A stretch of DNA of 61,733 nt from a bacterium (GCA_043803945.1 JAZDJN010000003.1:1-61733); one strand, 5' to 3'; positions 1 to 61,733 are shown, counted from the stretch's first letter. The notes: a model not told the origin generated them from the letters alone. Translations and numbers: made by a program.

Positions 1-295
1 TGCGCAAAACCATCGGAATGGAAGGACAAAAGAACTAAATCGAAACGACGTTACAGTTACGCTAAACTACTAAATATACGGGCTTGGAAGGTGGGTAAAA
101 ATAATTGTCGTTGGTGGGTAATTTTAATTGACGTTGATCAGTTAGCCCGTACTCTTCATATACAATATACAGCGGATAACCAGTGACCACATTCAATCAA
201 TCAATATCTCGTAGTACAGCTCGGAGATATGGTTCGCCGGGGTATTCTTCCTTCATGGCATGATAGGAAGTGCGGTCATTCACTTTTAGTTTGGA

Positions 296-1075
296 ATGGA
301 ACGAATGGAACAATCAATACAGGAATTCTATAACAACCTTGCATCGTCGTACGACGAGATGACAGGATTTGAACAGCGCTTTATCAAGGAGCGGCCGTTC
401 TTTCGATTGTTCGTTGAACGATACAGGATTCAGAAGGCTCTGGACCTTGGATGCGGCACCGGCTTCCATACGCTCCTGCTGGCACAACTTGGCGTAATAA
501 TGACCGGAGTCGATGTTTCTGAGGAGATGATTGCCATTGCCGAAAAACATAGCAAGAATCTTGGTCTCAAAGCGACATTTATCCATTCAACGTTGCAGCA
601 CGTCAATGGTGTAGTTCGAAAACAATTTGATGCTGTCTTCATCCTCGGTAATACTTTGCCTCACCTTCATCCAGCTCAAGAACTGGTTGAGGTGCTTCAC
701 TCTCTGCGCAATTTGATAAAACCCGGTGGAATGGTGATGATACAAAATTTGAACTATGACCGGATCCTCAAAGAACGTAAAGCAATTCAGGCAATCAAAC
801 AGCAGGGAGAAAAAACATTCAAACGCTCATACAAGTATCGGGGAGATAGCATTCTCTTCAAGGTCTCTATTCATGATAAACTCCACGATGTTCCCCGTGA
901 ATCGGAGAGTACGCTTACACTCTATCCTCTCTTGGAACGCGACCTGCGGAATGTTCTGGACCAGGCGGGCTTTTGTGAAATTGAGTCGTATGGCTCGATT
1001 GCTTTCGAAGCGTATGAACAGTACTCCTCAAAGGATCTCGTCGTCATTGCGAAGAACGGCATCGAGAAATACTAG
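296..1075 (+). CDS. Class I SAM-dependent methyltransferase (glycine/sarcosine N-methyltransferase-like fold)
   Basis: Motif I LDLGCGTG, GVDVSEEM, FDAVFILGNTLPHL, LKPGG-like IKPGG; 259 aa. Confidence 0.85.
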   Translation: MERMEQSIQEFYNNLASSYDEMTGFEQRFIKERPFFRLFVERYRIQKALDLGCGTGFHTLLLAQLGVIMTGVDVSEEMIAIAEKHSKNLGLKATFIHSTLQHVNGVVRKQFDAVFILGNTLPHLHPAQELVEVLHSLRNLIKPGGMVMIQNLNYDRILKERKAIQAIKQQGEKTFKRSYKYRGDSILFKVSIHDKLHDVPRESESTLTLYPLLERDLRNVLDQAGFCEIESYGSIAFEAYEQYSSKDLVVIAKNGIEKY

Positions 1076-1242
1076 TGCGTCTTTCGAAAACTTTTCTTTG
1101 ATAATTAGTTTTTATTCTCTACCATCTCAACCATCCATATCTGCGAATTGCTCATCTTGGGAGAATTCTTGCTGCACAGAACACTGAGTAAATTTATTCC
1201 ACAGTTTCCAGAATTGAAGATTCTATTAAAAGAATTAATTGC

Positions 1243-2301
1243 ATGACTATTTCTTATCGAGTTCTTTGCCTCTTGATCTTAGGGACGTTTCTTTCCTATG
1301 CCCAACAGGACTCCTCTCAAGGGAGCATCTGGGGATCAGTGATAGTCGATTACTTCTACAAATTGAAGGGGGATACCACTCGTTCAGGTTCAACCATTCA
1401 ATATTCTACTCCCGTTCAGCAAGATGACCAGGCTTTCCAAATCCGACGCTTGTTCCTTGGATATAATTATTCGTTTTCCAAAAATATCCATGGCGAAATC
1501 GTTTTCGAAAGCAATGATAAATCGCTCGATGCCTCCGGACGATACACCACGTTTCTCAAACGAGCATTTCTTGAATGGAAGGATATATTCTCCGGCAGCG
1601 ATCTCTCATTTGGCCTCATTCCAACACCGACGTGGCTATGGAGTCTTTCGGATAAGGCCTGGGGGTATCGATCTCTTGAAAAAACTATCTGCGATCAGCG
1701 GGGGCTGGGGTCAGGCAGTGATCTGGGGATTGCGTTGCGCGGAACGTTCGATCAAGATCGCCAGCTTACGTATGTGGCGATGATTGGAAATGGATCGGGG
1801 CCGAAGCCGGAGGATAATCGTTATAAGAAGTTCTATGGTTCCATGAATGCTGCCCCCTCAAAAGAGGTAAGTCTCGAACTGTATGCAGACTATGAAAGTG
1901 GCTCAAATTCACGCAGCATCCTGACCACGAAAGGAATCGCTTCGCTGCAACTCTCTCACCATATTCTCGGATTGGAGTTGGTGCAGCAACGGCGGAAGAA
2001 GCAGGAGGTGAATGGCTCCGATCGGCTCATTACTGGTCTGTCGTGCTTTGCTCGAATACGGATCAAGATAGTGGAGAATCTGACCGGCATTGTACGGTAT
2101 GATCGGTTTAATCCGGATTCTAATGAGCTGAAGGGCTATACGGAGCATTTCTTTTTGATTGGATTGGATTACCAGCCGATACAATCTATCCATATTATGC
2201 CAAATGTATGGAGTAACGCCTTTACAATGAAAGAACCGGGGACAATAGAAAAACAACCCGATGTGGTTGCGCGATTGACGTTGTATTTTTCATCCAAGTG
2301 A
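1243..2301 (+). CDS. Outer-membrane beta-barrel porin (possibly OprO/OprP phosphate-porin-like)
   Basis: Signal peptide ending SYAQ, amphipathic strands, FQIRR motif, C-terminal ARLTLYF; paralog of 2502..3539. Confidence 0.65.
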   Translation: MTISYRVLCLLILGTFLSYAQQDSSQGSIWGSVIVDYFYKLKGDTTRSGSTIQYSTPVQQDDQAFQIRRLFLGYNYSFSKNIHGEIVFESNDKSLDASGRYTTFLKRAFLEWKDIFSGSDLSFGLIPTPTWLWSLSDKAWGYRSLEKTICDQRGLGSGSDLGIALRGTFDQDRQLTYVAMIGNGSGPKPEDNRYKKFYGSMNAAPSKEVSLELYADYESGSNSRSILTTKGIASLQLSHHILGLELVQQRRKKQEVNGSDRLITGLSCFARIRIKIVENLTGIVRYDRFNPDSNELKGYTEHFFLIGLDYQPIQSIHIMPNVWSNAFTMKEPGTIEKQPDVVARLTLYFSSK

Positions 2302-2501
2302 AATCCTGAATCAAGAAGCAACACTAATCCTGATGATAACCTCTCATCACTTCACATTCCATCAAACCAGGTTGAAACAGTCTCGATGTGGCAGCATTAC
2401 GAAGGCCTTACCTGTGTGCTTTGAGGAAGCGAGTGATGCTGATAGGGTGCTGCATCCTGCCGAACTTCGAGAAGTACGTCGCCGAATAATTCCAGATTCT
2501 T

Positions 2502-3539
2502 TTATTTGAAGACGAAGAAAAAAGTTAACCGTGCGACGACATCGGCATCCTTTGAAAGGTTACGGGGGCTCCGATCAGAAAACGTATTGATCCAAAGGTT
2601 GGGCATCACATGGATATTATTAACCGGTGAGTAGTCGATGCCAATGGTAAAAAAGGTATCCTCGTAATCAGCATTTGTCGTTTTGATATCCGGAATGTAG
2701 TGATCGATCCGTCCGAAGGCATTGATCTTCTCATTCAGCCGCAACCAGCTAAACACACTCCAGCCGAATGGCACTTTATCTGCACCGGAAACTCCTGCGC
2801 TTTTTTGAATCTGCTGCAGGGCTTCAACTCCAATCGTAGCGTTGTTCATCTCATATGCAGCGAGAATTTTCCAGGTTGTCTTATCCGAAGCATTGGCGGC
2901 GGGTTCGTAATCAAAATATCCCTCTACGGTCAATCTAGCAATTGGTTTAACATCGAAGAGTCCATAGAATTTCTTATACTTGTTATTTTCTGGTTTCTGT
3001 GCCGTGCCGTTGCCGATCATGAAGGAGTAGGCAACCGTCCCCTGACTGTTCAATTTCCCCCTCAGTGCAACGCCGATATCCGTGGCGGGACCAAGACCTC
3101 GATAATCGATAAGGACTTTCTCGACAGGCCGATAGATCCAAAATTTTTCGGTCGGATGGATCGTTTGTGTTGGAATAAGGCCGATAAAAAGGTTTGATTG
3201 CTGGAAGATCTCGCGCCACTCAAGATAGGCGGTCTTCACATAAAATCCATATCGCCCTCCGTTCTCCAATGATTTATCGTTCGACTCCAATAGCAACTGT
3301 CCGGAGAATGTCGTTGAGAACGTATGATCGTAACCCAAATACATCCGACGGATGTGAAAGGCATTCATATCTTTTTCTGTTTTTGAATATTGGGAAGGTG
3401 CAGCTTCGGCGGCATTACCGGTCAATTTATAATAATAATCACCAAAGATATATCCCCACACAGTTCCTGCCGGTTTTTCTTGTGCCGAAACGAAGGAAGT
3501 GATGACCAAAAACGAGGCAATTGTCAATCGAAATTTCAT
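2502..3539 (-). CDS. Outer-membrane beta-barrel porin, paralog of 1243..2301
   Basis: Signal peptide ending VSAQ; shared blocks ESNDKSL..GRY, GLIPT, MIGNG...KPE.N.YKKFYG, IH.MPN.W.N, DVVARLT. Confidence 0.65.
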   Translation of the reverse strand: MKFRLTIASFLVITSFVSAQEKPAGTVWGYIFGDYYYKLTGNAAEAAPSQYSKTEKDMNAFHIRRMYLGYDHTFSTTFSGQLLLESNDKSLENGGRYGFYVKTAYLEWREIFQQSNLFIGLIPTQTIHPTEKFWIYRPVEKVLIDYRGLGPATDIGVALRGKLNSQGTVAYSFMIGNGTAQKPENNKYKKFYGLFDVKPIARLTVEGYFDYEPAANASDKTTWKILAAYEMNNATIGVEALQQIQKSAGVSGADKVPFGWSVFSWLRLNEKINAFGRIDHYIPDIKTTNADYEDTFFTIGIDYSPVNNIHVMPNLWINTFSDRSPRNLSKDADVVARLTFFFVFK

Positions 3540-3894
3540 TGCTATATTCCAAGATCAAGTGAAAATAGAGTGGCATAATATAGAGATATTTTTTCATAAT
3601 GATATTGATCCAGGGACAATAAACATCAAGGAGCACTCTATTTTCCAGCTTACCTAAGGAGAGAATAATTCCCTCATATCAAATAAGATAAGGTAAGTCC
3701 GACATTGGATAAGCTTTTTAGGAATTCTCATTGATGAATATAGAAAACATTTTTCATTTTTTATCGTTATTCTTTGACAAAGAAAGAGGATAGGTTGTGA
3801 ATTCGATCGGCACTATCGACTTACGACTTATACTATCAGTACAAGCAGAAAAGCGAAATTCTATTATCAATTGTCTACATAGAGAATATCTCCA

Positions 3895-5301
3895 TTGGTC
3901 GATATAAGAGGAGAAAATATTTTGAATAGACTTGCAGCAGTGATCACGATATGTGCGGGCATTTATTGCATGGTTATGCTTGCAGGATGTGCAGCTTCTT
4001 CTCCTTACACCCAGACTTCGATTTCCAACGCTATCAGTGAACGAACGGGAATGGATCTGAGATCTGCGGGTGTTGCAGACACCTCAAAACTCCCATCCAC
4101 TGTGAATCTCGCTGATGGGCTTTCTGAAGAAGAGGCAGTGGCAATCGCTCTATGGAACAATTCTCAATTTCAAGTTGATTTAGCTGAACTGGGTTTTGTA
4201 CGGGCTGATTTACTGGAAGCAGGATTACTCCGAAATCCAACCTTCTCACTCCTCTTTCCGATTGGGCCAAAGCAGCTCGAGTATGCTCTGAGTCTACCGC
4301 TCGAATTTCTTTGGCAGCGGCCATTTCGTATCTCTGTTGCTCAGGTGAACGCCGAGAAGGTGGCAGAGAACCTTGTTCATCATGGGCTTCAACTGGTACG
4401 AGAGGTGAGAATCGCCTATAGCGATCTCGCGGCAGCAAATGAAAAATACAAGTGTGTTACTGGAGAAGCTCAGGTGGCAAGAGAAACCGCACTGATCGCC
4501 TCCGCCAGACTTCGCGTGGGCGATATCAGCGGTTTGGAAGAAAACGCATTTCGGCTTGCGGCAGCTCAAACAGAGGATCGATTGCTCCAATATCTTCGTG
4601 AACAGCAACGGGGGGAGCTTCATCTTTCGCTGTTACTTGGTTTTTGCGTAGATACCATGAATGTCAAGCTGCAGTCTGTTGGCATGCCAACCAATTCGAT
4701 ACCGGGCAAAGATTCTCTTCTTGTGTTGGCATTTGCAGCACGTCCCGATCTCAGGGCTGCCGAGCTTGAGATCGAAGCCGCTGGAAAAAAAGCGGGCTGG
4801 GAAATCTCAAAGATTTTCAACCTCACTGCTGTGTTGGACGCAAAAAAGGAAGGTGAAGAAGGAATCATCATCGGGCCAGGCCTGGATGTAGAAATTCCGC
4901 TCTTTAACTGGAACGGTGCCGAGAGAACGCGGGCCCAAGCGGAATTGGAACTGGCTGCTAAACTGTATCTTGTGTCTAAGCAAAAAATAATCGCAGAAGT
5001 GCTTCAATGCTATTATGACCACCTGGCAGCACAACGGACGTGGAAGCTGCTGGAAGAGGAGATTATCCCCCTGGTGCTCTCGACAGAGAAAAAAGCAGAA
5101 CAAGCCTATAAAGTAGGTGAAGCATCATATTTTGAGTATCTGGAATTCAAAAGGCAATTGATCGAAGCACGGGTACGCGAAGCAGAGGCAAAGGCTGAAG
5201 TGAAGCGATCGGTGGCAAATCTTCAATTCGCTGTCGGCTGCCGGTTCGATACACCGGTCAGCCGCAGCGATTCGCAGCCAAAAAAATCTATCGACCACTA
5301 G
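3895..5301 (+). CDS. TolC-family outer-membrane efflux lipoprotein (CzcC/CusC-like); start uncertain
   Basis: Lipobox LAGC, two OEP repeats (ALWNN..., RPDLRAAE, IPLFNWN, YKVGEAS); first gene of an RND triad. Confidence 0.88.
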   Translation: MVDIRGENILNRLAAVITICAGIYCMVMLAGCAASSPYTQTSISNAISERTGMDLRSAGVADTSKLPSTVNLADGLSEEEAVAIALWNNSQFQVDLAELGFVRADLLEAGLLRNPTFSLLFPIGPKQLEYALSLPLEFLWQRPFRISVAQVNAEKVAENLVHHGLQLVREVRIAYSDLAAANEKYKCVTGEAQVARETALIASARLRVGDISGLEENAFRLAAAQTEDRLLQYLREQQRGELHLSLLLGFCVDTMNVKLQSVGMPTNSIPGKDSLLVLAFAARPDLRAAELEIEAAGKKAGWEISKIFNLTAVLDAKKEGEEGIIIGPGLDVEIPLFNWNGAERTRAQAELELAAKLYLVSKQKIIAEVLQCYYDHLAAQRTWKLLEEEIIPLVLSTEKKAEQAYKVGEASYFEYLEFKRQLIEARVREAEAKAEVKRSVANLQFAVGCRFDTPVSRSDSQPKKSIDH

Positions 5302-5355
5302 CTCTAGCAAGGACTATTCACGATCCCGAGATCGTTTAGACTATAGGAGGGAATA

Positions 5356-6564
5356 ATGCATAAAGGTCTCCCCAAGTATTTTTTCGGCGAAGTGCTGTAT
5401 TGTGTACTTATCTCCATCTTCATGATGTCTTGCGGTAAGGATGCCGCTTCAAAGAAAGAATCTCCTGCTGAAATTAAAAATCCCGTCGCAGAAAGTGAAC
5501 TTACGACTATCACGCTGACGGAAAAAGCCGAACAGCGGCTGGGAATTGAAACGGTTGCAGCAGCTTCCACGTCTCTTCCTCATGTCTTAACGCTTGGAGG
5601 TGAGGTAATTGCCCTTCCAGGATGTGATGCAACCATCGTCGCTCCCCTAACCGGAACTGTGCGCAATGCACGAACAAGCCGGATCGTGTCTACAGGTACC
5701 CGGGTCAGTAAAGGTCAGGAGGTGTTACGGCTGCTCGTTCTGCCGCCTGAGAAAGATTTGATCAGTGCGCAGGAGGAGTTCGCAGTAAAGGAAATTGAAT
5801 TAAAGAACGCTTCAGAAAAATTGAAACGAGCGGAACAGCTTATCCAAGATCGGGCAATCAGTGAGAAAGTGCTGCAGGAAACACAGGCTCAATTCGCTGC
5901 TGCGCGCGGCGCGATGACTGCGGCAAAAGCCCGTATGCAGCTTTTCAGCAGCAGTACCTCTGACTCCGTGGAGGGAAATCTCTCGACGCTGGTACTCGTA
6001 TCGCCTTTCGACGGTGTGATTCAACGGATCTTTGTAACCTCAGGCCAGACTATTCCGGCATCGACCCCTATGTTTGAAGTAGCTAAACTCAATCCTGTCT
6101 GGATTAAAGTACCGGTATATGTTGGTGATGTAGCGCGAATCGATCGTAAAAAAGCTGCAACAATCACTCCAATGGGAGCGTCTTCTTTGCGGCAGGTAGT
6201 TCTTGCTCAACCGGTCGAAGGTCCACCATTAAGCGATGCGAGCAGTGCAACATCAGATCTCTTTTATAAAGTGGATAATACTGCGGGTCATTTTCGTATT
6301 GGTGAAAAACTCATGATCACACTTCCGCTGAACACTTCCAGTGCAACTCTTGTTGTCCCTATCGCAGCGATCCTCTATGATATTCATGGCAACAGCTGGG
6401 TCTATGTGAAGGCAAGCACACGAACCTATACCCGGCGGCGTGTTGAGGTGAGCTATTGTGTTCAGAGTTTTGCTGTCGTGAGCAAGGGTATCACTGCCGG
6501 CGATCAGGTAGTCACTTCAGGTGCTGCAGAGATCTTCGGAACAGAGTTCGGGGGTGGCAAATGA
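5356..6564 (+). CDS. RND efflux membrane fusion protein (periplasmic adaptor)
   Basis: SD GGAGG upstream; lipobox MMSC; APLTG...V.KGQ lipoyl half, coiled coil, SPFDG, G(D)QVVTSGA. Confidence 0.9.
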
Positions 6565-9500
6565 TGAGATGGCTTGTTTCCACCTCATTGCGTCTTCGAG
6601 TGACGATTGTCGTGCTGACAGCAATCATCATGATTGTAGGGCTTCAGATAATAAGCAAAACGTATTTCGATGTCTTCCCTGAGTTTGCTCCGCCCTTAGT
6701 TGAGATCCAGACTGAGGCACCGGGACTCTCCACTGCTGAAGTAGAGGTACTGGTGACTGTGCCCATAGAAAATGGATTGAATGGAGTCTCATGGTTGAAA
6801 AAAGTGCGGTCCAAATCTGTACTCGGTCTGTCTTCCGTGGTGGTGTATTTTGAAGATGGAACAGACATTATGAAAGCCCGCCAACTCGTTCAAGAACGTC
6901 TCACGGTGATTGCAGAGAGGCTTCCATCGGTGGCACATCCTCCGGTTATTCTCTCGCCACTCTCTTCTACCAGTCGGATACTTAAAATTGGTATCTCTTC
7001 AACAAAGCTTTCACAGATGGAGATGACCACAGTTGCCAAGTGGACAATCCGGCCTCGGTTGATGTCGATTCCCGGTGTTGCGAATGTGGCGATTTGGGGG
7101 CAGCGAGACCGGCAGTTCCAGGTGCTGATTGATCCACAACGGCTCAATGCGCACGGTGTGACCGCAGAGGAGGTTGTCAATGCCACAAGAGATGCCGTCG
7201 CAATTGGCGGCGGTGGGTACATCGATACTCCCAATCAACGCCTGGCAGTCTCTCACGTCATGAAAATGAATTCACCGCAGGATCTTGCCAAGGTGCCAGT
7301 AGCAGTAAAAAATGGAATACCACTCACTCTGGGTGACGTCACCACGCTCGTGGAGGGTTCTCCACCGCCGATCGGTGATGCAATAATCAATGATGGCCCA
7401 GGCCTTCTTTTAATCGTCGAGAAGCAACCCTGGGGTAACACGCTGGAGATAACAAGAAAGATTGAAGAAGCACTCGATGCTTTGCGTCCCGGCTTAAAGG
7501 ACCTTGATATCGACTCGAGTATCTTTCGTCCTGCAACCTTTATTGAAATGTCGTTGCACAATCTCAATAAAGCGTTATTGATCGGATGCCTGCTGGTGAT
7601 CGTAGTACTGGCGTTTTTCCTCAATGACTGGCGAACGGCGTTGATCAGTGTGTTGGCAATTCCAACATCCCTGATAATGGCTGCCATTGCTCTCAACTAC
7701 CAGGGCGGTACGATCGATACGATGGTGCTTGCGGGTTTAGTCATCGCTCTGGGGGAACTGGTCGATGATGCGATTATCGATGTTGAGAACATCATGCGCC
7801 GGTTACGGCTAAATCGTGCGGCTGGTAATCCGGTACCGGCCTTCACTGTTGTATTGAATGCATCGATGGAAGTACGAAGCGCAGTCGTCTATGGGAGTGT
7901 CATTGTTGCCATGGTCTTAATGCCCGTCTTTTTCCTTGAAGGATTATCCGGAGCCTTCTTTCGGCCTCTGGCATTATCGTATGTTCTTGCAATTCTATCC
8001 TCACTCCTCATTGCACTGACTTTGACTCCGGCACTTTCCTTGATGTTACTTCCAAACGCGGCAGAAAAAAAACTTTCTCCCTTCCTTCTCTGGCTCAATG
8101 CCCGGTATGAACGAACGCTGCAGCAGATCCTCCAGCGGCCGCGAAGAGTGTTTGGCATCGCTGGAATTGTTCTTGGCGTTGGCCTTCTCATCCTTCCGTT
8201 CCTGGGTGAGGAATTCCTTCCGCATTTCAAGGAGTATGATTTTTTAATGCATTGGGTTGAGAAACCGGGCACCTCCATTGAAGCAATGGATAGAATTACG
8301 GTAAGGGTCAGTAAGGAGCTTCGAGCCGTACCCGGGGTCCGGAACTTCGGTTCACACATTGGCCGCGCTGAAGTTGCCGATGAAGTTGTAGGGCCTAACT
8401 TCACAGAGCTCTGGATCAGCCTTGATCCGAATGTTGAATACGACAACACTGTGGCAACAATCCAGGAGATAGTCGATGGCTATCCCGGACTCTATCGAGA
8501 TCTTCTCACCTACCTGCGCGAACGCATCAAAGAAGTGCTGACCGGATCTAGCGCAACGTTGGTGATCAGAGTGTACGGTGAGAATCTCGATATCCTACGG
8601 GCGAAAGCCAAGGAAGCACACGATGCCATCACCACAGTTGAGGGGGTAGTGGATTTAAAAGTACAGCCACAGGTTCTTGTCCCACAGATCGAAGTCCATG
8701 TAAAGCCGGAGAAAGCCACACAGTTCGGTCTGACCGCCGGCAAAATCCGAAAGGCAGTTAACCTTCTGATGAAGGGGGAGAAAGTTGGTGAGTTCTATCA
8801 AGACCAGAATATATTCGATGTGGCAGTATGGGGAGTTCCTGAAATTCGCTCCGATTTGAATAGTGTACGATCTCTTATGATCAATACCCATAATGGCGGA
8901 TTGGTACCCTTACAGGAGGTTGCTGATGTTGTTATTGCACCGACGCCAAATCAGATAGTACGCGAGTCTGCATCTCGTTATACAGAGGTAACCTGTAATG
9001 TGCGTGGCCGGGATCTGGGCAGTGTTGCACGGGAAATTGAGCAGCGTGTCCATCAAATTACGTACGATCGTGGTTATCATGCAGAAGTGCTGGGAGAATA
9101 TGCCGCAAAACAATCTTCACAAAATCGGATACTGGCACTCTCGCTCCTTGCTCTCGTCGGAATTTTCTTGATCCTGTATTCAGATTTTGGATCTCTCCGG
9201 GTAGTAGCGATTGTCATTGCCGGGTTACCGTTCGCTCTGATCGGAGGTGTCTTCTTCGCATTCGCCACAAGCGGAGTCCTCACCCTTGGTTCGCTCATTG
9301 GTTTTGTCACAGTCCTGGGTATTGCAACACGAAATAGTATCATGCTGATAAGTCACTACCGGCACCTTCAGATTATGGAGGGGCAACCATTTGGATTGGA
9401 GCTCATCATCCGGGGAGCAAAAGAACGGCTCGCCCCGATTTTAATGACAGCGTTAGCTGCCGCACTCGCGTTATTGCCAATCATCATTGGTGGAAATAAA

Positions 9501-9641
9501 CCAGGCCAGGAAATTGAAAACCCCATGGCACTGGTGATATTAGGAGGTCTTATTACATCTGCACTTGTCAATCTATTTGCCCTGCCGGTCGTCTACTGGA
9601 AGTATGGAGAGAAGAGTCTCAATCGAACCGGAGATCACTGA
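6561..9641 (+). CDS. Heavy-metal efflux (HME) RND permease, CzcA/CusA family
   Basis: ATG at 6561 overlaps the MFP stop (ATGA); [41 protein letters not shown] motifs. Confidence 0.92.
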
Positions 9642-10207
9642 CTATTATTTGAGGAAATTCCTTTTCCTCTTTGTCTCAGCTTTCTTCAGGTAGGGGACCA
9701 TCGACCTCTCTCTGAGAGATTCTTGTCGAACAGCAAGAAGTATTGAGTACTTTCGCATTACAGACTCAGGAAAGTCAATTCGTTCACTCTCCCTATACCA
9801 TTAATGCAATGAAGGATTTGCACGTTGACTACACCAATGGACAGCTCCTTGTATTACTGCAGATGAAGAGCCACCAAGATACTGTGCTCATCGCTCTCAG
9901 TTCTTTCTCATTTCCACGAATTCTCCCACTCCTCATTAAGCGCTTCTGAGAATTGCCACAAAGAAAACCGTGAATTTCTTTCAATTTCAAATATTCAGAA
10001 GGGCAAGCAGTTTGTATCCATTTCATATGGGGTGGCTAGTTTTACTATTTAAATCCTTAATAGGCTTGTGGTATTTCCGGGATTATTATCACGAACCGTA
10101 GAGATATTTGAAAATCTCTCATCACGATATTGATTTAAAGTCTAAGGTACTGTAGAATAAAGAAGTGTAAACGGTCTCCCTGATCGTGACGGGCGGCTAT
10201 CATAACA

Positions 10208-12856
10208 ATGTCTGAACAATCATCACTTGCAATGGTGGATCGATTGATCTCTAGAATTCTCGCCCTTCTCCTCGGCGTTTCATTTTCCCTTCTTGCTCAG
10301 CAGTCAGGGATCTCAATTCGCGGTACAGTGAAAACACAAAATGGCGAGACATTGCCCGGTGCGTATGTCGTGGTTGTAGGGACACAGCGCGGGACGGCCT
10401 GTGATATTGAAGGACGTTTCGTTCTTCAGAATCTGGCACCAGGAACGTACACCCTGCAATTTTCCTATATGGGATGTAAAGGTGTGAAACTGCCGGTCAC
10501 CGTTCGCGCCGGTGCAACCGTAGAATGTCATGCCACTCTTGAAGAGGACTGTTTTAAAATCGGTGAGATTGTTGTGATCGGTACGCGGGAATTGCTTCCT
10601 TCTGATCCGATTACCAAGACTCAAATTTCCTCTGCAGAAATTGAACACATGCAAGCCACAAGCATCGGTGATGTTTTAGACCTCGTTCCCGGAGTTCAAA
10701 AAACCTCCAACCCCGGTTTAAGTAAAACAAGTCAGGTGGCAATTCGCGGAATGGAATCCGACAATCTCTCCGCGTTTGGCACGCTCGTTCTGCTTGATGG
10801 TATCCCGATGTCGAATAACGCGAATCTTCAATTTGAGCGGCTTTCCGGAGCGACAGCCGGTTCATCAAACATGGGTGGCGGCGCAGATCTTCGCCTCATT
10901 CCTGCTGATAACATTGAGAATATTGAAATCACCCGGGGTATTCCTTCAGTACGGTATGGAGATGTTACTGCGGGTGTCATTAATATTAGGACCAAGATTG
11001 GTCCGCAGCCACACCGGCTCAAGATCAAGAACAATCCGGATACCAGGGAAGGGAATCTTGGGGGAGGAATGGTATGGGAGGGAACAGGCGTTACGTACAA
11101 TTTGAATCTTGCCCAGAGCGAACGAGATATTCGTAAAACAGGTGATGAGTATTCCCGACTCACCGCCCAGGTTGTTACCACAAATACATTTCTCGAGAAT
11201 TCACTTACCCTGAATAATAAATTTTATGCACAGAAGGTTTTTGATGAAGAGCAGCCGAAAGGAGATGTCCTTCAGACGAAGAACTTTAATCGCGGATTTA
11301 ATCTCACCTATGGGCTCTGGGGAAAATATGAAGACACTGAGGTTTCCCGTATCGATTTCAGTACATTCCTGACGTATCGCAGGGAAAATAGTATGAAGTC
11401 GAGAATTGTCCAGTCGGATCTTCGCATCCTGCCGAATGGAGATACAGTATCAATTTACTTAGGCAAGGTTGAGACGAGAGGTCATGAGTGGAATACGGGA
11501 GGCCGCCTGGAATATAACAGGACGATAATCACGGGCGCATTTGTCCATAAATTTCTTTTAGGGACTGATTTGCAGTATAATGCAAACACAGGTGAAGGAA
11601 TTCTCGTTGATTCGCTTTATAATTACTACGGCTCGCAGTCGGGAAAACGCTCGTATAGTTTTGATGATATTCCTGATCAGCTCCTCGCCAACCTCTATGT
11701 GGAAGATCAAATCAGTGGTTTGATAGGCTGGGATTTCACTCTGACACTCGGTGCACGCTATGAAATGTACCGGCCGTTCAAGTTCAATCTCAAAGGGCTC
11801 TGGGCCAATGGTGACCTCTTCCAATCTCATCAAGGGAGCTTCTTTAATCCACGAATGAACCTCGTTCTCTATCTATCAAAAGATAACCAGCTTCGAATCA
11901 GTGGGGGGTACACCTCCAAATCTCCTCCGATGAGCAACATCTATCCTCCCCCCGAAGTATTCAATTGGAGGGATCCTGTTTCCAAAAAAACAATCCAGCT
12001 TGGATATGATCGCTGTGCTGCGGACCTGAAAGGTTATCGTGAGGGGCAAGTAGAACTCTCGTACGATCAACGTTTCATAGATCTCATTGGAATTTCAGCC
12101 TCAGGTTACTATAAGAAGCGAAGCAATGAACCGGAGAGCCAGACTATTCCGGTATTTATTTCCTCGACAGTGAACAATCGACCGACTATTTATTATGTCG
12201 ATGAGTACTCCATTTCTCAAAACCTCGGATGGACTGAGAGTAAAGGGATTGAATTCTCATTGAAGTCGAACAAGATCGATGCCCTGAATATGGAATTTCA
12301 ACTTACTGCATCCTACAATTTCTTTAAACGAAGTCGATCTGGATTTGACTATAATGCTTATCCTGATACTTCCCTGGGTTACTATCCTAACTATGTCGTA
12401 CCAGGTGTTCCGACTGATACGACGATTGGAAGAATAACTTCCCCGACCGGGAGATGGGATGATAAAATCTTGTTGAACTATTTTATTCGCTATACCGTAC
12501 CAAAGCTAGGATTGTGGGTGACTCTTCGTGCCGAACAGAATCTCCAACAGCGTTATCAAAACTTCAGCCTGATTCCTATCGATTATGCACGTCTTACAGA
12601 AACAGAGTTACGAGATCGCCTGTGGGAAGAATCGATGAAGGTGACACCTCCAAAATGGCTCTTCAACATTAACATTAGTAAGTCGCTTTATCGCGGTGCT
12701 GAAGTATCAATCTTTGTTAATAATGTTTTGGATAATTCGGCAGTGCATCGGCGTCAAAGAACCGGTGATCCCACCGATCTCGTTGAGGATATCCGGAATC
12801 CTGAACTTTTCTATGGAATTGAGTTTAGTATGTCGTTCAGTGAATTATTTAAATAG
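10208..12856 (+). CDS. TonB-dependent receptor with N-terminal carboxypeptidase-regulatory-like domain
   Basis: GTV...GETLPGA.V.V.GT..GT..D.EG.F N-domain; plug LDGIPMSNNAN...DLR.IPADNIENIEITRGIPSVRYGD.TAGVI; barrel ending FYGIEFSM. Confidence 0.9.
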   Translation: MSEQSSLAMVDRLISRILALLLGVSFSLLAQQSGISIRGTVKTQNGETLPGAYVVVVGTQRGTACDIEGRFVLQNLAPGTYTLQFSYMGCKGVKLPVTVRAGATVECHATLEEDCFKIGEIVVIGTRELLPSDPITKTQISSAEIEHMQATSIGDVLDLVPGVQKTSNPGLSKTSQVAIRGMESDNLSAFGTLVLLDGIPMSNNANLQFERLSGATAGSSNMGGGADLRLIPADNIENIEITRGIPSVRYGDVTAGVINIRTKIGPQPHRLKIKNNPDTREGNLGGGMVWEGTGVTYNLNLAQSERDIRKTGDEYSRLTAQVVTTNTFLENSLTLNNKFYAQKVFDEEQPKGDVLQTKNFNRGFNLTYGLWGKYEDTEVSRIDFSTFLTYRRENSMKSRIVQSDLRILPNGDTVSIYLGKVETRGHEWNTGGRLEYNRTIITGAFVHKFLLGTDLQYNANTGEGILVDSLYNYYGSQSGKRSYSFDDIPDQLLANLYVEDQISGLIGWDFTLTLGARYEMYRPFKFNLKGLWANGDLFQSHQGSFFNPRMNLVLYLSKDNQLRISGGYTSKSPPMSNIYPPPEVFNWRDPVSKKTIQLGYDRCAADLKGYREGQVELSYDQRFIDLIGISASGYYKKRSNEPESQTIPVFISSTVNNRPTIYYVDEYSISQNLGWTESKGIEFSLKSNKIDALNMEFQLTASYNFFKRSRSGFDYNAYPDTSLGYYPNYVVPGVPTDTTIGRITSPTGRWDDKILLNYFIRYTVPKLGLWVTLRAEQNLQQRYQNFSLIPIDYARLTETELRDRLWEESMKVTPPKWLFNINISKSLYRGAEVSIFVNNVLDNSAVHRRQRTGDPTDLVEDIRNPELFYGIEFSMSFSELFK

Positions 12857-12914
12857 CGGGAAGTGAGACCCTTGGGACGGATACTCTTTCAAAATAGCGT
12901 TATTACATTTTTAG

Positions 12915-12989
12915 AACCCCCTCTTCATCTCCCCCTAAGAGGGGGAGTGAATTTCATACCTTTCCCTGTTAGGGGAAGGCTGGGATGGA
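12915..12989. repeat. REP/MITE-like double-hairpin intergenic element
   Basis: Hairpins CTCCCCCT-aag-AGGGGGAG (12929-12947) and CCTTTCCCT-gtt-AGGGGAAGG (12959-12979). Confidence 0.6.
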
Positions 12990-13019
12990 CTTCGCATCAA
13001 TTTCTTCGCTCATAGCAAA

Positions 13020-14135
13020 ATGCAATCCTTCATGATACAAACATTACAATTATTAGCTTTTTGTCTTTCAATCGGTTTCATCGGATGCATGAAGAATCCG
13101 CCAACTGCCGCCGATGGTTCGGCGACCCTTGTCATTCTCACCCGATGGGATACAACGGCTGGATTGGCCAAGCCGGTATATATGCCGATGCCGAATGCCA
13201 AGATAACGCTAGGCTCGGAATACGGCATTAGTATGCGTCAGGCTGATGGCTTCGGAACGCTCATCGTGTCTGCTCTTCCAACCTCAATCTATTCGATCAC
13301 CGTACGTGCTCCCCATCCCGTCGATCCTAATATTATTATCGTCGGTTCGATATCCGGACTCATGGTGGGCGCACAAGCGACCATTGTCGATACAATTTTT
13401 GGTTCTCCCATTTCCAGCTCGGGTATTTCCATCAACGAGATCTATGCCGTAGGACCCGTTAATAACTTCTTCTATTTCTTTGACCAGTTTATCGAACTCT
13501 ATAATGCGTCCGATGAAGTGAAGTACGTCGATGGCATGATAATCATGCGCGTCTCGGGGAATAACGAAGGACTGGGCCCCGGAGCCGACGAGGGGAATGA
13601 CGGCGATATCGATGGAGTGACGTATGCATTCAAATTCCCGGGAAGTCCGGGTGAGAAGAATCATCCATTCTATCCGAAACAATTTCTTGTCCTTGCTGTC
13701 GATGCGGTGGATCATCGCAAATCGATCTCGACAAGCTATGATCTCTCGAACGCCAACTGGGAATTTTATAATCAGTTTTCTGCTGAAGATATCGACAATC
13801 CAAGCGTCTCAAATCTGATTAATATCCGATCGGATCGGACTGTAGATTTTCTTTACGGACTGACAGGGGATGTCATAGTTCTGGCATCCGGAAAGGATTC
13901 TTCATGGGTCGATGGCATCGACATCTCTACAGTTGTCGATGCTGTGGAATACCAATCCAGCCCGCATCCAACGAATAAAAAGACGCTCGATTCACGTATC
14001 GATCGGAGTTATGTGCTCAGTCCGCCACGCTACAGCGGTCAATCCATGCAGAGACGAGAGCCCGGATTGGATACTAATGATGGACTTGTCGATTTTGAAA
14101 TCATTCCTCGAGCAACACCGGGGAAACAGAAATGA
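13020..14135 (+). CDS. DUF4876-like lipoprotein (Ig-like plus lamin-tail-like domain)
   Basis: Lipobox FIGC; INEIYAVG...DQFIELYNASD...Y.DG, FPG, A.DA.DH, DLS.A.WEF, DNP.V.NL, DAVEY, DTND...DF; directly downstream of a TonB receptor. Confidence 0.75.
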   Translation: MQSFMIQTLQLLAFCLSIGFIGCMKNPPTAADGSATLVILTRWDTTAGLAKPVYMPMPNAKITLGSEYGISMRQADGFGTLIVSALPTSIYSITVRAPHPVDPNIIIVGSISGLMVGAQATIVDTIFGSPISSSGISINEIYAVGPVNNFFYFFDQFIELYNASDEVKYVDGMIIMRVSGNNEGLGPGADEGNDGDIDGVTYAFKFPGSPGEKNHPFYPKQFLVLAVDAVDHRKSISTSYDLSNANWEFYNQFSAEDIDNPSVSNLINIRSDRTVDFLYGLTGDVIVLASGKDSSWVDGIDISTVVDAVEYQSSPHPTNKKTLDSRIDRSYVLSPPRYSGQSMQRREPGLDTNDGLVDFEIIPRATPGKQK

Positions 14136-15619
14136 GAATTGAACAATTCAGAAAACCGACACGAAGCATTTTAGCTCAAACCGTCCTGTTCGGCCTTCTC
14201 ATTTTTTTGCAGATCTGCCAGGCGTCAGAGACAAGAGTTCGTTCGATGGGAGCATTCAAATTTTCACTTCGTGATCCGGACCGGGGATTCAACCTCTATG
14301 ATTTCGGTAAGAATCCTGCATGGTTGTATCAGGATGAGCAAGTAAGTTGGCTGAGAATCAGTCCGGCGTTCACGACTCAATCCGGCGACTATCACCGCCT
14401 CTTTGATCCTGGCGATGTCGATCGTTACTCTGCTGCATTCGATGGCGTCAAGGTGCAGGGTGAAAAGGGGACATTTCGCGGATATACAAGTTACGATGTT
14501 GAATACAGGAACAATGTCTATCGATCGTTGGAGAGCGATCCATATTTCGGCGATGCATTTTTCTTCTGCGATACAACAACAGGGAACTTCCGATACAATG
14601 GTCCAAAAGTGGGATTCCAGTACAGTCTTGAACTGTTCCCCTCTTTTTACGCCGGTGCAGGGCTAACCTATCAAATTCTCGATGGATTGAAAAGCATCTA
14701 TACAAGACCAAAAACTTTATATCGCGGTGTGGAAGGCACCGTTGGTATTGCTTACCAGGTGGATGAAAACCTTGCACTTGGTCTCTCTATTACACCATCG
14801 GACATTCAAGAGCGAATCGAATCACAAAGTGAAGACCTGCTTGATGTCGAAACCTATAAATTTCGCGGCGAGAAGTACTCAACTCGTTATCGCGGATCAA
14901 CGAGCAGCTATAAGATTCATCATGAGGGATTTGATGTCTCTTCACAACTGCAATGGGCATTGGAGATGAAGGCGGAACTTGCAGCTCGAGCGGGGTATAA
15001 CTTCAATCAGACTACTATCCTCGTTCCACAGGGCTTATTGAAGGAAGTTGAAGAAGGCTATGCCCCGAAAGGATTCTGGTATGCCGAAATTATTTCTCAC
15101 TATCCTGCCTCGGAAGAGATCGATCTGAGTGCCTCAGTCTCGTACAATTCGATAAAGAGCTGGTCGAAAAATTCTGTGTACGATCTTCGGTTATGGGAGT
15201 GGGATGCACAGGAATTGAGTCTGGGAATGGGTGCTTCTTACAGGCTTTCTCCAAAAACACTTTTTGCTTTGGAATATGAATTCGGTTCCTGGAGCGCCGA
15301 CTCTTCGAAATATATCGATGCACGATTCAGTTCCTGGAACATGAAATGCCACACATTACGAACCGGCGGCGAAGCGGAACTGCTTCCGAAAATCCAGGTA
15401 CGGCTTGGTTGTCAGTTACAAATGGCGGATAAAGATTTGATCTTTGGTAAGGATGAATTTTTTGGTTATCGTGTTTCGGCAGGATTGGGTATTGGTGTGA
15501 TTCAGGATGTTACAATTGATGTTCTCGTTGAATATGGAAAAGTCGCACCGGGGAGATCCTCGCTTCTAGGGCGATCGTCATTTGATGCAGCCATTTTGGT
15601 TACGCTTTTATCATTTTAA
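14132..15619 (+). CDS. Outer-membrane beta-barrel protein (DUF6850-like)
   Basis: Signal peptide, NPAWL motif, alternating aromatic strands, terminal Phe; ATGA overlap with the upstream gene. Confidence 0.6.
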   Translation: MRIEQFRKPTRSILAQTVLFGLLIFLQICQASETRVRSMGAFKFSLRDPDRGFNLYDFGKNPAWLYQDEQVSWLRISPAFTTQSGDYHRLFDPGDVDRYSAAFDGVKVQGEKGTFRGYTSYDVEYRNNVYRSLESDPYFGDAFFFCDTTTGNFRYNGPKVGFQYSLELFPSFYAGAGLTYQILDGLKSIYTRPKTLYRGVEGTVGIAYQVDENLALGLSITPSDIQERIESQSEDLLDVETYKFRGEKYSTRYRGSTSSYKIHHEGFDVSSQLQWALEMKAELAARAGYNFNQTTILVPQGLLKEVEEGYAPKGFWYAEIISHYPASEEIDLSASVSYNSIKSWSKNSVYDLRLWEWDAQELSLGMGASYRLSPKTLFALEYEFGSWSADSSKYIDARFSSWNMKCHTLRTGGEAELLPKIQVRLGCQLQMADKDLIFGKDEFFGYRVSAGLGIGVIQDVTIDVLVEYGKVAPGRSSLLGRSSFDAAILVTLLSF

Positions 15620-15666
15620 AAAGTCTACTATCCATCACCACACACAGTGCAAAGGAGAACCAAACC

Positions 15667-17892
15667 ATGAAACTTGTTCGAATCTCTGTGCTTGTCATCA
15701 TCGTAATGACAATCCTTGCAGGAGTCACCATCGCTCAGTCGTGGAAACAGGTCGTAACGCAGTCCTATTCGGGATTCAACGATGTCTTCTTTATCAATGC
15801 AACGACAGGATGGATTGTCGGTTCCGCCGGAGCGATTTATAAAAGCAACGACGGTGGATTAACCTGGTTGGCACAGACCAGCAATACAACAAACTCGCTC
15901 TTCTGTGTTTTCTTCTACGATGCGAATCGAGGTATCATTGGCGGAGACAAGCGTACGATGCTGACAACATCCAATGGTGGTACTACCTGGAAGCTCGATT
16001 CAATGACCGCTCTTCCGGATTCTCGCGCGATCGTCAAGACATTCTACTTTGCAGATACACTGCGAGGTTGGGCGATGAGTTACTATAGCACGACGCTGGG
16101 ATATGTACTCCATACGAGCGATGGTGCCAAAACATGGACTGTCGATCTCACAACGGCTATCAATTTTAATGACATGAGTTTCTTTGAAGCAAACAAGGGA
16201 ATCGTTGTCGGCAAAGATATTAAAACCATCTATTATACCACAGATGGAGTAAAATGGAACCGGACGGACACGACAACAGCGTTGGGCGGATTTAACTATA
16301 CCCGCTCAGATATTCGCGCCGTTTATATGACCAATGCAACTACAGCGTATGCGACCGGATGGGGAAGCTCAGCCGCCGGTTTACAGCCGAGCATTCAACT
16401 GAAAACCACCGATGGAGGTGCAAAGTGGACGTACCTCACACAACTGGAAGCAGACCGAACGTATGAGAATCTCTATTCTATGTGGTTCAAGGACAGCCAG
16501 AATGGATTCGCCGTTGGCGGAGGAACGAAGAACTCAGTGATTATCCAGACAACCGATGGGGGTACGCGCTGGCAGCCAGTGAGTGCTCCGTTTGGTCCAA
16601 CCTTAAATAGTGTATTCGGAGTTGGCGACAAAGTATGGGCTGTGGGGAGCAGTGGATTTATCGGATATACTGCAGGTGCCGGGCAACCCTGGAAGATGAT
16701 AACACCCGTGCCGAGCGGAAATCTCAGTGCTATGCAATTCACCTCTGCCAACATTGGATATGCTGCCGGATTTGAAGGAATATTTCTCAAGACAACCGAC
16801 AAAGGAGCCACCTGGAAGGGATCCTATATTGAAGGGAATAAACTTGTCCTCAATGCCCAGGATATTTCCTTCATTAACGATAATGTCGGATATGCCGCAC
16901 ATAGCTATCGCATGCTCACAAAAACCACGGATGGTGGAGCGACCTGGAAAGCAGTGATTAACGACACGCTCTCCGCCTCCGCCTACTGCTATGGTGTTGC
17001 ATTCATCGATCAAAATATCGGCTGTGCTGTCGGTGCGCTTTCTTCTTCGATAGATGTCATTTACAGGACAACCGATGGCGGAGTTACGTGGAGCGAGCAA
17101 CGAGGTAAAGTGGCAAAAGCACTGCGGGGAGTTGCCTTTGCGAACGCAACAGTTGGTGCTGCGGTTGGTGATGCTCTTACGGGAGTATATACGACAGATG
17201 GCGGTGTCACATGGACAGCGTCGAAATATAACAACGTGCCAACTTCTCTTCCCACTTCTTCAACGGGCATGAGAAAACTGGTGTTCACAAGTGCCTCAAC
17301 AGGATTTGCCGTTGGCAATAAAATAATTGTGAAGACAACGGATGGCGGAGCGAACTGGAATTATCTCAATGTTCCATCCGCAATCCAGTTAAATTCAGTT
17401 GCATTTAAAGATGCGAATACCGGTTGGGCTGTCGGTTCTGGTGAGGTATGGCAAACAACAGATGGCGGTTCAAGTTGGAAAAATGTTATTGATACTGCAG
17501 TGGTGAAGGGCACCCTCTATTCTGTGGCTGTCGATAAAGCAGGAACTCCATGGATTGGTGCAGCAAGCAGCACAATTTATACCGCCGGTGCAGCCGTAGG
17601 AGTGGAGCCTGTCTCTGCATCTCTCCCGGTTGCTTTTACCTTGCATCAGAACTACCCGAATCCATTCAATCCATCGACAACCATACGGTTTGATGTACCG
17701 GTATCGGGTGATGTGAGGTTGACAGTCTATGATTTGTTAGGGCGTTATATTGCAACATTGCTGGATTCTCGAATTGCAGCCGGTAGTTATCAGGTGATGT
17801 TCCATGCTGCAGGAATTCCGAGTGGTGTCTATCTCTATTCCATAGAAATGGGAGGAAAAACATTCTCACGAACAATGACAGTGATCAAGTAA
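15667..17892 (+). CDS. YCF48-like/BNR (Asp-box) beta-propeller protein with T9SS type A C-terminal sorting domain
   Basis: About 13 (T/S)xDGGxTW repeats; C-terminal LHQNYPNPFNPSTTI...VYDLLGR...SGVYLY; SD AAGGAG. Confidence 0.88.
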   Translation: MKLVRISVLVIIVMTILAGVTIAQSWKQVVTQSYSGFNDVFFINATTGWIVGSAGAIYKSNDGGLTWLAQTSNTTNSLFCVFFYDANRGIIGGDKRTMLTTSNGGTTWKLDSMTALPDSRAIVKTFYFADTLRGWAMSYYSTTLGYVLHTSDGAKTWTVDLTTAINFNDMSFFEANKGIVVGKDIKTIYYTTDGVKWNRTDTTTALGGFNYTRSDIRAVYMTNATTAYATGWGSSAAGLQPSIQLKTTDGGAKWTYLTQLEADRTYENLYSMWFKDSQNGFAVGGGTKNSVIIQTTDGGTRWQPVSAPFGPTLNSVFGVGDKVWAVGSSGFIGYTAGAGQPWKMITPVPSGNLSAMQFTSANIGYAAGFEGIFLKTTDKGATWKGSYIEGNKLVLNAQDISFINDNVGYAAHSYRMLTKTTDGGATWKAVINDTLSASAYCYGVAFIDQNIGCAVGALSSSIDVIYRTTDGGVTWSEQRGKVAKALRGVAFANATVGAAVGDALTGVYTTDGGVTWTASKYNNVPTSLPTSSTGMRKLVFTSASTGFAVGNKIIVKTTDGGANWNYLNVPSAIQLNSVAFKDANTGWAVGSGEVWQTTDGGSSWKNVIDTAVVKGTLYSVAVDKAGTPWIGAASSTIYTAGAAVGVEPVSASLPVAFTLHQNYPNPFNPSTTIRFDVPVSGDVRLTVYDLLGRYIATLLDSRIAAGSYQVMFHAAGIPSGVYLYSIEMGGKTFSRTMTVIK

Positions 17893-17920
17893 TCGATCCC
17901 ATTCTAGAGAATTTGATTTG

Positions 17921-17987
17921 AAGGTGAAGGTTTCCATCTCGCGTCTCGTTGTGGCGAAGTTACCGGGCGCGGCCTTCACCTTTTTTT
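17921..17987 (+). terminator. Possible intrinsic terminator with a long loop
   Basis: AAGGTGAAGG (17921-17930) pairs with CCTTCACCTT, followed by a T-run; loop about 42 nt. Confidence 0.45.
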
Positions 17988-18063
17988 AAGAACACTGTAA
18001 TTACTCACGGACGTTACGCAGGAAGAAACATCTGTATGATTGAAGCGATTAATCTTGTTTTTG

Positions 18064-18148
18064 ACCTCCCCTTTTTCTCTTCCCTGCCTGCCCTCCGCGG
18101 CGGGCAAAGCGGCAGGCAGGCTTGCAAAGGAGGGGATATGGGGTGGTT
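18064..18148. repeat. Nested palindromic REP-like element
   Basis: Inner perfect 10-bp inverted repeat CCTGCCTGCC (18083-18092)/GGCAGGCAGG (18111-18120) inside an outer TCCCCTTTTT/AAGGAGGGGA stem. Confidence 0.6.
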
Positions 18149-18283
18149 TGGACTGCATCATTAAGCATCCTGAGTAAATACCTTTTGTTGATGATTTTCA
18201 GTGTGCCATCAGTGATAATAAAATGATTCACTACATTCTTAGCTGAGTAGAAACAGAACATCGAATTAGCTAAAGGAAGATCA

Positions 18284-20044
18284 ATGAAAACATTTTGCAA
18301 AACTGTAATTTATTTCTCTGTCCTTTCATTTGTTTTGAGCTTCGTTTCGGTTGCTCAGATTCCACCTGGATATGAAAACGGATTGAAAATCATCACGGCA
18401 AAAAAAATGGAATCGTATGTCCACTTTCTCGCCTCGGATAGTCTGAAGGGAAGAGCGACAGACATGCCTGAGCATCTCGTCGCTGCACGCTACATTGCCG
18501 CTATGTTTAGGGAAGCCGGATTGAAACCGCTTTTTGCTGAGCGACGCCGATCCGCTGCGGTCGATTCTGCAATCGATGAAGATTCTCCAAAACTTACCGA
18601 CGCGAATGACAGCTATTTCCAGAAGTTCAGTTTGAAGCGCTCCAAATTTGCAGAGAACAGAGTGCGGCTCAATCTTGATCTGGGCAAAGCAAAGATTTCA
18701 AACACCTATGCACCTGGTCAGGATTTTATCATCCAGGATAAATCAGGCAAGAGTGTATCCTTCACCGCTCCTATTGTTTGTGCGGGATATGGAGTAGAAA
18801 AAGGTGAAGCCGGTTACAATGACTATATCGCTGCAGATGGCAAAGAGATCGATGTAAGGAATAAGATTGTTCTTGTCATCGATGGGTTCCCTCGCGAATT
18901 GGATAGCACAAGCGTTTGGGTGAAGGCGCGCAATGCGGCCTATCGAAATCCGCTGCGGAAGGCAGAGGTCGCACAGGCAAAGGGAGCACTGGCCATGATT
19001 GTCGTCGGCTCGGTCCTCAAAAAAGAACCACCGATCGATATCAAGTATCAGACTCTTGCCACCTCCTTCAATCGCGATTTTGTATATCTCCCGGAGCGGC
19101 CATCGACCGACATACCAATTTTGTACATCAGCAAAAACGCGAAGGATGACCTCTATCAAAATTCTGGTATGACTCTCGATTCGCTGCAGGGGATCCTCGA
19201 ATCTTTCTTAAAAGGAATGGCATTCGAATTTCAAAATAAAACTCTTTCCGTTGAGATCAATTTCATAAGCCAGATGCTTCCAACGCAGAATGTTGTTGGA
19301 TGGATTGAGGGGACTGATCCCGTTCTGAAAAAGGAATTCCTCGTCTACGGTGCTCATTATGATCACGTTGGCTTAGGACACTATGGTTCACTGAATAAGA
19401 AATTCGAAGGACAGATCCATAATGGTGCCGATGATAATGCTTCGGGGACTGCCGGATTGATGGAAATTGCACGGGCGATGAAAGCCAATCCTCCGAAGCG
19501 AAGTGTTGTCTTTATCGCATTTACCGCTGAAGAACATGGTATGCTGGGTTCTCGTTACTATGTGAACGAACAACCCCTCAAACCGATAGAGGGTACAGTC
19601 GCAATGTTGAACCTCGACATGATCAGCCGAAATGAGGAACAGCTCTTGGCTATTGGGGGTGCATTTTATGGTGATGACATCAGGTTGATTGCTGAACGGG
19701 CAAATGCAGAGATAGGGTTCTCACTGCTCTACAATGTCGGCCTTTATACCAATGCCAGCGATCAGGCGCCGTTTCTGCGGAAGAAAATTCCTGCCGCCTT
19801 TTTCTTTGCCGGTGATCATGATGATTATCATACTCCTGCAGATGATGTTGAAAAATGTAATTTTACAAAAGCGGCAAAAGCAACGAAGCTGGCATACCTA
19901 TCAGGCTGGATTATTGCCAATGAGGAGAGGAAACCTGCGTTCCGTGATCTTCCGCTGGATGAACGGAAGAAGCTCATTGACCTGTCGCGTGAACGGACTG
20001 AGAAAGTGAAAGGCAAAAAGCCAGTCCCAAGCCCGAAGAAATAA
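18284..20044 (+). CDS. Exported M28-family metallo-aminopeptidase with PA domain
   Basis: GAHYDH, GADDNASG, TAEEHG, NLDMI, SDQ, DYHT zinc-ligand motifs; PA insert (AGYG...D.RNKIVL); signal peptide. Confidence 0.9.
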   Translation: MKTFCKTVIYFSVLSFVLSFVSVAQIPPGYENGLKIITAKKMESYVHFLASDSLKGRATDMPEHLVAARYIAAMFREAGLKPLFAERRRSAAVDSAIDEDSPKLTDANDSYFQKFSLKRSKFAENRVRLNLDLGKAKISNTYAPGQDFIIQDKSGKSVSFTAPIVCAGYGVEKGEAGYNDYIAADGKEIDVRNKIVLVIDGFPRELDSTSVWVKARNAAYRNPLRKAEVAQAKGALAMIVVGSVLKKEPPIDIKYQTLATSFNRDFVYLPERPSTDIPILYISKNAKDDLYQNSGMTLDSLQGILESFLKGMAFEFQNKTLSVEINFISQMLPTQNVVGWIEGTDPVLKKEFLVYGAHYDHVGLGHYGSLNKKFEGQIHNGADDNASGTAGLMEIARAMKANPPKRSVVFIAFTAEEHGMLGSRYYVNEQPLKPIEGTVAMLNLDMISRNEEQLLAIGGAFYGDDIRLIAERANAEIGFSLLYNVGLYTNASDQAPFLRKKIPAAFFFAGDHDDYHTPADDVEKCNFTKAAKATKLAYLSGWIIANEERKPAFRDLPLDERKKLIDLSRERTEKVKGKKPVPSPKK

Positions 20045-20123
20045 GACCACAGATTAACACTGATGACCACAGATTACCACTGATTGAAACTGATTAACAC
20101 GGATGGACATGATAAACACAGAT
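20045..20123. repeat. Degenerate tandem repeat, 8 units of ~10 bp (..CAC(A/T)GAT)
   Basis: gaccacagat taacactgat gaccacagat taccactgat tgaaactgat taacacggat ggacatgat aaacacagat. Confidence 0.75.
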
Positions 20124-20177
20124 AAATAATGAAACGCATGTGTTCACACTGGGTAGAATGAATTTGGAGAATGATGA

Positions 20178-22976
20178 ATGAGAATGAGTAGAATGTGGAT
20201 AGTCGTTCTGGTAGGATGGATGTTGATTGCTTCTCAAGCATTGATAGGTCAGCCAGCGAAGAAGTATGAAGAGGGAAAGATTTATCAGCATACACTGGAA
20301 AATGGGATGACTGTTCTTACGATGGAACGGCATATCGCTCCGCTCATTTTCCATCAACTAACGTACAAGGTCGGATCGCGGAACGAACATCTTGGCATCA
20401 CCGGAATTTCCCATGTCGTTGAACATATGATGTTCAAGGGAACGAAGAAGTACGGAAAGGGTGAGGTTTCAAAATCGATCTCGAAGAACTCCGGCGTCTT
20501 TAACGCGTTCACCATGAACGATATGACGAGCTACTATGAATATCTCCCGGCAACGAATATTGAGATGGCATTCGATATTGAATCCGATCGGATGCAGAAT
20601 TCAAATTTTGATCCGGCTGAGTTCAAGTCGGAGATCGAAGTCATCATTCAAGAGAGAAGAATGCGCTCAGAGAGTTCCTATTCAGGCATCTTCCATGAAA
20701 TGATGAATGCGGTTGCCTTCGACAGCCATCCGAATCGCGATCCTATCATCGGCTGGCCCGCCGATCTGAAACAGGTAACCAGAGAACAAGCCTATCAATA
20801 CTATAAAACATTTTACACTCCAAACAATGCCTTCCTGGTTTTGGTCGGTGATTTTGAAACGGAGAAGATCCTGGCACTGGCAAAGAAATACTATGGATCG
20901 ATTTCGAGAGGTCCTGCTGTGCCCGAGCTGATTGTCAATGAGGTGGTGCAAAAGGGAAGAAAGTCGGTAACACTTCAACATAACGACGTTACCCAGCCGT
21001 CATTTCGAATGGCCTTTCATGTCCCAACCTATGCCGATTCCGATGCCGCTCCTCTGAAAATTGCCGGAATGATTCTCTGCGAGCGCAGCCGAGATTCACG
21101 CTTGCATAAACGCTTAATCGAAAAAGAACGCATCGCAACAAATGCAGCCGGCGGCATGGGCATGACCAAGGATCCTACGCTGTTTCAGATCAATGTGACC
21201 GTCATTGCCGACACCAATATGCAGAAGGCTGAATCGATAGTGTGGGATGAAATAAAACGCATGCAGACTGAACCTGTGACAGATCGGGAGCTTCAAAAGG
21301 TGAAGAATCGTTACCGCTATGGTCAGGTGACGGATTATTTGAAGAATGCAGATATCGGAAGCCGTATCAGCCGTTACGAGGCATATTATGGCTGGCAGAT
21401 GCTGGAGGCGTTCGACCGGCAGATGATGGGTGTAAGCCGTGAAGATATTCAGCATGTCATGCAGAAATATTTTGGGTCTGACTTAGTAACAATGGGATTC
21501 CTCTATCCAAAGGGACCGAAGAAGCCGCGGAGCCGGCAGGCTGATGAGGATACAACGTCTGCCGAATCGATCAATCGGCTTTTCAATTCCGATGATAGAT
21601 ATTTCTTTTCCGGCGAAGTTGATATTCTCAAGGCCATTAAAACCCAGCTTCAGAATCCACAAATTGCCAGGCCAAAACAAATCGCTCCATTGATCCGGTC
21701 GACAACACTGAAGAATGGAATCAAGGTCTACACTCTTGAGAATCATCTCGTGCCGGCATTGTTTGTAGGAGGACTTATTGAAACGGGTAATATGCCGGAG
21801 GCCAATGAAGGGAAACAGCCGGGTATCGCATCGCTGCTAGCGGATGTGATGAATCGCGGGCCCGAGTCGATGACGTATGAGCAATTCTCTGAACGACTCG
21901 CCTTTGTCCCATTCTCGTTCAGCGTGAGCGGGAGTTACCGTAGTTTTTCTTTCCAGGGCTATTCATTATTGAATGACAAGGATGAGATGTTGAAGGTCGG
22001 TGTCGAACTGTTGACCAGGCCGGCTCTTGCAGAAGCGGAGATTGAAAAATTGCGTCCACGCCATTTGCTTTCAGCACGCAACCGGTTTAATCGAACCAGT
22101 CTCAAGGCGTTCTATCATATGTTTAATACGATCTTCCGTGAACATCCCTATTCGACGTCGAACAGTACGGTTGCTTCCATCCGCATCATCACGCATGACG
22201 ATTTGGCCAGGCTGCATGCAAAATACTTCCAGCCTGAGCGATTGACTTTGGTGTTGATGGGGGATATGGGCCATGCGGAGCTTGCTGCCCTCGCTAACAG
22301 GTTCTTTGGACAATGGAAAAATACCACATCTGCACCACCGGTAAATTCAATACCTCCGGTGAAGGAACTGACGAACAAAGAAATTAAAGTTTTTACCGAC
22401 AAGGATTATGCCGAATGTACGATCAACATCGGATTTGCGCCGAGAAATGATATCAAACCCCAGGAGCAGGAGGCGGTTGATGTTATGAATTATATTCTTG
22501 CCTCCAGCGCATTAACTTCCCGTATTGGTGTTGAGCTTCGCGATAAACAGGGATTGATCTACGGGATCAGAAGTGAGCTCTGGGGCCCCAACGATGGAAT
22601 CGGTTATTGGAAATTTAACACCAAGACAGGCCCGAAGAATACAGAGAAGGTTATCACAGGTATCTTCAAGGAGATTCGAAAACTTCTGGCTGAAGGAGTT
22701 ACCGATGAAGAGGTGAAGGTGGCTAAAGAGCGCCAGCTTGGACTGCTCCCGTTCTATATTGAAACGCCGGATGATATCGCGAACAGAACCTTCGAGATGA
22801 TTCGTGAGAAACAACCTCTCACGACATTTGACAAAAAAGCAGACCGGATTCTCTCGGTGTCGAAAGATGAAGTACTGCGGGTAGCAAAAAAGTATTTTTC
22901 CCTGGATCGATTCATTGTTGTTATTGATGGTCCCATTGAAGAACATTCACTCGACCACTTGCTTGAGAAGCTTTAA
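20178..22976 (+). CDS. Exported M16 (pitrilysin/insulinase-family) zinc peptidase, fused two-half architecture
   Basis: Inverted zinc motif HVVEH, NAFT, ESDRM, EERR-like QERR, FYTPNNA; second half lacks HxxEH; signal peptide. Confidence 0.92.
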   Translation: MRMSRMWIVVLVGWMLIASQALIGQPAKKYEEGKIYQHTLENGMTVLTMERHIAPLIFHQLTYKVGSRNEHLGITGISHVVEHMMFKGTKKYGKGEVSKSISKNSGVFNAFTMNDMTSYYEYLPATNIEMAFDIESDRMQNSNFDPAEFKSEIEVIIQERRMRSESSYSGIFHEMMNAVAFDSHPNRDPIIGWPADLKQVTREQAYQYYKTFYTPNNAFLVLVGDFETEKILALAKKYYGSISRGPAVPELIVNEVVQKGRKSVTLQHNDVTQPSFRMAFHVPTYADSDAAPLKIAGMILCERSRDSRLHKRLIEKERIATNAAGGMGMTKDPTLFQINVTVIADTNMQKAESIVWDEIKRMQTEPVTDRELQKVKNRYRYGQVTDYLKNADIGSRISRYEAYYGWQMLEAFDRQMMGVSREDIQHVMQKYFGSDLVTMGFLYPKGPKKPRSRQADEDTTSAESINRLFNSDDRYFFSGEVDILKAIKTQLQNPQIARPKQIAPLIRSTTLKNGIKVYTLENHLVPALFVGGLIETGNMPEANEGKQPGIASLLADVMNRGPESMTYEQFSERLAFVPFSFSVSGSYRSFSFQGYSLLNDKDEMLKVGVELLTRPALAEAEIEKLRPRHLLSARNRFNRTSLKAFYHMFNTIFREHPYSTSNSTVASIRIITHDDLARLHAKYFQPERLTLVLMGDMGHAELAALANRFFGQWKNTTSAPPVNSIPPVKELTNKEIKVFTDKDYAECTINIGFAPRNDIKPQEQEAVDVMNYILASSALTSRIGVELRDKQGLIYGIRSELWGPNDGIGYWKFNTKTGPKNTEKVITGIFKEIRKLLAEGVTDEEVKVAKERQLGLLPFYIETPDDIANRTFEMIREKQPLTTFDKKADRILSVSKDEVLRVAKKYFSLDRFIVVIDGPIEEHSLDHLLEKL

Positions 22977-23039
22977 GTCCATAGATTTGCAGCAAGTACC
23001 AATTCATAATTCCATTATTTCATCCATGAAAGGATTACC

Positions 23040-23753
23040 ATGAAGAACACATTGCTGTTCTTAATCGCTATAATGATTTGTGCATTCCCGCTATTCGCCC
23101 AGGACAACCATGCAGCTGAAGTGACCGCAAAGGTACCCGAGCTGGGAAAATTCCATGCAACAATCTACAAGATATGGCATACCGCCTGGCCAAAGAAAGA
23201 TGTCGAAATGCTTAAATCATTGCTCCCGGAAATCGAGAAGGGGTATCAGAGCCTGCAGACTGCGAAATTGCCAGGTATCTTACGGGATAAAAAGGGTGCG
23301 TGGGATGCAAAGCTTGCCGAGATTGGCGAGACTGTGAAAGCCTATAAGGCCTCCATGGAAGCTAATGATTCTGAAAAGCTGCTAAAGGAAGCCGAGAAAC
23401 TTCATATGCAATATGAGGGAATGGCAAAGACTATCAACCCCATCCTGAAGGAGATGGATGAATTCCATCAGTCACTCTACACGCTGTACCATTATAATAT
23501 GCCTCAATATGATCTCGAAAAAATTAAGGGATCGGTCACCGAGTTGGTTGCGAAGATGCAACCGTTAAATGCAGCCGCCTTGCCCGAGCGTTTGAAGAGC
23601 AAAACAGAGAAATTTACTCAAGCACGGACGGAACTTGGAGAGTCTGTAAAAGCGCTCGCCAAGGTCATCGATGGGAAGGATAAGAAAGCGATCACAACTG
23701 CAATTGAGAAGATGCACTCAAACTACCAGAAACTGGAAAAGGTGTTTGAATAG
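23040..23753 (+). CDS. Exported hypothetical protein with two tandem helical repeats, each carrying 3 conserved His
   Basis: Signal peptide ending LFAQ; repeats FH.{7}H...P..D...LP..L..K...E(I/L)GE(T/S)VKA...EK(L/M)H..Y; SD AAAGGA. Confidence 0.8.
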   Translation: MKNTLLFLIAIMICAFPLFAQDNHAAEVTAKVPELGKFHATIYKIWHTAWPKKDVEMLKSLLPEIEKGYQSLQTAKLPGILRDKKGAWDAKLAEIGETVKAYKASMEANDSEKLLKEAEKLHMQYEGMAKTINPILKEMDEFHQSLYTLYHYNMPQYDLEKIKGSVTELVAKMQPLNAAALPERLKSKTEKFTQARTELGESVKALAKVIDGKDKKAITTAIEKMHSNYQKLEKVFE

Positions 23754-23863
23754 GTGTATTTCGCTGAAAATGTGAGCTGAATGCCGAGATAATTTTTCGC
23801 TTCCAGCTTTTCAGCGTCGTTCTCAATTGAACACGTTGGTTAAACGCAAAACCGTTAGTGATT

Positions 23864-23899
23864 AGGAGATCATCTGTAAAAAGGTGGTCTCCTTTTTTT
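23864..23899 (+). terminator. Rho-independent terminator
   Basis: AGGAGATCATCT-gtaaaa-AGGTGGTCTCCT stem (with G-U pairs) followed by a T-run. Confidence 0.7.
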
Positions 23900-24161
23900 G
23901 TATTTCGATATTCGTGTTTTTCTTTCATTGAATTTTTGCATCTGATAGAGTATACTGCTCTCCCGTTATTCGTCTTATCGAAAAGAGGGGAGCGATGTCT
24001 GGTCTGCAGGGAGTGGTGTTCAGGAAGTCGCAGTATTTGGTGGACATTAGTATCGTCTTTCACTTTCCAGTTAGTATCAGGAAAGAGTAATCAAGGGAAT
24101 CTTTTTCGCCAAGGAATTATCTTGATCGAAAACAATACTTTTAACTCTGAATGGACTCGCA

Positions 24162-26159
24162 ATGAAGCATTCCATAGCTGTCCGTATTTCATCATTCTTT
24201 ATCCTCTCACTGAGTCTCCAGGTGTTATTTGCACAGGATCATCTACCATCAAGTGAATTTTTTCTGGATTCTCTGCTCAATATCAAAGTCAATACTTCAA
24301 CGAAGTATTGGAAAACGGCAACGGAATATCCGGCTTCGATTACAATTCTTACGAGCGAGGAGATCCTTCGCTTCGGATATTCGAATATCGGAGAAATGAT
24401 TTCGATGCTGCGAAGTGTATACACTTCCTATGATCGGAATTATACATATGTTGGCGTGCGCGGATTCGGTCGCCCCACGGATTATAGCAACAGGATTCTT
24501 CTCCTCCTTGATGGTGCTACGCTCAACGAGAATTTCTATGGCAGTGCATCGCTGGGAAGTGATTTGGTATTGAATCCAAATGTGATTGAGAGAGTCGAAC
24601 TTGTCCGCGGTCCTGGCGGATCTCTGTATGGCAGCGGCGCCATGTTTGCCATTATCAATATTATTACAAAAAAAGGAAATGATATTGACGGTCTGAATCT
24701 TTCGATTAGACAAGGAAGCGACGCTCAGCGCCAGGTTGGTGCGGTCTTTGGAAAACGATTTAAGAATGATCTGGATTTTCTTTGCTCTGCCTACTGGGGT
24801 GACAGCAAAGGGCGCGATCTGTATTTCCGGGAATATGATTCTGATTCAACCAATTTTGGAATTGCGCAGAATCTTGATTGGGAGCACTACTACGGTTTCT
24901 CAGCATCTCTCTCCTATGACGCATTGTTTACCCGCTTGCTTTATTCCTCCCGGTCGAAGGGCATCCCGACTGCAGCATATGGGACGCTCTTCAATGATTC
25001 ACGCTGCAAGACTCTGGATGAAAATACGGTTCTCGAACTTGGTTATGAATACCAGATAACCCCTGGTGTGGAACTGACGCTGAGGAGTTATTACAACAGT
25101 TATTACTATGAAGGTACGTATCCCTATGCGGAAGTGGCATTTGATCGCACGCGAACGCAAAAATATGGGGGGGAGATCAGGGCTCTTTGGGATTTTTCAA
25201 CCAACAATAGACTCATTGCTGGAATGGAATACGCAAACATTTCACGTGCTGATTTTCAATACTGGTCTTCGACAACACGGTTCTTCGACGGTAACTTCCC
25301 CTTTTTAATTTTATCACTCTATCTGCAAGACGAATATCAGTTGACAAAGGATCTTTCACTCACATTGGGAATTCGGAGAGATCAGTATTCCAGAGTCGGC
25401 AGTTCAACATCACCACGGTTTGCAGTTGTCTATCATCCATTTCCCACCACGTCTTTGAAATTACTCTATGGTGAAGCATTTCGAGCACCCAATATCTATG
25501 AAGCAGAATATATAGATCCACTGCAAAATTTTATCCGAAATCCTCAAATCAAGCCGGAGCGGGGAAAGACCTTTGAATGTATTTGGGAGGAACGCATCGG
25601 TTCCTCACTTCATACAGTTGTGTCATTATTCCAGTATACTGTTTCCGATCTCATCGACCAGGTATTGAATGAGGAGAATGGGAGCTATCAATTTCAAAAC
25701 ATCTCAAAGGTGAGAGCCTATGGATTTGAGGGAGAACTGACCGCTGAGTTGACGTCACATATTAGAGCGACAGGAGTTTATACAATGCAGCATGTTGAAA
25801 ATATTGCAAGCAGGCAGAGGTTAACCAACTCTCCACTGCATCTAGCGAAGGGAATTGTCAACACGGTGATCCAAGAGGGAGTCCAATGTGGGATTGAGAT
25901 GGAATATCAATCCTCGCGACTGACGATTTATGACACACAAACCAAAGGTTTCACACTGGCTCACGTATCGGTATCCTTCGAACCGTGGAGCGTTTTTAAG
26001 GTCATAACGCAATCGTTCCCTGGTTCACTAAGATTCATCTTCCGTTTAAACAACATTTTTGATCAGCAATACTCCTTTCCCGGCGGATTTGAACATGCTC
26101 AACCCGAGATATTTCAGAATGGGAGAAATTATTCACTTCGCTGTGACATTAGGTTCTAA
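24162..26159 (+). CDS. TonB-dependent receptor (signalling-associated subtype)
   Basis: LDSLLNIKV.T.TK...P(A)SITILT.EEI plug start, VRGF, RILLLLDG, IERVELVRGPGGSLYGSGA, NNIFD, GRNY, terminal Phe. Confidence 0.9.
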   Translation: MKHSIAVRISSFFILSLSLQVLFAQDHLPSSEFFLDSLLNIKVNTSTKYWKTATEYPASITILTSEEILRFGYSNIGEMISMLRSVYTSYDRNYTYVGVRGFGRPTDYSNRILLLLDGATLNENFYGSASLGSDLVLNPNVIERVELVRGPGGSLYGSGAMFAIINIITKKGNDIDGLNLSIRQGSDAQRQVGAVFGKRFKNDLDFLCSAYWGDSKGRDLYFREYDSDSTNFGIAQNLDWEHYYGFSASLSYDALFTRLLYSSRSKGIPTAAYGTLFNDSRCKTLDENTVLELGYEYQITPGVELTLRSYYNSYYYEGTYPYAEVAFDRTRTQKYGGEIRALWDFSTNNRLIAGMEYANISRADFQYWSSTTRFFDGNFPFLILSLYLQDEYQLTKDLSLTLGIRRDQYSRVGSSTSPRFAVVYHPFPTTSLKLLYGEAFRAPNIYEAEYIDPLQNFIRNPQIKPERGKTFECIWEERIGSSLHTVVSLFQYTVSDLIDQVLNEENGSYQFQNISKVRAYGFEGELTAELTSHIRATGVYTMQHVENIASRQRLTNSPLHLAKGIVNTVIQEGVQCGIEMEYQSSRLTIYDTQTKGFTLAHVSVSFEPWSVFKVITQSFPGSLRFIFRLNNIFDQQYSFPGGFEHAQPEIFQNGRNYSLRCDIRF

Positions 26160-26162
26160 TAA

Positions 26163-26744
26163 GTGATGAAACAGATTCGCAAAATCATCCTGATCCTGGC
26201 AATGGGAGTGCATGCCGCTGCAATAGGAGTCGCACAGGAGATGACTCTTCCCGTCGAAGATCAGGTTCCATTGTTAATGAAAATTCTGACCTATGATCGG
26301 TCTCTGACCAAAGGTGGCAATTTAAAAATTGTTATTGGTGTACTTTATCAATCCTCGGTACGATCATCCCTCACAGTGAAAGAGGAGTTTCTCGCAAGGA
26401 TAAAACAATCCGATATTGTGAGAATATTGGGTCAGCAGCCTGAATGTCATGCATTGGAATATGTAAGTGAATCCCAGGTTCTTGAGGAGATGAGGAAATT
26501 CCGAATCAACGTTCTGTATGTGGCGCCGTTACGTGCTGTACCTCTTCAAGGGATCAGAAAAATCACGATAGAGCTCAATGTCCTTTCGATAACAGGAATA
26601 CCATCCTATGTTGAAGCCGGTCTCTCAATAGGTATCGGGAGTAAGGGCGAAAAGCCTCAAATTATCGTTAACCTGCCGTCGGCAAAACAGGAAGGAGCCG
26701 ATATCAGTTCACAACTCCTTCGTATTGCAAAAGTATTGGAGTGA
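26163..26744 (+). CDS. YfiR/HmsC-family periplasmic regulator
   Basis: Signal peptide; C-terminal IIVNL..AK.EG.DISSQLLRIAKV typical of the YfiR family; sits between a TonB receptor and a HAMP kinase. Confidence 0.75.
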   Translation: MMKQIRKIILILAMGVHAAAIGVAQEMTLPVEDQVPLLMKILTYDRSLTKGGNLKIVIGVLYQSSVRSSLTVKEEFLARIKQSDIVRILGQQPECHALEYVSESQVLEEMRKFRINVLYVAPLRAVPLQGIRKITIELNVLSITGIPSYVEAGLSIGIGSKGEKPQIIVNLPSAKQEGADISSQLLRIAKVLE

Positions 26745-29700
26745 GGGGGCTCAGCACAATGGAGAATCATATCTCGATGGATCCGCCCGCATCCCGAATT
26801 TCCTTACGGACAAAGTTTACAGCATTGTATATCATTCTTCTCGGAACAATCACGATTTTTATGGTGCTCTACTTTCCTGCACGCATTGAATCTGAGCGAT
26901 ACGGCGCTATCGAGCTAAAGGCTCAGAGTATTGCCGCGATGACCGCTTTTAGCATCGCGCCTGCTTTGTATTTCGATGATCGTTCGTCTATCGACGAAGC
27001 GTTCCTGGTCGCGCGCCAGAACAAGGACATTCGGTATCTCATTGTCAAGAACGACTCCGGAACAGTAGTGGCATTTTCCTTACCGCCGGATCTCACGCTC
27101 CTATCACTGCTTCAGGCAGAAGCTGCTGATGGCATTTCAAACGATGAAAGTACATATCGATTAACATTTCCACTGGAGACACGAGAACGGGTCGTTGGAT
27201 CCTTATTGATTGGTATCTCTCTGGAAGAAGTGCATCGGGAAATCCAGGAGACCCGTAACACGATAGCACTTGTCAGTTCCATTGTGTTCTTCATCGGACT
27301 TCTGGCCGTCTTCGGCATAACGAGATTCATTACTGCACCTCTCATACGGATGGTGGAAGCGGTTGATCGGATCGCCAGTGGTGATCTCAACCATCGGGCG
27401 AGCATAGAGACGCTGGATGAAGTGAGCTTCTTAGCGCACTCCTTTAATAGTATGGTGGACCGTTTACAGAAATCCTACAATGCGTTAGAAGAAAGTAATC
27501 GAAATCTTGAATTACGAGTGGAAGAACGGACAAAAGAGCTTACTCGAGCACTGCACAAACGAGAGCTGGCTGAACAGGCTGTCCGGGAGAGTGAAGCCAA
27601 ATTCAGATTGCTCTTTGAAAAAATGTTCAATGGATTCGGACTCTTTTCAAAGCAAGATATACCTGCGGGATTCAACGAAAATTTCAAGCTGGTGAATGCG
27701 AATCCTGCATTCGCATCATTATTTGGATTATCCATGCAGGAATTGAGCGGCCGGGAACTTGGAGTTCTCTTTCCCCATGCCGAAGAGTTTTGGAGAATAC
27801 AGTTAAGCCAAGTCGCGCGGACAGGGCAGCCTTCGAACTTTGAATACATGATCAAGGATTCGAACTCTTATTACGATGTCGTGGCATTTTCTCCGGAGCC
27901 GAATAATGTCGCCGTGATCATCTCTGATGTCTCCGAACGGCATCGTGCGACAGAGGCGGTGCAGCTCTCTGAAGCGACATATCGTGGACTCTTTAACAGC
28001 GTGAAGGATGCCATCTATCTCCAGGATCGTGATGGGACATTTATTGATGTCAATGTGGGAGCTGTGGAGATGTATGGATATCCGCGTGAATATTTTATTG
28101 GAAAAACTCCGGAATTTCTCTCTGCCCCGGGAAGAAATGATCTGTTGAAAACACTCGAGGCTGTCCAGAAAGCGTTTAAAGGCGTTCCTCAACGATTCGA
28201 GTGGTGGGGAAAGAGAAAAAATGGTGAGATCTTTCCCAAAGAAGTGCGTTTGACCAGATCAATGTACTTTGGAAGAAATGTTGTCATCGCGATGGCCCAG
28301 GATATCACTGAACGCAAGCAGATTGAAGAGGCATTGCGAAAACTTTCCCAGGCAGTCGAGCAAAGTCCTGCATCAATTATCATCACGGACATTCATGGTT
28401 CCATTGAGTATATTAATCCAAAATTTACCAAAGTAACGGGGTATGAATCATCGGAAGTCATTGGAAAAAATCCCAGATTTTTGAAATCAGAATATACCTC
28501 ACCGGTTGAGTATAAAAGACTCTGGGATACGATTATAGCCGGACAGGAGTGGCAGGGTGAATTTCGAAATAAAAAGAAGAACGGAGAACTTTTCTGGGAG
28601 TCGGCTTCAATTTCTCCAATACGAGATGCCAGCGGTACGACATCCCACTACCTCGCAGTCAAGGAGGATATCACTTCGCGGAAGGCGCTGGAGAACCAAT
28701 TATTGCAAGCGCAAAAAATGGAAAGCATCGGAACGCTGGCGGGAGGAATCGCCCACGACTTCAATAACATTTTGTCGATTATTCTGGGCTATGCGTCAAT
28801 CCTGGAGAATGCAGCGTATGAGCCGAAACAATTTCAAAAGAGAATCGGAGTGATCATAAACGCCGTTGAACGTGGGGCTGCATTGGTCCGTCAGATTCTT
28901 ACGTTTGCCCGGAAAACCGATGTACGGTTTGAATTTTTACAGGTCAATGATCTGATTCGGGAGCTCACAATGATGCTCACCGAAACTTTTCCAAAGACAA
29001 TCAATGTTCAGGTGTTTCTGGAAAATGCTCTTCCGCCAGTCTACGTCGATCAGATACAATTGCATCAAGCATTGTTGAATTTATGTGTGAATGCCCGCGA
29101 TGCGATGAGTAGTTCGGGCAACCTCTCCATTGCATCGGCAATGATTCATGGAAAGGAAATTGAATCACGCTCACCTGAAATCGCTGATCGGAGCTTCGTC
29201 CGCATTTCAGTGACTGACTCAGGGAGCGGGATGGATGAAGCAACAAAGCGGAAAATCTTTGAGCCATTTTTTTCCACAAAAGAACGGGGAAAAGGAACGG
29301 GATTGGGACTCGCGGTTGTCTTTGGGGTTTTCGAAACTCACCGTGGTTTCATCGAGGTTGAGAGTATCGTTGGCAAAGGCTCAACCTTCCATCTTTATTT
29401 GCCCGTTCAGGAAGATCCAATATTGTCCCAGAAGGCAGTGAACGTAACTGCAGAGGATCAATTAAATGGAACCGAGACAATCCTTGTTGTTGAAGATGAA
29501 CCGATGATAGTAGCTATGCTTGAGACACAACTCCGTTCCAGAGGATATTCTGTCTTGAAAGCATATGATGGTCTGGAAGGCCTTGATTTGTATAAACAGC
29601 ATCAGGATGAAATCCATCTTGTGTTCACCGATATTGGCCTGCCCAAACTTCATGGAATCGAGATGATAAAGAAAATCAGGGAATGTAATCCGCAAGTGAA

Positions 29701-29845
29701 AATTATCGCAGCGAGCGGATTTCTCGATCCCGATTTGAAAGTTGCACTGTTTCAGGAAGGTCGAGATATATTTATCCATAAACCGTTTTCTCCCAAACAG
29801 GCCTTGATCACAATTCGCGCACTATTGCAAGGGTCATCGGACTAG
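26741..29845 (+). CDS. Membrane hybrid sensor histidine kinase (periplasmic sensor-HAMP-3xPAS-HisKA-HATPase-REC)
   Basis: Two TM helices, HAMP DEV..LA.SFN.M, H-box GIAHDFNN, NLCVNARDA, DSGSGM, FEPFFSTK..GKGTGLGL, REC VEDE...TDIGLP...KPF. Confidence 0.93.
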   Translation: MRGLSTMENHISMDPPASRISLRTKFTALYIILLGTITIFMVLYFPARIESERYGAIELKAQSIAAMTAFSIAPALYFDDRSSIDEAFLVARQNKDIRYLIVKNDSGTVVAFSLPPDLTLLSLLQAEAADGISNDESTYRLTFPLETRERVVGSLLIGISLEEVHREIQETRNTIALVSSIVFFIGLLAVFGITRFITAPLIRMVEAVDRIASGDLNHRASIETLDEVSFLAHSFNSMVDRLQKSYNALEESNRNLELRVEERTKELTRALHKRELAEQAVRESEAKFRLLFEKMFNGFGLFSKQDIPAGFNENFKLVNANPAFASLFGLSMQELSGRELGVLFPHAEEFWRIQLSQVARTGQPSNFEYMIKDSNSYYDVVAFSPEPNNVAVIISDVSERHRATEAVQLSEATYRGLFNSVKDAIYLQDRDGTFIDVNVGAVEMYGYPREYFIGKTPEFLSAPGRNDLLKTLEAVQKAFKGVPQRFEWWGKRKNGEIFPKEVRLTRSMYFGRNVVIAMAQDITERKQIEEALRKLSQAVEQSPASIIITDIHGSIEYINPKFTKVTGYESSEVIGKNPRFLKSEYTSPVEYKRLWDTIIAGQEWQGEFRNKKKNGELFWESASISPIRDASGTTSHYLAVKEDITSRKALENQLLQAQKMESIGTLAGGIAHDFNNILSIILGYASILENAAYEPKQFQKRIGVIINAVERGAALVRQILTFARKTDVRFEFLQVNDLIRELTMMLTETFPKTINVQVFLENALPPVYVDQIQLHQALLNLCVNARDAMSSSGNLSIASAMIHGKEIESRSPEIADRSFVRISVTDSGSGMDEATKRKIFEPFFSTKERGKGTGLGLAVVFGVFETHRGFIEVESIVGKGSTFHLYLPVQEDPILSQKAVNVTAEDQLNGTETILVVEDEPMIVAMLETQLRSRGYSVLKAYDGLEGLDLYKQHQDEIHLVFTDIGLPKLHGIEMIKKIRECNPQVKIIAASGFLDPDLKVALFQEGRDIFIHKPFSPKQALITIRALLQGSSD

Positions 29846-30104
29846 GAAATGAATTCTCATTATTGAGAAGCGGATTTGATAATTCGATAGTCTCTTAGTA
29901 CTTTCAACCACGTCAAACTCGCCAGAAGAAAAGCGACGCAGTTAAAACTTTTTATATTGCTGGACGTTCACATGAAACATTTCGCTTTCGGATTACTTAA
30001 TCAGTACATAATCCATCGGTACTCATGATTCTCCCTTCAATCAGCGTTCGTGAACACGATGAATGGAGGAGGAATCTTTCACAACCTGTCAAAGGAACAG
30101 ACCT

Positions 30105-32405
30105 ATGGTTAGGAAACAAGAAGCGTTAGATTATCATTCACAAGGACGGCGCGGAAAGATCGAGGTCATTTCTTCCAAACCGTGTCAAACACAACGTGAT
30201 CTCTCATTGGCGTACACTCCGGGTGTCGCTGAACCCTGCCGTGAGATCGAAGCAAATCCAGAAGATGCCTATCGCTATACGGCAAAAGGAAACCTTGTTG
30301 CTGTTATTTCAAATGGTACTGCAGTCTTAGGGCTTGGCGACATTGGCGCACTGGCAGGGAAGCCCGTTATGGAAGGGAAGGGAGTTCTCTTTAAGAGGTT
30401 TGCGGATATCGACGTATTCGATATTGAACTTGATTCCCATAATCCTGATGACATCATCAAGACAGTTAAGATGCTGGAGCCGACCTTCGGTGGAATTAAT
30501 CTTGAAGATATCAAAGCTCCGGAGTGCTTCTATATCGAAGAGGCCTTAAAGAAAATCATGAATATTCCGGTATTACATGACGATCAACATGGAACCGCGA
30601 TCATCAGCGGCGCAGCACTCATCAATGCATGTGAAATTCAGGGAAAGAAAATTGACGAAGTCCGGGTGGTCTTCAGTGGTGCCGGTGCTGCCGGAATTGC
30701 CTGTGCAAAATTGTACGAGAAACTCGGTGTGAAACGAGAACATATGTTTCTCGTCGATACCAAAGGTGTTGTGTATAAGGGACGCAAGGAGGGAATGAAT
30801 CCTTATAAGGAGTACTTCGCGCAGGAGACGGAGGCACGAACACTCGCCGATGCGATGAAGGGCGCCGATGTATTCTGCGGAGTCTCAGCCAAGGGACTTG
30901 TTTCGAAGGAAATGGTAAAATCAATGGCCGATAAGCCGGTCGTGTTTGCCATGGCTAATCCCGATCCGGAAATTACATACCCCGACGCGATTAGTGTGCG
31001 AGATGATATTATTATGGCGACCGGCCGTTCCGATTATCCGAATCAAGTCAACAATGTTTTGGGGTTCCCCTTCATTTTCCGCGGAGCACTGGATGTCCGT
31101 GCCACCACCATCAATGACGAGATGAAAATTGCCGCATCTCATGCACTTTCCACGCTGGCGAAGGAGGATGTTCCCGATTCCGTTATCCGGGCCTATGGCG
31201 GCAAGCGCATCGAGTTCGGAAAAGAATATATCATTCCCAAACCATTTGACCCCCGCGTCCTTTTGTGGGAAGCTACAGCAGTCGCAAGAACCGCGGTTGA
31301 AACCGGTGTGGCGAGAACGATCATCAAAGACTTTGATGCCTATCGTGATTCTCTTGAGGCAAAACTCGGCAAGTCGCGTGAAGTGATGCGGTTCTTCATT
31401 CACAAGGCACAGTCGGAACCAAAGCGGATTGTCTTCCCCGAAGGCGAAGAGGATAAAATTCTGCGCGCTGCCCAGATCATCGTCGATGAAAAAATTGCTC
31501 AGCCAATTTTGCTCGGGAATAAAGATGTCATTGAGAAACGCACGAAAGAATTGGGACTCGATCTTGAGGGAGCAGAAATTGTCACTCCGCATGAATCTCG
31601 CCGCTTCCATGAATACGTCGATGCGTTCTATGCCATGCGTCAGCGGAAAGGGATCACGAAACAAGACGCCGAACGGCTGGTGAGAACTAATAATATTTAT
31701 GGCATGGTCATGGTCGAGATGAGCGATGCGGATGGATTGATTTCCGGATTGACACAGCAGTATCCCGATACGGTTCGACCGGCTTTGCAGATCATCGGAA
31801 AGAAAGAAGGGGTCAAAAAGATTGCTGGCTTGTATATGATGGTCTTCAAGAATCAGACGATTTTCATCGCCGATGCCACAATCAATATCGATCCAACGGC
31901 AGAAGATCTTGCAGAAATTGCACTGCTCACGGCAGAGAAAGTTAAACAGCTTGATATCGAGCCCCGCGTGGCAATGATCTCCTTCAGCAACTTCGGCAGT
32001 ACAAATCATCCTATGGCTCACAAAGTGGAGAAAGCAGTTCAAATCGTGAAGAGCAAAGCTCCGTACTTGAATATTGATGGCGAAATGATGGCAGATACCG
32101 CAGTCGATCCGGAAATACTCTCGGAACTCTTCCCCTTCAGTTCGCTGAAAGGGCCGGCAAATGTGCTCATCTTCCCGGACGTCACTTCCGCGAATGTTGC
32201 CTACAAACTCCTGGCAAAGCTGGGTGGTGCGGTCGCTATTGGACCGATACTTCTCGGAATACGGAAACCTGTTTATCTCCTTATTCCTGGTGTCGATGTC
32301 AACACAATCGTCGATATTACTGCGATGGCGGTTTACGAGGCACAACAATCCTCCGAGAGTGGCAAAGCCAAATCGGGTGGTATGTCCGGACCATTGAAAA
32401 TCTAA
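30105..32405 (+). CDS. maeB: NADP-dependent malic enzyme with C-terminal phosphotransacetylase-like domain
   Basis: [61 protein letters not shown]; PTA-like RIVFPEGEE; SD AAAGGA before ATG 30105. Confidence 0.96.
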
Positions 32406-32423
32406 TGGTTCACAGCTATGGAC

Positions 32424-32462
32424 AACGGCTGTCCAGGTCCTTCTGGTCAGCCGTTTTATTTT
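32424..32462 (+). terminator. Rho-independent terminator after maeB
   Basis: AACGGCTG.CCAG-loop-CTGG.CAGCCGTT followed by TTATTTT. Confidence 0.7.
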
Positions 32463-32643
32463 CTATTGATCTTTATGCGTGTGTTTTCAACCATTCCTTT
32501 ATTAATGTCTTTCTTTGGAATAGGTTTTCCAGATTCCGGAAATAAGCCTACTTTCCTTCCTGTCATGTGGAATACATCTTCAGAAATGATCCCTTTCTCT
32601 CTGAAATTCAGCAAATATTAATAATATCGCCCATTCTCAGAAA

Positions 32644-32659
32644 CGGCACAGTACTTGCG
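32644..32659 (+). promoter_or_regulatory. Putative sigma54 (-24/-12) promoter of the cytochrome cluster
   Basis: CGGCACAGTACTTGCG has exact GG-N10-GC spacing with GGCAC and TTGC cores, about 65 bp upstream of the first cluster gene. Confidence 0.6.
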
Positions 32660-32722
32660 GATTAACATGATGAATTATTCAACAACCTAGCATATGTAGG
32701 TTTTACTATAGGGGTAGAAAGC

Positions 32723-34921
32723 GTGTTCCAACAAAGACGACATCCCGATTTCTTTTCTCTAAAAACCTTTTTCGCTCTTCTCTTGCTCTCAATAGTAGTT
32801 GTAGCAACGGCCTCAACGCAATCGAAGGAAGATTGCATTGCCTGCCATAACGATAAATCGTTATCGATGGAGAAGAAAGGGAAACAGGTTCCTCTTTATG
32901 TTGATGGGTCTATTCTAAGTTCTTCAGCCCATAAGAAATTGGTGTGCGTCGCCTGTCACACTGGTTTCGATGCCGGCAACGTGCCGCATAAAGAAAAAAT
33001 TGAACCAATTAAATGTACGCTCTGTCACAAAGATGCCGCGCTGAAGCACGCATTCCATTCGGAAATGATAAAATCCGCGGAGGCGGGTGAAGGCAAAGGC
33101 GTGAGCTGCAAAAATTGTCATGGGACGCATGATGTATCTTCGAGCAAAAGTGCAAACGCGAGCAAGGGAGGGAAGGGGCTTACTGAGACTTGTGGAAAGT
33201 GCCATGCATCGGTCAAAGAAACATTCATGAGCTCCCAGCATGCGAAGGCTCTCGCACAGAATATCCCCGGGGCTCCATCCTGTATCACTTGCCATCAGAA
33301 CAATGTAACGAAAACCACGGCGACACTCGATTCTACTCAACTCAAGATTGCTCAGGAAAAGTTATGCTTGTCCTGCCATCTGGATGATCCAGCAGTACGA
33401 GCACGAATTTCTCCTAGTGCCGGATTCATTGCATCGTACCAGGCAAGTGTTCATGGGATGGCATTAAATGGTGGAAACGTAAAAGCAGCCAATTGCATCG
33501 ACTGCCATGGAAGTCATGAGATGCGAACAGGTACAGATCCGAAATCTCTCGTGAATAAGATGCACATTCCGCAGGTTTGTGCAAAATGTCATGCAAAGAT
33601 TTCAGCGGCCTATAATGCGAGCGTCCATGGAAAGGCCCTTCTCAATGGAAGTAATGAATCGCCGGTCTGTACAAATTGTCACGGTGAACATAATATCCTG
33701 AAACATACCGATCCACACTCACCCGTCTCAGCTCAGAACGTCTCTTCGCAAGTGTGTTCGCCCTGTCATAGCTCAGTCCGATTGTCGGAGAAATACGGGC
33801 TTGCCTCAGACCGATTTAAGAGTTTTGAAGATAGTTTTCATGGCCTGGCCGGAAAAGCTGGATCGCTTGTCGTTGCAAACTGTGCAAGCTGTCATGGTGT
33901 CCACGATATCAAACCATCCGGCGATCCAGAGTCAAAAATCCATAAGACGAATCTCATTGCGACGTGCGGAAAATGTCATCCAGGTGCTAATGAGAATTTC
34001 ACCAAAGGTGCTGTGCACGTGATCGTCACTGAAAAACAGGAAGATCTCCTCTATTTCATATCGACAGCCTACGTTATTCTTATCATCATGGTTGTGGGAG
34101 GAATGTTACTCCATAATCTTATGGACTTTGTCAAGAAATCGAAGCGTCAGTTAATGTATCGGCGAGGATTGTTGGAACATAAGCATGTCAGCCATCGCCT
34201 GTATTTACGCATGTCCTTCAGCGAACGAATCCAACATGCATCGCTGCTTGTCAGTTTTATCACCCTCGTTCTCACCGGTTTTGCTCTTCGGTATCCAAAT
34301 GCATGGTGGGTAGCACCCTTCAATGATATTATTCCTTCAGCATTTGAGTGGCGGGGTGTTCTACATCGAATTGCTGCAGTAGTCCTGGTCGCCGCAAGCG
34401 TCTATCATATCTACTATGTGCTCTTTATCCCGAGAGGGAAGGAGTTGATTCGAGACTTACTCCCTCGGATCCAGGATGGAAAAGATGCTCTTGCTGTGCT
34501 TAAGTATAATCTTGGTTTCTCAAGGGAGAAGCCCAGGTTTGACCGGTTCAGCTACATCGAGAAGAGCGAATATTGGGCACTTGTGTGGGGAACTGTGGTC
34601 ATGGGAGTCACCGGCGTGATCCTCTGGTTCGATAATACCTTCCTTGGCCTTCTGACAAAACTCTGGTGGGATGTTGCACGTACGATCCACTACTATGAAG
34701 CATGGCTTGCAACACTCTCGATAATTGTCTGGCATTTCTACTTCGTCATTTTCAATCCCGATAGTTATCCGTTAAACCTGGCATTCTGGAAGGGAACGCT
34801 GACCGAAGAAGAAATGGAAGAGGAACATCCGCTTGAACTGGAAAAGATACGAAGAGAGGAATTTATTAAAGAGATCCAGGAAGGCTTTGAAACGAAGCAA
34901 CAACAGAATGACCAGCACTGA
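32723..34921 (+). CDS. CbcL-like fusion: 13-heme cytochrome c domain plus FdnI/HydC-type di-heme cytochrome b
   Basis: 13 CxxCH counted; membrane domain with ERIQH, LHRIAA, YIEKSEYWA..WG, IHYYEA..A...I.VWH. Confidence 0.85.
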   Translation: MFQQRRHPDFFSLKTFFALLLLSIVVVATASTQSKEDCIACHNDKSLSMEKKGKQVPLYVDGSILSSSAHKKLVCVACHTGFDAGNVPHKEKIEPIKCTLCHKDAALKHAFHSEMIKSAEAGEGKGVSCKNCHGTHDVSSSKSANASKGGKGLTETCGKCHASVKETFMSSQHAKALAQNIPGAPSCITCHQNNVTKTTATLDSTQLKIAQEKLCLSCHLDDPAVRARISPSAGFIASYQASVHGMALNGGNVKAANCIDCHGSHEMRTGTDPKSLVNKMHIPQVCAKCHAKISAAYNASVHGKALLNGSNESPVCTNCHGEHNILKHTDPHSPVSAQNVSSQVCSPCHSSVRLSEKYGLASDRFKSFEDSFHGLAGKAGSLVVANCASCHGVHDIKPSGDPESKIHKTNLIATCGKCHPGANENFTKGAVHVIVTEKQEDLLYFISTAYVILIIMVVGGMLLHNLMDFVKKSKRQLMYRRGLLEHKHVSHRLYLRMSFSERIQHASLLVSFITLVLTGFALRYPNAWWVAPFNDIIPSAFEWRGVLHRIAAVVLVAASVYHIYYVLFIPRGKELIRDLLPRIQDGKDALAVLKYNLGFSREKPRFDRFSYIEKSEYWALVWGTVVMGVTGVILWFDNTFLGLLTKLWWDVARTIHYYEAWLATLSIIVWHFYFVIFNPDSYPLNLAFWKGTLTEEEMEEEHPLELEKIRREEFIKEIQEGFETKQQQNDQH

Positions 34922-34939
34922 GCTGATTGCTGAAATCGG

Positions 34940-36988
34940 ATGATGAATAAACTGCTGCACATACTACGGCATACATTGAGTCAACGTGCACTACATTTTT
35001 TAACAAGAGCCATTCTCTTTGGAACTATGATCGCGGGAAGTTCGCACCTCCGTGCTCAGGAAAACAGCGATTGCTTTGGATGTCATTCGGATAAAAGTCT
35101 CTCTGGCACCCGGAAGGGAAAAACGATTTCAGTCTTTGTGGATGAGAAAAAATTCGCTGGTTCAATCCATGGTTCGCTCACATGTATTTTCTGCCATAAG
35201 GATCTTGAAGGAAAAGAATTTCCACACGCCGAAGTCCTATTGCCAGTGAAGTGTGGAGAGTGTCACCAGGCAGAGGAGGAACTCCACGCGAAATCCCTCC
35301 ATGGCAAAGCGATAAAACGGAATGATCCGCTTGCACCGACCTGTAAAGAATGTCATGGCACTCACGATATCCTTCCTAAAAGCAATCCAAAATCGACCGT
35401 TGCAGTATTGCAAATCCCGTTTTTGTGCGGAGGTTGCCACAAAGAAGGTTCTCCCGTTCAGCAGCAGCGAACGATCCATCAAGACCATATTCTTGAGAAC
35501 TTCTCTGAAAGTATACACGGCGAAGGATTATTGCGAAAAGGCCTGATTGTTGCGCCAAACTGCGCTTCATGCCATACGGCACATTCAATCTTACCACACA
35601 CTGATCCAGTTTCGTCGATTGCCCGGAAGAATATTTCCAAGACCTGCACAAAATGTCATGCACTCATCGAAACCGTCCATCGGAAGATCATCAAAGGAGA
35701 GTTGTGGGAAAAAGAGGCAAATACCCTTCCTGCCTGCATCGATTGCCATCAGCCGCATAAAGTGCGCAAGGTATTCTATTCACAGAGTTTGGCAGATCGG
35801 GATTGCCTGAAATGTCATGAGAAGAAGGATCTCAAATCTTCAAAAGACGGCTGCTCGCTCTACACCCAGCCAAGTGAGATATCCTATTCACGCCATTCGA
35901 AAGTTGCATGTAGTCAATGCCACTCTGAGGTGAATGCTTCGCACCTGAGGCCGTGCGATTCCATCACGAAAAAAGTGGATTGTGCCGCTTGCCATGCAGA
36001 TGCCGGCCAGCTATTCCAGAAGAGTACCCATGGACAACTCACTGCCAAGAACGATCCCAACGGTCCCACATGCAAAGAATGTCACGGAACACATGGGATC
36101 AGAGGCAAGTTGGATCCCTCATCGCCGATATTTGCCATCAACATCCCCGAACTTTGTGCACGATGCCATCGCGAAGGAGAGAAGGCGGCAGTTCGCTATG
36201 CAGGCGGGCAGCATGAGATTATTGAGCATTACACAGAAAGTATTCATGGTAAAGGCTTGAAGAAAAGCGGATTGACTGTGACAGCGACCTGTACTAGCTG
36301 TCACACGGCTCATAGCGTCTTACCGAAGTCGGACTCTCTTTCAAGTGTCTACCGCAGCAATCTTCCGGCGACATGCGGACGCTGCCACCATGGAATCCAG
36401 GAGCAGTTTGAAAAGAGTATTCACGCTGTGCTCGTCAATGAGACGAAGAAAGAACTTCCTGTCTGTGCAGATTGCCATAGTGCTCACACAATCAGCCGCG
36501 CTGATGAATCAGGATTCAAGCTGACCATCATGACGCAGTGCGGACGGTGTCACGAAGGGATTGCAAAAACTTATTTTGACACGTACCATGGCAAGGTGTC
36601 TCAACTTGGATATACGAAGACCGCAAAGTGCTATGATTGCCACGGCGCGCATGACATCTTGCGGATTACCGATCCACGCTCGCATTTGAGCCGGGGAAAT
36701 GTCGTTCAAACCTGTCAGAAGTGTCACCCGGGTGCCAACCGGAGATTTGCCGGATATCTCACCCATGCAACACATCATGATCCGGCAAAATATCCTGTGC
36801 TCTTCTGGGTCTTCTGGGGGATGACCTCTCTCTTAATAGGGACGTTCACTCTCAGCGGAATTCATACACTCTTGTGGTTACCCCGTGCTTTGCAGATGCG
36901 TCGTGAGCTGAAAAAGAAACATCAATCCGGACCAAAACCAATTGAAGGGAAAGATCACAGCAGTGACAACTCCAATGCCAATGCCTGA
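34940..36988 (+). CDS. 19-heme cytochrome c with C-terminal membrane anchor (CbcA/CbcL c-domain-like)
   Basis: 19 CxxCH counted; signal peptide; TM helix FWGMTSLLIGTFTLSGIHTLLW. Confidence 0.88.
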   Translation: MMNKLLHILRHTLSQRALHFLTRAILFGTMIAGSSHLRAQENSDCFGCHSDKSLSGTRKGKTISVFVDEKKFAGSIHGSLTCIFCHKDLEGKEFPHAEVLLPVKCGECHQAEEELHAKSLHGKAIKRNDPLAPTCKECHGTHDILPKSNPKSTVAVLQIPFLCGGCHKEGSPVQQQRTIHQDHILENFSESIHGEGLLRKGLIVAPNCASCHTAHSILPHTDPVSSIARKNISKTCTKCHALIETVHRKIIKGELWEKEANTLPACIDCHQPHKVRKVFYSQSLADRDCLKCHEKKDLKSSKDGCSLYTQPSEISYSRHSKVACSQCHSEVNASHLRPCDSITKKVDCAACHADAGQLFQKSTHGQLTAKNDPNGPTCKECHGTHGIRGKLDPSSPIFAINIPELCARCHREGEKAAVRYAGGQHEIIEHYTESIHGKGLKKSGLTVTATCTSCHTAHSVLPKSDSLSSVYRSNLPATCGRCHHGIQEQFEKSIHAVLVNETKKELPVCADCHSAHTISRADESGFKLTIMTQCGRCHEGIAKTYFDTYHGKVSQLGYTKTAKCYDCHGAHDILRITDPRSHLSRGNVVQTCQKCHPGANRRFAGYLTHATHHDPAKYPVLFWVFWGMTSLLIGTFTLSGIHTLLWLPRALQMRRELKKKHQSGPKPIEGKDHSSDNSNANA

Positions 36989-37838
36989 AACAGTTGAATC
37001 GACTGAAAGAGCTGAAAAACAATATCTTCGCTTCACTCGGCTGAATCGCATTTTGCACGTCATTATGATTATTAGTTTTATCAGCCTGGCGTTGACAGGA
37101 ATGACACTCAAATTTTCGTACACAGACTGGGCATCCTTCCTTTCCCATTTCTTTGGGGGATATGAATCAGCCGGGTATGTCCATCGCGTCGCCGCGGTCT
37201 TCATGGTCGGCATCTTTATTGCCCATCTTGTGGATCTCACACGACGGAAACGGCGTGAATATGGTACTTGGAAGGCATTGATCTTCGGTCCGGATTCTCT
37301 GCTGTTTAATAAAAAAGATCTTCATGATTTTATTGGTTCGATGAAGTGGTTTCTCGGGAGAGGCCCCAAACCAGAGTATGGCCGTTGGACCTATTGGGAG
37401 AAGTTCGACTACATCGCAGTGTTTTGGGGAATTTTCGTTATCGGCTCGACCGGATTTACTCTCTGGTTCCCCGAATTATTCACTTTGATTTTCCCGGGCT
37501 GGATGATTAACGTTGCAACCATTATTCACAGCGATGAAGCGCTGCTTGCTACCGGCTTCATTTTCACAATTCACTTCTTCAATACCCATCTGCGCCCGGA
37601 AAAATTTCCCATGGACATCGTCATCTTTACCGGAAGGATGACCATTGAAGATTTGCAATTCGATAAACCTGCGGAGTACGATGCTGCTGTTAAAAGTGGA
37701 AAGCTGCTGGAGAGGCTCGTTGAACCGTATCCTCCCATCGTCATACGGGCGATACGTATTTTTGGATGGACAGCGCTTTCAATTGGCTTCAGCATGGTTA
37801 TTTGGATTATTTATGCTATGTTGTTCGCATATCGCTAA
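36981..37838 (+). CDS. FdnI-type di-heme cytochrome b, partner of the 19-heme protein (start 36975 or 36981)
   Basis: RF...NRILH, HRVAA...AH, YWEKFDY.AVFWG, IIHSDEALLATGFIFTIHFFNTH.RPEKFPMD; overlaps the upstream stop. Confidence 0.85.
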   Translation: MPETVESTERAEKQYLRFTRLNRILHVIMIISFISLALTGMTLKFSYTDWASFLSHFFGGYESAGYVHRVAAVFMVGIFIAHLVDLTRRKRREYGTWKALIFGPDSLLFNKKDLHDFIGSMKWFLGRGPKPEYGRWTYWEKFDYIAVFWGIFVIGSTGFTLWFPELFTLIFPGWMINVATIIHSDEALLATGFIFTIHFFNTHLRPEKFPMDIVIFTGRMTIEDLQFDKPAEYDAAVKSGKLLERLVEPYPPIVIRAIRIFGWTALSIGFSMVIWIIYAMLFAYR

Positions 37839-37914
37839 CAAGGTTGTGATCGTTTGAGAAACGAATCTCTGGTAAGAGAGTAACTCTCCCATTGCCAAGA
37901 TAAAGGAATAGTCT

Positions 37915-39405
37915 ATGAAGCGTTTTTTCCCAACCTCATTCTACAATCCTGCAACGTATGTGGGCGTTGCGATTGCGGCAGTCAGTTTTGGCCTGATTCT
38001 CTTCCTCATGCTTCTGGAAGCGTTGACCGAAAACCCGAAGCCGTATATGGGGATTATCGCCTTTGTCATTCTCCCAGGAATATTATTGCTGGGTTTAGGC
38101 GTTGCGTTGTTCGGCGTATTTCGAGAACACAGGCGTGAAAAAAGGGGAGTAGCACATGAACACACTCTGCCCCGAATCGACTTGAATGATCCCCGTCATC
38201 GCAGAACGTTTATCATTGTCTCCAGCGGGCTTCTTCTTCTGTTATTATTTTCAGCATTTGGAAGTTTTAAAGCCTATGAGTATACCGATTCCGATGCATT
38301 CTGCGGAGAGACGTGCCACAAAGTGATGAATCCGGAGTATACGGCATATCAGTCATCACCTCATGCCCGAGTCGGGTGTGTCGAATGTCATATCGGTTCA
38401 GGAACCACGTGGTTTGTACGGTCCAAACTTTCCGGGGCCTACCAGGTCTATGCAACGATCTTTAATAAGTATCCCCGTCCAATTCCGACACCAATTCAGA
38501 ATCTGCGCCCTGCTCAGGAAACCTGCGAACATTGCCACTGGCCAAAGCACTTTTTCAGCGAGAAACAACTAGAAAACACATATTTTCTCTCCGATGAAAA
38601 GAATACCCGCTGGAATCTGAATTTGCTGATCAAAATAGGCGGTGGAAACGCCGAAGCTGGACCAACATCGGGAATCCATTGGCATATGAATATCTCGAAT
38701 GAGGTCACATATGCTGCGGCCGATACACAGCGCCAGACAATCCTTTGGGTAAAGACAAAAAATGCTGCAGGGGAAGAGGTTATCTATCGGAATACTGAAA
38801 CACAAATTTCAAAAGAAGAGATTGCAGCACTTCCTGCGCGAAAGATGGATTGCATCGATTGTCACAACAGGCCTTCTCACATCTATCATCCACCGAAGAA
38901 GTCTGTGAATCATGTGATGTCTCTTGGCTGGATTGACCCCTTGTTGCCGAATATCAAGAGCCTGGCAGTAAAAGTTCTGGAATATCCTTACAGCACACAA
39001 GCCGCCGCACTTGACAGTATTCAATTGACGATTAGCCAGCACTATATAGAGAACTTTCCGGCGGCTGCAGCATCCAAAGCCAAAGAGATCGATCGAGCAA
39101 TTATGGAAATTCAAAAGATCTACAGTCGAGGGTATTTCCCTGAGATGAACGTTGACTGGAAAAAATTCCCGAATAATATCGGTCATATGTACTATCCGGG
39201 ATGTTTCCGATGCCATGATGGAAAACATGTCTCAGAGACGGGGAAGGTGCTTTCGAGAGATTGTAATATTTGTCATGTTGTCTTAGCACAGCAGTATGAA
39301 AAGGAGAAAGTGAACATCTCGCTGAAAGGTATCGACTATCGTCACCCGGTCGACATCGGTGATGCGTGGAAAACGATGAATTGCAGCGATTGCCATAATG
39401 AGTAG
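37915..39405 (+). CDS. NapC/NirT-domain heptaheme inner-membrane quinol dehydrogenase, ImcH-like
   Basis: 3 N-terminal TM helices; FCGETCH (CX3CH) plus 6 CxxCH; M.PEY..Y..SPHA.V.CVECHIG, GIHWH, CIDCHNRPSH. Confidence 0.85.
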   Translation: MKRFFPTSFYNPATYVGVAIAAVSFGLILFLMLLEALTENPKPYMGIIAFVILPGILLLGLGVALFGVFREHRREKRGVAHEHTLPRIDLNDPRHRRTFIIVSSGLLLLLLFSAFGSFKAYEYTDSDAFCGETCHKVMNPEYTAYQSSPHARVGCVECHIGSGTTWFVRSKLSGAYQVYATIFNKYPRPIPTPIQNLRPAQETCEHCHWPKHFFSEKQLENTYFLSDEKNTRWNLNLLIKIGGGNAEAGPTSGIHWHMNISNEVTYAAADTQRQTILWVKTKNAAGEEVIYRNTETQISKEEIAALPARKMDCIDCHNRPSHIYHPPKKSVNHVMSLGWIDPLLPNIKSLAVKVLEYPYSTQAAALDSIQLTISQHYIENFPAAAASKAKEIDRAIMEIQKIYSRGYFPEMNVDWKKFPNNIGHMYYPGCFRCHDGKHVSETGKVLSRDCNICHVVLAQQYEKEKVNISLKGIDYRHPVDIGDAWKTMNCSDCHNE

Positions 39406-39453
39406 AAGAACGCAAGGATCAATTTGTCGCCCTTGCAAATTTGAAGGAGGCCC

Positions 39454-40194
39454 ATGAAAAAGTTTTTTTCTTCCATACCGGAGTCGCTCAGCAGGCTGAT
39501 GATTGTGTTTGCTGTCATCATTGGGCTAGCTCTTTTAGTTCGTGCCCTCCTTCCCGCTGCTTTGAAAGATACGACACTTCAGCGGGAAGCGACTGTACAT
39601 GCTGAACAGGCGAAGCCAATACACTTTGTCGGTGCTCTGCAGTGCAACGAATGTCATGAACAGAATAAAGTCAAGGGCAGAGGATACCACGGCAATCTCT
39701 CATGCGAAACGTGCCACGGACCAGGGAAAGATCACATTGAGAATCCGGGAGAAGTCAAGCCGGAGCTCCCGCGCAAGCGAGAGTTTTGCACCAATTGTCA
39801 TGCATATAATCCGTCACGACCGACAGGCTTTCCGCAGATCAACCCGGCAATGCACAATCCATTAAAGCCCTGTATCTCGTGCCACAATCCTCATGATCCG
39901 AAACCGCCGAATGTTCCGCAGGAGTGTGAAGCGTGCCATGCCGAAATCGCGCGAACGAAATCTCTCTCATCTCACGTTCAGTTGGAATGTTCAGCATGTC
40001 ACGCAGTGCCGCGGGAACACAAGGTTACACCACGGCTTGTAGATGCATCAATGCCAAGAGACAGGGCGTTCTGTGGTAAATGTCACAGCAAGGATTCCCA
40101 GGTGCGCGATGTACCGAAAGTTGATATCGCTGCGCATGGAGAAAAATATCTCTGCTGGCAGTGTCATTATCCACATATGCCGGAGGTCGACTAA
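39454..40194 (+). CDS. Membrane-anchored octaheme cytochrome c
   Basis: 8 CxxCH; N-terminal TM helix; SD GAAGGAGG. Confidence 0.88.
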   Translation: MKKFFSSIPESLSRLMIVFAVIIGLALLVRALLPAALKDTTLQREATVHAEQAKPIHFVGALQCNECHEQNKVKGRGYHGNLSCETCHGPGKDHIENPGEVKPELPRKREFCTNCHAYNPSRPTGFPQINPAMHNPLKPCISCHNPHDPKPPNVPQECEACHAEIARTKSLSSHVQLECSACHAVPREHKVTPRLVDASMPRDRAFCGKCHSKDSQVRDVPKVDIAAHGEKYLCWQCHYPHMPEVD

Positions 40195-40195
40195 T

Positions 40196-40936
40196 ATGAA
40201 CCGGAGAAATTTTTTCGAGAAACTTAAGAATCTTGGCTTACTGACTGGATTTGCCGGAATCTTTACCAGACAAGCCTCGGCAAACACACCGGAAGGGTAT
40301 GATGCCAAAGATCATTATTATGGCATGGGAATTCAGATCGACAAATGCATCGGCTGCGGTATGTGTGTGTCGGCATGTAAAAAGGAAAACGCTGTACCAA
40401 AGGAACCGTTCTTTTTCAGGACGTGGGTCGAACGATATTTGATCCGAACGAATGAAGAGACAATCGTCCAGAACATCACTCATTCGACACCGACGAGCGA
40501 TACCTCAGGAGATAAGAAGTTTTTGCGAAGTTTCTTTGTTCCGAAACTCTGTAATCAATGCGATAATCCTCCATGTGTGCAGGTGTGTCCGGTAGGAGCC
40601 ACGTTTAAGACTGAAGATGGTGTGATCCTTGTTGATGATACCCGCTGTATCGGATGCCGCTATTGTATTCAGGCATGTCCGTATGGAGCCCGCTACCTCC
40701 ATCCGGATAGGATGACAGCAGACAAGTGTACCTTCTGTTACCATCGTATTACAAAGGATTTGCTGCCGGCCTGTGTTGAGGTGTGTCCTACACAAGCCAG
40801 AATCTTTGGCGACTTAAAGCGGAGTGCAAGCCCGCTCACACGATTCAGACGGATGAACAAACTCCATGTCCTGAAACCATTTTTGAATACAGAACCCAAA
40901 GTGACGTATTCAAATCTTGATGGGGAGGTGCGCTAA
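40196..40936 (+). CDS. Tat-exported 4x[4Fe-4S] ferredoxin-like subunit (NrfC/DsrO/PsrB family)
   Basis: Tat signal MNRRNFF; CIGCGMCVSAC, CNQCDNPPCVQVCP, CIGCRYCIQACP, KCTFC...PACVEVCP. Confidence 0.92.
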   Translation: MNRRNFFEKLKNLGLLTGFAGIFTRQASANTPEGYDAKDHYYGMGIQIDKCIGCGMCVSACKKENAVPKEPFFFRTWVERYLIRTNEETIVQNITHSTPTSDTSGDKKFLRSFFVPKLCNQCDNPPCVQVCPVGATFKTEDGVILVDDTRCIGCRYCIQACPYGARYLHPDRMTADKCTFCYHRITKDLLPACVEVCPTQARIFGDLKRSASPLTRFRRMNKLHVLKPFLNTEPKVTYSNLDGEVR

Positions 40937-42153
40937 TGGATCCTCTCATGCAACGTCTTTATGAGCTCTCTCAGCAGGCGACAGGATTTATTTATCCGAA
41001 CGAGGTCGAGGTGCACTGGTCGATTCTCATTGTGGTCTATCCCTATCTCACGGGATTAGTTGCTGGAGCATTTATCCTTGCGTCGCTGGTGAAGGTCTTT
41101 AATATCAAAGAGGTGCAATCGGTTTATAAATTGTCCCTGTTGACAGCGCTGGCATTTTTATTAATAGCTCCGCTCCCTCTGTTGCTGCATTTGGGACATC
41201 CCGAACGCTCGTTCGAAATTTTTCTCAATCCGAACTTTACCTCGGCGATGGCGATGTTCGGTTTCGTGTATGCCTGGTATTTGATGGTTGTTCTCTTGCT
41301 AGAAATTTGGTTCACCTATCGACGTGATCTCATTCTCTGGTCACAACAGGAAGATTCACCGAAACGATGGATCTATAAGGTGTTGTCACTCTTCTCCTCC
41401 GATACAAGTGACCATTCAATCGTGATCGATAAAAAAGTACTGAAAGCTATTACCGTTATTGGCATACCGTCTGCATTCTTACTCCATGGGTACGTTGGAT
41501 TTATTTTCGGATCGATCAAAGCAAATCCATGGTGGAGCAGCGTGTTGATGCCAATCGTGTTTCTCTTCTCGGCAATCGTCTCTGGCATTGCGTTGGTCAT
41601 TCTTCTTTATATGGTTATCACACCATACCGTAAAGAGAAGATCGATATGAAATGCCTTGATAAGATGGCCTCCTATCTCTTCTATGCGGTAATCGTCGAT
41701 TTTTCGCTGGAATTGCTCGACTTCATCCACCGCTTGTATGAAAGCGAGGAGTCGATAAAAATATTGTCACAGCTCGTGATGAATAAACTCTTCGTCAGTC
41801 TCGTGATTTTGCAGGTGCTTTTGGGTATGCTCCTTCCTCTTGCCATTATGGTTGGCATCAAGCTCTTCAAATTTGAAGAGGAGTTAAGAAAATTATTGTA
41901 TTTTGTTTCAGTCATCCTGATTCAACTTGGAATCTTTGCTACCCGATGGAATGTCGTCATTGGAGGACAGATGTTTTCGAAGAGCTTCCGGGGGCTCACC
42001 ACCTACAAGATGGAAATGACCGGACTTGAAGGATTTCTTGTTTCTCTTCTGCTGTTAATCTTGCCGTTGGTGGTGTTATATGTGCTGGCGAAAATCTTAC
42101 CCCCTTGGGAAAAGTCGCAGGGAGCGCTTCCCCAGGAATCAAAAGCTTCATAA
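40936..42153 (+). CDS. NrfD/PsrC-family integral membrane quinone-interacting subunit
   Basis: W...IVVYPYLTGLVAGAF, LHLGHPER, SAMA.FG, LHGYVGFIF, RWNVVIGGQ; multiple TM helices. Confidence 0.9.
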   Translation: MDPLMQRLYELSQQATGFIYPNEVEVHWSILIVVYPYLTGLVAGAFILASLVKVFNIKEVQSVYKLSLLTALAFLLIAPLPLLLHLGHPERSFEIFLNPNFTSAMAMFGFVYAWYLMVVLLLEIWFTYRRDLILWSQQEDSPKRWIYKVLSLFSSDTSDHSIVIDKKVLKAITVIGIPSAFLLHGYVGFIFGSIKANPWWSSVLMPIVFLFSAIVSGIALVILLYMVITPYRKEKIDMKCLDKMASYLFYAVIVDFSLELLDFIHRLYESEESIKILSQLVMNKLFVSLVILQVLLGMLLPLAIMVGIKLFKFEEELRKLLYFVSVILIQLGIFATRWNVVIGGQMFSKSFRGLTTYKMEMTGLEGFLVSLLLLILPLVVLYVLAKILPPWEKSQGALPQESKAS

Positions 42154-42162
42154 TCATTTACG

Positions 42163-42639
42163 GTGATGTGTGAGCAAATGAACGAACAAACTAAATTCGG
42201 AAATAAGGAACGGAAGCGGAGGGAGTTTCTCGAATACATCCTCGGTGGAGGAGTTCTTGCCTGGTTGGTTTCCATCCTCTATCCGATAATTGCGTTTCTT
42301 CAACCGCCAAAAGAAGGTGGAGTAGAGGTCACCAGTGTCAAGGCGGGAAAACTGGAAGAAATCGAAAAGGACAGTGGCAGGATTATTAAATTCGGGAACA
42401 AACCGGTTCTGCTGATTCGAACCGCAGACGACCAACTGCGGGCGTTCACTGCTACCTGTACACACCTTGACTGTACAGTCCAATTTAAGCGTGACGCAGG
42501 AATTATTTGGTGTGCGTGTCATAATGGCAAATACGATTTGAATGGAAAGAATATTGCCGGACCGCCGCCCAGGCCCCTTGAAGAGTACCGGGTCACGCTC
42601 CAAGGCAATGAGATATTCATTTCGAAAAAGGTGAAATGA
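42163..42639 (+). CDS. Rieske [2Fe-2S] subunit of a Rieske/cytochrome b complex (start may be 42166 or 42178)
   Basis: RREFL Tat-type anchor; CTHLDC and CACH boxes; GPPPRPL. Confidence 0.92.
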
Positions 42640-43712
42640 TCGTGCTGCGAAAACTCTATCATTGGTTGGATGAACGAGTAGATCTGGAGAGCCTCGTACA
42701 ATTTCTGGGGAAGAAATATGTCCCCGTGCACCGTCATTCGGTTTGGTACTATTTCGGCGGTGTCTCGCTCTTCCTCTTCATCATTCAAGTCGTGACAGGA
42801 ATTCTCCTGCTCTTGTATTATAAAGGGAGTGAAGATCTTGCCTTTGAGAGTATCAAATATATCATGGCCAAAGTGCAGTTCGGATGGCTCATTCGCTCGA
42901 TCCACAGTTGGTCGGCAAATTTATTTATCCTGGCAGCAATGATCCACATGTTCAGTGTCTATTTCGAAAAGTCGTATCGAAAACCGAGGGAAATTACCTG
43001 GCTGACGGGAATGTTAATGTTCTTTCTGGCAATGGGATTTGGTTTCAGCGGTTATCTGCTTCCATGGAATGAACTCGCATTTTTTGCAACAAAAGTTGGC
43101 ACTGATATCGCGGGAGTGCTTCCATTGATTGGTAAACCGATGCTCGTCTTTCTCCGGGGGGGCGAAGAGGTAACGGGAGCGACGTTATCGAGGTTCTTCG
43201 GCTTTCATGTCGCAGTGCTTCCGGGAATATTTACCGTGCTGCTTGGGATCCACCTTATATTGGTTCAGCGTCAGGGAATGAGTGAACCGCTTGAGCTGGA
43301 AGGGAAGCCGGAAGGTGAACGGAAAACAATGCCGTTCTTTCCAAATTTCATTTTGCGCGATCTTCTCTTGTGGCTCATTGTGCTGAATTTACTTGCAATA
43401 CTTGCTGTGTTTTTCCCCTGGGAATTGGGAGTGAAAGCAGATCCGTTTGCATCAGCTCCCGCAGGGATAAGACCGGAATGGTATTTCATGTTCATGTTCC
43501 AAACACTGAAGTTCATTCCCGCACAACTGTTATTTTTTGATGGTGAGGTTTTAGGCATCCTGGCCTTTATGCTTGCAGGAGCCTTATGGATGCTCGTACC
43601 GTTCTGGGACAGGAAAAGTCCGCGGGGCGAGCGAAATCGTTTTGTCAACTATCTGGGACTATTCGCTGTCCTCTATATCATAATCTTAACGATCATTGGA
43701 TGGATAACCTAA
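42636..43712 (+). CDS. Cytochrome b of a Rieske/b (bc-type) complex
   Basis: [12 protein letters not shown]...[19 protein letters not shown]...IHL, PFFPNF, Qo-site PEWY. Confidence 0.93.
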
Positions 43713-45187
43713 AAATAATTACTCGCACTCTTTGCCACACACTTTTGCTGGTTCTAACGGTGCAGGTGTGTTTCGCGCAACAGCGGACCTCTCAACGGGA
43801 TGAATGTTTTCAATGTCATCGCAGCCTGGAGGACAAGCCATCGGCACTATTCAGCACGGATGTCCATTTTCAAAAGGGACTGGGCTGCGCAGCTTGCCAT
43901 GGAGGTGATCCGACAAAAGGCGACAACGAACTGGCAATGAGCAAGACATCCGGTTATATCGGTGTTCCGAAGAGAGACGCGATTTCCACGATGTGTGCCT
44001 CGTGTCATGGCGATGCGACGAAAATGAAATCCTACAAGTCATCGCTGCCGACCGATCAATGGGAGAATTTAAAGAAAAGCGTCCATGGTAAATCGTCGAC
44101 AGCAGCAAAACAGCATGTTGCCCAGTGTACCACATGTCACAGCGTTCATAATATCAGCGCGGTAAAGAGTCCAGCTTCACCTGTTCATCCCCTGAATGTT
44201 GTCCAGACCTGTTCCAAGTGTCATGCCGATGTTGCTTTAATGCGTACCTATAATCCATCTCTCCCCGTCGATCAGCTCGAAAAATACAAGACAAGTGTAC
44301 ATGGGATGAAGCATGCAAAGGGTGATGCTAAAGTTGCTCAATGTGCCAGTTGTCACGGAAGCCATGATATTCGTTCGGCGAAAGATGTGAAGTCGAAAGT
44401 GTATGGGGTGAATCTTCCGGAGACTTGCGGCAACTGCCACAGCGATTCTCGATATATGAAGGAATACGGCATCCCTACCAATCAACTGGAGAAATTCAAG
44501 AAGAGCGTTCATGGTGTGGCGTTGCTGCAAAAGAAGGATCTTGGTGCACCGGCTTGTAATGACTGTCACGGAAATCATGGAGCAGTACCGCCCGGTGTGC
44601 AGTCCATTTCGAACGTCTGTGGAACATGCCATTCTTTGAATGCCGATCTCTTCTCATCCAGTCCTCATAAAAAAGCTTTTGATGATAAAAAACTGCCCGA
44701 ATGCGAAACTTGTCATGGTAATCACGAGATTATCACTGCGACGAACCAATTACTCGGCGTTACTCCGGAAGCGGTTTGCTCACGATGCCATCAGCAAACG
44801 AACAACGTAAAAGGGTATCAGGTTGCAGGGACGATGAGAGCTTTGATCGATAGTCTTGAATCTTCTACAAAAAAAGCTAACATTCTGATCGAAAATGCTG
44901 AACAACGAGGTATGGAAGTATCCGATGCAGCATTCAAACTTCGCGATGCTCGGCAAGCGCGGCTGCAAGCCCGCACGATGGTGCATTCATTTAGTGAACA
45001 GAAATTCCGCGACGTGGTCCAGCAGGGACTGACAATTGCTCACGATGTTCAGTTGGAGGGCAGCGAAGCGATTGATCAGTATTACTTCCGTCGATGGGGA
45101 TTGGGTATTGCATCGCTTATCATAACAATCTTGGCTGTATCACTGTATTTATTTATCAGAAAAATTGAACGGAAACAGATTCCATAA
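43700..45187 (+). CDS. 11-heme cytochrome c with coiled-coil stalk and C-terminal TM anchor (cytochrome c subunit of the Rieske/b complex)
   Basis: ATG 43700 gives a signal peptide ending CFAQ; 11 CxxCH; C-terminal [23 protein letters not shown]. Confidence 0.88.
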
Positions 45188-45226
45188 CAAACTCACATAT
45201 CCATCCATAACTATAGGAGTTCTCCT

Positions 45227-45733
45227 ATGAAAACTTTTCGTATCCTTGGAATGCTATTGATCGTTGTGTTCCTCGCTGCCCTCTGTCTGCAGGCGCAGAA
45301 TAAAAACGTTGGGGTAAAAATATGCAAAATGTGCCATCAAACAGAGAAACAAGGCAAGCAATTCGGTATCTGGGAAAAGACCCCGCATGCTGAAGCGTTC
45401 AAAACACTCGCCTCGGAGAAGGCAATGGAAGTTGCAAAGAAGAAAAACATTGCCAAGCCACAGGAAGCAAAGGAATGTCTCGATTGCCACTCTCCAATAG
45501 ATAAGGATGGCGTGTCCTGCGAGAATTGCCACGGTGCAGGTTCTGCTTACAAGACCATGGCGATCATGAAGGATAAGGCAAAAGCGATTGCTGCTGGATT
45601 AACCGACTTCAAAGATAAGGCAGCAATCGAGAAATTCTGCAAAACCTGCCACAACGAAAAGAGTCCGACATTTAAAGGATTCAAATTCGACGAAATGTGG
45701 GGCAAGATTAAGCACTCGGTGCCTAAAGCATAA
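45227..45733 (+). CDS. Small periplasmic tetraheme cytochrome (c554-like family)
   Basis: Signal peptide; VG...CKMCH...W..TPHA.AF, CLDCH, GVSCENCHGAGS, CKTCHN..SP; Lys-rich. Confidence 0.88.
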   Translation: MKTFRILGMLLIVVFLAALCLQAQNKNVGVKICKMCHQTEKQGKQFGIWEKTPHAEAFKTLASEKAMEVAKKKNIAKPQEAKECLDCHSPIDKDGVSCENCHGAGSAYKTMAIMKDKAKAIAAGLTDFKDKAAIEKFCKTCHNEKSPTFKGFKFDEMWGKIKHSVPKA

Positions 45734-45785
45734 GCAACAGAAATTGCTTCTCCGGATAGTTCATAACATCGTTTGAGCAGTATAA

Positions 45786-45823
45786 CGTCGGGTGTGCGGA
45801 GAAACTTCCGCACGACCCCGGCG
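45786..45823 (+). other. GC-rich intergenic stem-loop without a U-tract
   Basis: GTGCGGA/TCCGCAC perfect inner stem extended by CGTCGGG/CCCGGCG. Confidence 0.55.
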
Positions 45824-45944
45824 CAGATCATCGGTAATTGAATAACATATTTAACTGTCAGGGCACTTGCGCCAGGTGCTTTGTGAAAGCGTCAGTGTGC
45901 GCCAGGCGACAAGGAAGTACAACACGCGTTTTGCTCGAAATAAT

Positions 45945-47270
45945 ATGGCTACTACTATGAAAATACCATTACAACTTCTGTGTTTTCTGATCATTGCATC
46001 GACCTGCAGTTATGCACAGCGGTTCCAGGCTCGCTTTGTGACCTCGGCGTATGCGTGGGAACGATATGATGCAGTTGGCACATCAACTCAACATCTCTTC
46101 GGCTATCAGACAGTTCAACTTTCGTTAGCGAAGAAAGATCTTTTTCTCGGAACCTATCTCCAGGGATTCAACGATTTCACCGGGCCGGTGCAGAACGATG
46201 CCTATGTCCGGCTCTACAATTTTTATGGAAAATGGTCGAACATCGGTGGATTCGGAGACCTCAGCGCAGGCCGACAAGCGATCTTTGCAGGGATCGGCAA
46301 TGGCACGATTGACGGAGCTGCTGCCTCTGTCAAAATGTTTGATAATCGCGTCAAACTCATGGGGTATTATGGTTCCTTGCCGCCGCCGCGTCAAAAGATT
46401 AGCCTGACAGATGATGCTTCGAATAATATGATGATGGGAACCCAACTGGTTGCTTCGGCAGGAGAGGTTGCCCAGGTTTCTGTGAGCTACATGAAGCGAA
46501 AGATCGCCACTGAATCCTATAAAGCAATCCGGCGTGATTCTCTCTTCAATCCCTATACAATTGAAATCAAACCTTCGGCTGGAGTTGAAGAACTGGTGGG
46601 AGGCGATCTCAATCTTACGGCTGGAAATTTCATCTCAGGATATGCGCGCTATGACTATGACGCACTCGCCGAAAAAATGGCACGTCTGCAATTCTTCGGA
46701 CGCGTACGACCCTTTGAGTATTCCAATGTCAAAGCGCTATCATCGCTGAGTCTCACAGGCGAATATATTCAGCGGGAACCGAGATTATCCTATAACTCGA
46801 TCTTTTCAGTCTTTGCATTTAATACCCTGAAAGAATATGAGGTGGGAGCTGAATATGCCTTTACTCCAACCTGGCAAGCATTCGCAAAATACGGTTCAGT
46901 GAACTACGGCGATGAAGACGATCAACGTCTTACACTCGGATTGAACGCTGACCATGTTTCTTTCAGCTTTTCACACAGTGTGGGGTATGCCGGTGAACTA
47001 AGCGCGGCGTCGTTCAATGTTGGCTATCCGATTCTTGACAATCAGGTAGTTCCGACGCTCTTCTTCAGCTATGCCAAATATAAATTGAGCGAAGATGCCA
47101 AAGACCTTGATGGTGCGATCAGTGCAGGGATGGGAGTTGTATACCGTCCGGTACCGACATTCTCCATTGAAACACAAGGTCAATGGATCCAGAATAAAAT
47201 TTATTCCAATGATAAAAGACTCTTCATCCGTATCAGTTATTTCTTTTCACAACAACTAGCAATATTCTAG
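45945..47270 (+). CDS. Outer-membrane beta-barrel, putative porin of a porin-cytochrome complex (start 45945 or 45957)
   Basis: Signal peptide ending SYAQ; RLYN.Y, AGRQ, IDG, amphipathic strands, terminal Phe; immediately precedes two multiheme genes. Confidence 0.75.
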   Translation: MATTMKIPLQLLCFLIIASTCSYAQRFQARFVTSAYAWERYDAVGTSTQHLFGYQTVQLSLAKKDLFLGTYLQGFNDFTGPVQNDAYVRLYNFYGKWSNIGGFGDLSAGRQAIFAGIGNGTIDGAAASVKMFDNRVKLMGYYGSLPPPRQKISLTDDASNNMMMGTQLVASAGEVAQVSVSYMKRKIATESYKAIRRDSLFNPYTIEIKPSAGVEELVGGDLNLTAGNFISGYARYDYDALAEKMARLQFFGRVRPFEYSNVKALSSLSLTGEYIQREPRLSYNSIFSVFAFNTLKEYEVGAEYAFTPTWQAFAKYGSVNYGDEDDQRLTLGLNADHVSFSFSHSVGYAGELSAASFNVGYPILDNQVVPTLFFSYAKYKLSEDAKDLDGAISAGMGVVYRPVPTFSIETQGQWIQNKIYSNDKRLFIRISYFFSQQLAIF

Positions 47271-47281
47271 AGTGAACGTAC

Positions 47282-48514
47282 ATGAAAAAGCCACTCTCCC
47301 GAATTTCAGACACCTTTGTTACTTGTGCATCCATGCTTTGCATGGTTCTTCTCCTTGGATTGTATTCCGCTGAATCAGCATTCGGTGAGACACAAAAAAT
47401 CCGTGAGGAAAAGACCATAAAATTTTCGCATCTCAAGCATGTGAAAGATGCCGGAATTGAATGCGTCGATTGCCATAAAGCGGCTACGACGAGCAAACTC
47501 TCCTCCGACAACCTCCGCAGTTCTCATGAGAATTGCCAAAGCTGCCATGAGGATCAGCTCAATAAAACTTGCACATTCTGCCACACAAGCGAAAATCAGG
47601 ATACCTATCAGGCAAAAGAACCTCCTGACAGGAAACTTGTATTTTCCCATGAGTTTCATCTGGGGAAAGAGAAGATGGAATGTATCACCTGTCATCAGAA
47701 TGTTCCGGAAGCAGATGACGAGGTAACAATCCATGTTCCGAAAATGACAATATGCAATACTTGTCATAACGACGCGAAAGCATCCAACTACTGTGAAGGA
47801 TGCCATACCGATCTTTCTTCGTTACGGCCGAAAGAACATAATCGGACAAACTTTGTACGGGAACATAAAATTGAAGCCCGTCTCTCTACTCAAACCTGTT
47901 CAACCTGCCATACACAGGAATCCTGCCTGGATTGCCACAGCGGCAGCGATCTGCAAAAGTCTAGTGTGAAAGGAGGAGATTTGGTGTCTCCACGTTCTCC
48001 ACGGCTGATGGCAATCGATCGCGGTCAAGGGAACCGGTTGATTAAAGTCCATGATGCAAATTTCAAGATGACGCATGGGGTCTCTGCGAAATCAAAAATG
48101 ATTGAATGTCAAACATGCCACGAGCAAAAGACATTCTGTTCAACCTGCCACGAAGCCGGAGGCAATGTGAATCAGTCAGGCTTTAGACCCGATTCACATG
48201 CCAAAGCCGATTTTATCAGACTCGGTATTGGTTCTGGAGGTGGTCAGCATGCGACACTTGCTAAGCGAGATATCGAAACCTGTGCCAGTTGCCACGATGC
48301 TGAGGGTGCCGATCCTGCATGTGTGCATTGCCATACCGATGCCGATGGAATCAAGGGAACGGATCCAAAAACCCATACACGAGGTTTTATGGCCTCCAAT
48401 AACGGTGAGTGGCATACCGATCCCGGATCGACATGCTATATGTGTCACAACGATGCGAACGCTCGTGTTGGCGGTATTAAAGGACGAAACTTCTGCGGCT
48501 ATTGTCATAAGTGA
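47282..48514 (+). CDS. 14-heme periplasmic cytochrome c (c3/c7-like N-terminal repeats)
   Basis: 14 CxxCH; KFSH..H...IECVDCH and VFSH..H...ECITCH c7-like motifs; signal peptide. Confidence 0.9.
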   Translation: MKKPLSRISDTFVTCASMLCMVLLLGLYSAESAFGETQKIREEKTIKFSHLKHVKDAGIECVDCHKAATTSKLSSDNLRSSHENCQSCHEDQLNKTCTFCHTSENQDTYQAKEPPDRKLVFSHEFHLGKEKMECITCHQNVPEADDEVTIHVPKMTICNTCHNDAKASNYCEGCHTDLSSLRPKEHNRTNFVREHKIEARLSTQTCSTCHTQESCLDCHSGSDLQKSSVKGGDLVSPRSPRLMAIDRGQGNRLIKVHDANFKMTHGVSAKSKMIECQTCHEQKTFCSTCHEAGGNVNQSGFRPDSHAKADFIRLGIGSGGGQHATLAKRDIETCASCHDAEGADPACVHCHTDADGIKGTDPKTHTRGFMASNNGEWHTDPGSTCYMCHNDANARVGGIKGRNFCGYCHK

Positions 48515-49744
48515 GTGATGATCATGAAACGAATCTCTTTCAATCCGATACTATTCATTGCTTGTGTACCATTTATTCTGTTAATGCTGGCTGGATGCAG
48601 CGAGCTCAAGGATGAACTCCCTGCACCTACAGCCGGGCAGATTGCCATCCACACTGACGGATGGGATCAGCTTGCGTCGGCAAATTTCCATGGCAAAGCA
48701 TTGAAGCTCAATAGCTATAAACGGGACGATTGTGCTGCTTGTCATTCGAAACAGTTTACCGGCGGCATTAGCGGCAATTCCTGTTACAAATGCCATAACG
48801 CCTATCCACATTGGATCAATCCGGCAGAACCCCCGGACCACAGGGCGTATCTAAAAAAATATAAGTGGGATATTGAGCAGTGCGATGATTGCCATGGATC
48901 GAATTATTCCGGAGGAACTAGCGGACAATCATGTTTCGGTTGCCACAAGCAGTATCCTCATGCGGTAAATTATAAATCGGGCCATGCTCCTGCACTCGTG
49001 GCAGCATCATATCCATTGAACGAGTGCAAAACTTGCCACGGTTCGACATTTCAAGGGGGAGCAACGGTAGATGTTTCCTGCTCCAAATCCGGATGTCACA
49101 TGGATGCATCTGGCGTGGCAAAATCTCCTGAAGCATGCAACACGTGTCACGGAAATTTCTCTGCTCCGGCTAACGACCTTCTCTCTGCAGCCCCGCCAAA
49201 GAGTGTTGCAGGTGGAACTTCCATAACCGAAAGAGGAGTTGGTGCTCATCAGGCACATCTCGTAACTACTGTATTAGGGAAGACTGTGAAATGTGCTGAG
49301 TGCCATACAATTCCAGCCAGTCTCTCGGCTGCCGGCCATCTGGATGCATCTCCTCAGGCAGAAGTTGTTTTCAATGATACACTGGCCAGAGTACGAAGCG
49401 CTGGCATTATACCTGTTCCGTCGTACAGCGGCACTTCGATGACGTGCAATAATTCCTATTGTCATGGAAATTGGAAAATTCGAAAGGCAACCTCCTCATA
49501 TCAGTACGTCTTTTCTGATTCTGTCATGGTTGGAGCAAATGACTCACCGGTGTGGACTGGAGGTCAGGCTGAAGCAGCATGTGGCAGTTGCCATGGCATT
49601 CCGCCGAAGGGTCACGTCGCAGCTTCACTTATCATTTGTCAGGGATGTCATACTGGTGTTGTTGATGAGTTTGGAAAGATTATCGATAAATCAAAACATA
49701 TCAATGGAAAGATAAATGTCTTTGGTCAGGAGAGGGCCATTTAA
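48515..49744 (+). CDS. Multiheme cytochrome c lipoprotein with CxxxxCH/CxxCH motifs, putative outer-surface cytochrome (start 48515-48524)
   Basis: Lipobox LAGC; 9 CxxCH plus CSKSGCH and CNNSYCH (CX4CH); GAH..H, W...CGSCHG.PP..H, HING. Confidence 0.88.
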   Translation: MMIMKRISFNPILFIACVPFILLMLAGCSELKDELPAPTAGQIAIHTDGWDQLASANFHGKALKLNSYKRDDCAACHSKQFTGGISGNSCYKCHNAYPHWINPAEPPDHRAYLKKYKWDIEQCDDCHGSNYSGGTSGQSCFGCHKQYPHAVNYKSGHAPALVAASYPLNECKTCHGSTFQGGATVDVSCSKSGCHMDASGVAKSPEACNTCHGNFSAPANDLLSAAPPKSVAGGTSITERGVGAHQAHLVTTVLGKTVKCAECHTIPASLSAAGHLDASPQAEVVFNDTLARVRSAGIIPVPSYSGTSMTCNNSYCHGNWKIRKATSSYQYVFSDSVMVGANDSPVWTGGQAEAACGSCHGIPPKGHVAASLIICQGCHTGVVDEFGKIIDKSKHINGKINVFGQERAI

Positions 49745-49847
49745 TCCGACCCATTCTCAAATTTGACAGAGGCCTCCAAATTCTTTCTACAACATAAGAG
49801 TGAAGAGGGTAACGAAGCTATAACGGACATCAGAATCTGAAAATATG

Positions 49848-49877
49848 AGCCATTCCGCAATAGAGTGGCTTTTTTTT
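49848..49877 (+). terminator. Rho-independent terminator after the cytochrome genes
   Basis: AGCCATTC-loop-GAGTGGCT followed by a T-run. Confidence 0.75.
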
Positions 49878-49890
49878 GCCTATTAGTCTG

Positions 49891-49906
49891 TGGCACGAAC
49901 ATTGAG
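49891..49906 (+). promoter_or_regulatory. Possible sigma54-like promoter of ccmF (degenerate -12)
   Basis: TGGCACGAACATTGAG: perfect -24 TGGCACG, GG-N10-GA instead of GC; about 35 bp before the ATG. Confidence 0.4.
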
Positions 49907-49940
49907 CATATTCACATTAAACTTTTAAGGCTAAAAGAAT

Positions 49941-52190
49941 ATGATTGGTCAAATTGCAATTTGGGTTGGTTTTCTTGGTGCGGCGATTTCAGCGTTTGCC
50001 TATTACCGGGTATCTCAGGGTAATGATTCGATGCAAAAATTTGCACGCAACGGATTTGCTGTAACGTTCGGGTGTACCCTCGCTGCTTCAGTGCTGCTGA
50101 TGCTCTACATCATGCAACACCGCTTCGAGTACGATTATGTCTGGAGCTATAGTTCACGGGATCTGCCAACAGCACTTCTCATCACAACATTTTGGGCCGG
50201 GCAGGAGGGAAGCTTCCTCCTATGGGCGTTTTGGAGCATCTTTATCGGCATAGTTCTTCTCCGCTCTTCAAAAAAGAATAAAAACGAATCGGAAGTGATG
50301 GCGGTTTATATGTCGATTGTCGCTTTTCTTCTGCTCCTCGTCGCCGTTAAATCTCCCTTCAAATACATCTGGAATGTCCATCCGAATGACGTTACTGTCG
50401 GTCAAATTCCGAATGATGGAAGGGGACTAAATCCATTGTTGCAGAATTTTTGGATGCTCATCCATCCTCCAATTCTTTTCATTGGATTTGCGGCACTTGC
50501 CGTTCCATTTTCATTCGCAATTGCGGCGCTCTGGAAAAAGCAATACCAACAATGGATCTCCGCAGCCTTGCCATGGGTTTTATTTGGAGCACTCTCACTT
50601 GGTGCAGGGCTAATCCTTGGCGGCTACTGGGCGTACGGTGTCCTCGGTTGGGGAGGCTGGTGGGGCTGGGATCCAGTCGAGAACTCCTCTCTCGTTCCAT
50701 GGATTGTATCTATTATTCTTATTCATTCGATTCTCACTCAACGAAAAACCGGCCGGCTCGCAAGAACAAATTTTGCCCTCGCCGTGACGGGATTCTTTCT
50801 TGTGGTCTACAGCACGTTCCTTACACGGAGTGGTATTCTCGGTGATTCATCGGTGCATTCTTTTGTCGATCCGGGAGCATTTGCCTACACACTCCTTATC
50901 GTGTGGCTGGTTCTTACAGCGCTTCTCGGCTTCGGACTTCTTGGAAAACGCTGGAAAGATTTAACCTCTCCTGCAGGTCATAGTCATCTCTTTTCTCGCG
51001 AGGGTTTCCTCGCTCTTGCCAGTGTGGTTATGGGAGCAAGTGCACTTGTTGTATTCTTCGGTACTAGCCTGCCAATCGTTTCGAAAATCACCGTTGAGCC
51101 AAGTTTTTATGACAGAACAAATCTCCCTCTCGCTATTCTGATGGGTGTATTGCTAAGTTTCAGTTTGCTCCTCCAATGGAGCATCCAGGGTGGTAAGGAA
51201 ACATTCAAAAAGGCATTCATTGCGCTTGGAGCGGCTCTGGTCGTTACGATCATTCTCATCATCGTTGGTTTGAATGACTGGCGGATGATTCTGTTCGCCT
51301 ATAGTTCATTGGTTGCATTCTTCTTGAATATCGAGACCGGGCTGAGGCTGGCAAAGCAAAATATTCAGTGGGTGGGAGGACCTATTGCCCATGTGGGACT
51401 GGCACTGCTCTTCCTCGGAATCATAGGTTCGGGCCGCTATGGCGAGAAGGTTAATGTTTCGCTGCCATTGCACGAGCAAAAAGAGGCGCTGGGATATACC
51501 TGGACTTATTTGGGCTCTAAACAGAATTCTGAAGGTAAGAGTGTCTTCACCATTAAAGGTGAGCGAAACGGCTCCGTGTTAACTCTGGAACCGGTCATGT
51601 ATATGAGTTCGTACAACAACAATATTATGCGCAATCCTGATTACGTTAGTCTTCTGACAAAGGACCTCTATCTGGAACCGGTATCACTCGAGCAACCGAA
51701 CGAATCCGAAGCGAAATCAATGGATACATATAACCTGAAAAAAGGAGAGCCCATATCGATTCAGGGAGTACAGGTGACCTTCCTCCGCTTCGAAATGGGC
51801 GCCCATGGGAAAGATGGCATGATGGGAGGCAGCCAATTTGGAATCGGCGCAGTATTGGAAGTCCGGAAAGGGACGAAGACCGAACAGCTTACTCCTGTCA
51901 CATTTTTCCAGGGTCAGAATATCGAGCGAATGGATGCGGCGATGTTGAAGGACAGCAGTCTTGGATTTCAGATGCTTAAAATGAACATCAATATGGAGAA
52001 TAAGGAAGCTCTTGTTCAAATACAGGTGGTGAAACCTGGAGCAGCCGCTCCATCCAGTTCGAACAAAGAAATCCTTATTGTGGAAGCGAGCGTGAAACCC
52101 TTTATTACACTCGTCTGGTTTGGAGCATTCTGTATAATCCTGGGACTTGGGATTTCAATTTATCGTCGCCGCCTGGGATTTGAATCTTAA
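49941..52190 (+). CDS. ccmF: Cytochrome c biogenesis heme lyase CcmF/NrfE (System I) with an extended C-terminal periplasmic domain
   Basis: WAGQEGS.LLW, G.GLNPLLQN..M.IHPP, WGGWWGWDPVENSSL.PW, FLTRSG...SVHSF, AHVG, KPFI..VW. Confidence 0.9.
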   Translation: MIGQIAIWVGFLGAAISAFAYYRVSQGNDSMQKFARNGFAVTFGCTLAASVLLMLYIMQHRFEYDYVWSYSSRDLPTALLITTFWAGQEGSFLLWAFWSIFIGIVLLRSSKKNKNESEVMAVYMSIVAFLLLLVAVKSPFKYIWNVHPNDVTVGQIPNDGRGLNPLLQNFWMLIHPPILFIGFAALAVPFSFAIAALWKKQYQQWISAALPWVLFGALSLGAGLILGGYWAYGVLGWGGWWGWDPVENSSLVPWIVSIILIHSILTQRKTGRLARTNFALAVTGFFLVVYSTFLTRSGILGDSSVHSFVDPGAFAYTLLIVWLVLTALLGFGLLGKRWKDLTSPAGHSHLFSREGFLALASVVMGASALVVFFGTSLPIVSKITVEPSFYDRTNLPLAILMGVLLSFSLLLQWSIQGGKETFKKAFIALGAALVVTIILIIVGLNDWRMILFAYSSLVAFFLNIETGLRLAKQNIQWVGGPIAHVGLALLFLGIIGSGRYGEKVNVSLPLHEQKEALGYTWTYLGSKQNSEGKSVFTIKGERNGSVLTLEPVMYMSSYNNNIMRNPDYVSLLTKDLYLEPVSLEQPNESEAKSMDTYNLKKGEPISIQGVQVTFLRFEMGAHGKDGMMGGSQFGIGAVLEVRKGTKTEQLTPVTFFQGQNIERMDAAMLKDSSLGFQMLKMNINMENKEALVQIQVVKPGAAAPSSSNKEILIVEASVKPFITLVWFGAFCIILGLGISIYRRRLGFES

Positions 52191-52227
52191 CACCGAACCG
52201 AGAGCGTTTCGGCAGGTATGATCATCG

Positions 52228-52259
52228 AGATGGGAGAAAAGTTGTTATCTCCCATCTTT
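52228..52259 (+). terminator. Stem-loop, probable terminator after ccmF
   Basis: AGATGGGAGA/TCTCCCATCT 10-bp perfect stem, short T-tail. Confidence 0.5.
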
Positions 52260-52598
52260 GCTGTACGGGGAGGAGTTCAGATTATCAAGGAGGTGTTTGC
52301 TGCCGGAACTTCGATTGAAAGCTGATTTCACTAACTCAACCTCTCTCTAAACTCCTTGCCTCCAATAACCTGAAGCTTGCTCATTAATCTCCAATTCTCA
52401 CGCCGGCAGGCAGCATACTTCTGTCACACATTCCAGCATTAATGAAAAAAGAAAAATCCAAATTATTGGTATAAACACTTACAATGTTTTGAACCGAAAC
52501 TGAACACGAGTTGGTTTTCAGAAGCGGGAAGATAGTGGAGTTTGCTCTGTCGCGAAGAACAAAGAAGAATCTGGAAGAGTCAGGACGATGTGGTATAG

Positions 52599-53303
52599 CT
52601 ACGGCTTTGTGTTCTCCTCAGGGAGATCGGGGAGGATAAATGTTTTTGGTCCTCCAACTGCCGGATCGATAATTTCCGTATGGAGTTCTCCCAGCTTTCG
52701 GAGGACGACAGTCATGCGATCGACATTTTCAATCAGGGAGTGAGTATACTTCTGGCAGTCTTCCCGGGAGAGATTATTAGTAGTAGCCATGCGTGATGCC
52801 AGCAGCTTTAAAACCGCCATTGGATTATTCAACTCATGATGGATTGTTTGAATGGTGGTACGAATTGCATCCATACGCTGTTTGGTTACTTCGAGTCTGG
52901 CGATCCTGAGCTTATATTCCCGCTTTTCGAGTGCCGATAGAACTGCACGTTCCAGATAATGAGGTTTGGCAATATCCTCTTTTGGAATATATTCGTCGGC
53001 TCCCTCTTTCAGCGAGTTCTGGACGACACGATAGTCTTTACTCACCGAGAGGCAGATCACCAATGTCTCTGTATTGAATTTCCGAAATTCTCTGAGAAAA
53101 TCGGCACCGTTCATACCGGGCAACATGTAATCGAGAAGAATAATATCGAATTGACCCTGAGTCGAGATACACTCCAGAGCATCTTCGGCCGAACTCACGA
53201 CCATCGGCCTGTAGATTGCCTCCTGGGCGCTTTGAAGTGTCACCTGGAACAGTTTTCCGAAGACGGGGTCGTCGTCAACAATCAGTACTCGATAATCTCG
53301 CAT
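52599..53303 (-). CDS. Response-regulator receiver protein with a C-terminal HisKA-like helix pair (no HATPase)
   Basis: VLIVDDD, LLDYMLPGMNG, GADEYIPK; HHELNNPM H-box. Confidence 0.85.
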   Translation of the reverse strand: MRDYRVLIVDDDPVFGKLFQVTLQSAQEAIYRPMVVSSAEDALECISTQGQFDIILLDYMLPGMNGADFLREFRKFNTETLVICLSVSKDYRVVQNSLKEGADEYIPKEDIAKPHYLERAVLSALEKREYKLRIARLEVTKQRMDAIRTTIQTIHHELNNPMAVLKLLASRMATTNNLSREDCQKYTHSLIENVDRMTVVLRKLGELHTEIIDPAVGGPKTFILPDLPEENTKP

Positions 53304-53477
53304 GTCGTAGCTGGCTGCTTAATAGTTAATGGGAATAGTGTACCACACTCTTATTTATCATCAGAGAAGTAGAGTGAGTTTTTTCCTTCTCGCCTCATAT
53401 TCCTGCTTCGATGAAATCTAAGAAGGAACATTCATCGGGAGTAAGCTCTCGAGAGCACTAATGTTTCGATGAACATG

Positions 53478-54206
53478 CTATCGTATGGTTTGCTGCCAAT
53501 AGGTGGTGTTCGTCCGTTGATTGATGAGCAGAATTTGTTTTGGTATGATGCTCAGCCTTGCCTGGCGCGTGGCATCCTTCTGGTTTAAATCAACAACGAA
53601 GCGAACCTTGAAATAGATCGATGCCTCATCACCCTTCGCTGTGCGGGCAGCATCACGTTCGATTGGCCAGTTGAACGTGGGATTGAATTTTAGATAGATC
53701 GATGATGCCCGATATCCTTTTCGAATTGAATCAGCAATGCCGACGTAGGGATTGTCAGTAACAGTGGATTGCAGAATGGGAATATTATAGGGTGCTTCGA
53801 TTGTATTTAAGCATGTGAGTTTGTATACTTTTGCGTCAGCATTGAAGGATTGGAGACTGGCCTTTAACAGAATTCCAAAAACACGCTGATCGAGTTTTTT
53901 ATCTTTGACATAATCAGTAATCTTTTTAAGGTATTCCTTCCTTGTCTCCAGAATCCGTTTTTCGAACTCCGGTGTCGTTTCAAATTCTGATTTCTTTGCT
54001 GTCGAAGTGTGGAGCGTATCCGTTATATCCTTGAGGAAACTCCAGGCATCCTTGAGGATCAAATTGAAGTCCGCTGGAGCCATATTGTCATCGGGCTGGA
54101 TCACGGTCTGCGTCTGACCGAAGAGAAAGAGCGGAAATACCAGCGAGAGGAATACCATGCAATAGAGTAACAACCTGATGTGAGAAGATGTCTTCATACG
54201 ATTCAC
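53478..54206 (-). CDS. Exported hypothetical protein
   Basis: 242-aa ORF with signal peptide ending LFGQ; KSEFETTPEFEKR segment. Confidence 0.7.
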   Translation of the reverse strand: MNRMKTSSHIRLLLYCMVFLSLVFPLFLFGQTQTVIQPDDNMAPADFNLILKDAWSFLKDITDTLHTSTAKKSEFETTPEFEKRILETRKEYLKKITDYVKDKKLDQRVFGILLKASLQSFNADAKVYKLTCLNTIEAPYNIPILQSTVTDNPYVGIADSIRKGYRASSIYLKFNPTFNWPIERDAARTAKGDEASIYFKVRFVVDLNQKDATRQARLSIIPKQILLINQRTNTTYWQQTIR

Positions 54207-54329
54207 CTGCTAGGTATGATTATGCTGATTTGATCATCTGTGTGCTTCATGATTCTGTAAATATTTAAGAAGCAACAATCCCCGAATTCTCCAGTTGGAG
54301 AAGTAGAGGGCCGAGTCAAAGCTTCCCGG

Positions 54330-54584
54330 CTACAGCAATATACAAGATTTCTCTGAATTTGCACAATAGTTTTTCTTATTTGCCAATATATATTCCAGCA
54401 GATCGGTACTCGTTCCGATCATGGTGTTCCTGAGAAAAACATTTGCACCAACAAGTGGGATATGCTGACCGCTCTCGTAAACCGTTCCGGAAATGGTTCC
54501 GGTTTCCATTCTCCCTTGTGCCGTTCCATGGAGCAACGGTATCATGAGGCAGCAGCAGAGGAGATAGTTGACACGGAGGCGCAT
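54330..54584 (-). pseudogene. Truncated N-terminal fragment of a carboxypeptidase-regulatory-domain (TonB receptor-like) gene
   Basis: Signal peptide plus GTISGTV.E.....PLVGANVFL.NT.IGTSTD, then similarity is lost and a stop follows. Confidence 0.6.
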
Positions 54585-54958
54585 ACTCTTTTCTTTCTCA
54601 CTGGAAGCAATGTGACAATGGAAGAGGACTAAAGCTACAAAGAAACCGGGTGTGAACGGAGATGACGATACGACACCTGGATAAACGTTGATCCGGACAA
54701 CGATAAAAGAAATTGTGGTTCCTTTCCTGCCCGGAGGTTATGGAGAAGAGCACAACACCAGAGAAAAGAACGTTGGTCACTAATCTGTACAGAGCGATCT
54801 GAGAGTGTCTTTCGGTCATTGAGTTGAAGTCTGCCTGTGAAGTAGGTGTTGTCTAAGTGGCAAAGTACGATTCTGTACGGAGGCTCGTTGCCTTCATCGA
54901 GAACCAATCCCTAAAGACGATGATAAGCTACTCTTTGATCGAAAAAAAGTTTTGCGGT

Positions 54959-56770
54959 CTATTGAGCAGAGAAAAAGATATCGATTTCATACCATAAAGG
55001 TTTGATGACACTCTCGAGATGGTTGAGCTGAATCTGCCGAAAGGCGAATTTCACCTTGAGTCCTGGCTGGGATCGTTCCAACGTTAATTGCTCAAGGGAT
55101 GGAGTCTTGCCGGACACATCGGTATTCTGCCTGACACATTGAGTAAAAAATTCAGTAAGGTTCACACGCATCGAATCAATTACACCGTCTTGTAATTTTC
55201 GCATAAGAGTGATTTCCGTAAGGTCGTCGCTGATTCTGCACGCGAGCACGTCGTTAGCAAATTCTTTTTTTCCAAACGTGGTGCCTATGCGTTCTGCGCG
55301 GAGGAGATAATCATATCCTTTGATGTCGATGATCGCGCCTTCTTTTGCAGTGAATGAGGTGCGGGTTCCATCACTTCCATACCAAGTTCTGACGTAGGTA
55401 ACTCCAAGAATTTTAGCAATCTCAGAAGGTTCCTTATACCACGAAGTTCTGTTTGGGGAATCGGTGAGAAGTGATTCGGAAAACCATGGTTGGATCTGTG
55501 TATAACCATGGATCATAAATAGGTAATCCAGAATTGAACTAATTTGCTTTGTGTCTTTGAAGGGGATGTCAATGGTAGAGCGCTGTATTGTGCTGTTGAT
55601 GAGTATGGAATTTTTTGTAAGCAGTTCCTGAAGATGCCCAATCTGGCTTCTTTCGGATATCTCGAACATGCTCCAGGGCCCGATGCTAGTCAGAATTGCG
55701 AGGATACAAAGTGAGCCGGGGATGAGTTTGATATTTTGCTTTTTGCTGAAGAGGAAATATACCGTCATCACAGTAATCCAGACTCCAAGGAGAAGCCCAA
55801 TGTATCGAGACTCCGTCATCCCGTACTCTGAAATTCTTCTCCAGAGAGCAGGGAACAGGATGACGATTTGCGGAATGAGCAGGAACAAAAACCAGCGCAT
55901 TGCTTTTGGTATCCATTGATTCTCGATCCGGTGGCGAATTGGATACAAGATCACGAAGGTAAAGAAGGCAGACCCTGCAAATCCCAGGATTAGTCTGCCA
56001 ACCCAGCCTTCCGGCCAACTCCAGGTGAGTAATATTTTCCCGAGATAAGCATAGAGAATGATGCCGTAGATGATAAGCATTGGAAGAAGTATATACTGGC
56101 CAAAGACTCTTAGTGCTTTTGGGTAGTCGGTGGTGGTCTCCAATTGCTCAATCTCGTGTGGAACACCGGAAAGAAAAAACCATGTCATCACAATTCCATT
56201 AATAGCAATCCATAACTCACCATACCTTTTCCCGGGAACATCCATGCCAAAGAGATTATCCAGAGCAGCAAGTGCCAGCGAAAGTCCGGCGTAGAGGATG
56301 ATGGAATAGAGGATGGCCACCAACGATTGAAGCAACATCATTTTATTGAACTGCCAGAATCCGTTAATCTCATCCTTCGTAATGAAGGGAGCGACCGACA
56401 CCAGCAGATGCAGAGCGAGGGCGAAAGCCGAAAGCCGGATAAAGGTTATGGCGGGAGCTCCAATCAGGTTCGATGGCACAGTCAATGCATAACCAACCAG
56501 GAAAAGTATGCCGACGAATTGCAGGACTCCGGACTTTAAGAAACTCCATTTTTGTCTTTCTGCAAAGAGCACAAGTGCAATGAGGAGTGGAATTCCCAGA
56601 ATAGCGGCAAGAAGAATGTTAAAGAGAATGGTTGGTTGAGGGGGACCTTCGTGGTCAACCAGAAGAATTGCCGCCACAGTACCAACGGTCGCGGCAAGGA
56701 AAACTAATGGAAATCGAGAAGATGTTCGGGCGGAATCCTGAAGAAGCTGACGAAATGATGGGAGTTTCAT
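54959..56770 (-). CDS. DUF4153-family multi-pass membrane protein
   Basis: RFP, FWQFN, LALAALDNLF, YPKAL..F.QYILLP....Y..ILYAY..KI...W.WP.G, RRISEYG.TE.RY, GPWS...S..SQ. Confidence 0.82.
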   Translation of the reverse strand: MKLPSFRQLLQDSARTSSRFPLVFLAATVGTVAAILLVDHEGPPQPTILFNILLAAILGIPLLIALVLFAERQKWSFLKSGVLQFVGILFLVGYALTVPSNLIGAPAITFIRLSAFALALHLLVSVAPFITKDEINGFWQFNKMMLLQSLVAILYSIILYAGLSLALAALDNLFGMDVPGKRYGELWIAINGIVMTWFFLSGVPHEIEQLETTTDYPKALRVFGQYILLPMLIIYGIILYAYLGKILLTWSWPEGWVGRLILGFAGSAFFTFVILYPIRHRIENQWIPKAMRWFLFLLIPQIVILFPALWRRISEYGMTESRYIGLLLGVWITVMTVYFLFSKKQNIKLIPGSLCILAILTSIGPWSMFEISERSQIGHLQELLTKNSILINSTIQRSTIDIPFKDTKQISSILDYLFMIHGYTQIQPWFSESLLTDSPNRTSWYKEPSEIAKILGVTYVRTWYGSDGTRTSFTAKEGAIIDIKGYDYLLRAERIGTTFGKKEFANDVLACRISDDLTEITLMRKLQDGVIDSMRVNLTEFFTQCVRQNTDVSGKTPSLEQLTLERSQPGLKVKFAFRQIQLNHLESVIKPLWYEIDIFFSAQ

Positions 56771-57126
56771 AATACTCTCAGATTGTGGATTGAGGATTTA
56801 TGCCGATAGGATATCAATAGTATTATTCTCAGATTTGATGGGTCTTCAGTCCAAAAACAATTACTCTATCCCTTTCAGTGAAGACGGTACTCTCGGACAT
56901 CAACGATGGATTAAAATAGAGAATGTAAAAAGGAATTGCAAATGGAATATCCGGGTCGCATCAATTGGATCAAACCCACTGTCAGGGTAAGCATCAAATG
57001 GGAGTCGGAAAAGGAAATTGAGGCATGAGGCTCTTGAGGGAATCCCAAGGAGCTTGCCTTTCGAGCAGGTGATATCTATATTGCATTCAGTCATTTTTAC
57101 CATTATGTTCACTTCGAGGGAAAATC

Positions 57127-58518
57127 ATGCAGCAAATTCTATCGTTTATCGGTACAAATTCGGAACGCTATATTTCCGAGTTAAAAGAGCTACTGGCAAT
57201 TCCCAGTGTCAGTTCGCAATCCAACCATGTCGATGACATGCGCAAATGCACGAGCTGGCTTGCTGATCATTTAACATCGGTTGGCATGCAAAATGTTCAG
57301 GTTATGGAGACAAAAGGTCATCCAGTCGTCTACGCGGATTGGCTGAATGCACCGGGCCAGCCGACCCTTCTTATCTATGGCCATTATGATGTCCAGCCGG
57401 AAGAACCTATTGAACTGTGGCATTCGCCCCCCTATGAAGCGACCATCCTAGACGGTAATTTGTATGCCCGCGGTGCTGCCGACGACAAGGGGCAGTTCTT
57501 CATTCATATTAAAGCGCTTGAAGCGTATTTGAAGAATACGGGCAGCCTGCCGATCAACATCAAGATGATCGTGGAAGGTGAGGAGGAAATTGGGAGCGAA
57601 CATCTCGGTGAGTTTCTGAAAGAGCATAAGGAAATGCTTAAGGCGGACTTGATCGTGATTTCTGATTCTTCAATGTTTGCCAAAGGTGTGCCCTCGGTGT
57701 GTTACGGTTTGCGCGGACTCGCTTATATGCAGGTGGAGGTAACAGGTCCGAACGGCGATTTGCACTCCGGATCCTTCGGTGGCTCGGTGCATAATCCGAT
57801 TCAGGCGCTGGCCGAGTTGATTGCATCACTCCACGACAAAAACGGCAAGATCACAATTCCGGGATTTTATAATGATGTCCGTTCGCTCACGAAAAAAGAA
57901 CGTGATGCATTCAAGAAACTTCCCTGGAAAGACAGGAAGTATGCTGCATCGCTTGGAGTCAAACAACTCTATGGAGAAAAGGGCTACACGACACTCGAAC
58001 GATTATGGGCCAGGCCGACACTCGAGTGCAATGGTATCTGGGGTGGGTACATCGGCGAAGGTGCTAAAACGGTCCTTCCCTCAAAAGCCTGCGCAAAAAT
58101 ATCCATGAGATTGGTTCCTGATCAAAGCTCTGCAAAGATCGCCAAGCTGTTTGAGAAACATCTGAAAAAGATCGCGCCTCAATCGATTCAGATCGTTGTA
58201 AAAGCATTACATGGAGGTGAGCCAGCGATGACGCCAATTGAAAGTCCCGGAGTGCAAACGGCCATCGCAGCGCTGCATAAAGGCTTTGGGAAAAAACCGT
58301 TATATCAACGGGAGGGCGGTTCAATTCCCATTGTGGTGGATTTCAAAAAAATCCTTGGCCTTGATTCTGTTCTGTTGGGATTCGGATTGCCTGATGAGAA
58401 TGCTCATGCCCCGAATGAATTCCTTAACCTTGATAATTTTTTTGGTGGAATTCGTACAGCGGCACACTTCTATAATGAATTGCCTCTCTATTGGGGCGAG
58501 AGAGCGAAGAAATCATAA
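57127..58518 (+). CDS. M20-family dipeptidase (acetylornithine deacetylase/CNDP-like)
   Basis: YGHYDVQP, RGAADDKGQ, EGEEEIGS, DLHSG, GGSIP, HAPNE. Confidence 0.93.
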   Translation: MQQILSFIGTNSERYISELKELLAIPSVSSQSNHVDDMRKCTSWLADHLTSVGMQNVQVMETKGHPVVYADWLNAPGQPTLLIYGHYDVQPEEPIELWHSPPYEATILDGNLYARGAADDKGQFFIHIKALEAYLKNTGSLPINIKMIVEGEEEIGSEHLGEFLKEHKEMLKADLIVISDSSMFAKGVPSVCYGLRGLAYMQVEVTGPNGDLHSGSFGGSVHNPIQALAELIASLHDKNGKITIPGFYNDVRSLTKKERDAFKKLPWKDRKYAASLGVKQLYGEKGYTTLERLWARPTLECNGIWGGYIGEGAKTVLPSKACAKISMRLVPDQSSAKIAKLFEKHLKKIAPQSIQIVVKALHGGEPAMTPIESPGVQTAIAALHKGFGKKPLYQREGGSIPIVVDFKKILGLDSVLLGFGLPDENAHAPNEFLNLDNFFGGIRTAAHFYNELPLYWGERAKKS

Positions 58519-58598
58519 TTGTTGTGTTGTTGAGTCTGTTGTGCGAAAAAGGTTGCCCTTAACCAGAGACCGTAGCAATATTCACGTACAATATAAGT

Positions 58599-60581
58599 AT
58601 GTCCCTCTCACTTAACAAACCCAAACTCGACAACCTTGCGGGCGATATCTGGAAATCCGCCGAGCGGTTGCGCGGCAAGTTCAAGGCTTACGAATATCAG
58701 GGCGTTATCCTCCCGATCATTGTCATCCGCCGACTCGAATGTGTGCTGCTGGTGTGGCGTGAGGCGAAGCGCGCGGAGGTGCTGGCCAAGAGACCCAAGC
58801 TTACGAAAAAGCAACTCGCCAAGCTGGTCAAGGAACTTGAACTCAATCTCCAGCAGTCGCCTTTCTCCAACAAGACCGACTGGACACTCCGCAAGGTCTA
58901 TGAGGAAGACCACGCGCTCCTGGAGGAAAACTTCCGCGCCTACATCAACGGTTTCTCCAAGAACGTTGACGACATCATCGAGCACTTCAATTACCGCGCC
59001 ACCATCGGTACGATGGTGAAGAACAACCGGCTCGCACCCATCCTGAATCAATACAAGGAACTCGCGCTCGGCCCGGACCAGCTCTCCGGGTTGGAGATGG
59101 GTTACATTTACGAGGAATTGCTCCGGCGTTTTTCGGAACAAAGCGGCGAGGAGGCCGGAGATCACTTCACCCCGCGCGAAGTCATCCGCCTCATGGTCGA
59201 GCTGCTCGAAATCCCGATTCCAGATCGGCATTTCTCCATCTACGACCCTGCCGGCGGCACGGGCGGTATGTTGTCTGTCAGCAAGGAACACCTGCTTGAC
59301 CGCGCCACTACGCCGGAGGAAAAAGAGCGTATCGAAAAATTCCTGACCGTGCACGGCCAGGAGATTTCCCGGACGAACTACGCCGTCTGCCAGGCCGACC
59401 TCCTGATCAAGAATGACAAACAGGCCAAGGTGACACTTGGCAACTCGCTCATCCCGCACGACCCGCACAGCCGAGACCCTGGCGACCAGTGGCCCGAAAA
59501 CAAATGGCGCTTCAATCGCATGTTGAGCAATCCGCCCTTCGGCGTCACTTGGGGCGGCAAGGACGGCTACGAAGCCGAGGCCCGCAAGCTGGAGACTACT
59601 CGTTACCAGGCCGGGATGCCGCGTGTGACTGACGGCGCGTTGCTCTTCCTGCAAACCATGCTGGCCAAGATGATTCCGACCGCAGACGGCGGCAGCCGCA
59701 TCGCCATCATCTTCAACGGCTCGCCCCTCTCCAACGGCGACTGCGGTTCGGGCGAAAGTGAAATCCGCCGATGGATTTTGGAAAACGACTGGCTCGATGC
59801 AATCGTCATGTTACCCGACCAGTTATTCTACAACACCGGCATCTTCACCTACATCTGGCTGCTGAGGAACGAAAAGCCGCTGAGCCATCGCGGGCGCGTG
59901 ATGCTCATTGACGCGCGGAAGCAATTCGAGAAAGAGCCAAAAGCCTTCGCCAGCAAACGCAACCGCATGACGGACGCCCATCGCCAATGGATCGAAGAGC
60001 GTTACCGCGACGGCTGGGACAAGGGCTACACCGATGAACAAGTGAAGATTTTCCGGCGCGAGGATTTTGCCTACCACAAGGTCAGCGTCGTCTTCTGGCA
60101 AACGGACGAACAAGATAAGCCCGCCATCCTCGCCGAGCCTTATGAAAAGACGTTCACCGCTACGAACGTTGCCAGGGAACTGGAGTTCCACACCAGCGAA
60201 CTCACTTTCCGCGTACGCGTGAAAGCGGACGGCAAAGAAAAGACCATCACCCTCTCCCTCACCCCCAAGGACAACGCGCCGAAGAAATTCAAAGCGGCCT
60301 TCGGCGACCGACCGGAAATTCTCTCCGTCGAATGGACGCACCGGCACTACGTGCAGGACGACGAATACATCCCGCATGGCGAGGAGATCGAGACGTTCCT
60401 GAAACGGGAGATCGCAAAACCCATCATCCGCTGGGCGAACAGTCCGCAACTCGGCTACGAAATCCTGCCGAACAAATACTTCTACCGCTACCAGCCGCCT
60501 ACGCCCGCGAAAGATCTGCTCGCGGAGTTCTGGAAACTGGAGAAGGAGGCGGAGAAGATGCTGGAGGGATTGACGAGATGA
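58599..60581 (+). CDS. hsdM: Type I restriction-modification N6-adenine methyltransferase subunit
   Basis: IWKSAERLRG...Y...ILP...RRL.C, GYIYEEL.RRF.E...AGDHFTPREVI, YDPAGGTGGML, NPPFG, FNGSPL..G, LFYNTGI, GYEI...YFY.Y. Confidence 0.92.
   Translation: MSLSLNKPKLDNLAGDIWKSAERLRGKFKAYEYQGVILPIIVIRRLECVLLVWREAKRAEVLAKRPKLTKKQLAKLVKELELNLQQSPFSNKTDWTLRKVYEEDHALLEENFRAYINGFSKNVDDIIEHFNYRATIGTMVKNNRLAPILNQYKELALGPDQLSGLEMGYIYEELLRRFSEQSGEEAGDHFTPREVIRLMVELLEIPIPDRHFSIYDPAGGTGGMLSVSKEHLLDRATTPEEKERIEKFLTVHGQEISRTNYAVCQADLLIKNDKQAKVTLGNSLIPHDPHSRDPGDQWPENKWRFNRMLSNPPFGVTWGGKDGYEAEARKLETTRYQAGMPRVTDGALLFLQTMLAKMIPTADGGSRIAIIFNGSPLSNGDCGSGESEIRRWILENDWLDAIVMLPDQLFYNTGIFTYIWLLRNEKPLSHRGRVMLIDARKQFEKEPKAFASKRNRMTDAHRQWIEERYRDGWDKGYTDEQVKIFRREDFAYHKVSVVFWQTDEQDKPAILAEPYEKTFTATNVARELEFHTSELTFRVRVKADGKEKTITLSLTPKDNAPKKFKAAFGDRPEILSVEWTHRHYVQDDEYIPHGEEIETFLKREIAKPIIRWANSPQLGYEILPNKYFYRYQPPTPAKDLLAEFWKLEKEAEKMLEGLTR
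60476..60578 (+). repeat. hsdM 3'-end segment, copy 1 of an imperfect direct repeat
   Basis: Aligns to 61526..61620 (ACCGCTACCAGCC...ACGCCCGCGAA...GCGGAGTTCTGGA..CTGGAGAA.GAGGC.GAG). Confidence 0.85.
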
Positions 60582-61521
60582 AGAAGTCACCAGAGGTCTC
60601 CATCGCATCACCGGAATACCGGCGGTTCATTGAGCAGTTGAAGGCCCGCGTGTTATCCGCCCGCCTCTCCGCGGCACGGGCCGTGAATCGTGATGTCATC
60701 CTGCTTTACTGGGACATCGGGCGCGGCATCGTGGAGAAACAGCAGACGCTGGGATGGGGCGATTCGATTGTCGAGATGGTTTCGGCGGACTTACGACAGG
60801 CATTTCCAGGCACCTTCGGTTTTTCACCGCAAAATGTATGGCGGATGCTCCAGTTTTTTCGGACGCATACGGACAACCTGTTTCTCTCACAGGCTGTGAG
60901 AGAATTGGAAAAGAAAGGGCAGAAAACGCCGAGCCCCGAAGAACTCTCACAGCTTGTGAGAGAATTGATCGCTGCGGTTCCATGGGGCCATCATGCAAAT
61001 GTTTTGGCCAAGCTCACCGACCCTGCCGCCCGCCTTTACTACCTCCAGGCCACCGCCCGGTTCGGCTGGTCGCGCAACGTCCTGCTCAACCAGATCAAGG
61101 CCGGTACGTATGAACGAGCGGCTACGGCTTCTGCTTCGTCGGTCGCCAGCACCGGCTGGCCTTGGGACAGAAGGAGTATTTCATCGATCTGCTCTTCTAC
61201 CACCGCTTCCTCAAGGCGTTGGTGGCCTTCGAATTGAAAATCGGGCCTTTCGAGCCGGAACACGCGGGCAAAATGGATTTCTATTTGAACCTGCTCAACG
61301 ACAAAGAACGCGGCGACGGCGACCAGCCATCTATCGGCATCATCGCGGAAAAGGACGATGTGGAAGTCGAATACGCCCTACGCACGAAAGCGAATCCCAT
61401 CGGCGTGGCCGCCTATCAACTCCAGTCGAAATTGCCAGCAGATCTGAAGGGCAAATTGCCGACGGCGAAACAGCTCGCCGACGGCGTGCGGGCGGTGCTT
61501 CCCGGAAGGAACGCCACATGA
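60578..61521 (+). pseudogene. YhcG/DUF1016 PD-(D/E)XK nuclease-family gene, disrupted by an internal deletion and frameshift
   Basis: N-half LYWDIG..I......GWG...PWGH..GWSRN.L in one frame; C-half GYGFCFVGRQ..EYFIDLLFYHR.LK..V..ELK...GKM.FYL in another; junction at ~61120. Confidence 0.85.
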
Positions 61522-61525
61522 CCCG

Positions 61526-61620
61526 ATACTCTCACCGCTACCAGCCACGCCCGCGAATGAGTTGATTGCGGAGTTCTGGAGGCTGGAGAAAGAGGCAGAG
61601 ATATTGGCGACTTGATCGAG
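61526..61620 (+). repeat. Degenerate second copy of the hsdM 3' end
   Basis: Direct repeat of 60476..60578 with a 4-nt deletion after CCAGCC and scattered substitutions. Confidence 0.85.
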
Positions 61621-61733
61621 AAGTTTCGGCTGTTTTGGTTCTTGACATAGCGTCGAGTCAGGCATACGCACTTGCTTCAAAGCTGTCGCCCGGATATGGT
61701 TGATAACAGGCATCGGGCAAAAGTGCCCGAAAG

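Follow-up and report, generated by a model that had tools for sequence, protein, structure and literature searches.

In the MtrCAB conduit of Shewanella, the barrel MtrB has 26 strands and the cytochrome MtrA ten haems. ImcH-type proteins of Geobacter have been described, in published excerpts, as quinol oxidases for the reduction of extracellular acceptors; their defining features, according to the accessible passages of PMC4251993 and bioRxiv 10.1101/2023.05.03.539133, are three transmembrane (TM) helices, seven haem motifs of which the first is CXXXCH, and NapC/NirT homology. Relatives of CbcL (MtoC/MtrH) are also reported, in partial accounts, from Fe(II) oxidisers, hence the direction of flow through CbcL-type modules is not fixed by homology. 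Within the Ignavibacteria, a 2014 paper (PMC4245776) described the outer-membrane unit of Ignavibacterium album; its available passages call the I. album porin 'distantly related to the rest' and report that this species, in which the orthologous pcc genes occur, fails to grow with Fe(III) or Mn(IV) oxides. ImcH and CbcL homologues of this class were described in 2018 (PMC6295460), the supplement giving the former as 496-498 aa and the latter as 944-952 aa, with 19 haems and 6 TM. Extracts of other work describe enrichment of relatives in the same class on anodes, and Fe(III) reduction by Melioribacter roseus.

The cluster studied here (Table 1) would pass electrons from menaquinol outward, via g11 and g12-g14, to the cell exterior, where the acceptor would lie; a probability of roughly 0.6 is given to this reading, and the reported inability of I. 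album to grow with Fe(III) or Mn(IV) oxides counts against it. Up to five separable inner-membrane modules would move electrons from the menaquinol pool to periplasmic haems: g01; g02+g03; g04; g05-g07, which has no catalytic subunit; and g08-g10, in which an 11-haem protein replaces c1/f. These entry points may divide the labour by redox potential. A soluble carrier is probably provided by g11, a c554-like tetrahaem; g13, with its 14 haems, is predicted to cross the outer membrane inside the plug-less barrel g12, and the lipoprotein cytochrome g14 is a candidate surface component.

The 15 co-directional genes, eight multihaem cytochromes and 87 haem motifs claimed in an earlier note on this DNA are borne out by ORF listing and motif counting. 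All genes are on the + strand at 32723-52190 (~19 kb) of the window, i.e. the whole 61.7-kb stretch of DNA that was analysed, and the motifs (84 CXXCH, 1 CX3CH and 2 CX4CH) are distributed among the cytochromes, in gene order, as 13, 19, 7 (6 CXXCH and 1 CX3CH), 8, 11, 4, 14 and 11 (9 CXXCH and 2 CX4CH). A stop-to-stop scan of the entire 5.54-Mb genome detected just 13 ORFs with at least three CXXCH (125 motifs), and as eight of these (84 motifs) fall within the cluster, their concentration is not a matter of chance. By Pfam and NCBIfam, the other seven genes encode an FdnI/b561-like cytochrome b, an NrfC-like 4Fe-4S protein, NrfD, a Rieske protein, a cytochrome b, a beta-barrel and CcmF, as the earlier note had listed them, although that list omitted the cytochrome b561 domain at the C-terminus of g01 itself (PF01292, E 3.2e-15, residues 497-678; TM-like segments 445-636). 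The same searches found no terminal reductase gene within the cluster.

For three long ORFs the start lies downstream of that of the maximal frame (g03 at ~36975, g06 at 40196, with the Tat motif RRNFF, and g10 at ~43700), and g12 starts at either 45945 or 45957. The tight packing proposed previously holds for most junctions, with spacings of -14 to +76 nt and tight or translational coupling throughout g01-g11, but not for the gaps of 211 nt 5' of g12 and 196 nt 5' of g15. As had been claimed, the gene order follows the cell envelope, from inner-membrane modules through the tetrahaem g11 to the outer-membrane unit g12-g14 and then g15. GGCAC-N5-TTGC has a single exact match within the window, upstream of g01, and of 21 examinable loci, 7 have an exact sigma-54-type match ahead of their g01 orthologue; g01-g14 are probably co-transcribed from this candidate promoter. 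Because a terminator-like hairpin lies in the g14-g15 gap, g15 is probably a separate transcription unit. It is also the sole CcmF_C match in the genome, in which the only other Cytochrom_C_asm match is one 249-aa frame on contig C103; g15 is the general haem lyase of the cell, a housekeeping function, and not a maturation step reserved for this cluster. Nor is the proposal of a whole chain in one locus well supported, as two further octahaem cytochromes with T9SS export tails are encoded on another contig.

Table 1. Features of the cluster, with positions in the window
Feature	Position	Strand	Characteristics
Candidate sigma-54-type -24/-12 promoter, GGCAC-N5-TTGC	32645..32658	+	65 nt 5' of g01; consensus match only
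g01, CbcL-type fusion	32723..34921	+	Signal peptide, 13 CXXCH, then cytochrome b561/FdnI-like membrane domain
g02, 19-haem cytochrome c, c-half of split CbcL-type protein	34940..36988	+	19 CXXCH, one C-terminal TM 620-638
g03, FdnI-like cytochrome b, b-half	36975..37838	+	Four TM-like segments; TIGR01583 E 6e-8
g04, ImcH-type inner-membrane heptahaem quinol oxidase	37915..39405	+	Three TM helices 16-34, 47-65, 98-116
g05, octahaem cytochrome c	39454..40194	+	8 CXXCH; N-terminal anchor or signal, TM 15-33
g06, Tat-exported NrfC/DsrO/TtrB-like, four clusters	40196..40936	+	N-terminus MNRRNFFEK, 16 Cys
g07, NrfD-family integral membrane quinone-interacting subunit	40936..42153	+	PF03916 E 1.5e-42
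g08, Rieske 2Fe-2S	42163..42639	+	N-terminal TM anchor; PF00355 E 3.7e-13; motifs CTHLDC, CACH
g09, cytochrome b, b6 and subunit IV fused in one chain	42636..43712	+	PF00033 E 1.6e-50, PF00032 E 1.5e-11
g10, 11-haem cytochrome c in place of c1/f	43700..45187	+	11 CXXCH; C-terminal TM anchor 468-486
g11, periplasmic tetrahaem cytochrome, c554-like	45227..45733	+	4 CXXCH; PF13435 E 5e-11
g12, plug-less outer-membrane beta-barrel, ~22-24 strands	45957..47270	+	AF2 model, pLDDT 81.4, 24 strand elements
g13, 14-haem cytochrome c, 410 aa, predicted inside barrel	47282..48514	+	14 CXXCH
g14, 11-haem lipoprotein cytochrome, candidate surface component	48515..49744	+	9 CXXCH and 2 CX4CH; lipobox LAGC
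Terminator-like hairpin between g14 and g15	49847..49871	+	9-pair stem, then TTTTTTT; consensus scan only
g15, CcmF/NrfE-family haem lyase	49941..52190	+	PF01578 E 2e-33, PF16327 E 3e-19

The domain layouts uphold the earlier division of the inner-membrane genes into five modules. The c-domain of g01 is 27% identical to g02 (E 9e-51) and its b-domain 32% identical to g03 (E 9e-32); on these alignments, g02+g03 is to be regarded as a tandem paralogue of g01, split in two. The first 14 nt of g03 lie within g02, and the PF01292 score of g03, 27.9 bits, is slightly below the cut-off of 30.1. The two are fused in 6 loci, clearly split in 11 and ambiguous in 3 more, a pattern best read as fission here of what other Ignavibacteria encode as a single chain. 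Their haem and TM positions agree with those of the Ignavibacteria 'CbcL homologues' in Table S2 of PMC6295460, and no evidence was found for g02+g03 being the orthologue of CbcBA. Every ImcH-defining feature is present in g04 (first CX3CH at residue 130, then 6 CXXCH; NapC/NirT PF03264 E 6.7e-12; NrfH TIGR03153 E 7e-15; PDB NrfH 2j7a E 4e-6), which also agrees in length and in haem and TM positions with the Ignavibacteria ImcH homologues in Table S3 of PMC6295460. In the g05-g07 module, g06 matches TtrB (NF011569, E 4.9e-61) and DsrO (E 2.2e-53), and NrfD matches number 5 in the genome, g07 included. The NCBIfam equivalog scores of g05-g07 are all below their cut-offs (e.g. DsrO 181 against 200, QrcC 108 against 400), and the module is most reasonably classed as a family relative, not a member of any named complex.

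The porin-cytochrome affinity asserted for the barrel gains support from its model with g13, but not from sequence families: g12 matched none in Pfam, NCBIfam or PDB, and the absence of a match to MtrB_PioB (PF11854) in Pfam leaves it without a sequence-level tie to MtrB. The haem-free g12 model is most similar to TonB-dependent transporter and FimD/PapC usher barrels (Z 18-20.5), against a Z of 15.7 for MtrB (6r2q_B; rmsd 6.0 over 346 residues). At the level of the model, the barrel fits g13, in which all 14 CXXCH are invariant in an 18-sequence alignment. The g12+g13 complex, likewise modelled without haems, scored 0.63 against 0.39 for the best control, and among complexes of solved structure 116 of 157 attain the same complex-score mark, among mismatched pairs 2 of 215; as the structure of MtrCAB is already solved, the g12+g13 result may owe something to resemblance with it. 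Three runs share at least 70% of contacts, with a partner pLDDT of at least 68, and the contacts involve alternate strand residues the whole way round the barrel. In g14 a GSu_C4xC__C2xCH domain is present (TIGR01904, E 4.7e-13). A MAG labelled I. album (L024) retains the order of these genes, with identities of 55% for g12, 60% for g13 and 33% for g14.

The nearest relatives are Ignavibacteria MAGs, in keeping with the Ignavibacteria-like host suggested earlier. Among 26 close loci with full flanks, g01, g04 and g08-g10 are common to 23, g12+g13 occur in 16, g02+g03 in 14 and g05-g07 in 4. The barrel family was detected in 66 of the 401 genomes sampled from the phylum; for its own family the figure is 17 of 17. 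The novelty claimed for the five-module architecture is not sustained: all five modules occur together in 3 of the 26 loci, and the outer-membrane unit and the ImcH and CbcL homologues are already in print (PMC4245776, PMC6295460), while no description of the architecture of the whole locus was found in the searchable literature. The locus is the fullest version of a class-wide Ignavibacteria trait that has in part been described before.

In all 35 full-flank loci g08-g09 are accompanied by g10, and 10 of 26 close loci and 8 of 9 distant ones have g08-g10 but no barrel unit; g11 joins g08-g10 in 5 of the 9 distant loci, 4 of these lacking a barrel unit. Loci with the g08-g11 core and no barrel unit also occur in Calditrichota, Neomarinimicrobiota and Latescibacterota, which implies that the core can serve other periplasmic acceptors. 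This favours an account in which the modules are general quinol:periplasmic-cytochrome oxidoreductases that supply electrons to soluble terminal reductases (such as those for nitrite and N2O, or cbb3 oxidase), the barrel being a mere neighbour and the cytochrome genes parked beside ccmF. It would be in agreement with g09 (His 90/104/191/206, PEWY at 280, no Cys) being the single genomic match for a bc-type cytochrome b, with the barrel block being found on either side of the inner-membrane block (5' of it in some loci), and with the Rieske/cytochrome b pair in the Nap cluster of Caldithrix abyssi, proposed in the accessible part of PMC5317091 to feed NapM or εHao. Nevertheless, this account is considered unlikely: 15 of 26 checkable close loci combine ImcH-type and CbcL-type genes with the barrel unit, the cluster lacks a terminal reductase gene of its own, and the coupling of g01-g11 also argues against it. 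Furthermore, contig C91 provides aerobic respiration with machinery of its own, namely alternative complex III (ACIII) and oxidases of the caa3 and cbb3 types, so the cluster is not needed as an ordinary complex III.

Export of electrons is also preferred to their import, whereby Fe(II), a cathode or a syntrophic partner would supply g14, g13 and g12 in turn, and the CbcL-type and Rieske/cytochrome b modules would either reduce quinone, running in reverse on proton-motive force, or pass electrons to oxidases. The residues after CxCH in g08 form the 'G-Y' signature, for which a rule quoted in the available text of PMC4122944 gives a mid-range potential of ~200 to 260 mV. Such a potential would sit awkwardly with donation to typical low-potential bis-His multihaems or low-potential oxides, and suits an Fe(II)-level donor better than an oxide acceptor of low potential; the three haem-copper oxidases of the genome likewise favour import. 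However, the role described for Geobacter ImcH-type proteins is in the opposite direction, and cultivated relatives are portrayed, in excerpts, as heterotrophs reducing Fe(III), arsenate or nitrate, making inward flow improbable. That the five modules constitute one obligate supercomplex, a single new enzyme with no alternative entry points, is scarcely credible despite the overlapping stops and starts of these very tightly packed genes, as relatives gain and lose modules independently (g02+g03 are absent from 12 of 26 loci, g05-g07 from 22 and g01 from 3) and every module has its own quinone-interacting membrane subunit.

Compared with known systems, g01 resembles CbcL of Geobacter sulfurreducens (GSU0274) and the CbcL/MtoC/MtrH family in that a multihaem c domain in the periplasm is joined to a membrane domain of the dihaem cytochrome b kind, while g02+g03 is divided in the manner of CbcA/CbcB, with a single TM at the C-terminus of the multihaem c protein and four in the cytochrome b. 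The numbers of haems differ (13 in g01 and 19 in g02, against 9 in CbcL and 7 in CbcA) and, unlike CbcL and CbcBA, the two CbcL-type copies are tandem paralogues. Like Qrc and the ACIII-type NrfCD modules, g05-g07 combines a multihaem c, a periplasmic FeS protein and NrfD without a catalytic subunit, and it is presumably comparable to Cbc4 (CbcSTU) of Geobacter. Compared by features and not by alignment, g04 and G. sulfurreducens ImcH (GSU3259) are alike in their TM, haem-motif and NapC/NirT layout; imcH is monocistronic in Geobacter, according to partial accounts, whereas g04 lies inside a 14-gene cluster, directly 5' of other quinol oxidases.

With Shewanella MtrCAB (PDB 6R2Q) the outer-membrane unit shares the principle of a multihaem cytochrome inside a large barrel and a lipoprotein cytochrome outside, but g12 has ~22-24 modelled strands and is better matched by TonB-dependent and usher barrels, and the inserted g13 has 14 haem motifs. 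The pcc genes IALB_1840-1837 of I. album, in the available passages of PMC4245776, match g11-g14 in kind and order. They encode, in turn, a c-type cytochrome of the periplasm, a barrel resembling a porin, a protein with 14 haems and a cytochrome of the outer membrane in which some CXnCH motifs are atypical. The description there of IALB_1838 (400 aa, 14 motifs) fits g13, and the atypical haem motifs reported for IALB_1837 are paralleled in g14; those passages treat the four pcc genes only, with no mention of upstream Rieske/cytochrome b, ImcH-type or CbcL-type genes. Relative to L024, this locus adds g02+g03 and g05-g07. Finally, the R/b complexes of anammox bacteria (accessible text of PMC12954380) and the Nap-linked Rieske/cytochrome b of Caldithrix (as excerpted from PMC5317091) resemble g08-g10 in having multihaem partners and no monohaem c1/f. 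By contrast with both, the partner here is a C-terminally anchored 11-haem protein together with a c554-like tetrahaem, adjoining a porin-cytochrome unit.

The window is the entire contig C3 of a 5.54 Mb genome in 118 contigs, reported to be 100% complete. ORF listing places 15 genes (g01 to g15) on the plus strand of the cytochrome cluster, and motif counting finds 13, 19, 7, 8, 11, 4, 14 and 11 CX2-4CH motifs in its successive multihaem cytochromes; of these 87 motifs, 84 are canonical CXXCH, one is CX3CH (in g04) and two are CX4CH (in g14). The earlier note's count of 15 co-directional genes with 87 haem motifs is thereby borne out. As a genome-wide stop-to-stop scan recovered only 13 ORFs with at least three CXXCH motifs, eight of them in the cluster, this concentration is not attributable to chance. 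Intergenic spacing ranges from -14 to +76 nt across g01-g11 and from 0 to 11 nt across g12-g14, with larger gaps of 211 nt ahead of g12 and 196 nt ahead of g15.

Just one exact match to GGCAC-N5-TTGC, a candidate sigma-54 element, occurs in the window; it precedes g01 by 65 nt, and an exact copy is found upstream of g01 in 7 of the 21 related loci open to examination. The same pattern with one mismatch shows no overall enrichment (13 in the window, 11.5 expected), and no sigma-54 activator gene was detected among the 23 scanned flanking proteins of the window. Sigma-70 promoter-like sites (24 against 28.3 expected) and terminator-like sites (24 against 18.9 expected) are likewise at background level, the hairpin and T run in the gap between g14 and g15 being only a lead. 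Just past this hairpin, 36 nt upstream of ccmF (g15), lies a sigma-54-like element with one mismatch. The inner-membrane modules are probably transcribed as one operon together with the porin-cytochrome unit.

Positions of the features discussed; L081 and L082 are stretches of contig C61 of the same genome, all other positions are those of the window
Feature	Position	Strand
BNR/YCF48-like repeat protein	15667-17892	+
Putative sensory genes	24162-29845	+
Cytochrome cluster, g01-g15	32723-52190	+
Split g02/g03	34940-37838	+
Cytochrome b, g09	within 42163-43712	+
Hairpin and T run	49847-49871	
Sigma-54-like element, GGCACGAACATTGA	49892-49905	+
Region of raised G+C	58000-61733	
Receiver/H-protein domain proteins	L081:4161-5309, 5387-6022, 11524-12195	-
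Octahaem cytochrome, 726 aa	L082:4088-6268	-
Octahaem cytochrome, 944 aa	L082:6689-9523	-
REC/sigma-54-activator/HTH regulator	L082:11011-12378	-

Two of the five inner-membrane modules are related to CbcL. The product of g01 has a signal peptide and joins, in one chain, an N-terminal multihaem c domain with 13 haem motifs to a C-terminal dihaem cytochrome b domain of the b561/FdnI kind (PF01292, E 3.2e-15); a sequence search of the PDB gave a 278-aa 'Cytochrome c' (28pb_A, E 2.7e-6) as its sole match. This is the architecture of CbcL itself (GSU0274: 619 aa, 9 haems, 6 TM segments), with 13 haems in place of 9. In the second module, g02 encodes a signal peptide, 19 haem motifs and a single C-terminal TM helix at residues 620-638, while g03, which begins 14 nt before g02 ends, encodes a cytochrome b with four TM-like segments. 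The c domains of g01 and g02 share 27% identity (E 9e-51) and the b domains of g01 and g03 share 32% (E 9e-32) with five histidines conserved; the modules are tandem paralogues.

Table S2 in PMC6295460 enters its Ignavibacteria 'CbcL homologues' as proteins of 944-952 aa in which 19 haems precede six TM segments; the haems fall at the positions found in g02, and the tabulated proteins correspond to g02 and g03 fused. Among loci of relatives recovered with g09, the pair is fused in six (L006, L010, L018, L029, L061 and L070; frames of 929-952 aa) and plainly separate in 11 further species-level loci (L011, L012, L032-L034, L040, L043, L050-L052 and L071), where the second reading frame is shifted by +1 or +2, as well as in the window; three more loci are ambiguous, with intermediate frames or no second frame nearby. 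Because the split recurs in these 11 loci with differing offsets, a sequencing frameshift or assembly error is rejected in favour of genuine gene fission. The fused and split forms of the 19-haem/cytochrome b protein in related loci make up a natural series for the fission of a CbcL-type protein. The topology of the split pair is like that of CbcBA, in which CbcA has seven haems and one C-terminal TM helix and CbcB is a four-TM dihaem cytochrome b. It would be expected to work like CbcBA, yet is not counted as a member, since it has 19 haems rather than seven and its fused orthologues group with CbcL.

The layout of g04 follows that described for ImcH, namely three TM helices, a CXXXCH motif as the first of seven and NapC/NirT homology (PMC4251993; bioRxiv 10.1101/2023.05.03.539133). 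Hydropathy gives three N-terminal TM helices with peaks at residues 16-34, 47-65 and 98-116; a CX3CH motif at residue 130 is followed by CXXCH at 155, 204, 313, 430, 450 and 490; and after the TM domain comes a stretch homologous to NapC/NirT/NrfH (PF03264, E 6.7e-12, residues 99-186). Further matches are to TIGR03153 (E 7e-15) and to NrfH (PDB 2j7a, E 4e-6), beyond which the PDB sequence search returned nothing. The entries for Ignavibacteria ImcH homologues in Table S3 of PMC6295460 (496-498 aa) have haem positions within about two residues of those in g04 and TM segments close to its three. The protein is classed as putatively ImcH-type, a likeness drawn from layout and published homologue lists.

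The remaining inner-membrane modules are of other kinds. Genes g05-g07 encode an anchored octahaem cytochrome, a Tat-exported 16-Cys protein and an NrfD subunit. The set lacks a catalytic partner, and every named NCBIfam equivalog scores below its cut-off for these genes. In g08, a Rieske protein, the ligand boxes and disulfide cysteines are present (CTHLDC at residue 99, CACH at 117). The cytochrome b encoded by g09 combines b6 and subunit IV in one chain, a type with no other representative in the genome; it has four histidine haem ligands (90, 104, 191 and 206), the Qo motif PEWY at 280 and no cysteine (PF00033, E 1.6e-50). A monohaem c1 or f subunit is absent, its place being taken by the 11-haem g10 with a C-terminal TM anchor, and g08-g10 is a variant complex, neither canonical bc1 nor b6f. 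Elsewhere, contig C91 encodes alternative complex III (ACIII), in which an ActD domain is fused to a monohaem cytochrome c domain, together with a caa3-type and a cbb3 oxidase. The same ACIII/oxidase set is described for Ignavibacterium album in the available portion of PMC3362086, which names ACIII as the sole complex III and leaves a Rieske/cytochrome b complex unmentioned. An I. album cytochrome b cited in PMC4122944 has a GPWY motif and is fused to a trihaem c7 domain, as against the unfused PEWY protein of the window; cytochrome b of more than one lineage may therefore be present in Ignavibacteria.

Downstream of g11, a c554-like tetrahaem cytochrome, stand adjoining genes for a porin-like barrel (g12), a periplasmic multihaem cytochrome (g13) and an outer-membrane multihaem lipoprotein (g14), the arrangement of a porin-cytochrome (pcc) system. 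The lipoprotein has the lipobox LAGC and nine CXXCH motifs in addition to its two CX4CH. In gene content, g11-g14 match I. album IALB_1840-1837 as described in PMC4245776, where a periplasmic cytochrome and a porin are accompanied by a 14-haem protein of 400 aa and by an outer-membrane cytochrome whose motifs are atypical. The barrel belongs to no Pfam or NCBIfam family, gave no PDB sequence match at E up to 10 and no match to the MtrB_PioB profile PF11854 at E up to 0.01; in the Atlas it neighbours unnamed Ignavibacteriota clusters. An AF2 model built with 21 orthologues (pLDDT 81.4) has 24 strand elements, two of them short, giving about 22-24 strands. Its best structural matches are the 22-strand barrels of TonB-dependent transporters and 24-strand usher pores (Z 18-20.5), and its likeness to MtrB is structural only and ranks below these (Z 15.7). 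As modelled, g12 has no plug of its own and falls, by its width, in the class of barrels that house a protein domain in their lumen. A predicted complex of g12 with g13 scored 0.63, against 0.39 for the best control, in a haem-free model that may reflect likeness to the solved MtrAB/Mtr complex; 116 of 157 solved complexes attain this mark, as do 2 of 215 mismatched pairs. Contacts agreed between runs by at least 70%, with partner pLDDT of at least 68, and involve alternate residues all round the barrel and residues 118-390 of g13. At the level of a model, the prediction supports a possible MtrAB-like insertion of g13 in the barrel. At the end of the cluster, g15 is a System I CcmF (Cytochrom_C_asm, PF01578, E 2e-33; CcmF_C, PF16327, E 3e-19). 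Its candidacy as a dedicated extra haem lyase for the atypical motifs is rejected, as it is the sole CcmF in the genome; it belongs to the general maturation machinery, rather than being a specialised accessory.

The variation of the locus among relatives was assessed by scanning genome contigs with g09 and keeping the best 80 of 566 confirmed loci. Most of these 80 are from Ignavibacteria or Bacteroidota MAGs (76-85% identity), and some from Calditrichota, Neomarinimicrobiota and Latescibacterota (61-69%). Full 10-kb flanks were present in 35 of the 80, and cytochrome b identity is at least 75% in 26 of those 35. Within these 26 close loci from the best 80, g08-g10 is universal (26/26), g04 nearly so (25/26), and the inner-membrane core of g01, g04 and g08-g10 is found in 23. 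The pair g02+g03 occurs in 14, g05-g07 in 4, g12+g13 in 16, and the core together with g12+g13 in 15. All five modules are present in 3, two of which (L016 and L071) also have the barrel unit; these counts are lower bounds, as extra modules can push g01 past 10 kb upstream. All five are found too in L018, where the flanks are shorter. In the 9 more distant full-flank loci of the best 80, g08-g10 is retained in every case and g11 in 5, so that g11 travels with the Rieske/cytochrome b module; g04 with the barrel unit occurs in just one. In some loci (L075, L010 and L029) the order is reversed, with the barrel block ahead of the inner-membrane block, and the Stygiobacter electus locus (L055) has only g08-g10. 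With a profile of the g12 barrel (A1) and a cut-off of E 1e-10, matches were obtained in 66 of 401 genomes sampled from the phylum, including 17 of 17 in the window's own family, 0 of 87 in f21 and 0 of 61 in f29; among the matches listed, all are in the window's own class. From the module counts and the distribution of the barrel profile, it follows that the locus is a conserved, modular, class-wide trait, of which the window holds the fullest form. One obligate supercomplex of all the modules is rejected, as these are present or absent independently in relatives.

The five-module cluster singled out in the earlier note is thus real and well preserved, although the kind of system was already known and the window is not alone in having all five. 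The further claim that a whole chain is encoded in one locus is not supported: contig C61 encodes two octahaem cytochromes near a sigma-54 activator and a second 13-haem/FeS/NrfD set, and therefore not all candidate parts are in the cluster. A C-terminal FlgD_ig domain is shared by both octahaem proteins; the 726-aa one has in addition an MtrC/MtrF-like domain and, for T9SS sorting, a Por_Secre_tail. Encoded away from the main locus, the two are candidates for secreted or cell-surface cytochromes and could lengthen the conduit. The second 13-haem/NrfD/FeS set and a HAMP histidine kinase are flanked by proteins in which a receiver domain is paired, unusually, with a glycine-cleavage H-protein (lipoyl-carrier-like) domain.

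Several other features of the window were noted. Use of type IX secretion by the organism is confirmed by a BNR/YCF48-like repeat protein with a T9SS C-terminal sorting domain. Genes for a TonB-dependent receptor, a DUF4154 (YfiR/HmsC-like) protein and a hybrid HAMP-PAS histidine kinase with receiver abut or overlap at their ends shortly before a MaeB-type malic enzyme/PTA fusion and the cytochrome cluster, and may form a sensory unit. A region with a G+C content of 0.54, against about 0.46 elsewhere, covers an HsdM type I restriction-modification methylase and DUF1016 at the contig end, and is probably a defence or mobile island.

The best reading of the locus is that electrons from menaquinol would pass through alternative inner-membrane modules to one outer-membrane conduit, and thence outside the cell. 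Against this reading, I. album is reported in the relevant part of PMC4245776 to make no use of Fe or Mn oxides, CbcL relatives are found in metal oxidisers too, according to the sections available of PMC6295460, and under the rule given in PMC4122944 the 'G-Y' signature of the Rieske protein points to a mid-range potential. Furthermore, the Rieske/cytochrome b core exists in other phyla without any conduit. A more specific proposal, rather unlikely at perhaps one chance in four, is that g08-g10 with g11 constitute a proton-motive Q-cycle quinol oxidase wired straight to the pcc conduit, making the locus a respiratory 'gearbox'. Were this so, the g08-g10 complex would be the one energy-conserving outlet, serving high-potential extracellular acceptors, and up to four lower-yield outlets (ImcH-type, two CbcL-type and one NrfCD-type) would serve lower potentials. 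Every outlet would feed one outer-membrane wire, and lineages would tune their set by gain and loss of cassettes and by the fusing and splitting of CbcL-type genes.

The individual parts are of known kinds, and the new content is the architecture of the locus. The pcc unit of I. album is already in print (PMC4245776), Table 1 of PMC6295460 lists three ImcH and two CbcL homologues in Ignavibacteriae, and pcc clusters are reported from Ignavibacteria MAGs in the relevant sections of PMC7399161, PMC6137239 and PMC6344600. Open-access text combining Ignavibacteria with Rieske, EET (extracellular electron transfer) and 'multiheme', in that spelling, yielded nothing; Ignavibacteria with Rieske, heme and outer membrane yielded only a Caldithrix genome paper, and the accessible portions of the open-access ImcH/CbcL literature on Ignavibacteria contain no description of the whole locus. 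A Melioribacter multi-omics paper (PMC5492636) makes no mention of multiheme, Rieske, porin, ferrihydrite, ImcH or beta-barrel, and has no bearing on the locus because its abstract concerns aerobic and arsenate respiration.

Several studies, as summarised in part of PMC7399161, find Ignavibacteria at relatively high abundance in anode biofilms, and the presence of the locus could mark mineral or electrode respiration in the class, a function predicted from sequence. It allows fused and split cytochrome b/c proteins to be compared, and permits a test of whether a complex-III-type enzyme can feed EET. Related species amount to a natural 'deletion series' of the same locus, in a phylogenetically distant and partly cultivable group where the choice of quinol oxidase by acceptor redox potential can be tested. 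The genes for ImcH, CbcL and CbcBA in Geobacter are scattered in the genome and were discovered one by one. By contrast, homologues or analogues of all three stand together here, alongside NrfCD-type and Rieske/cytochrome b modules.
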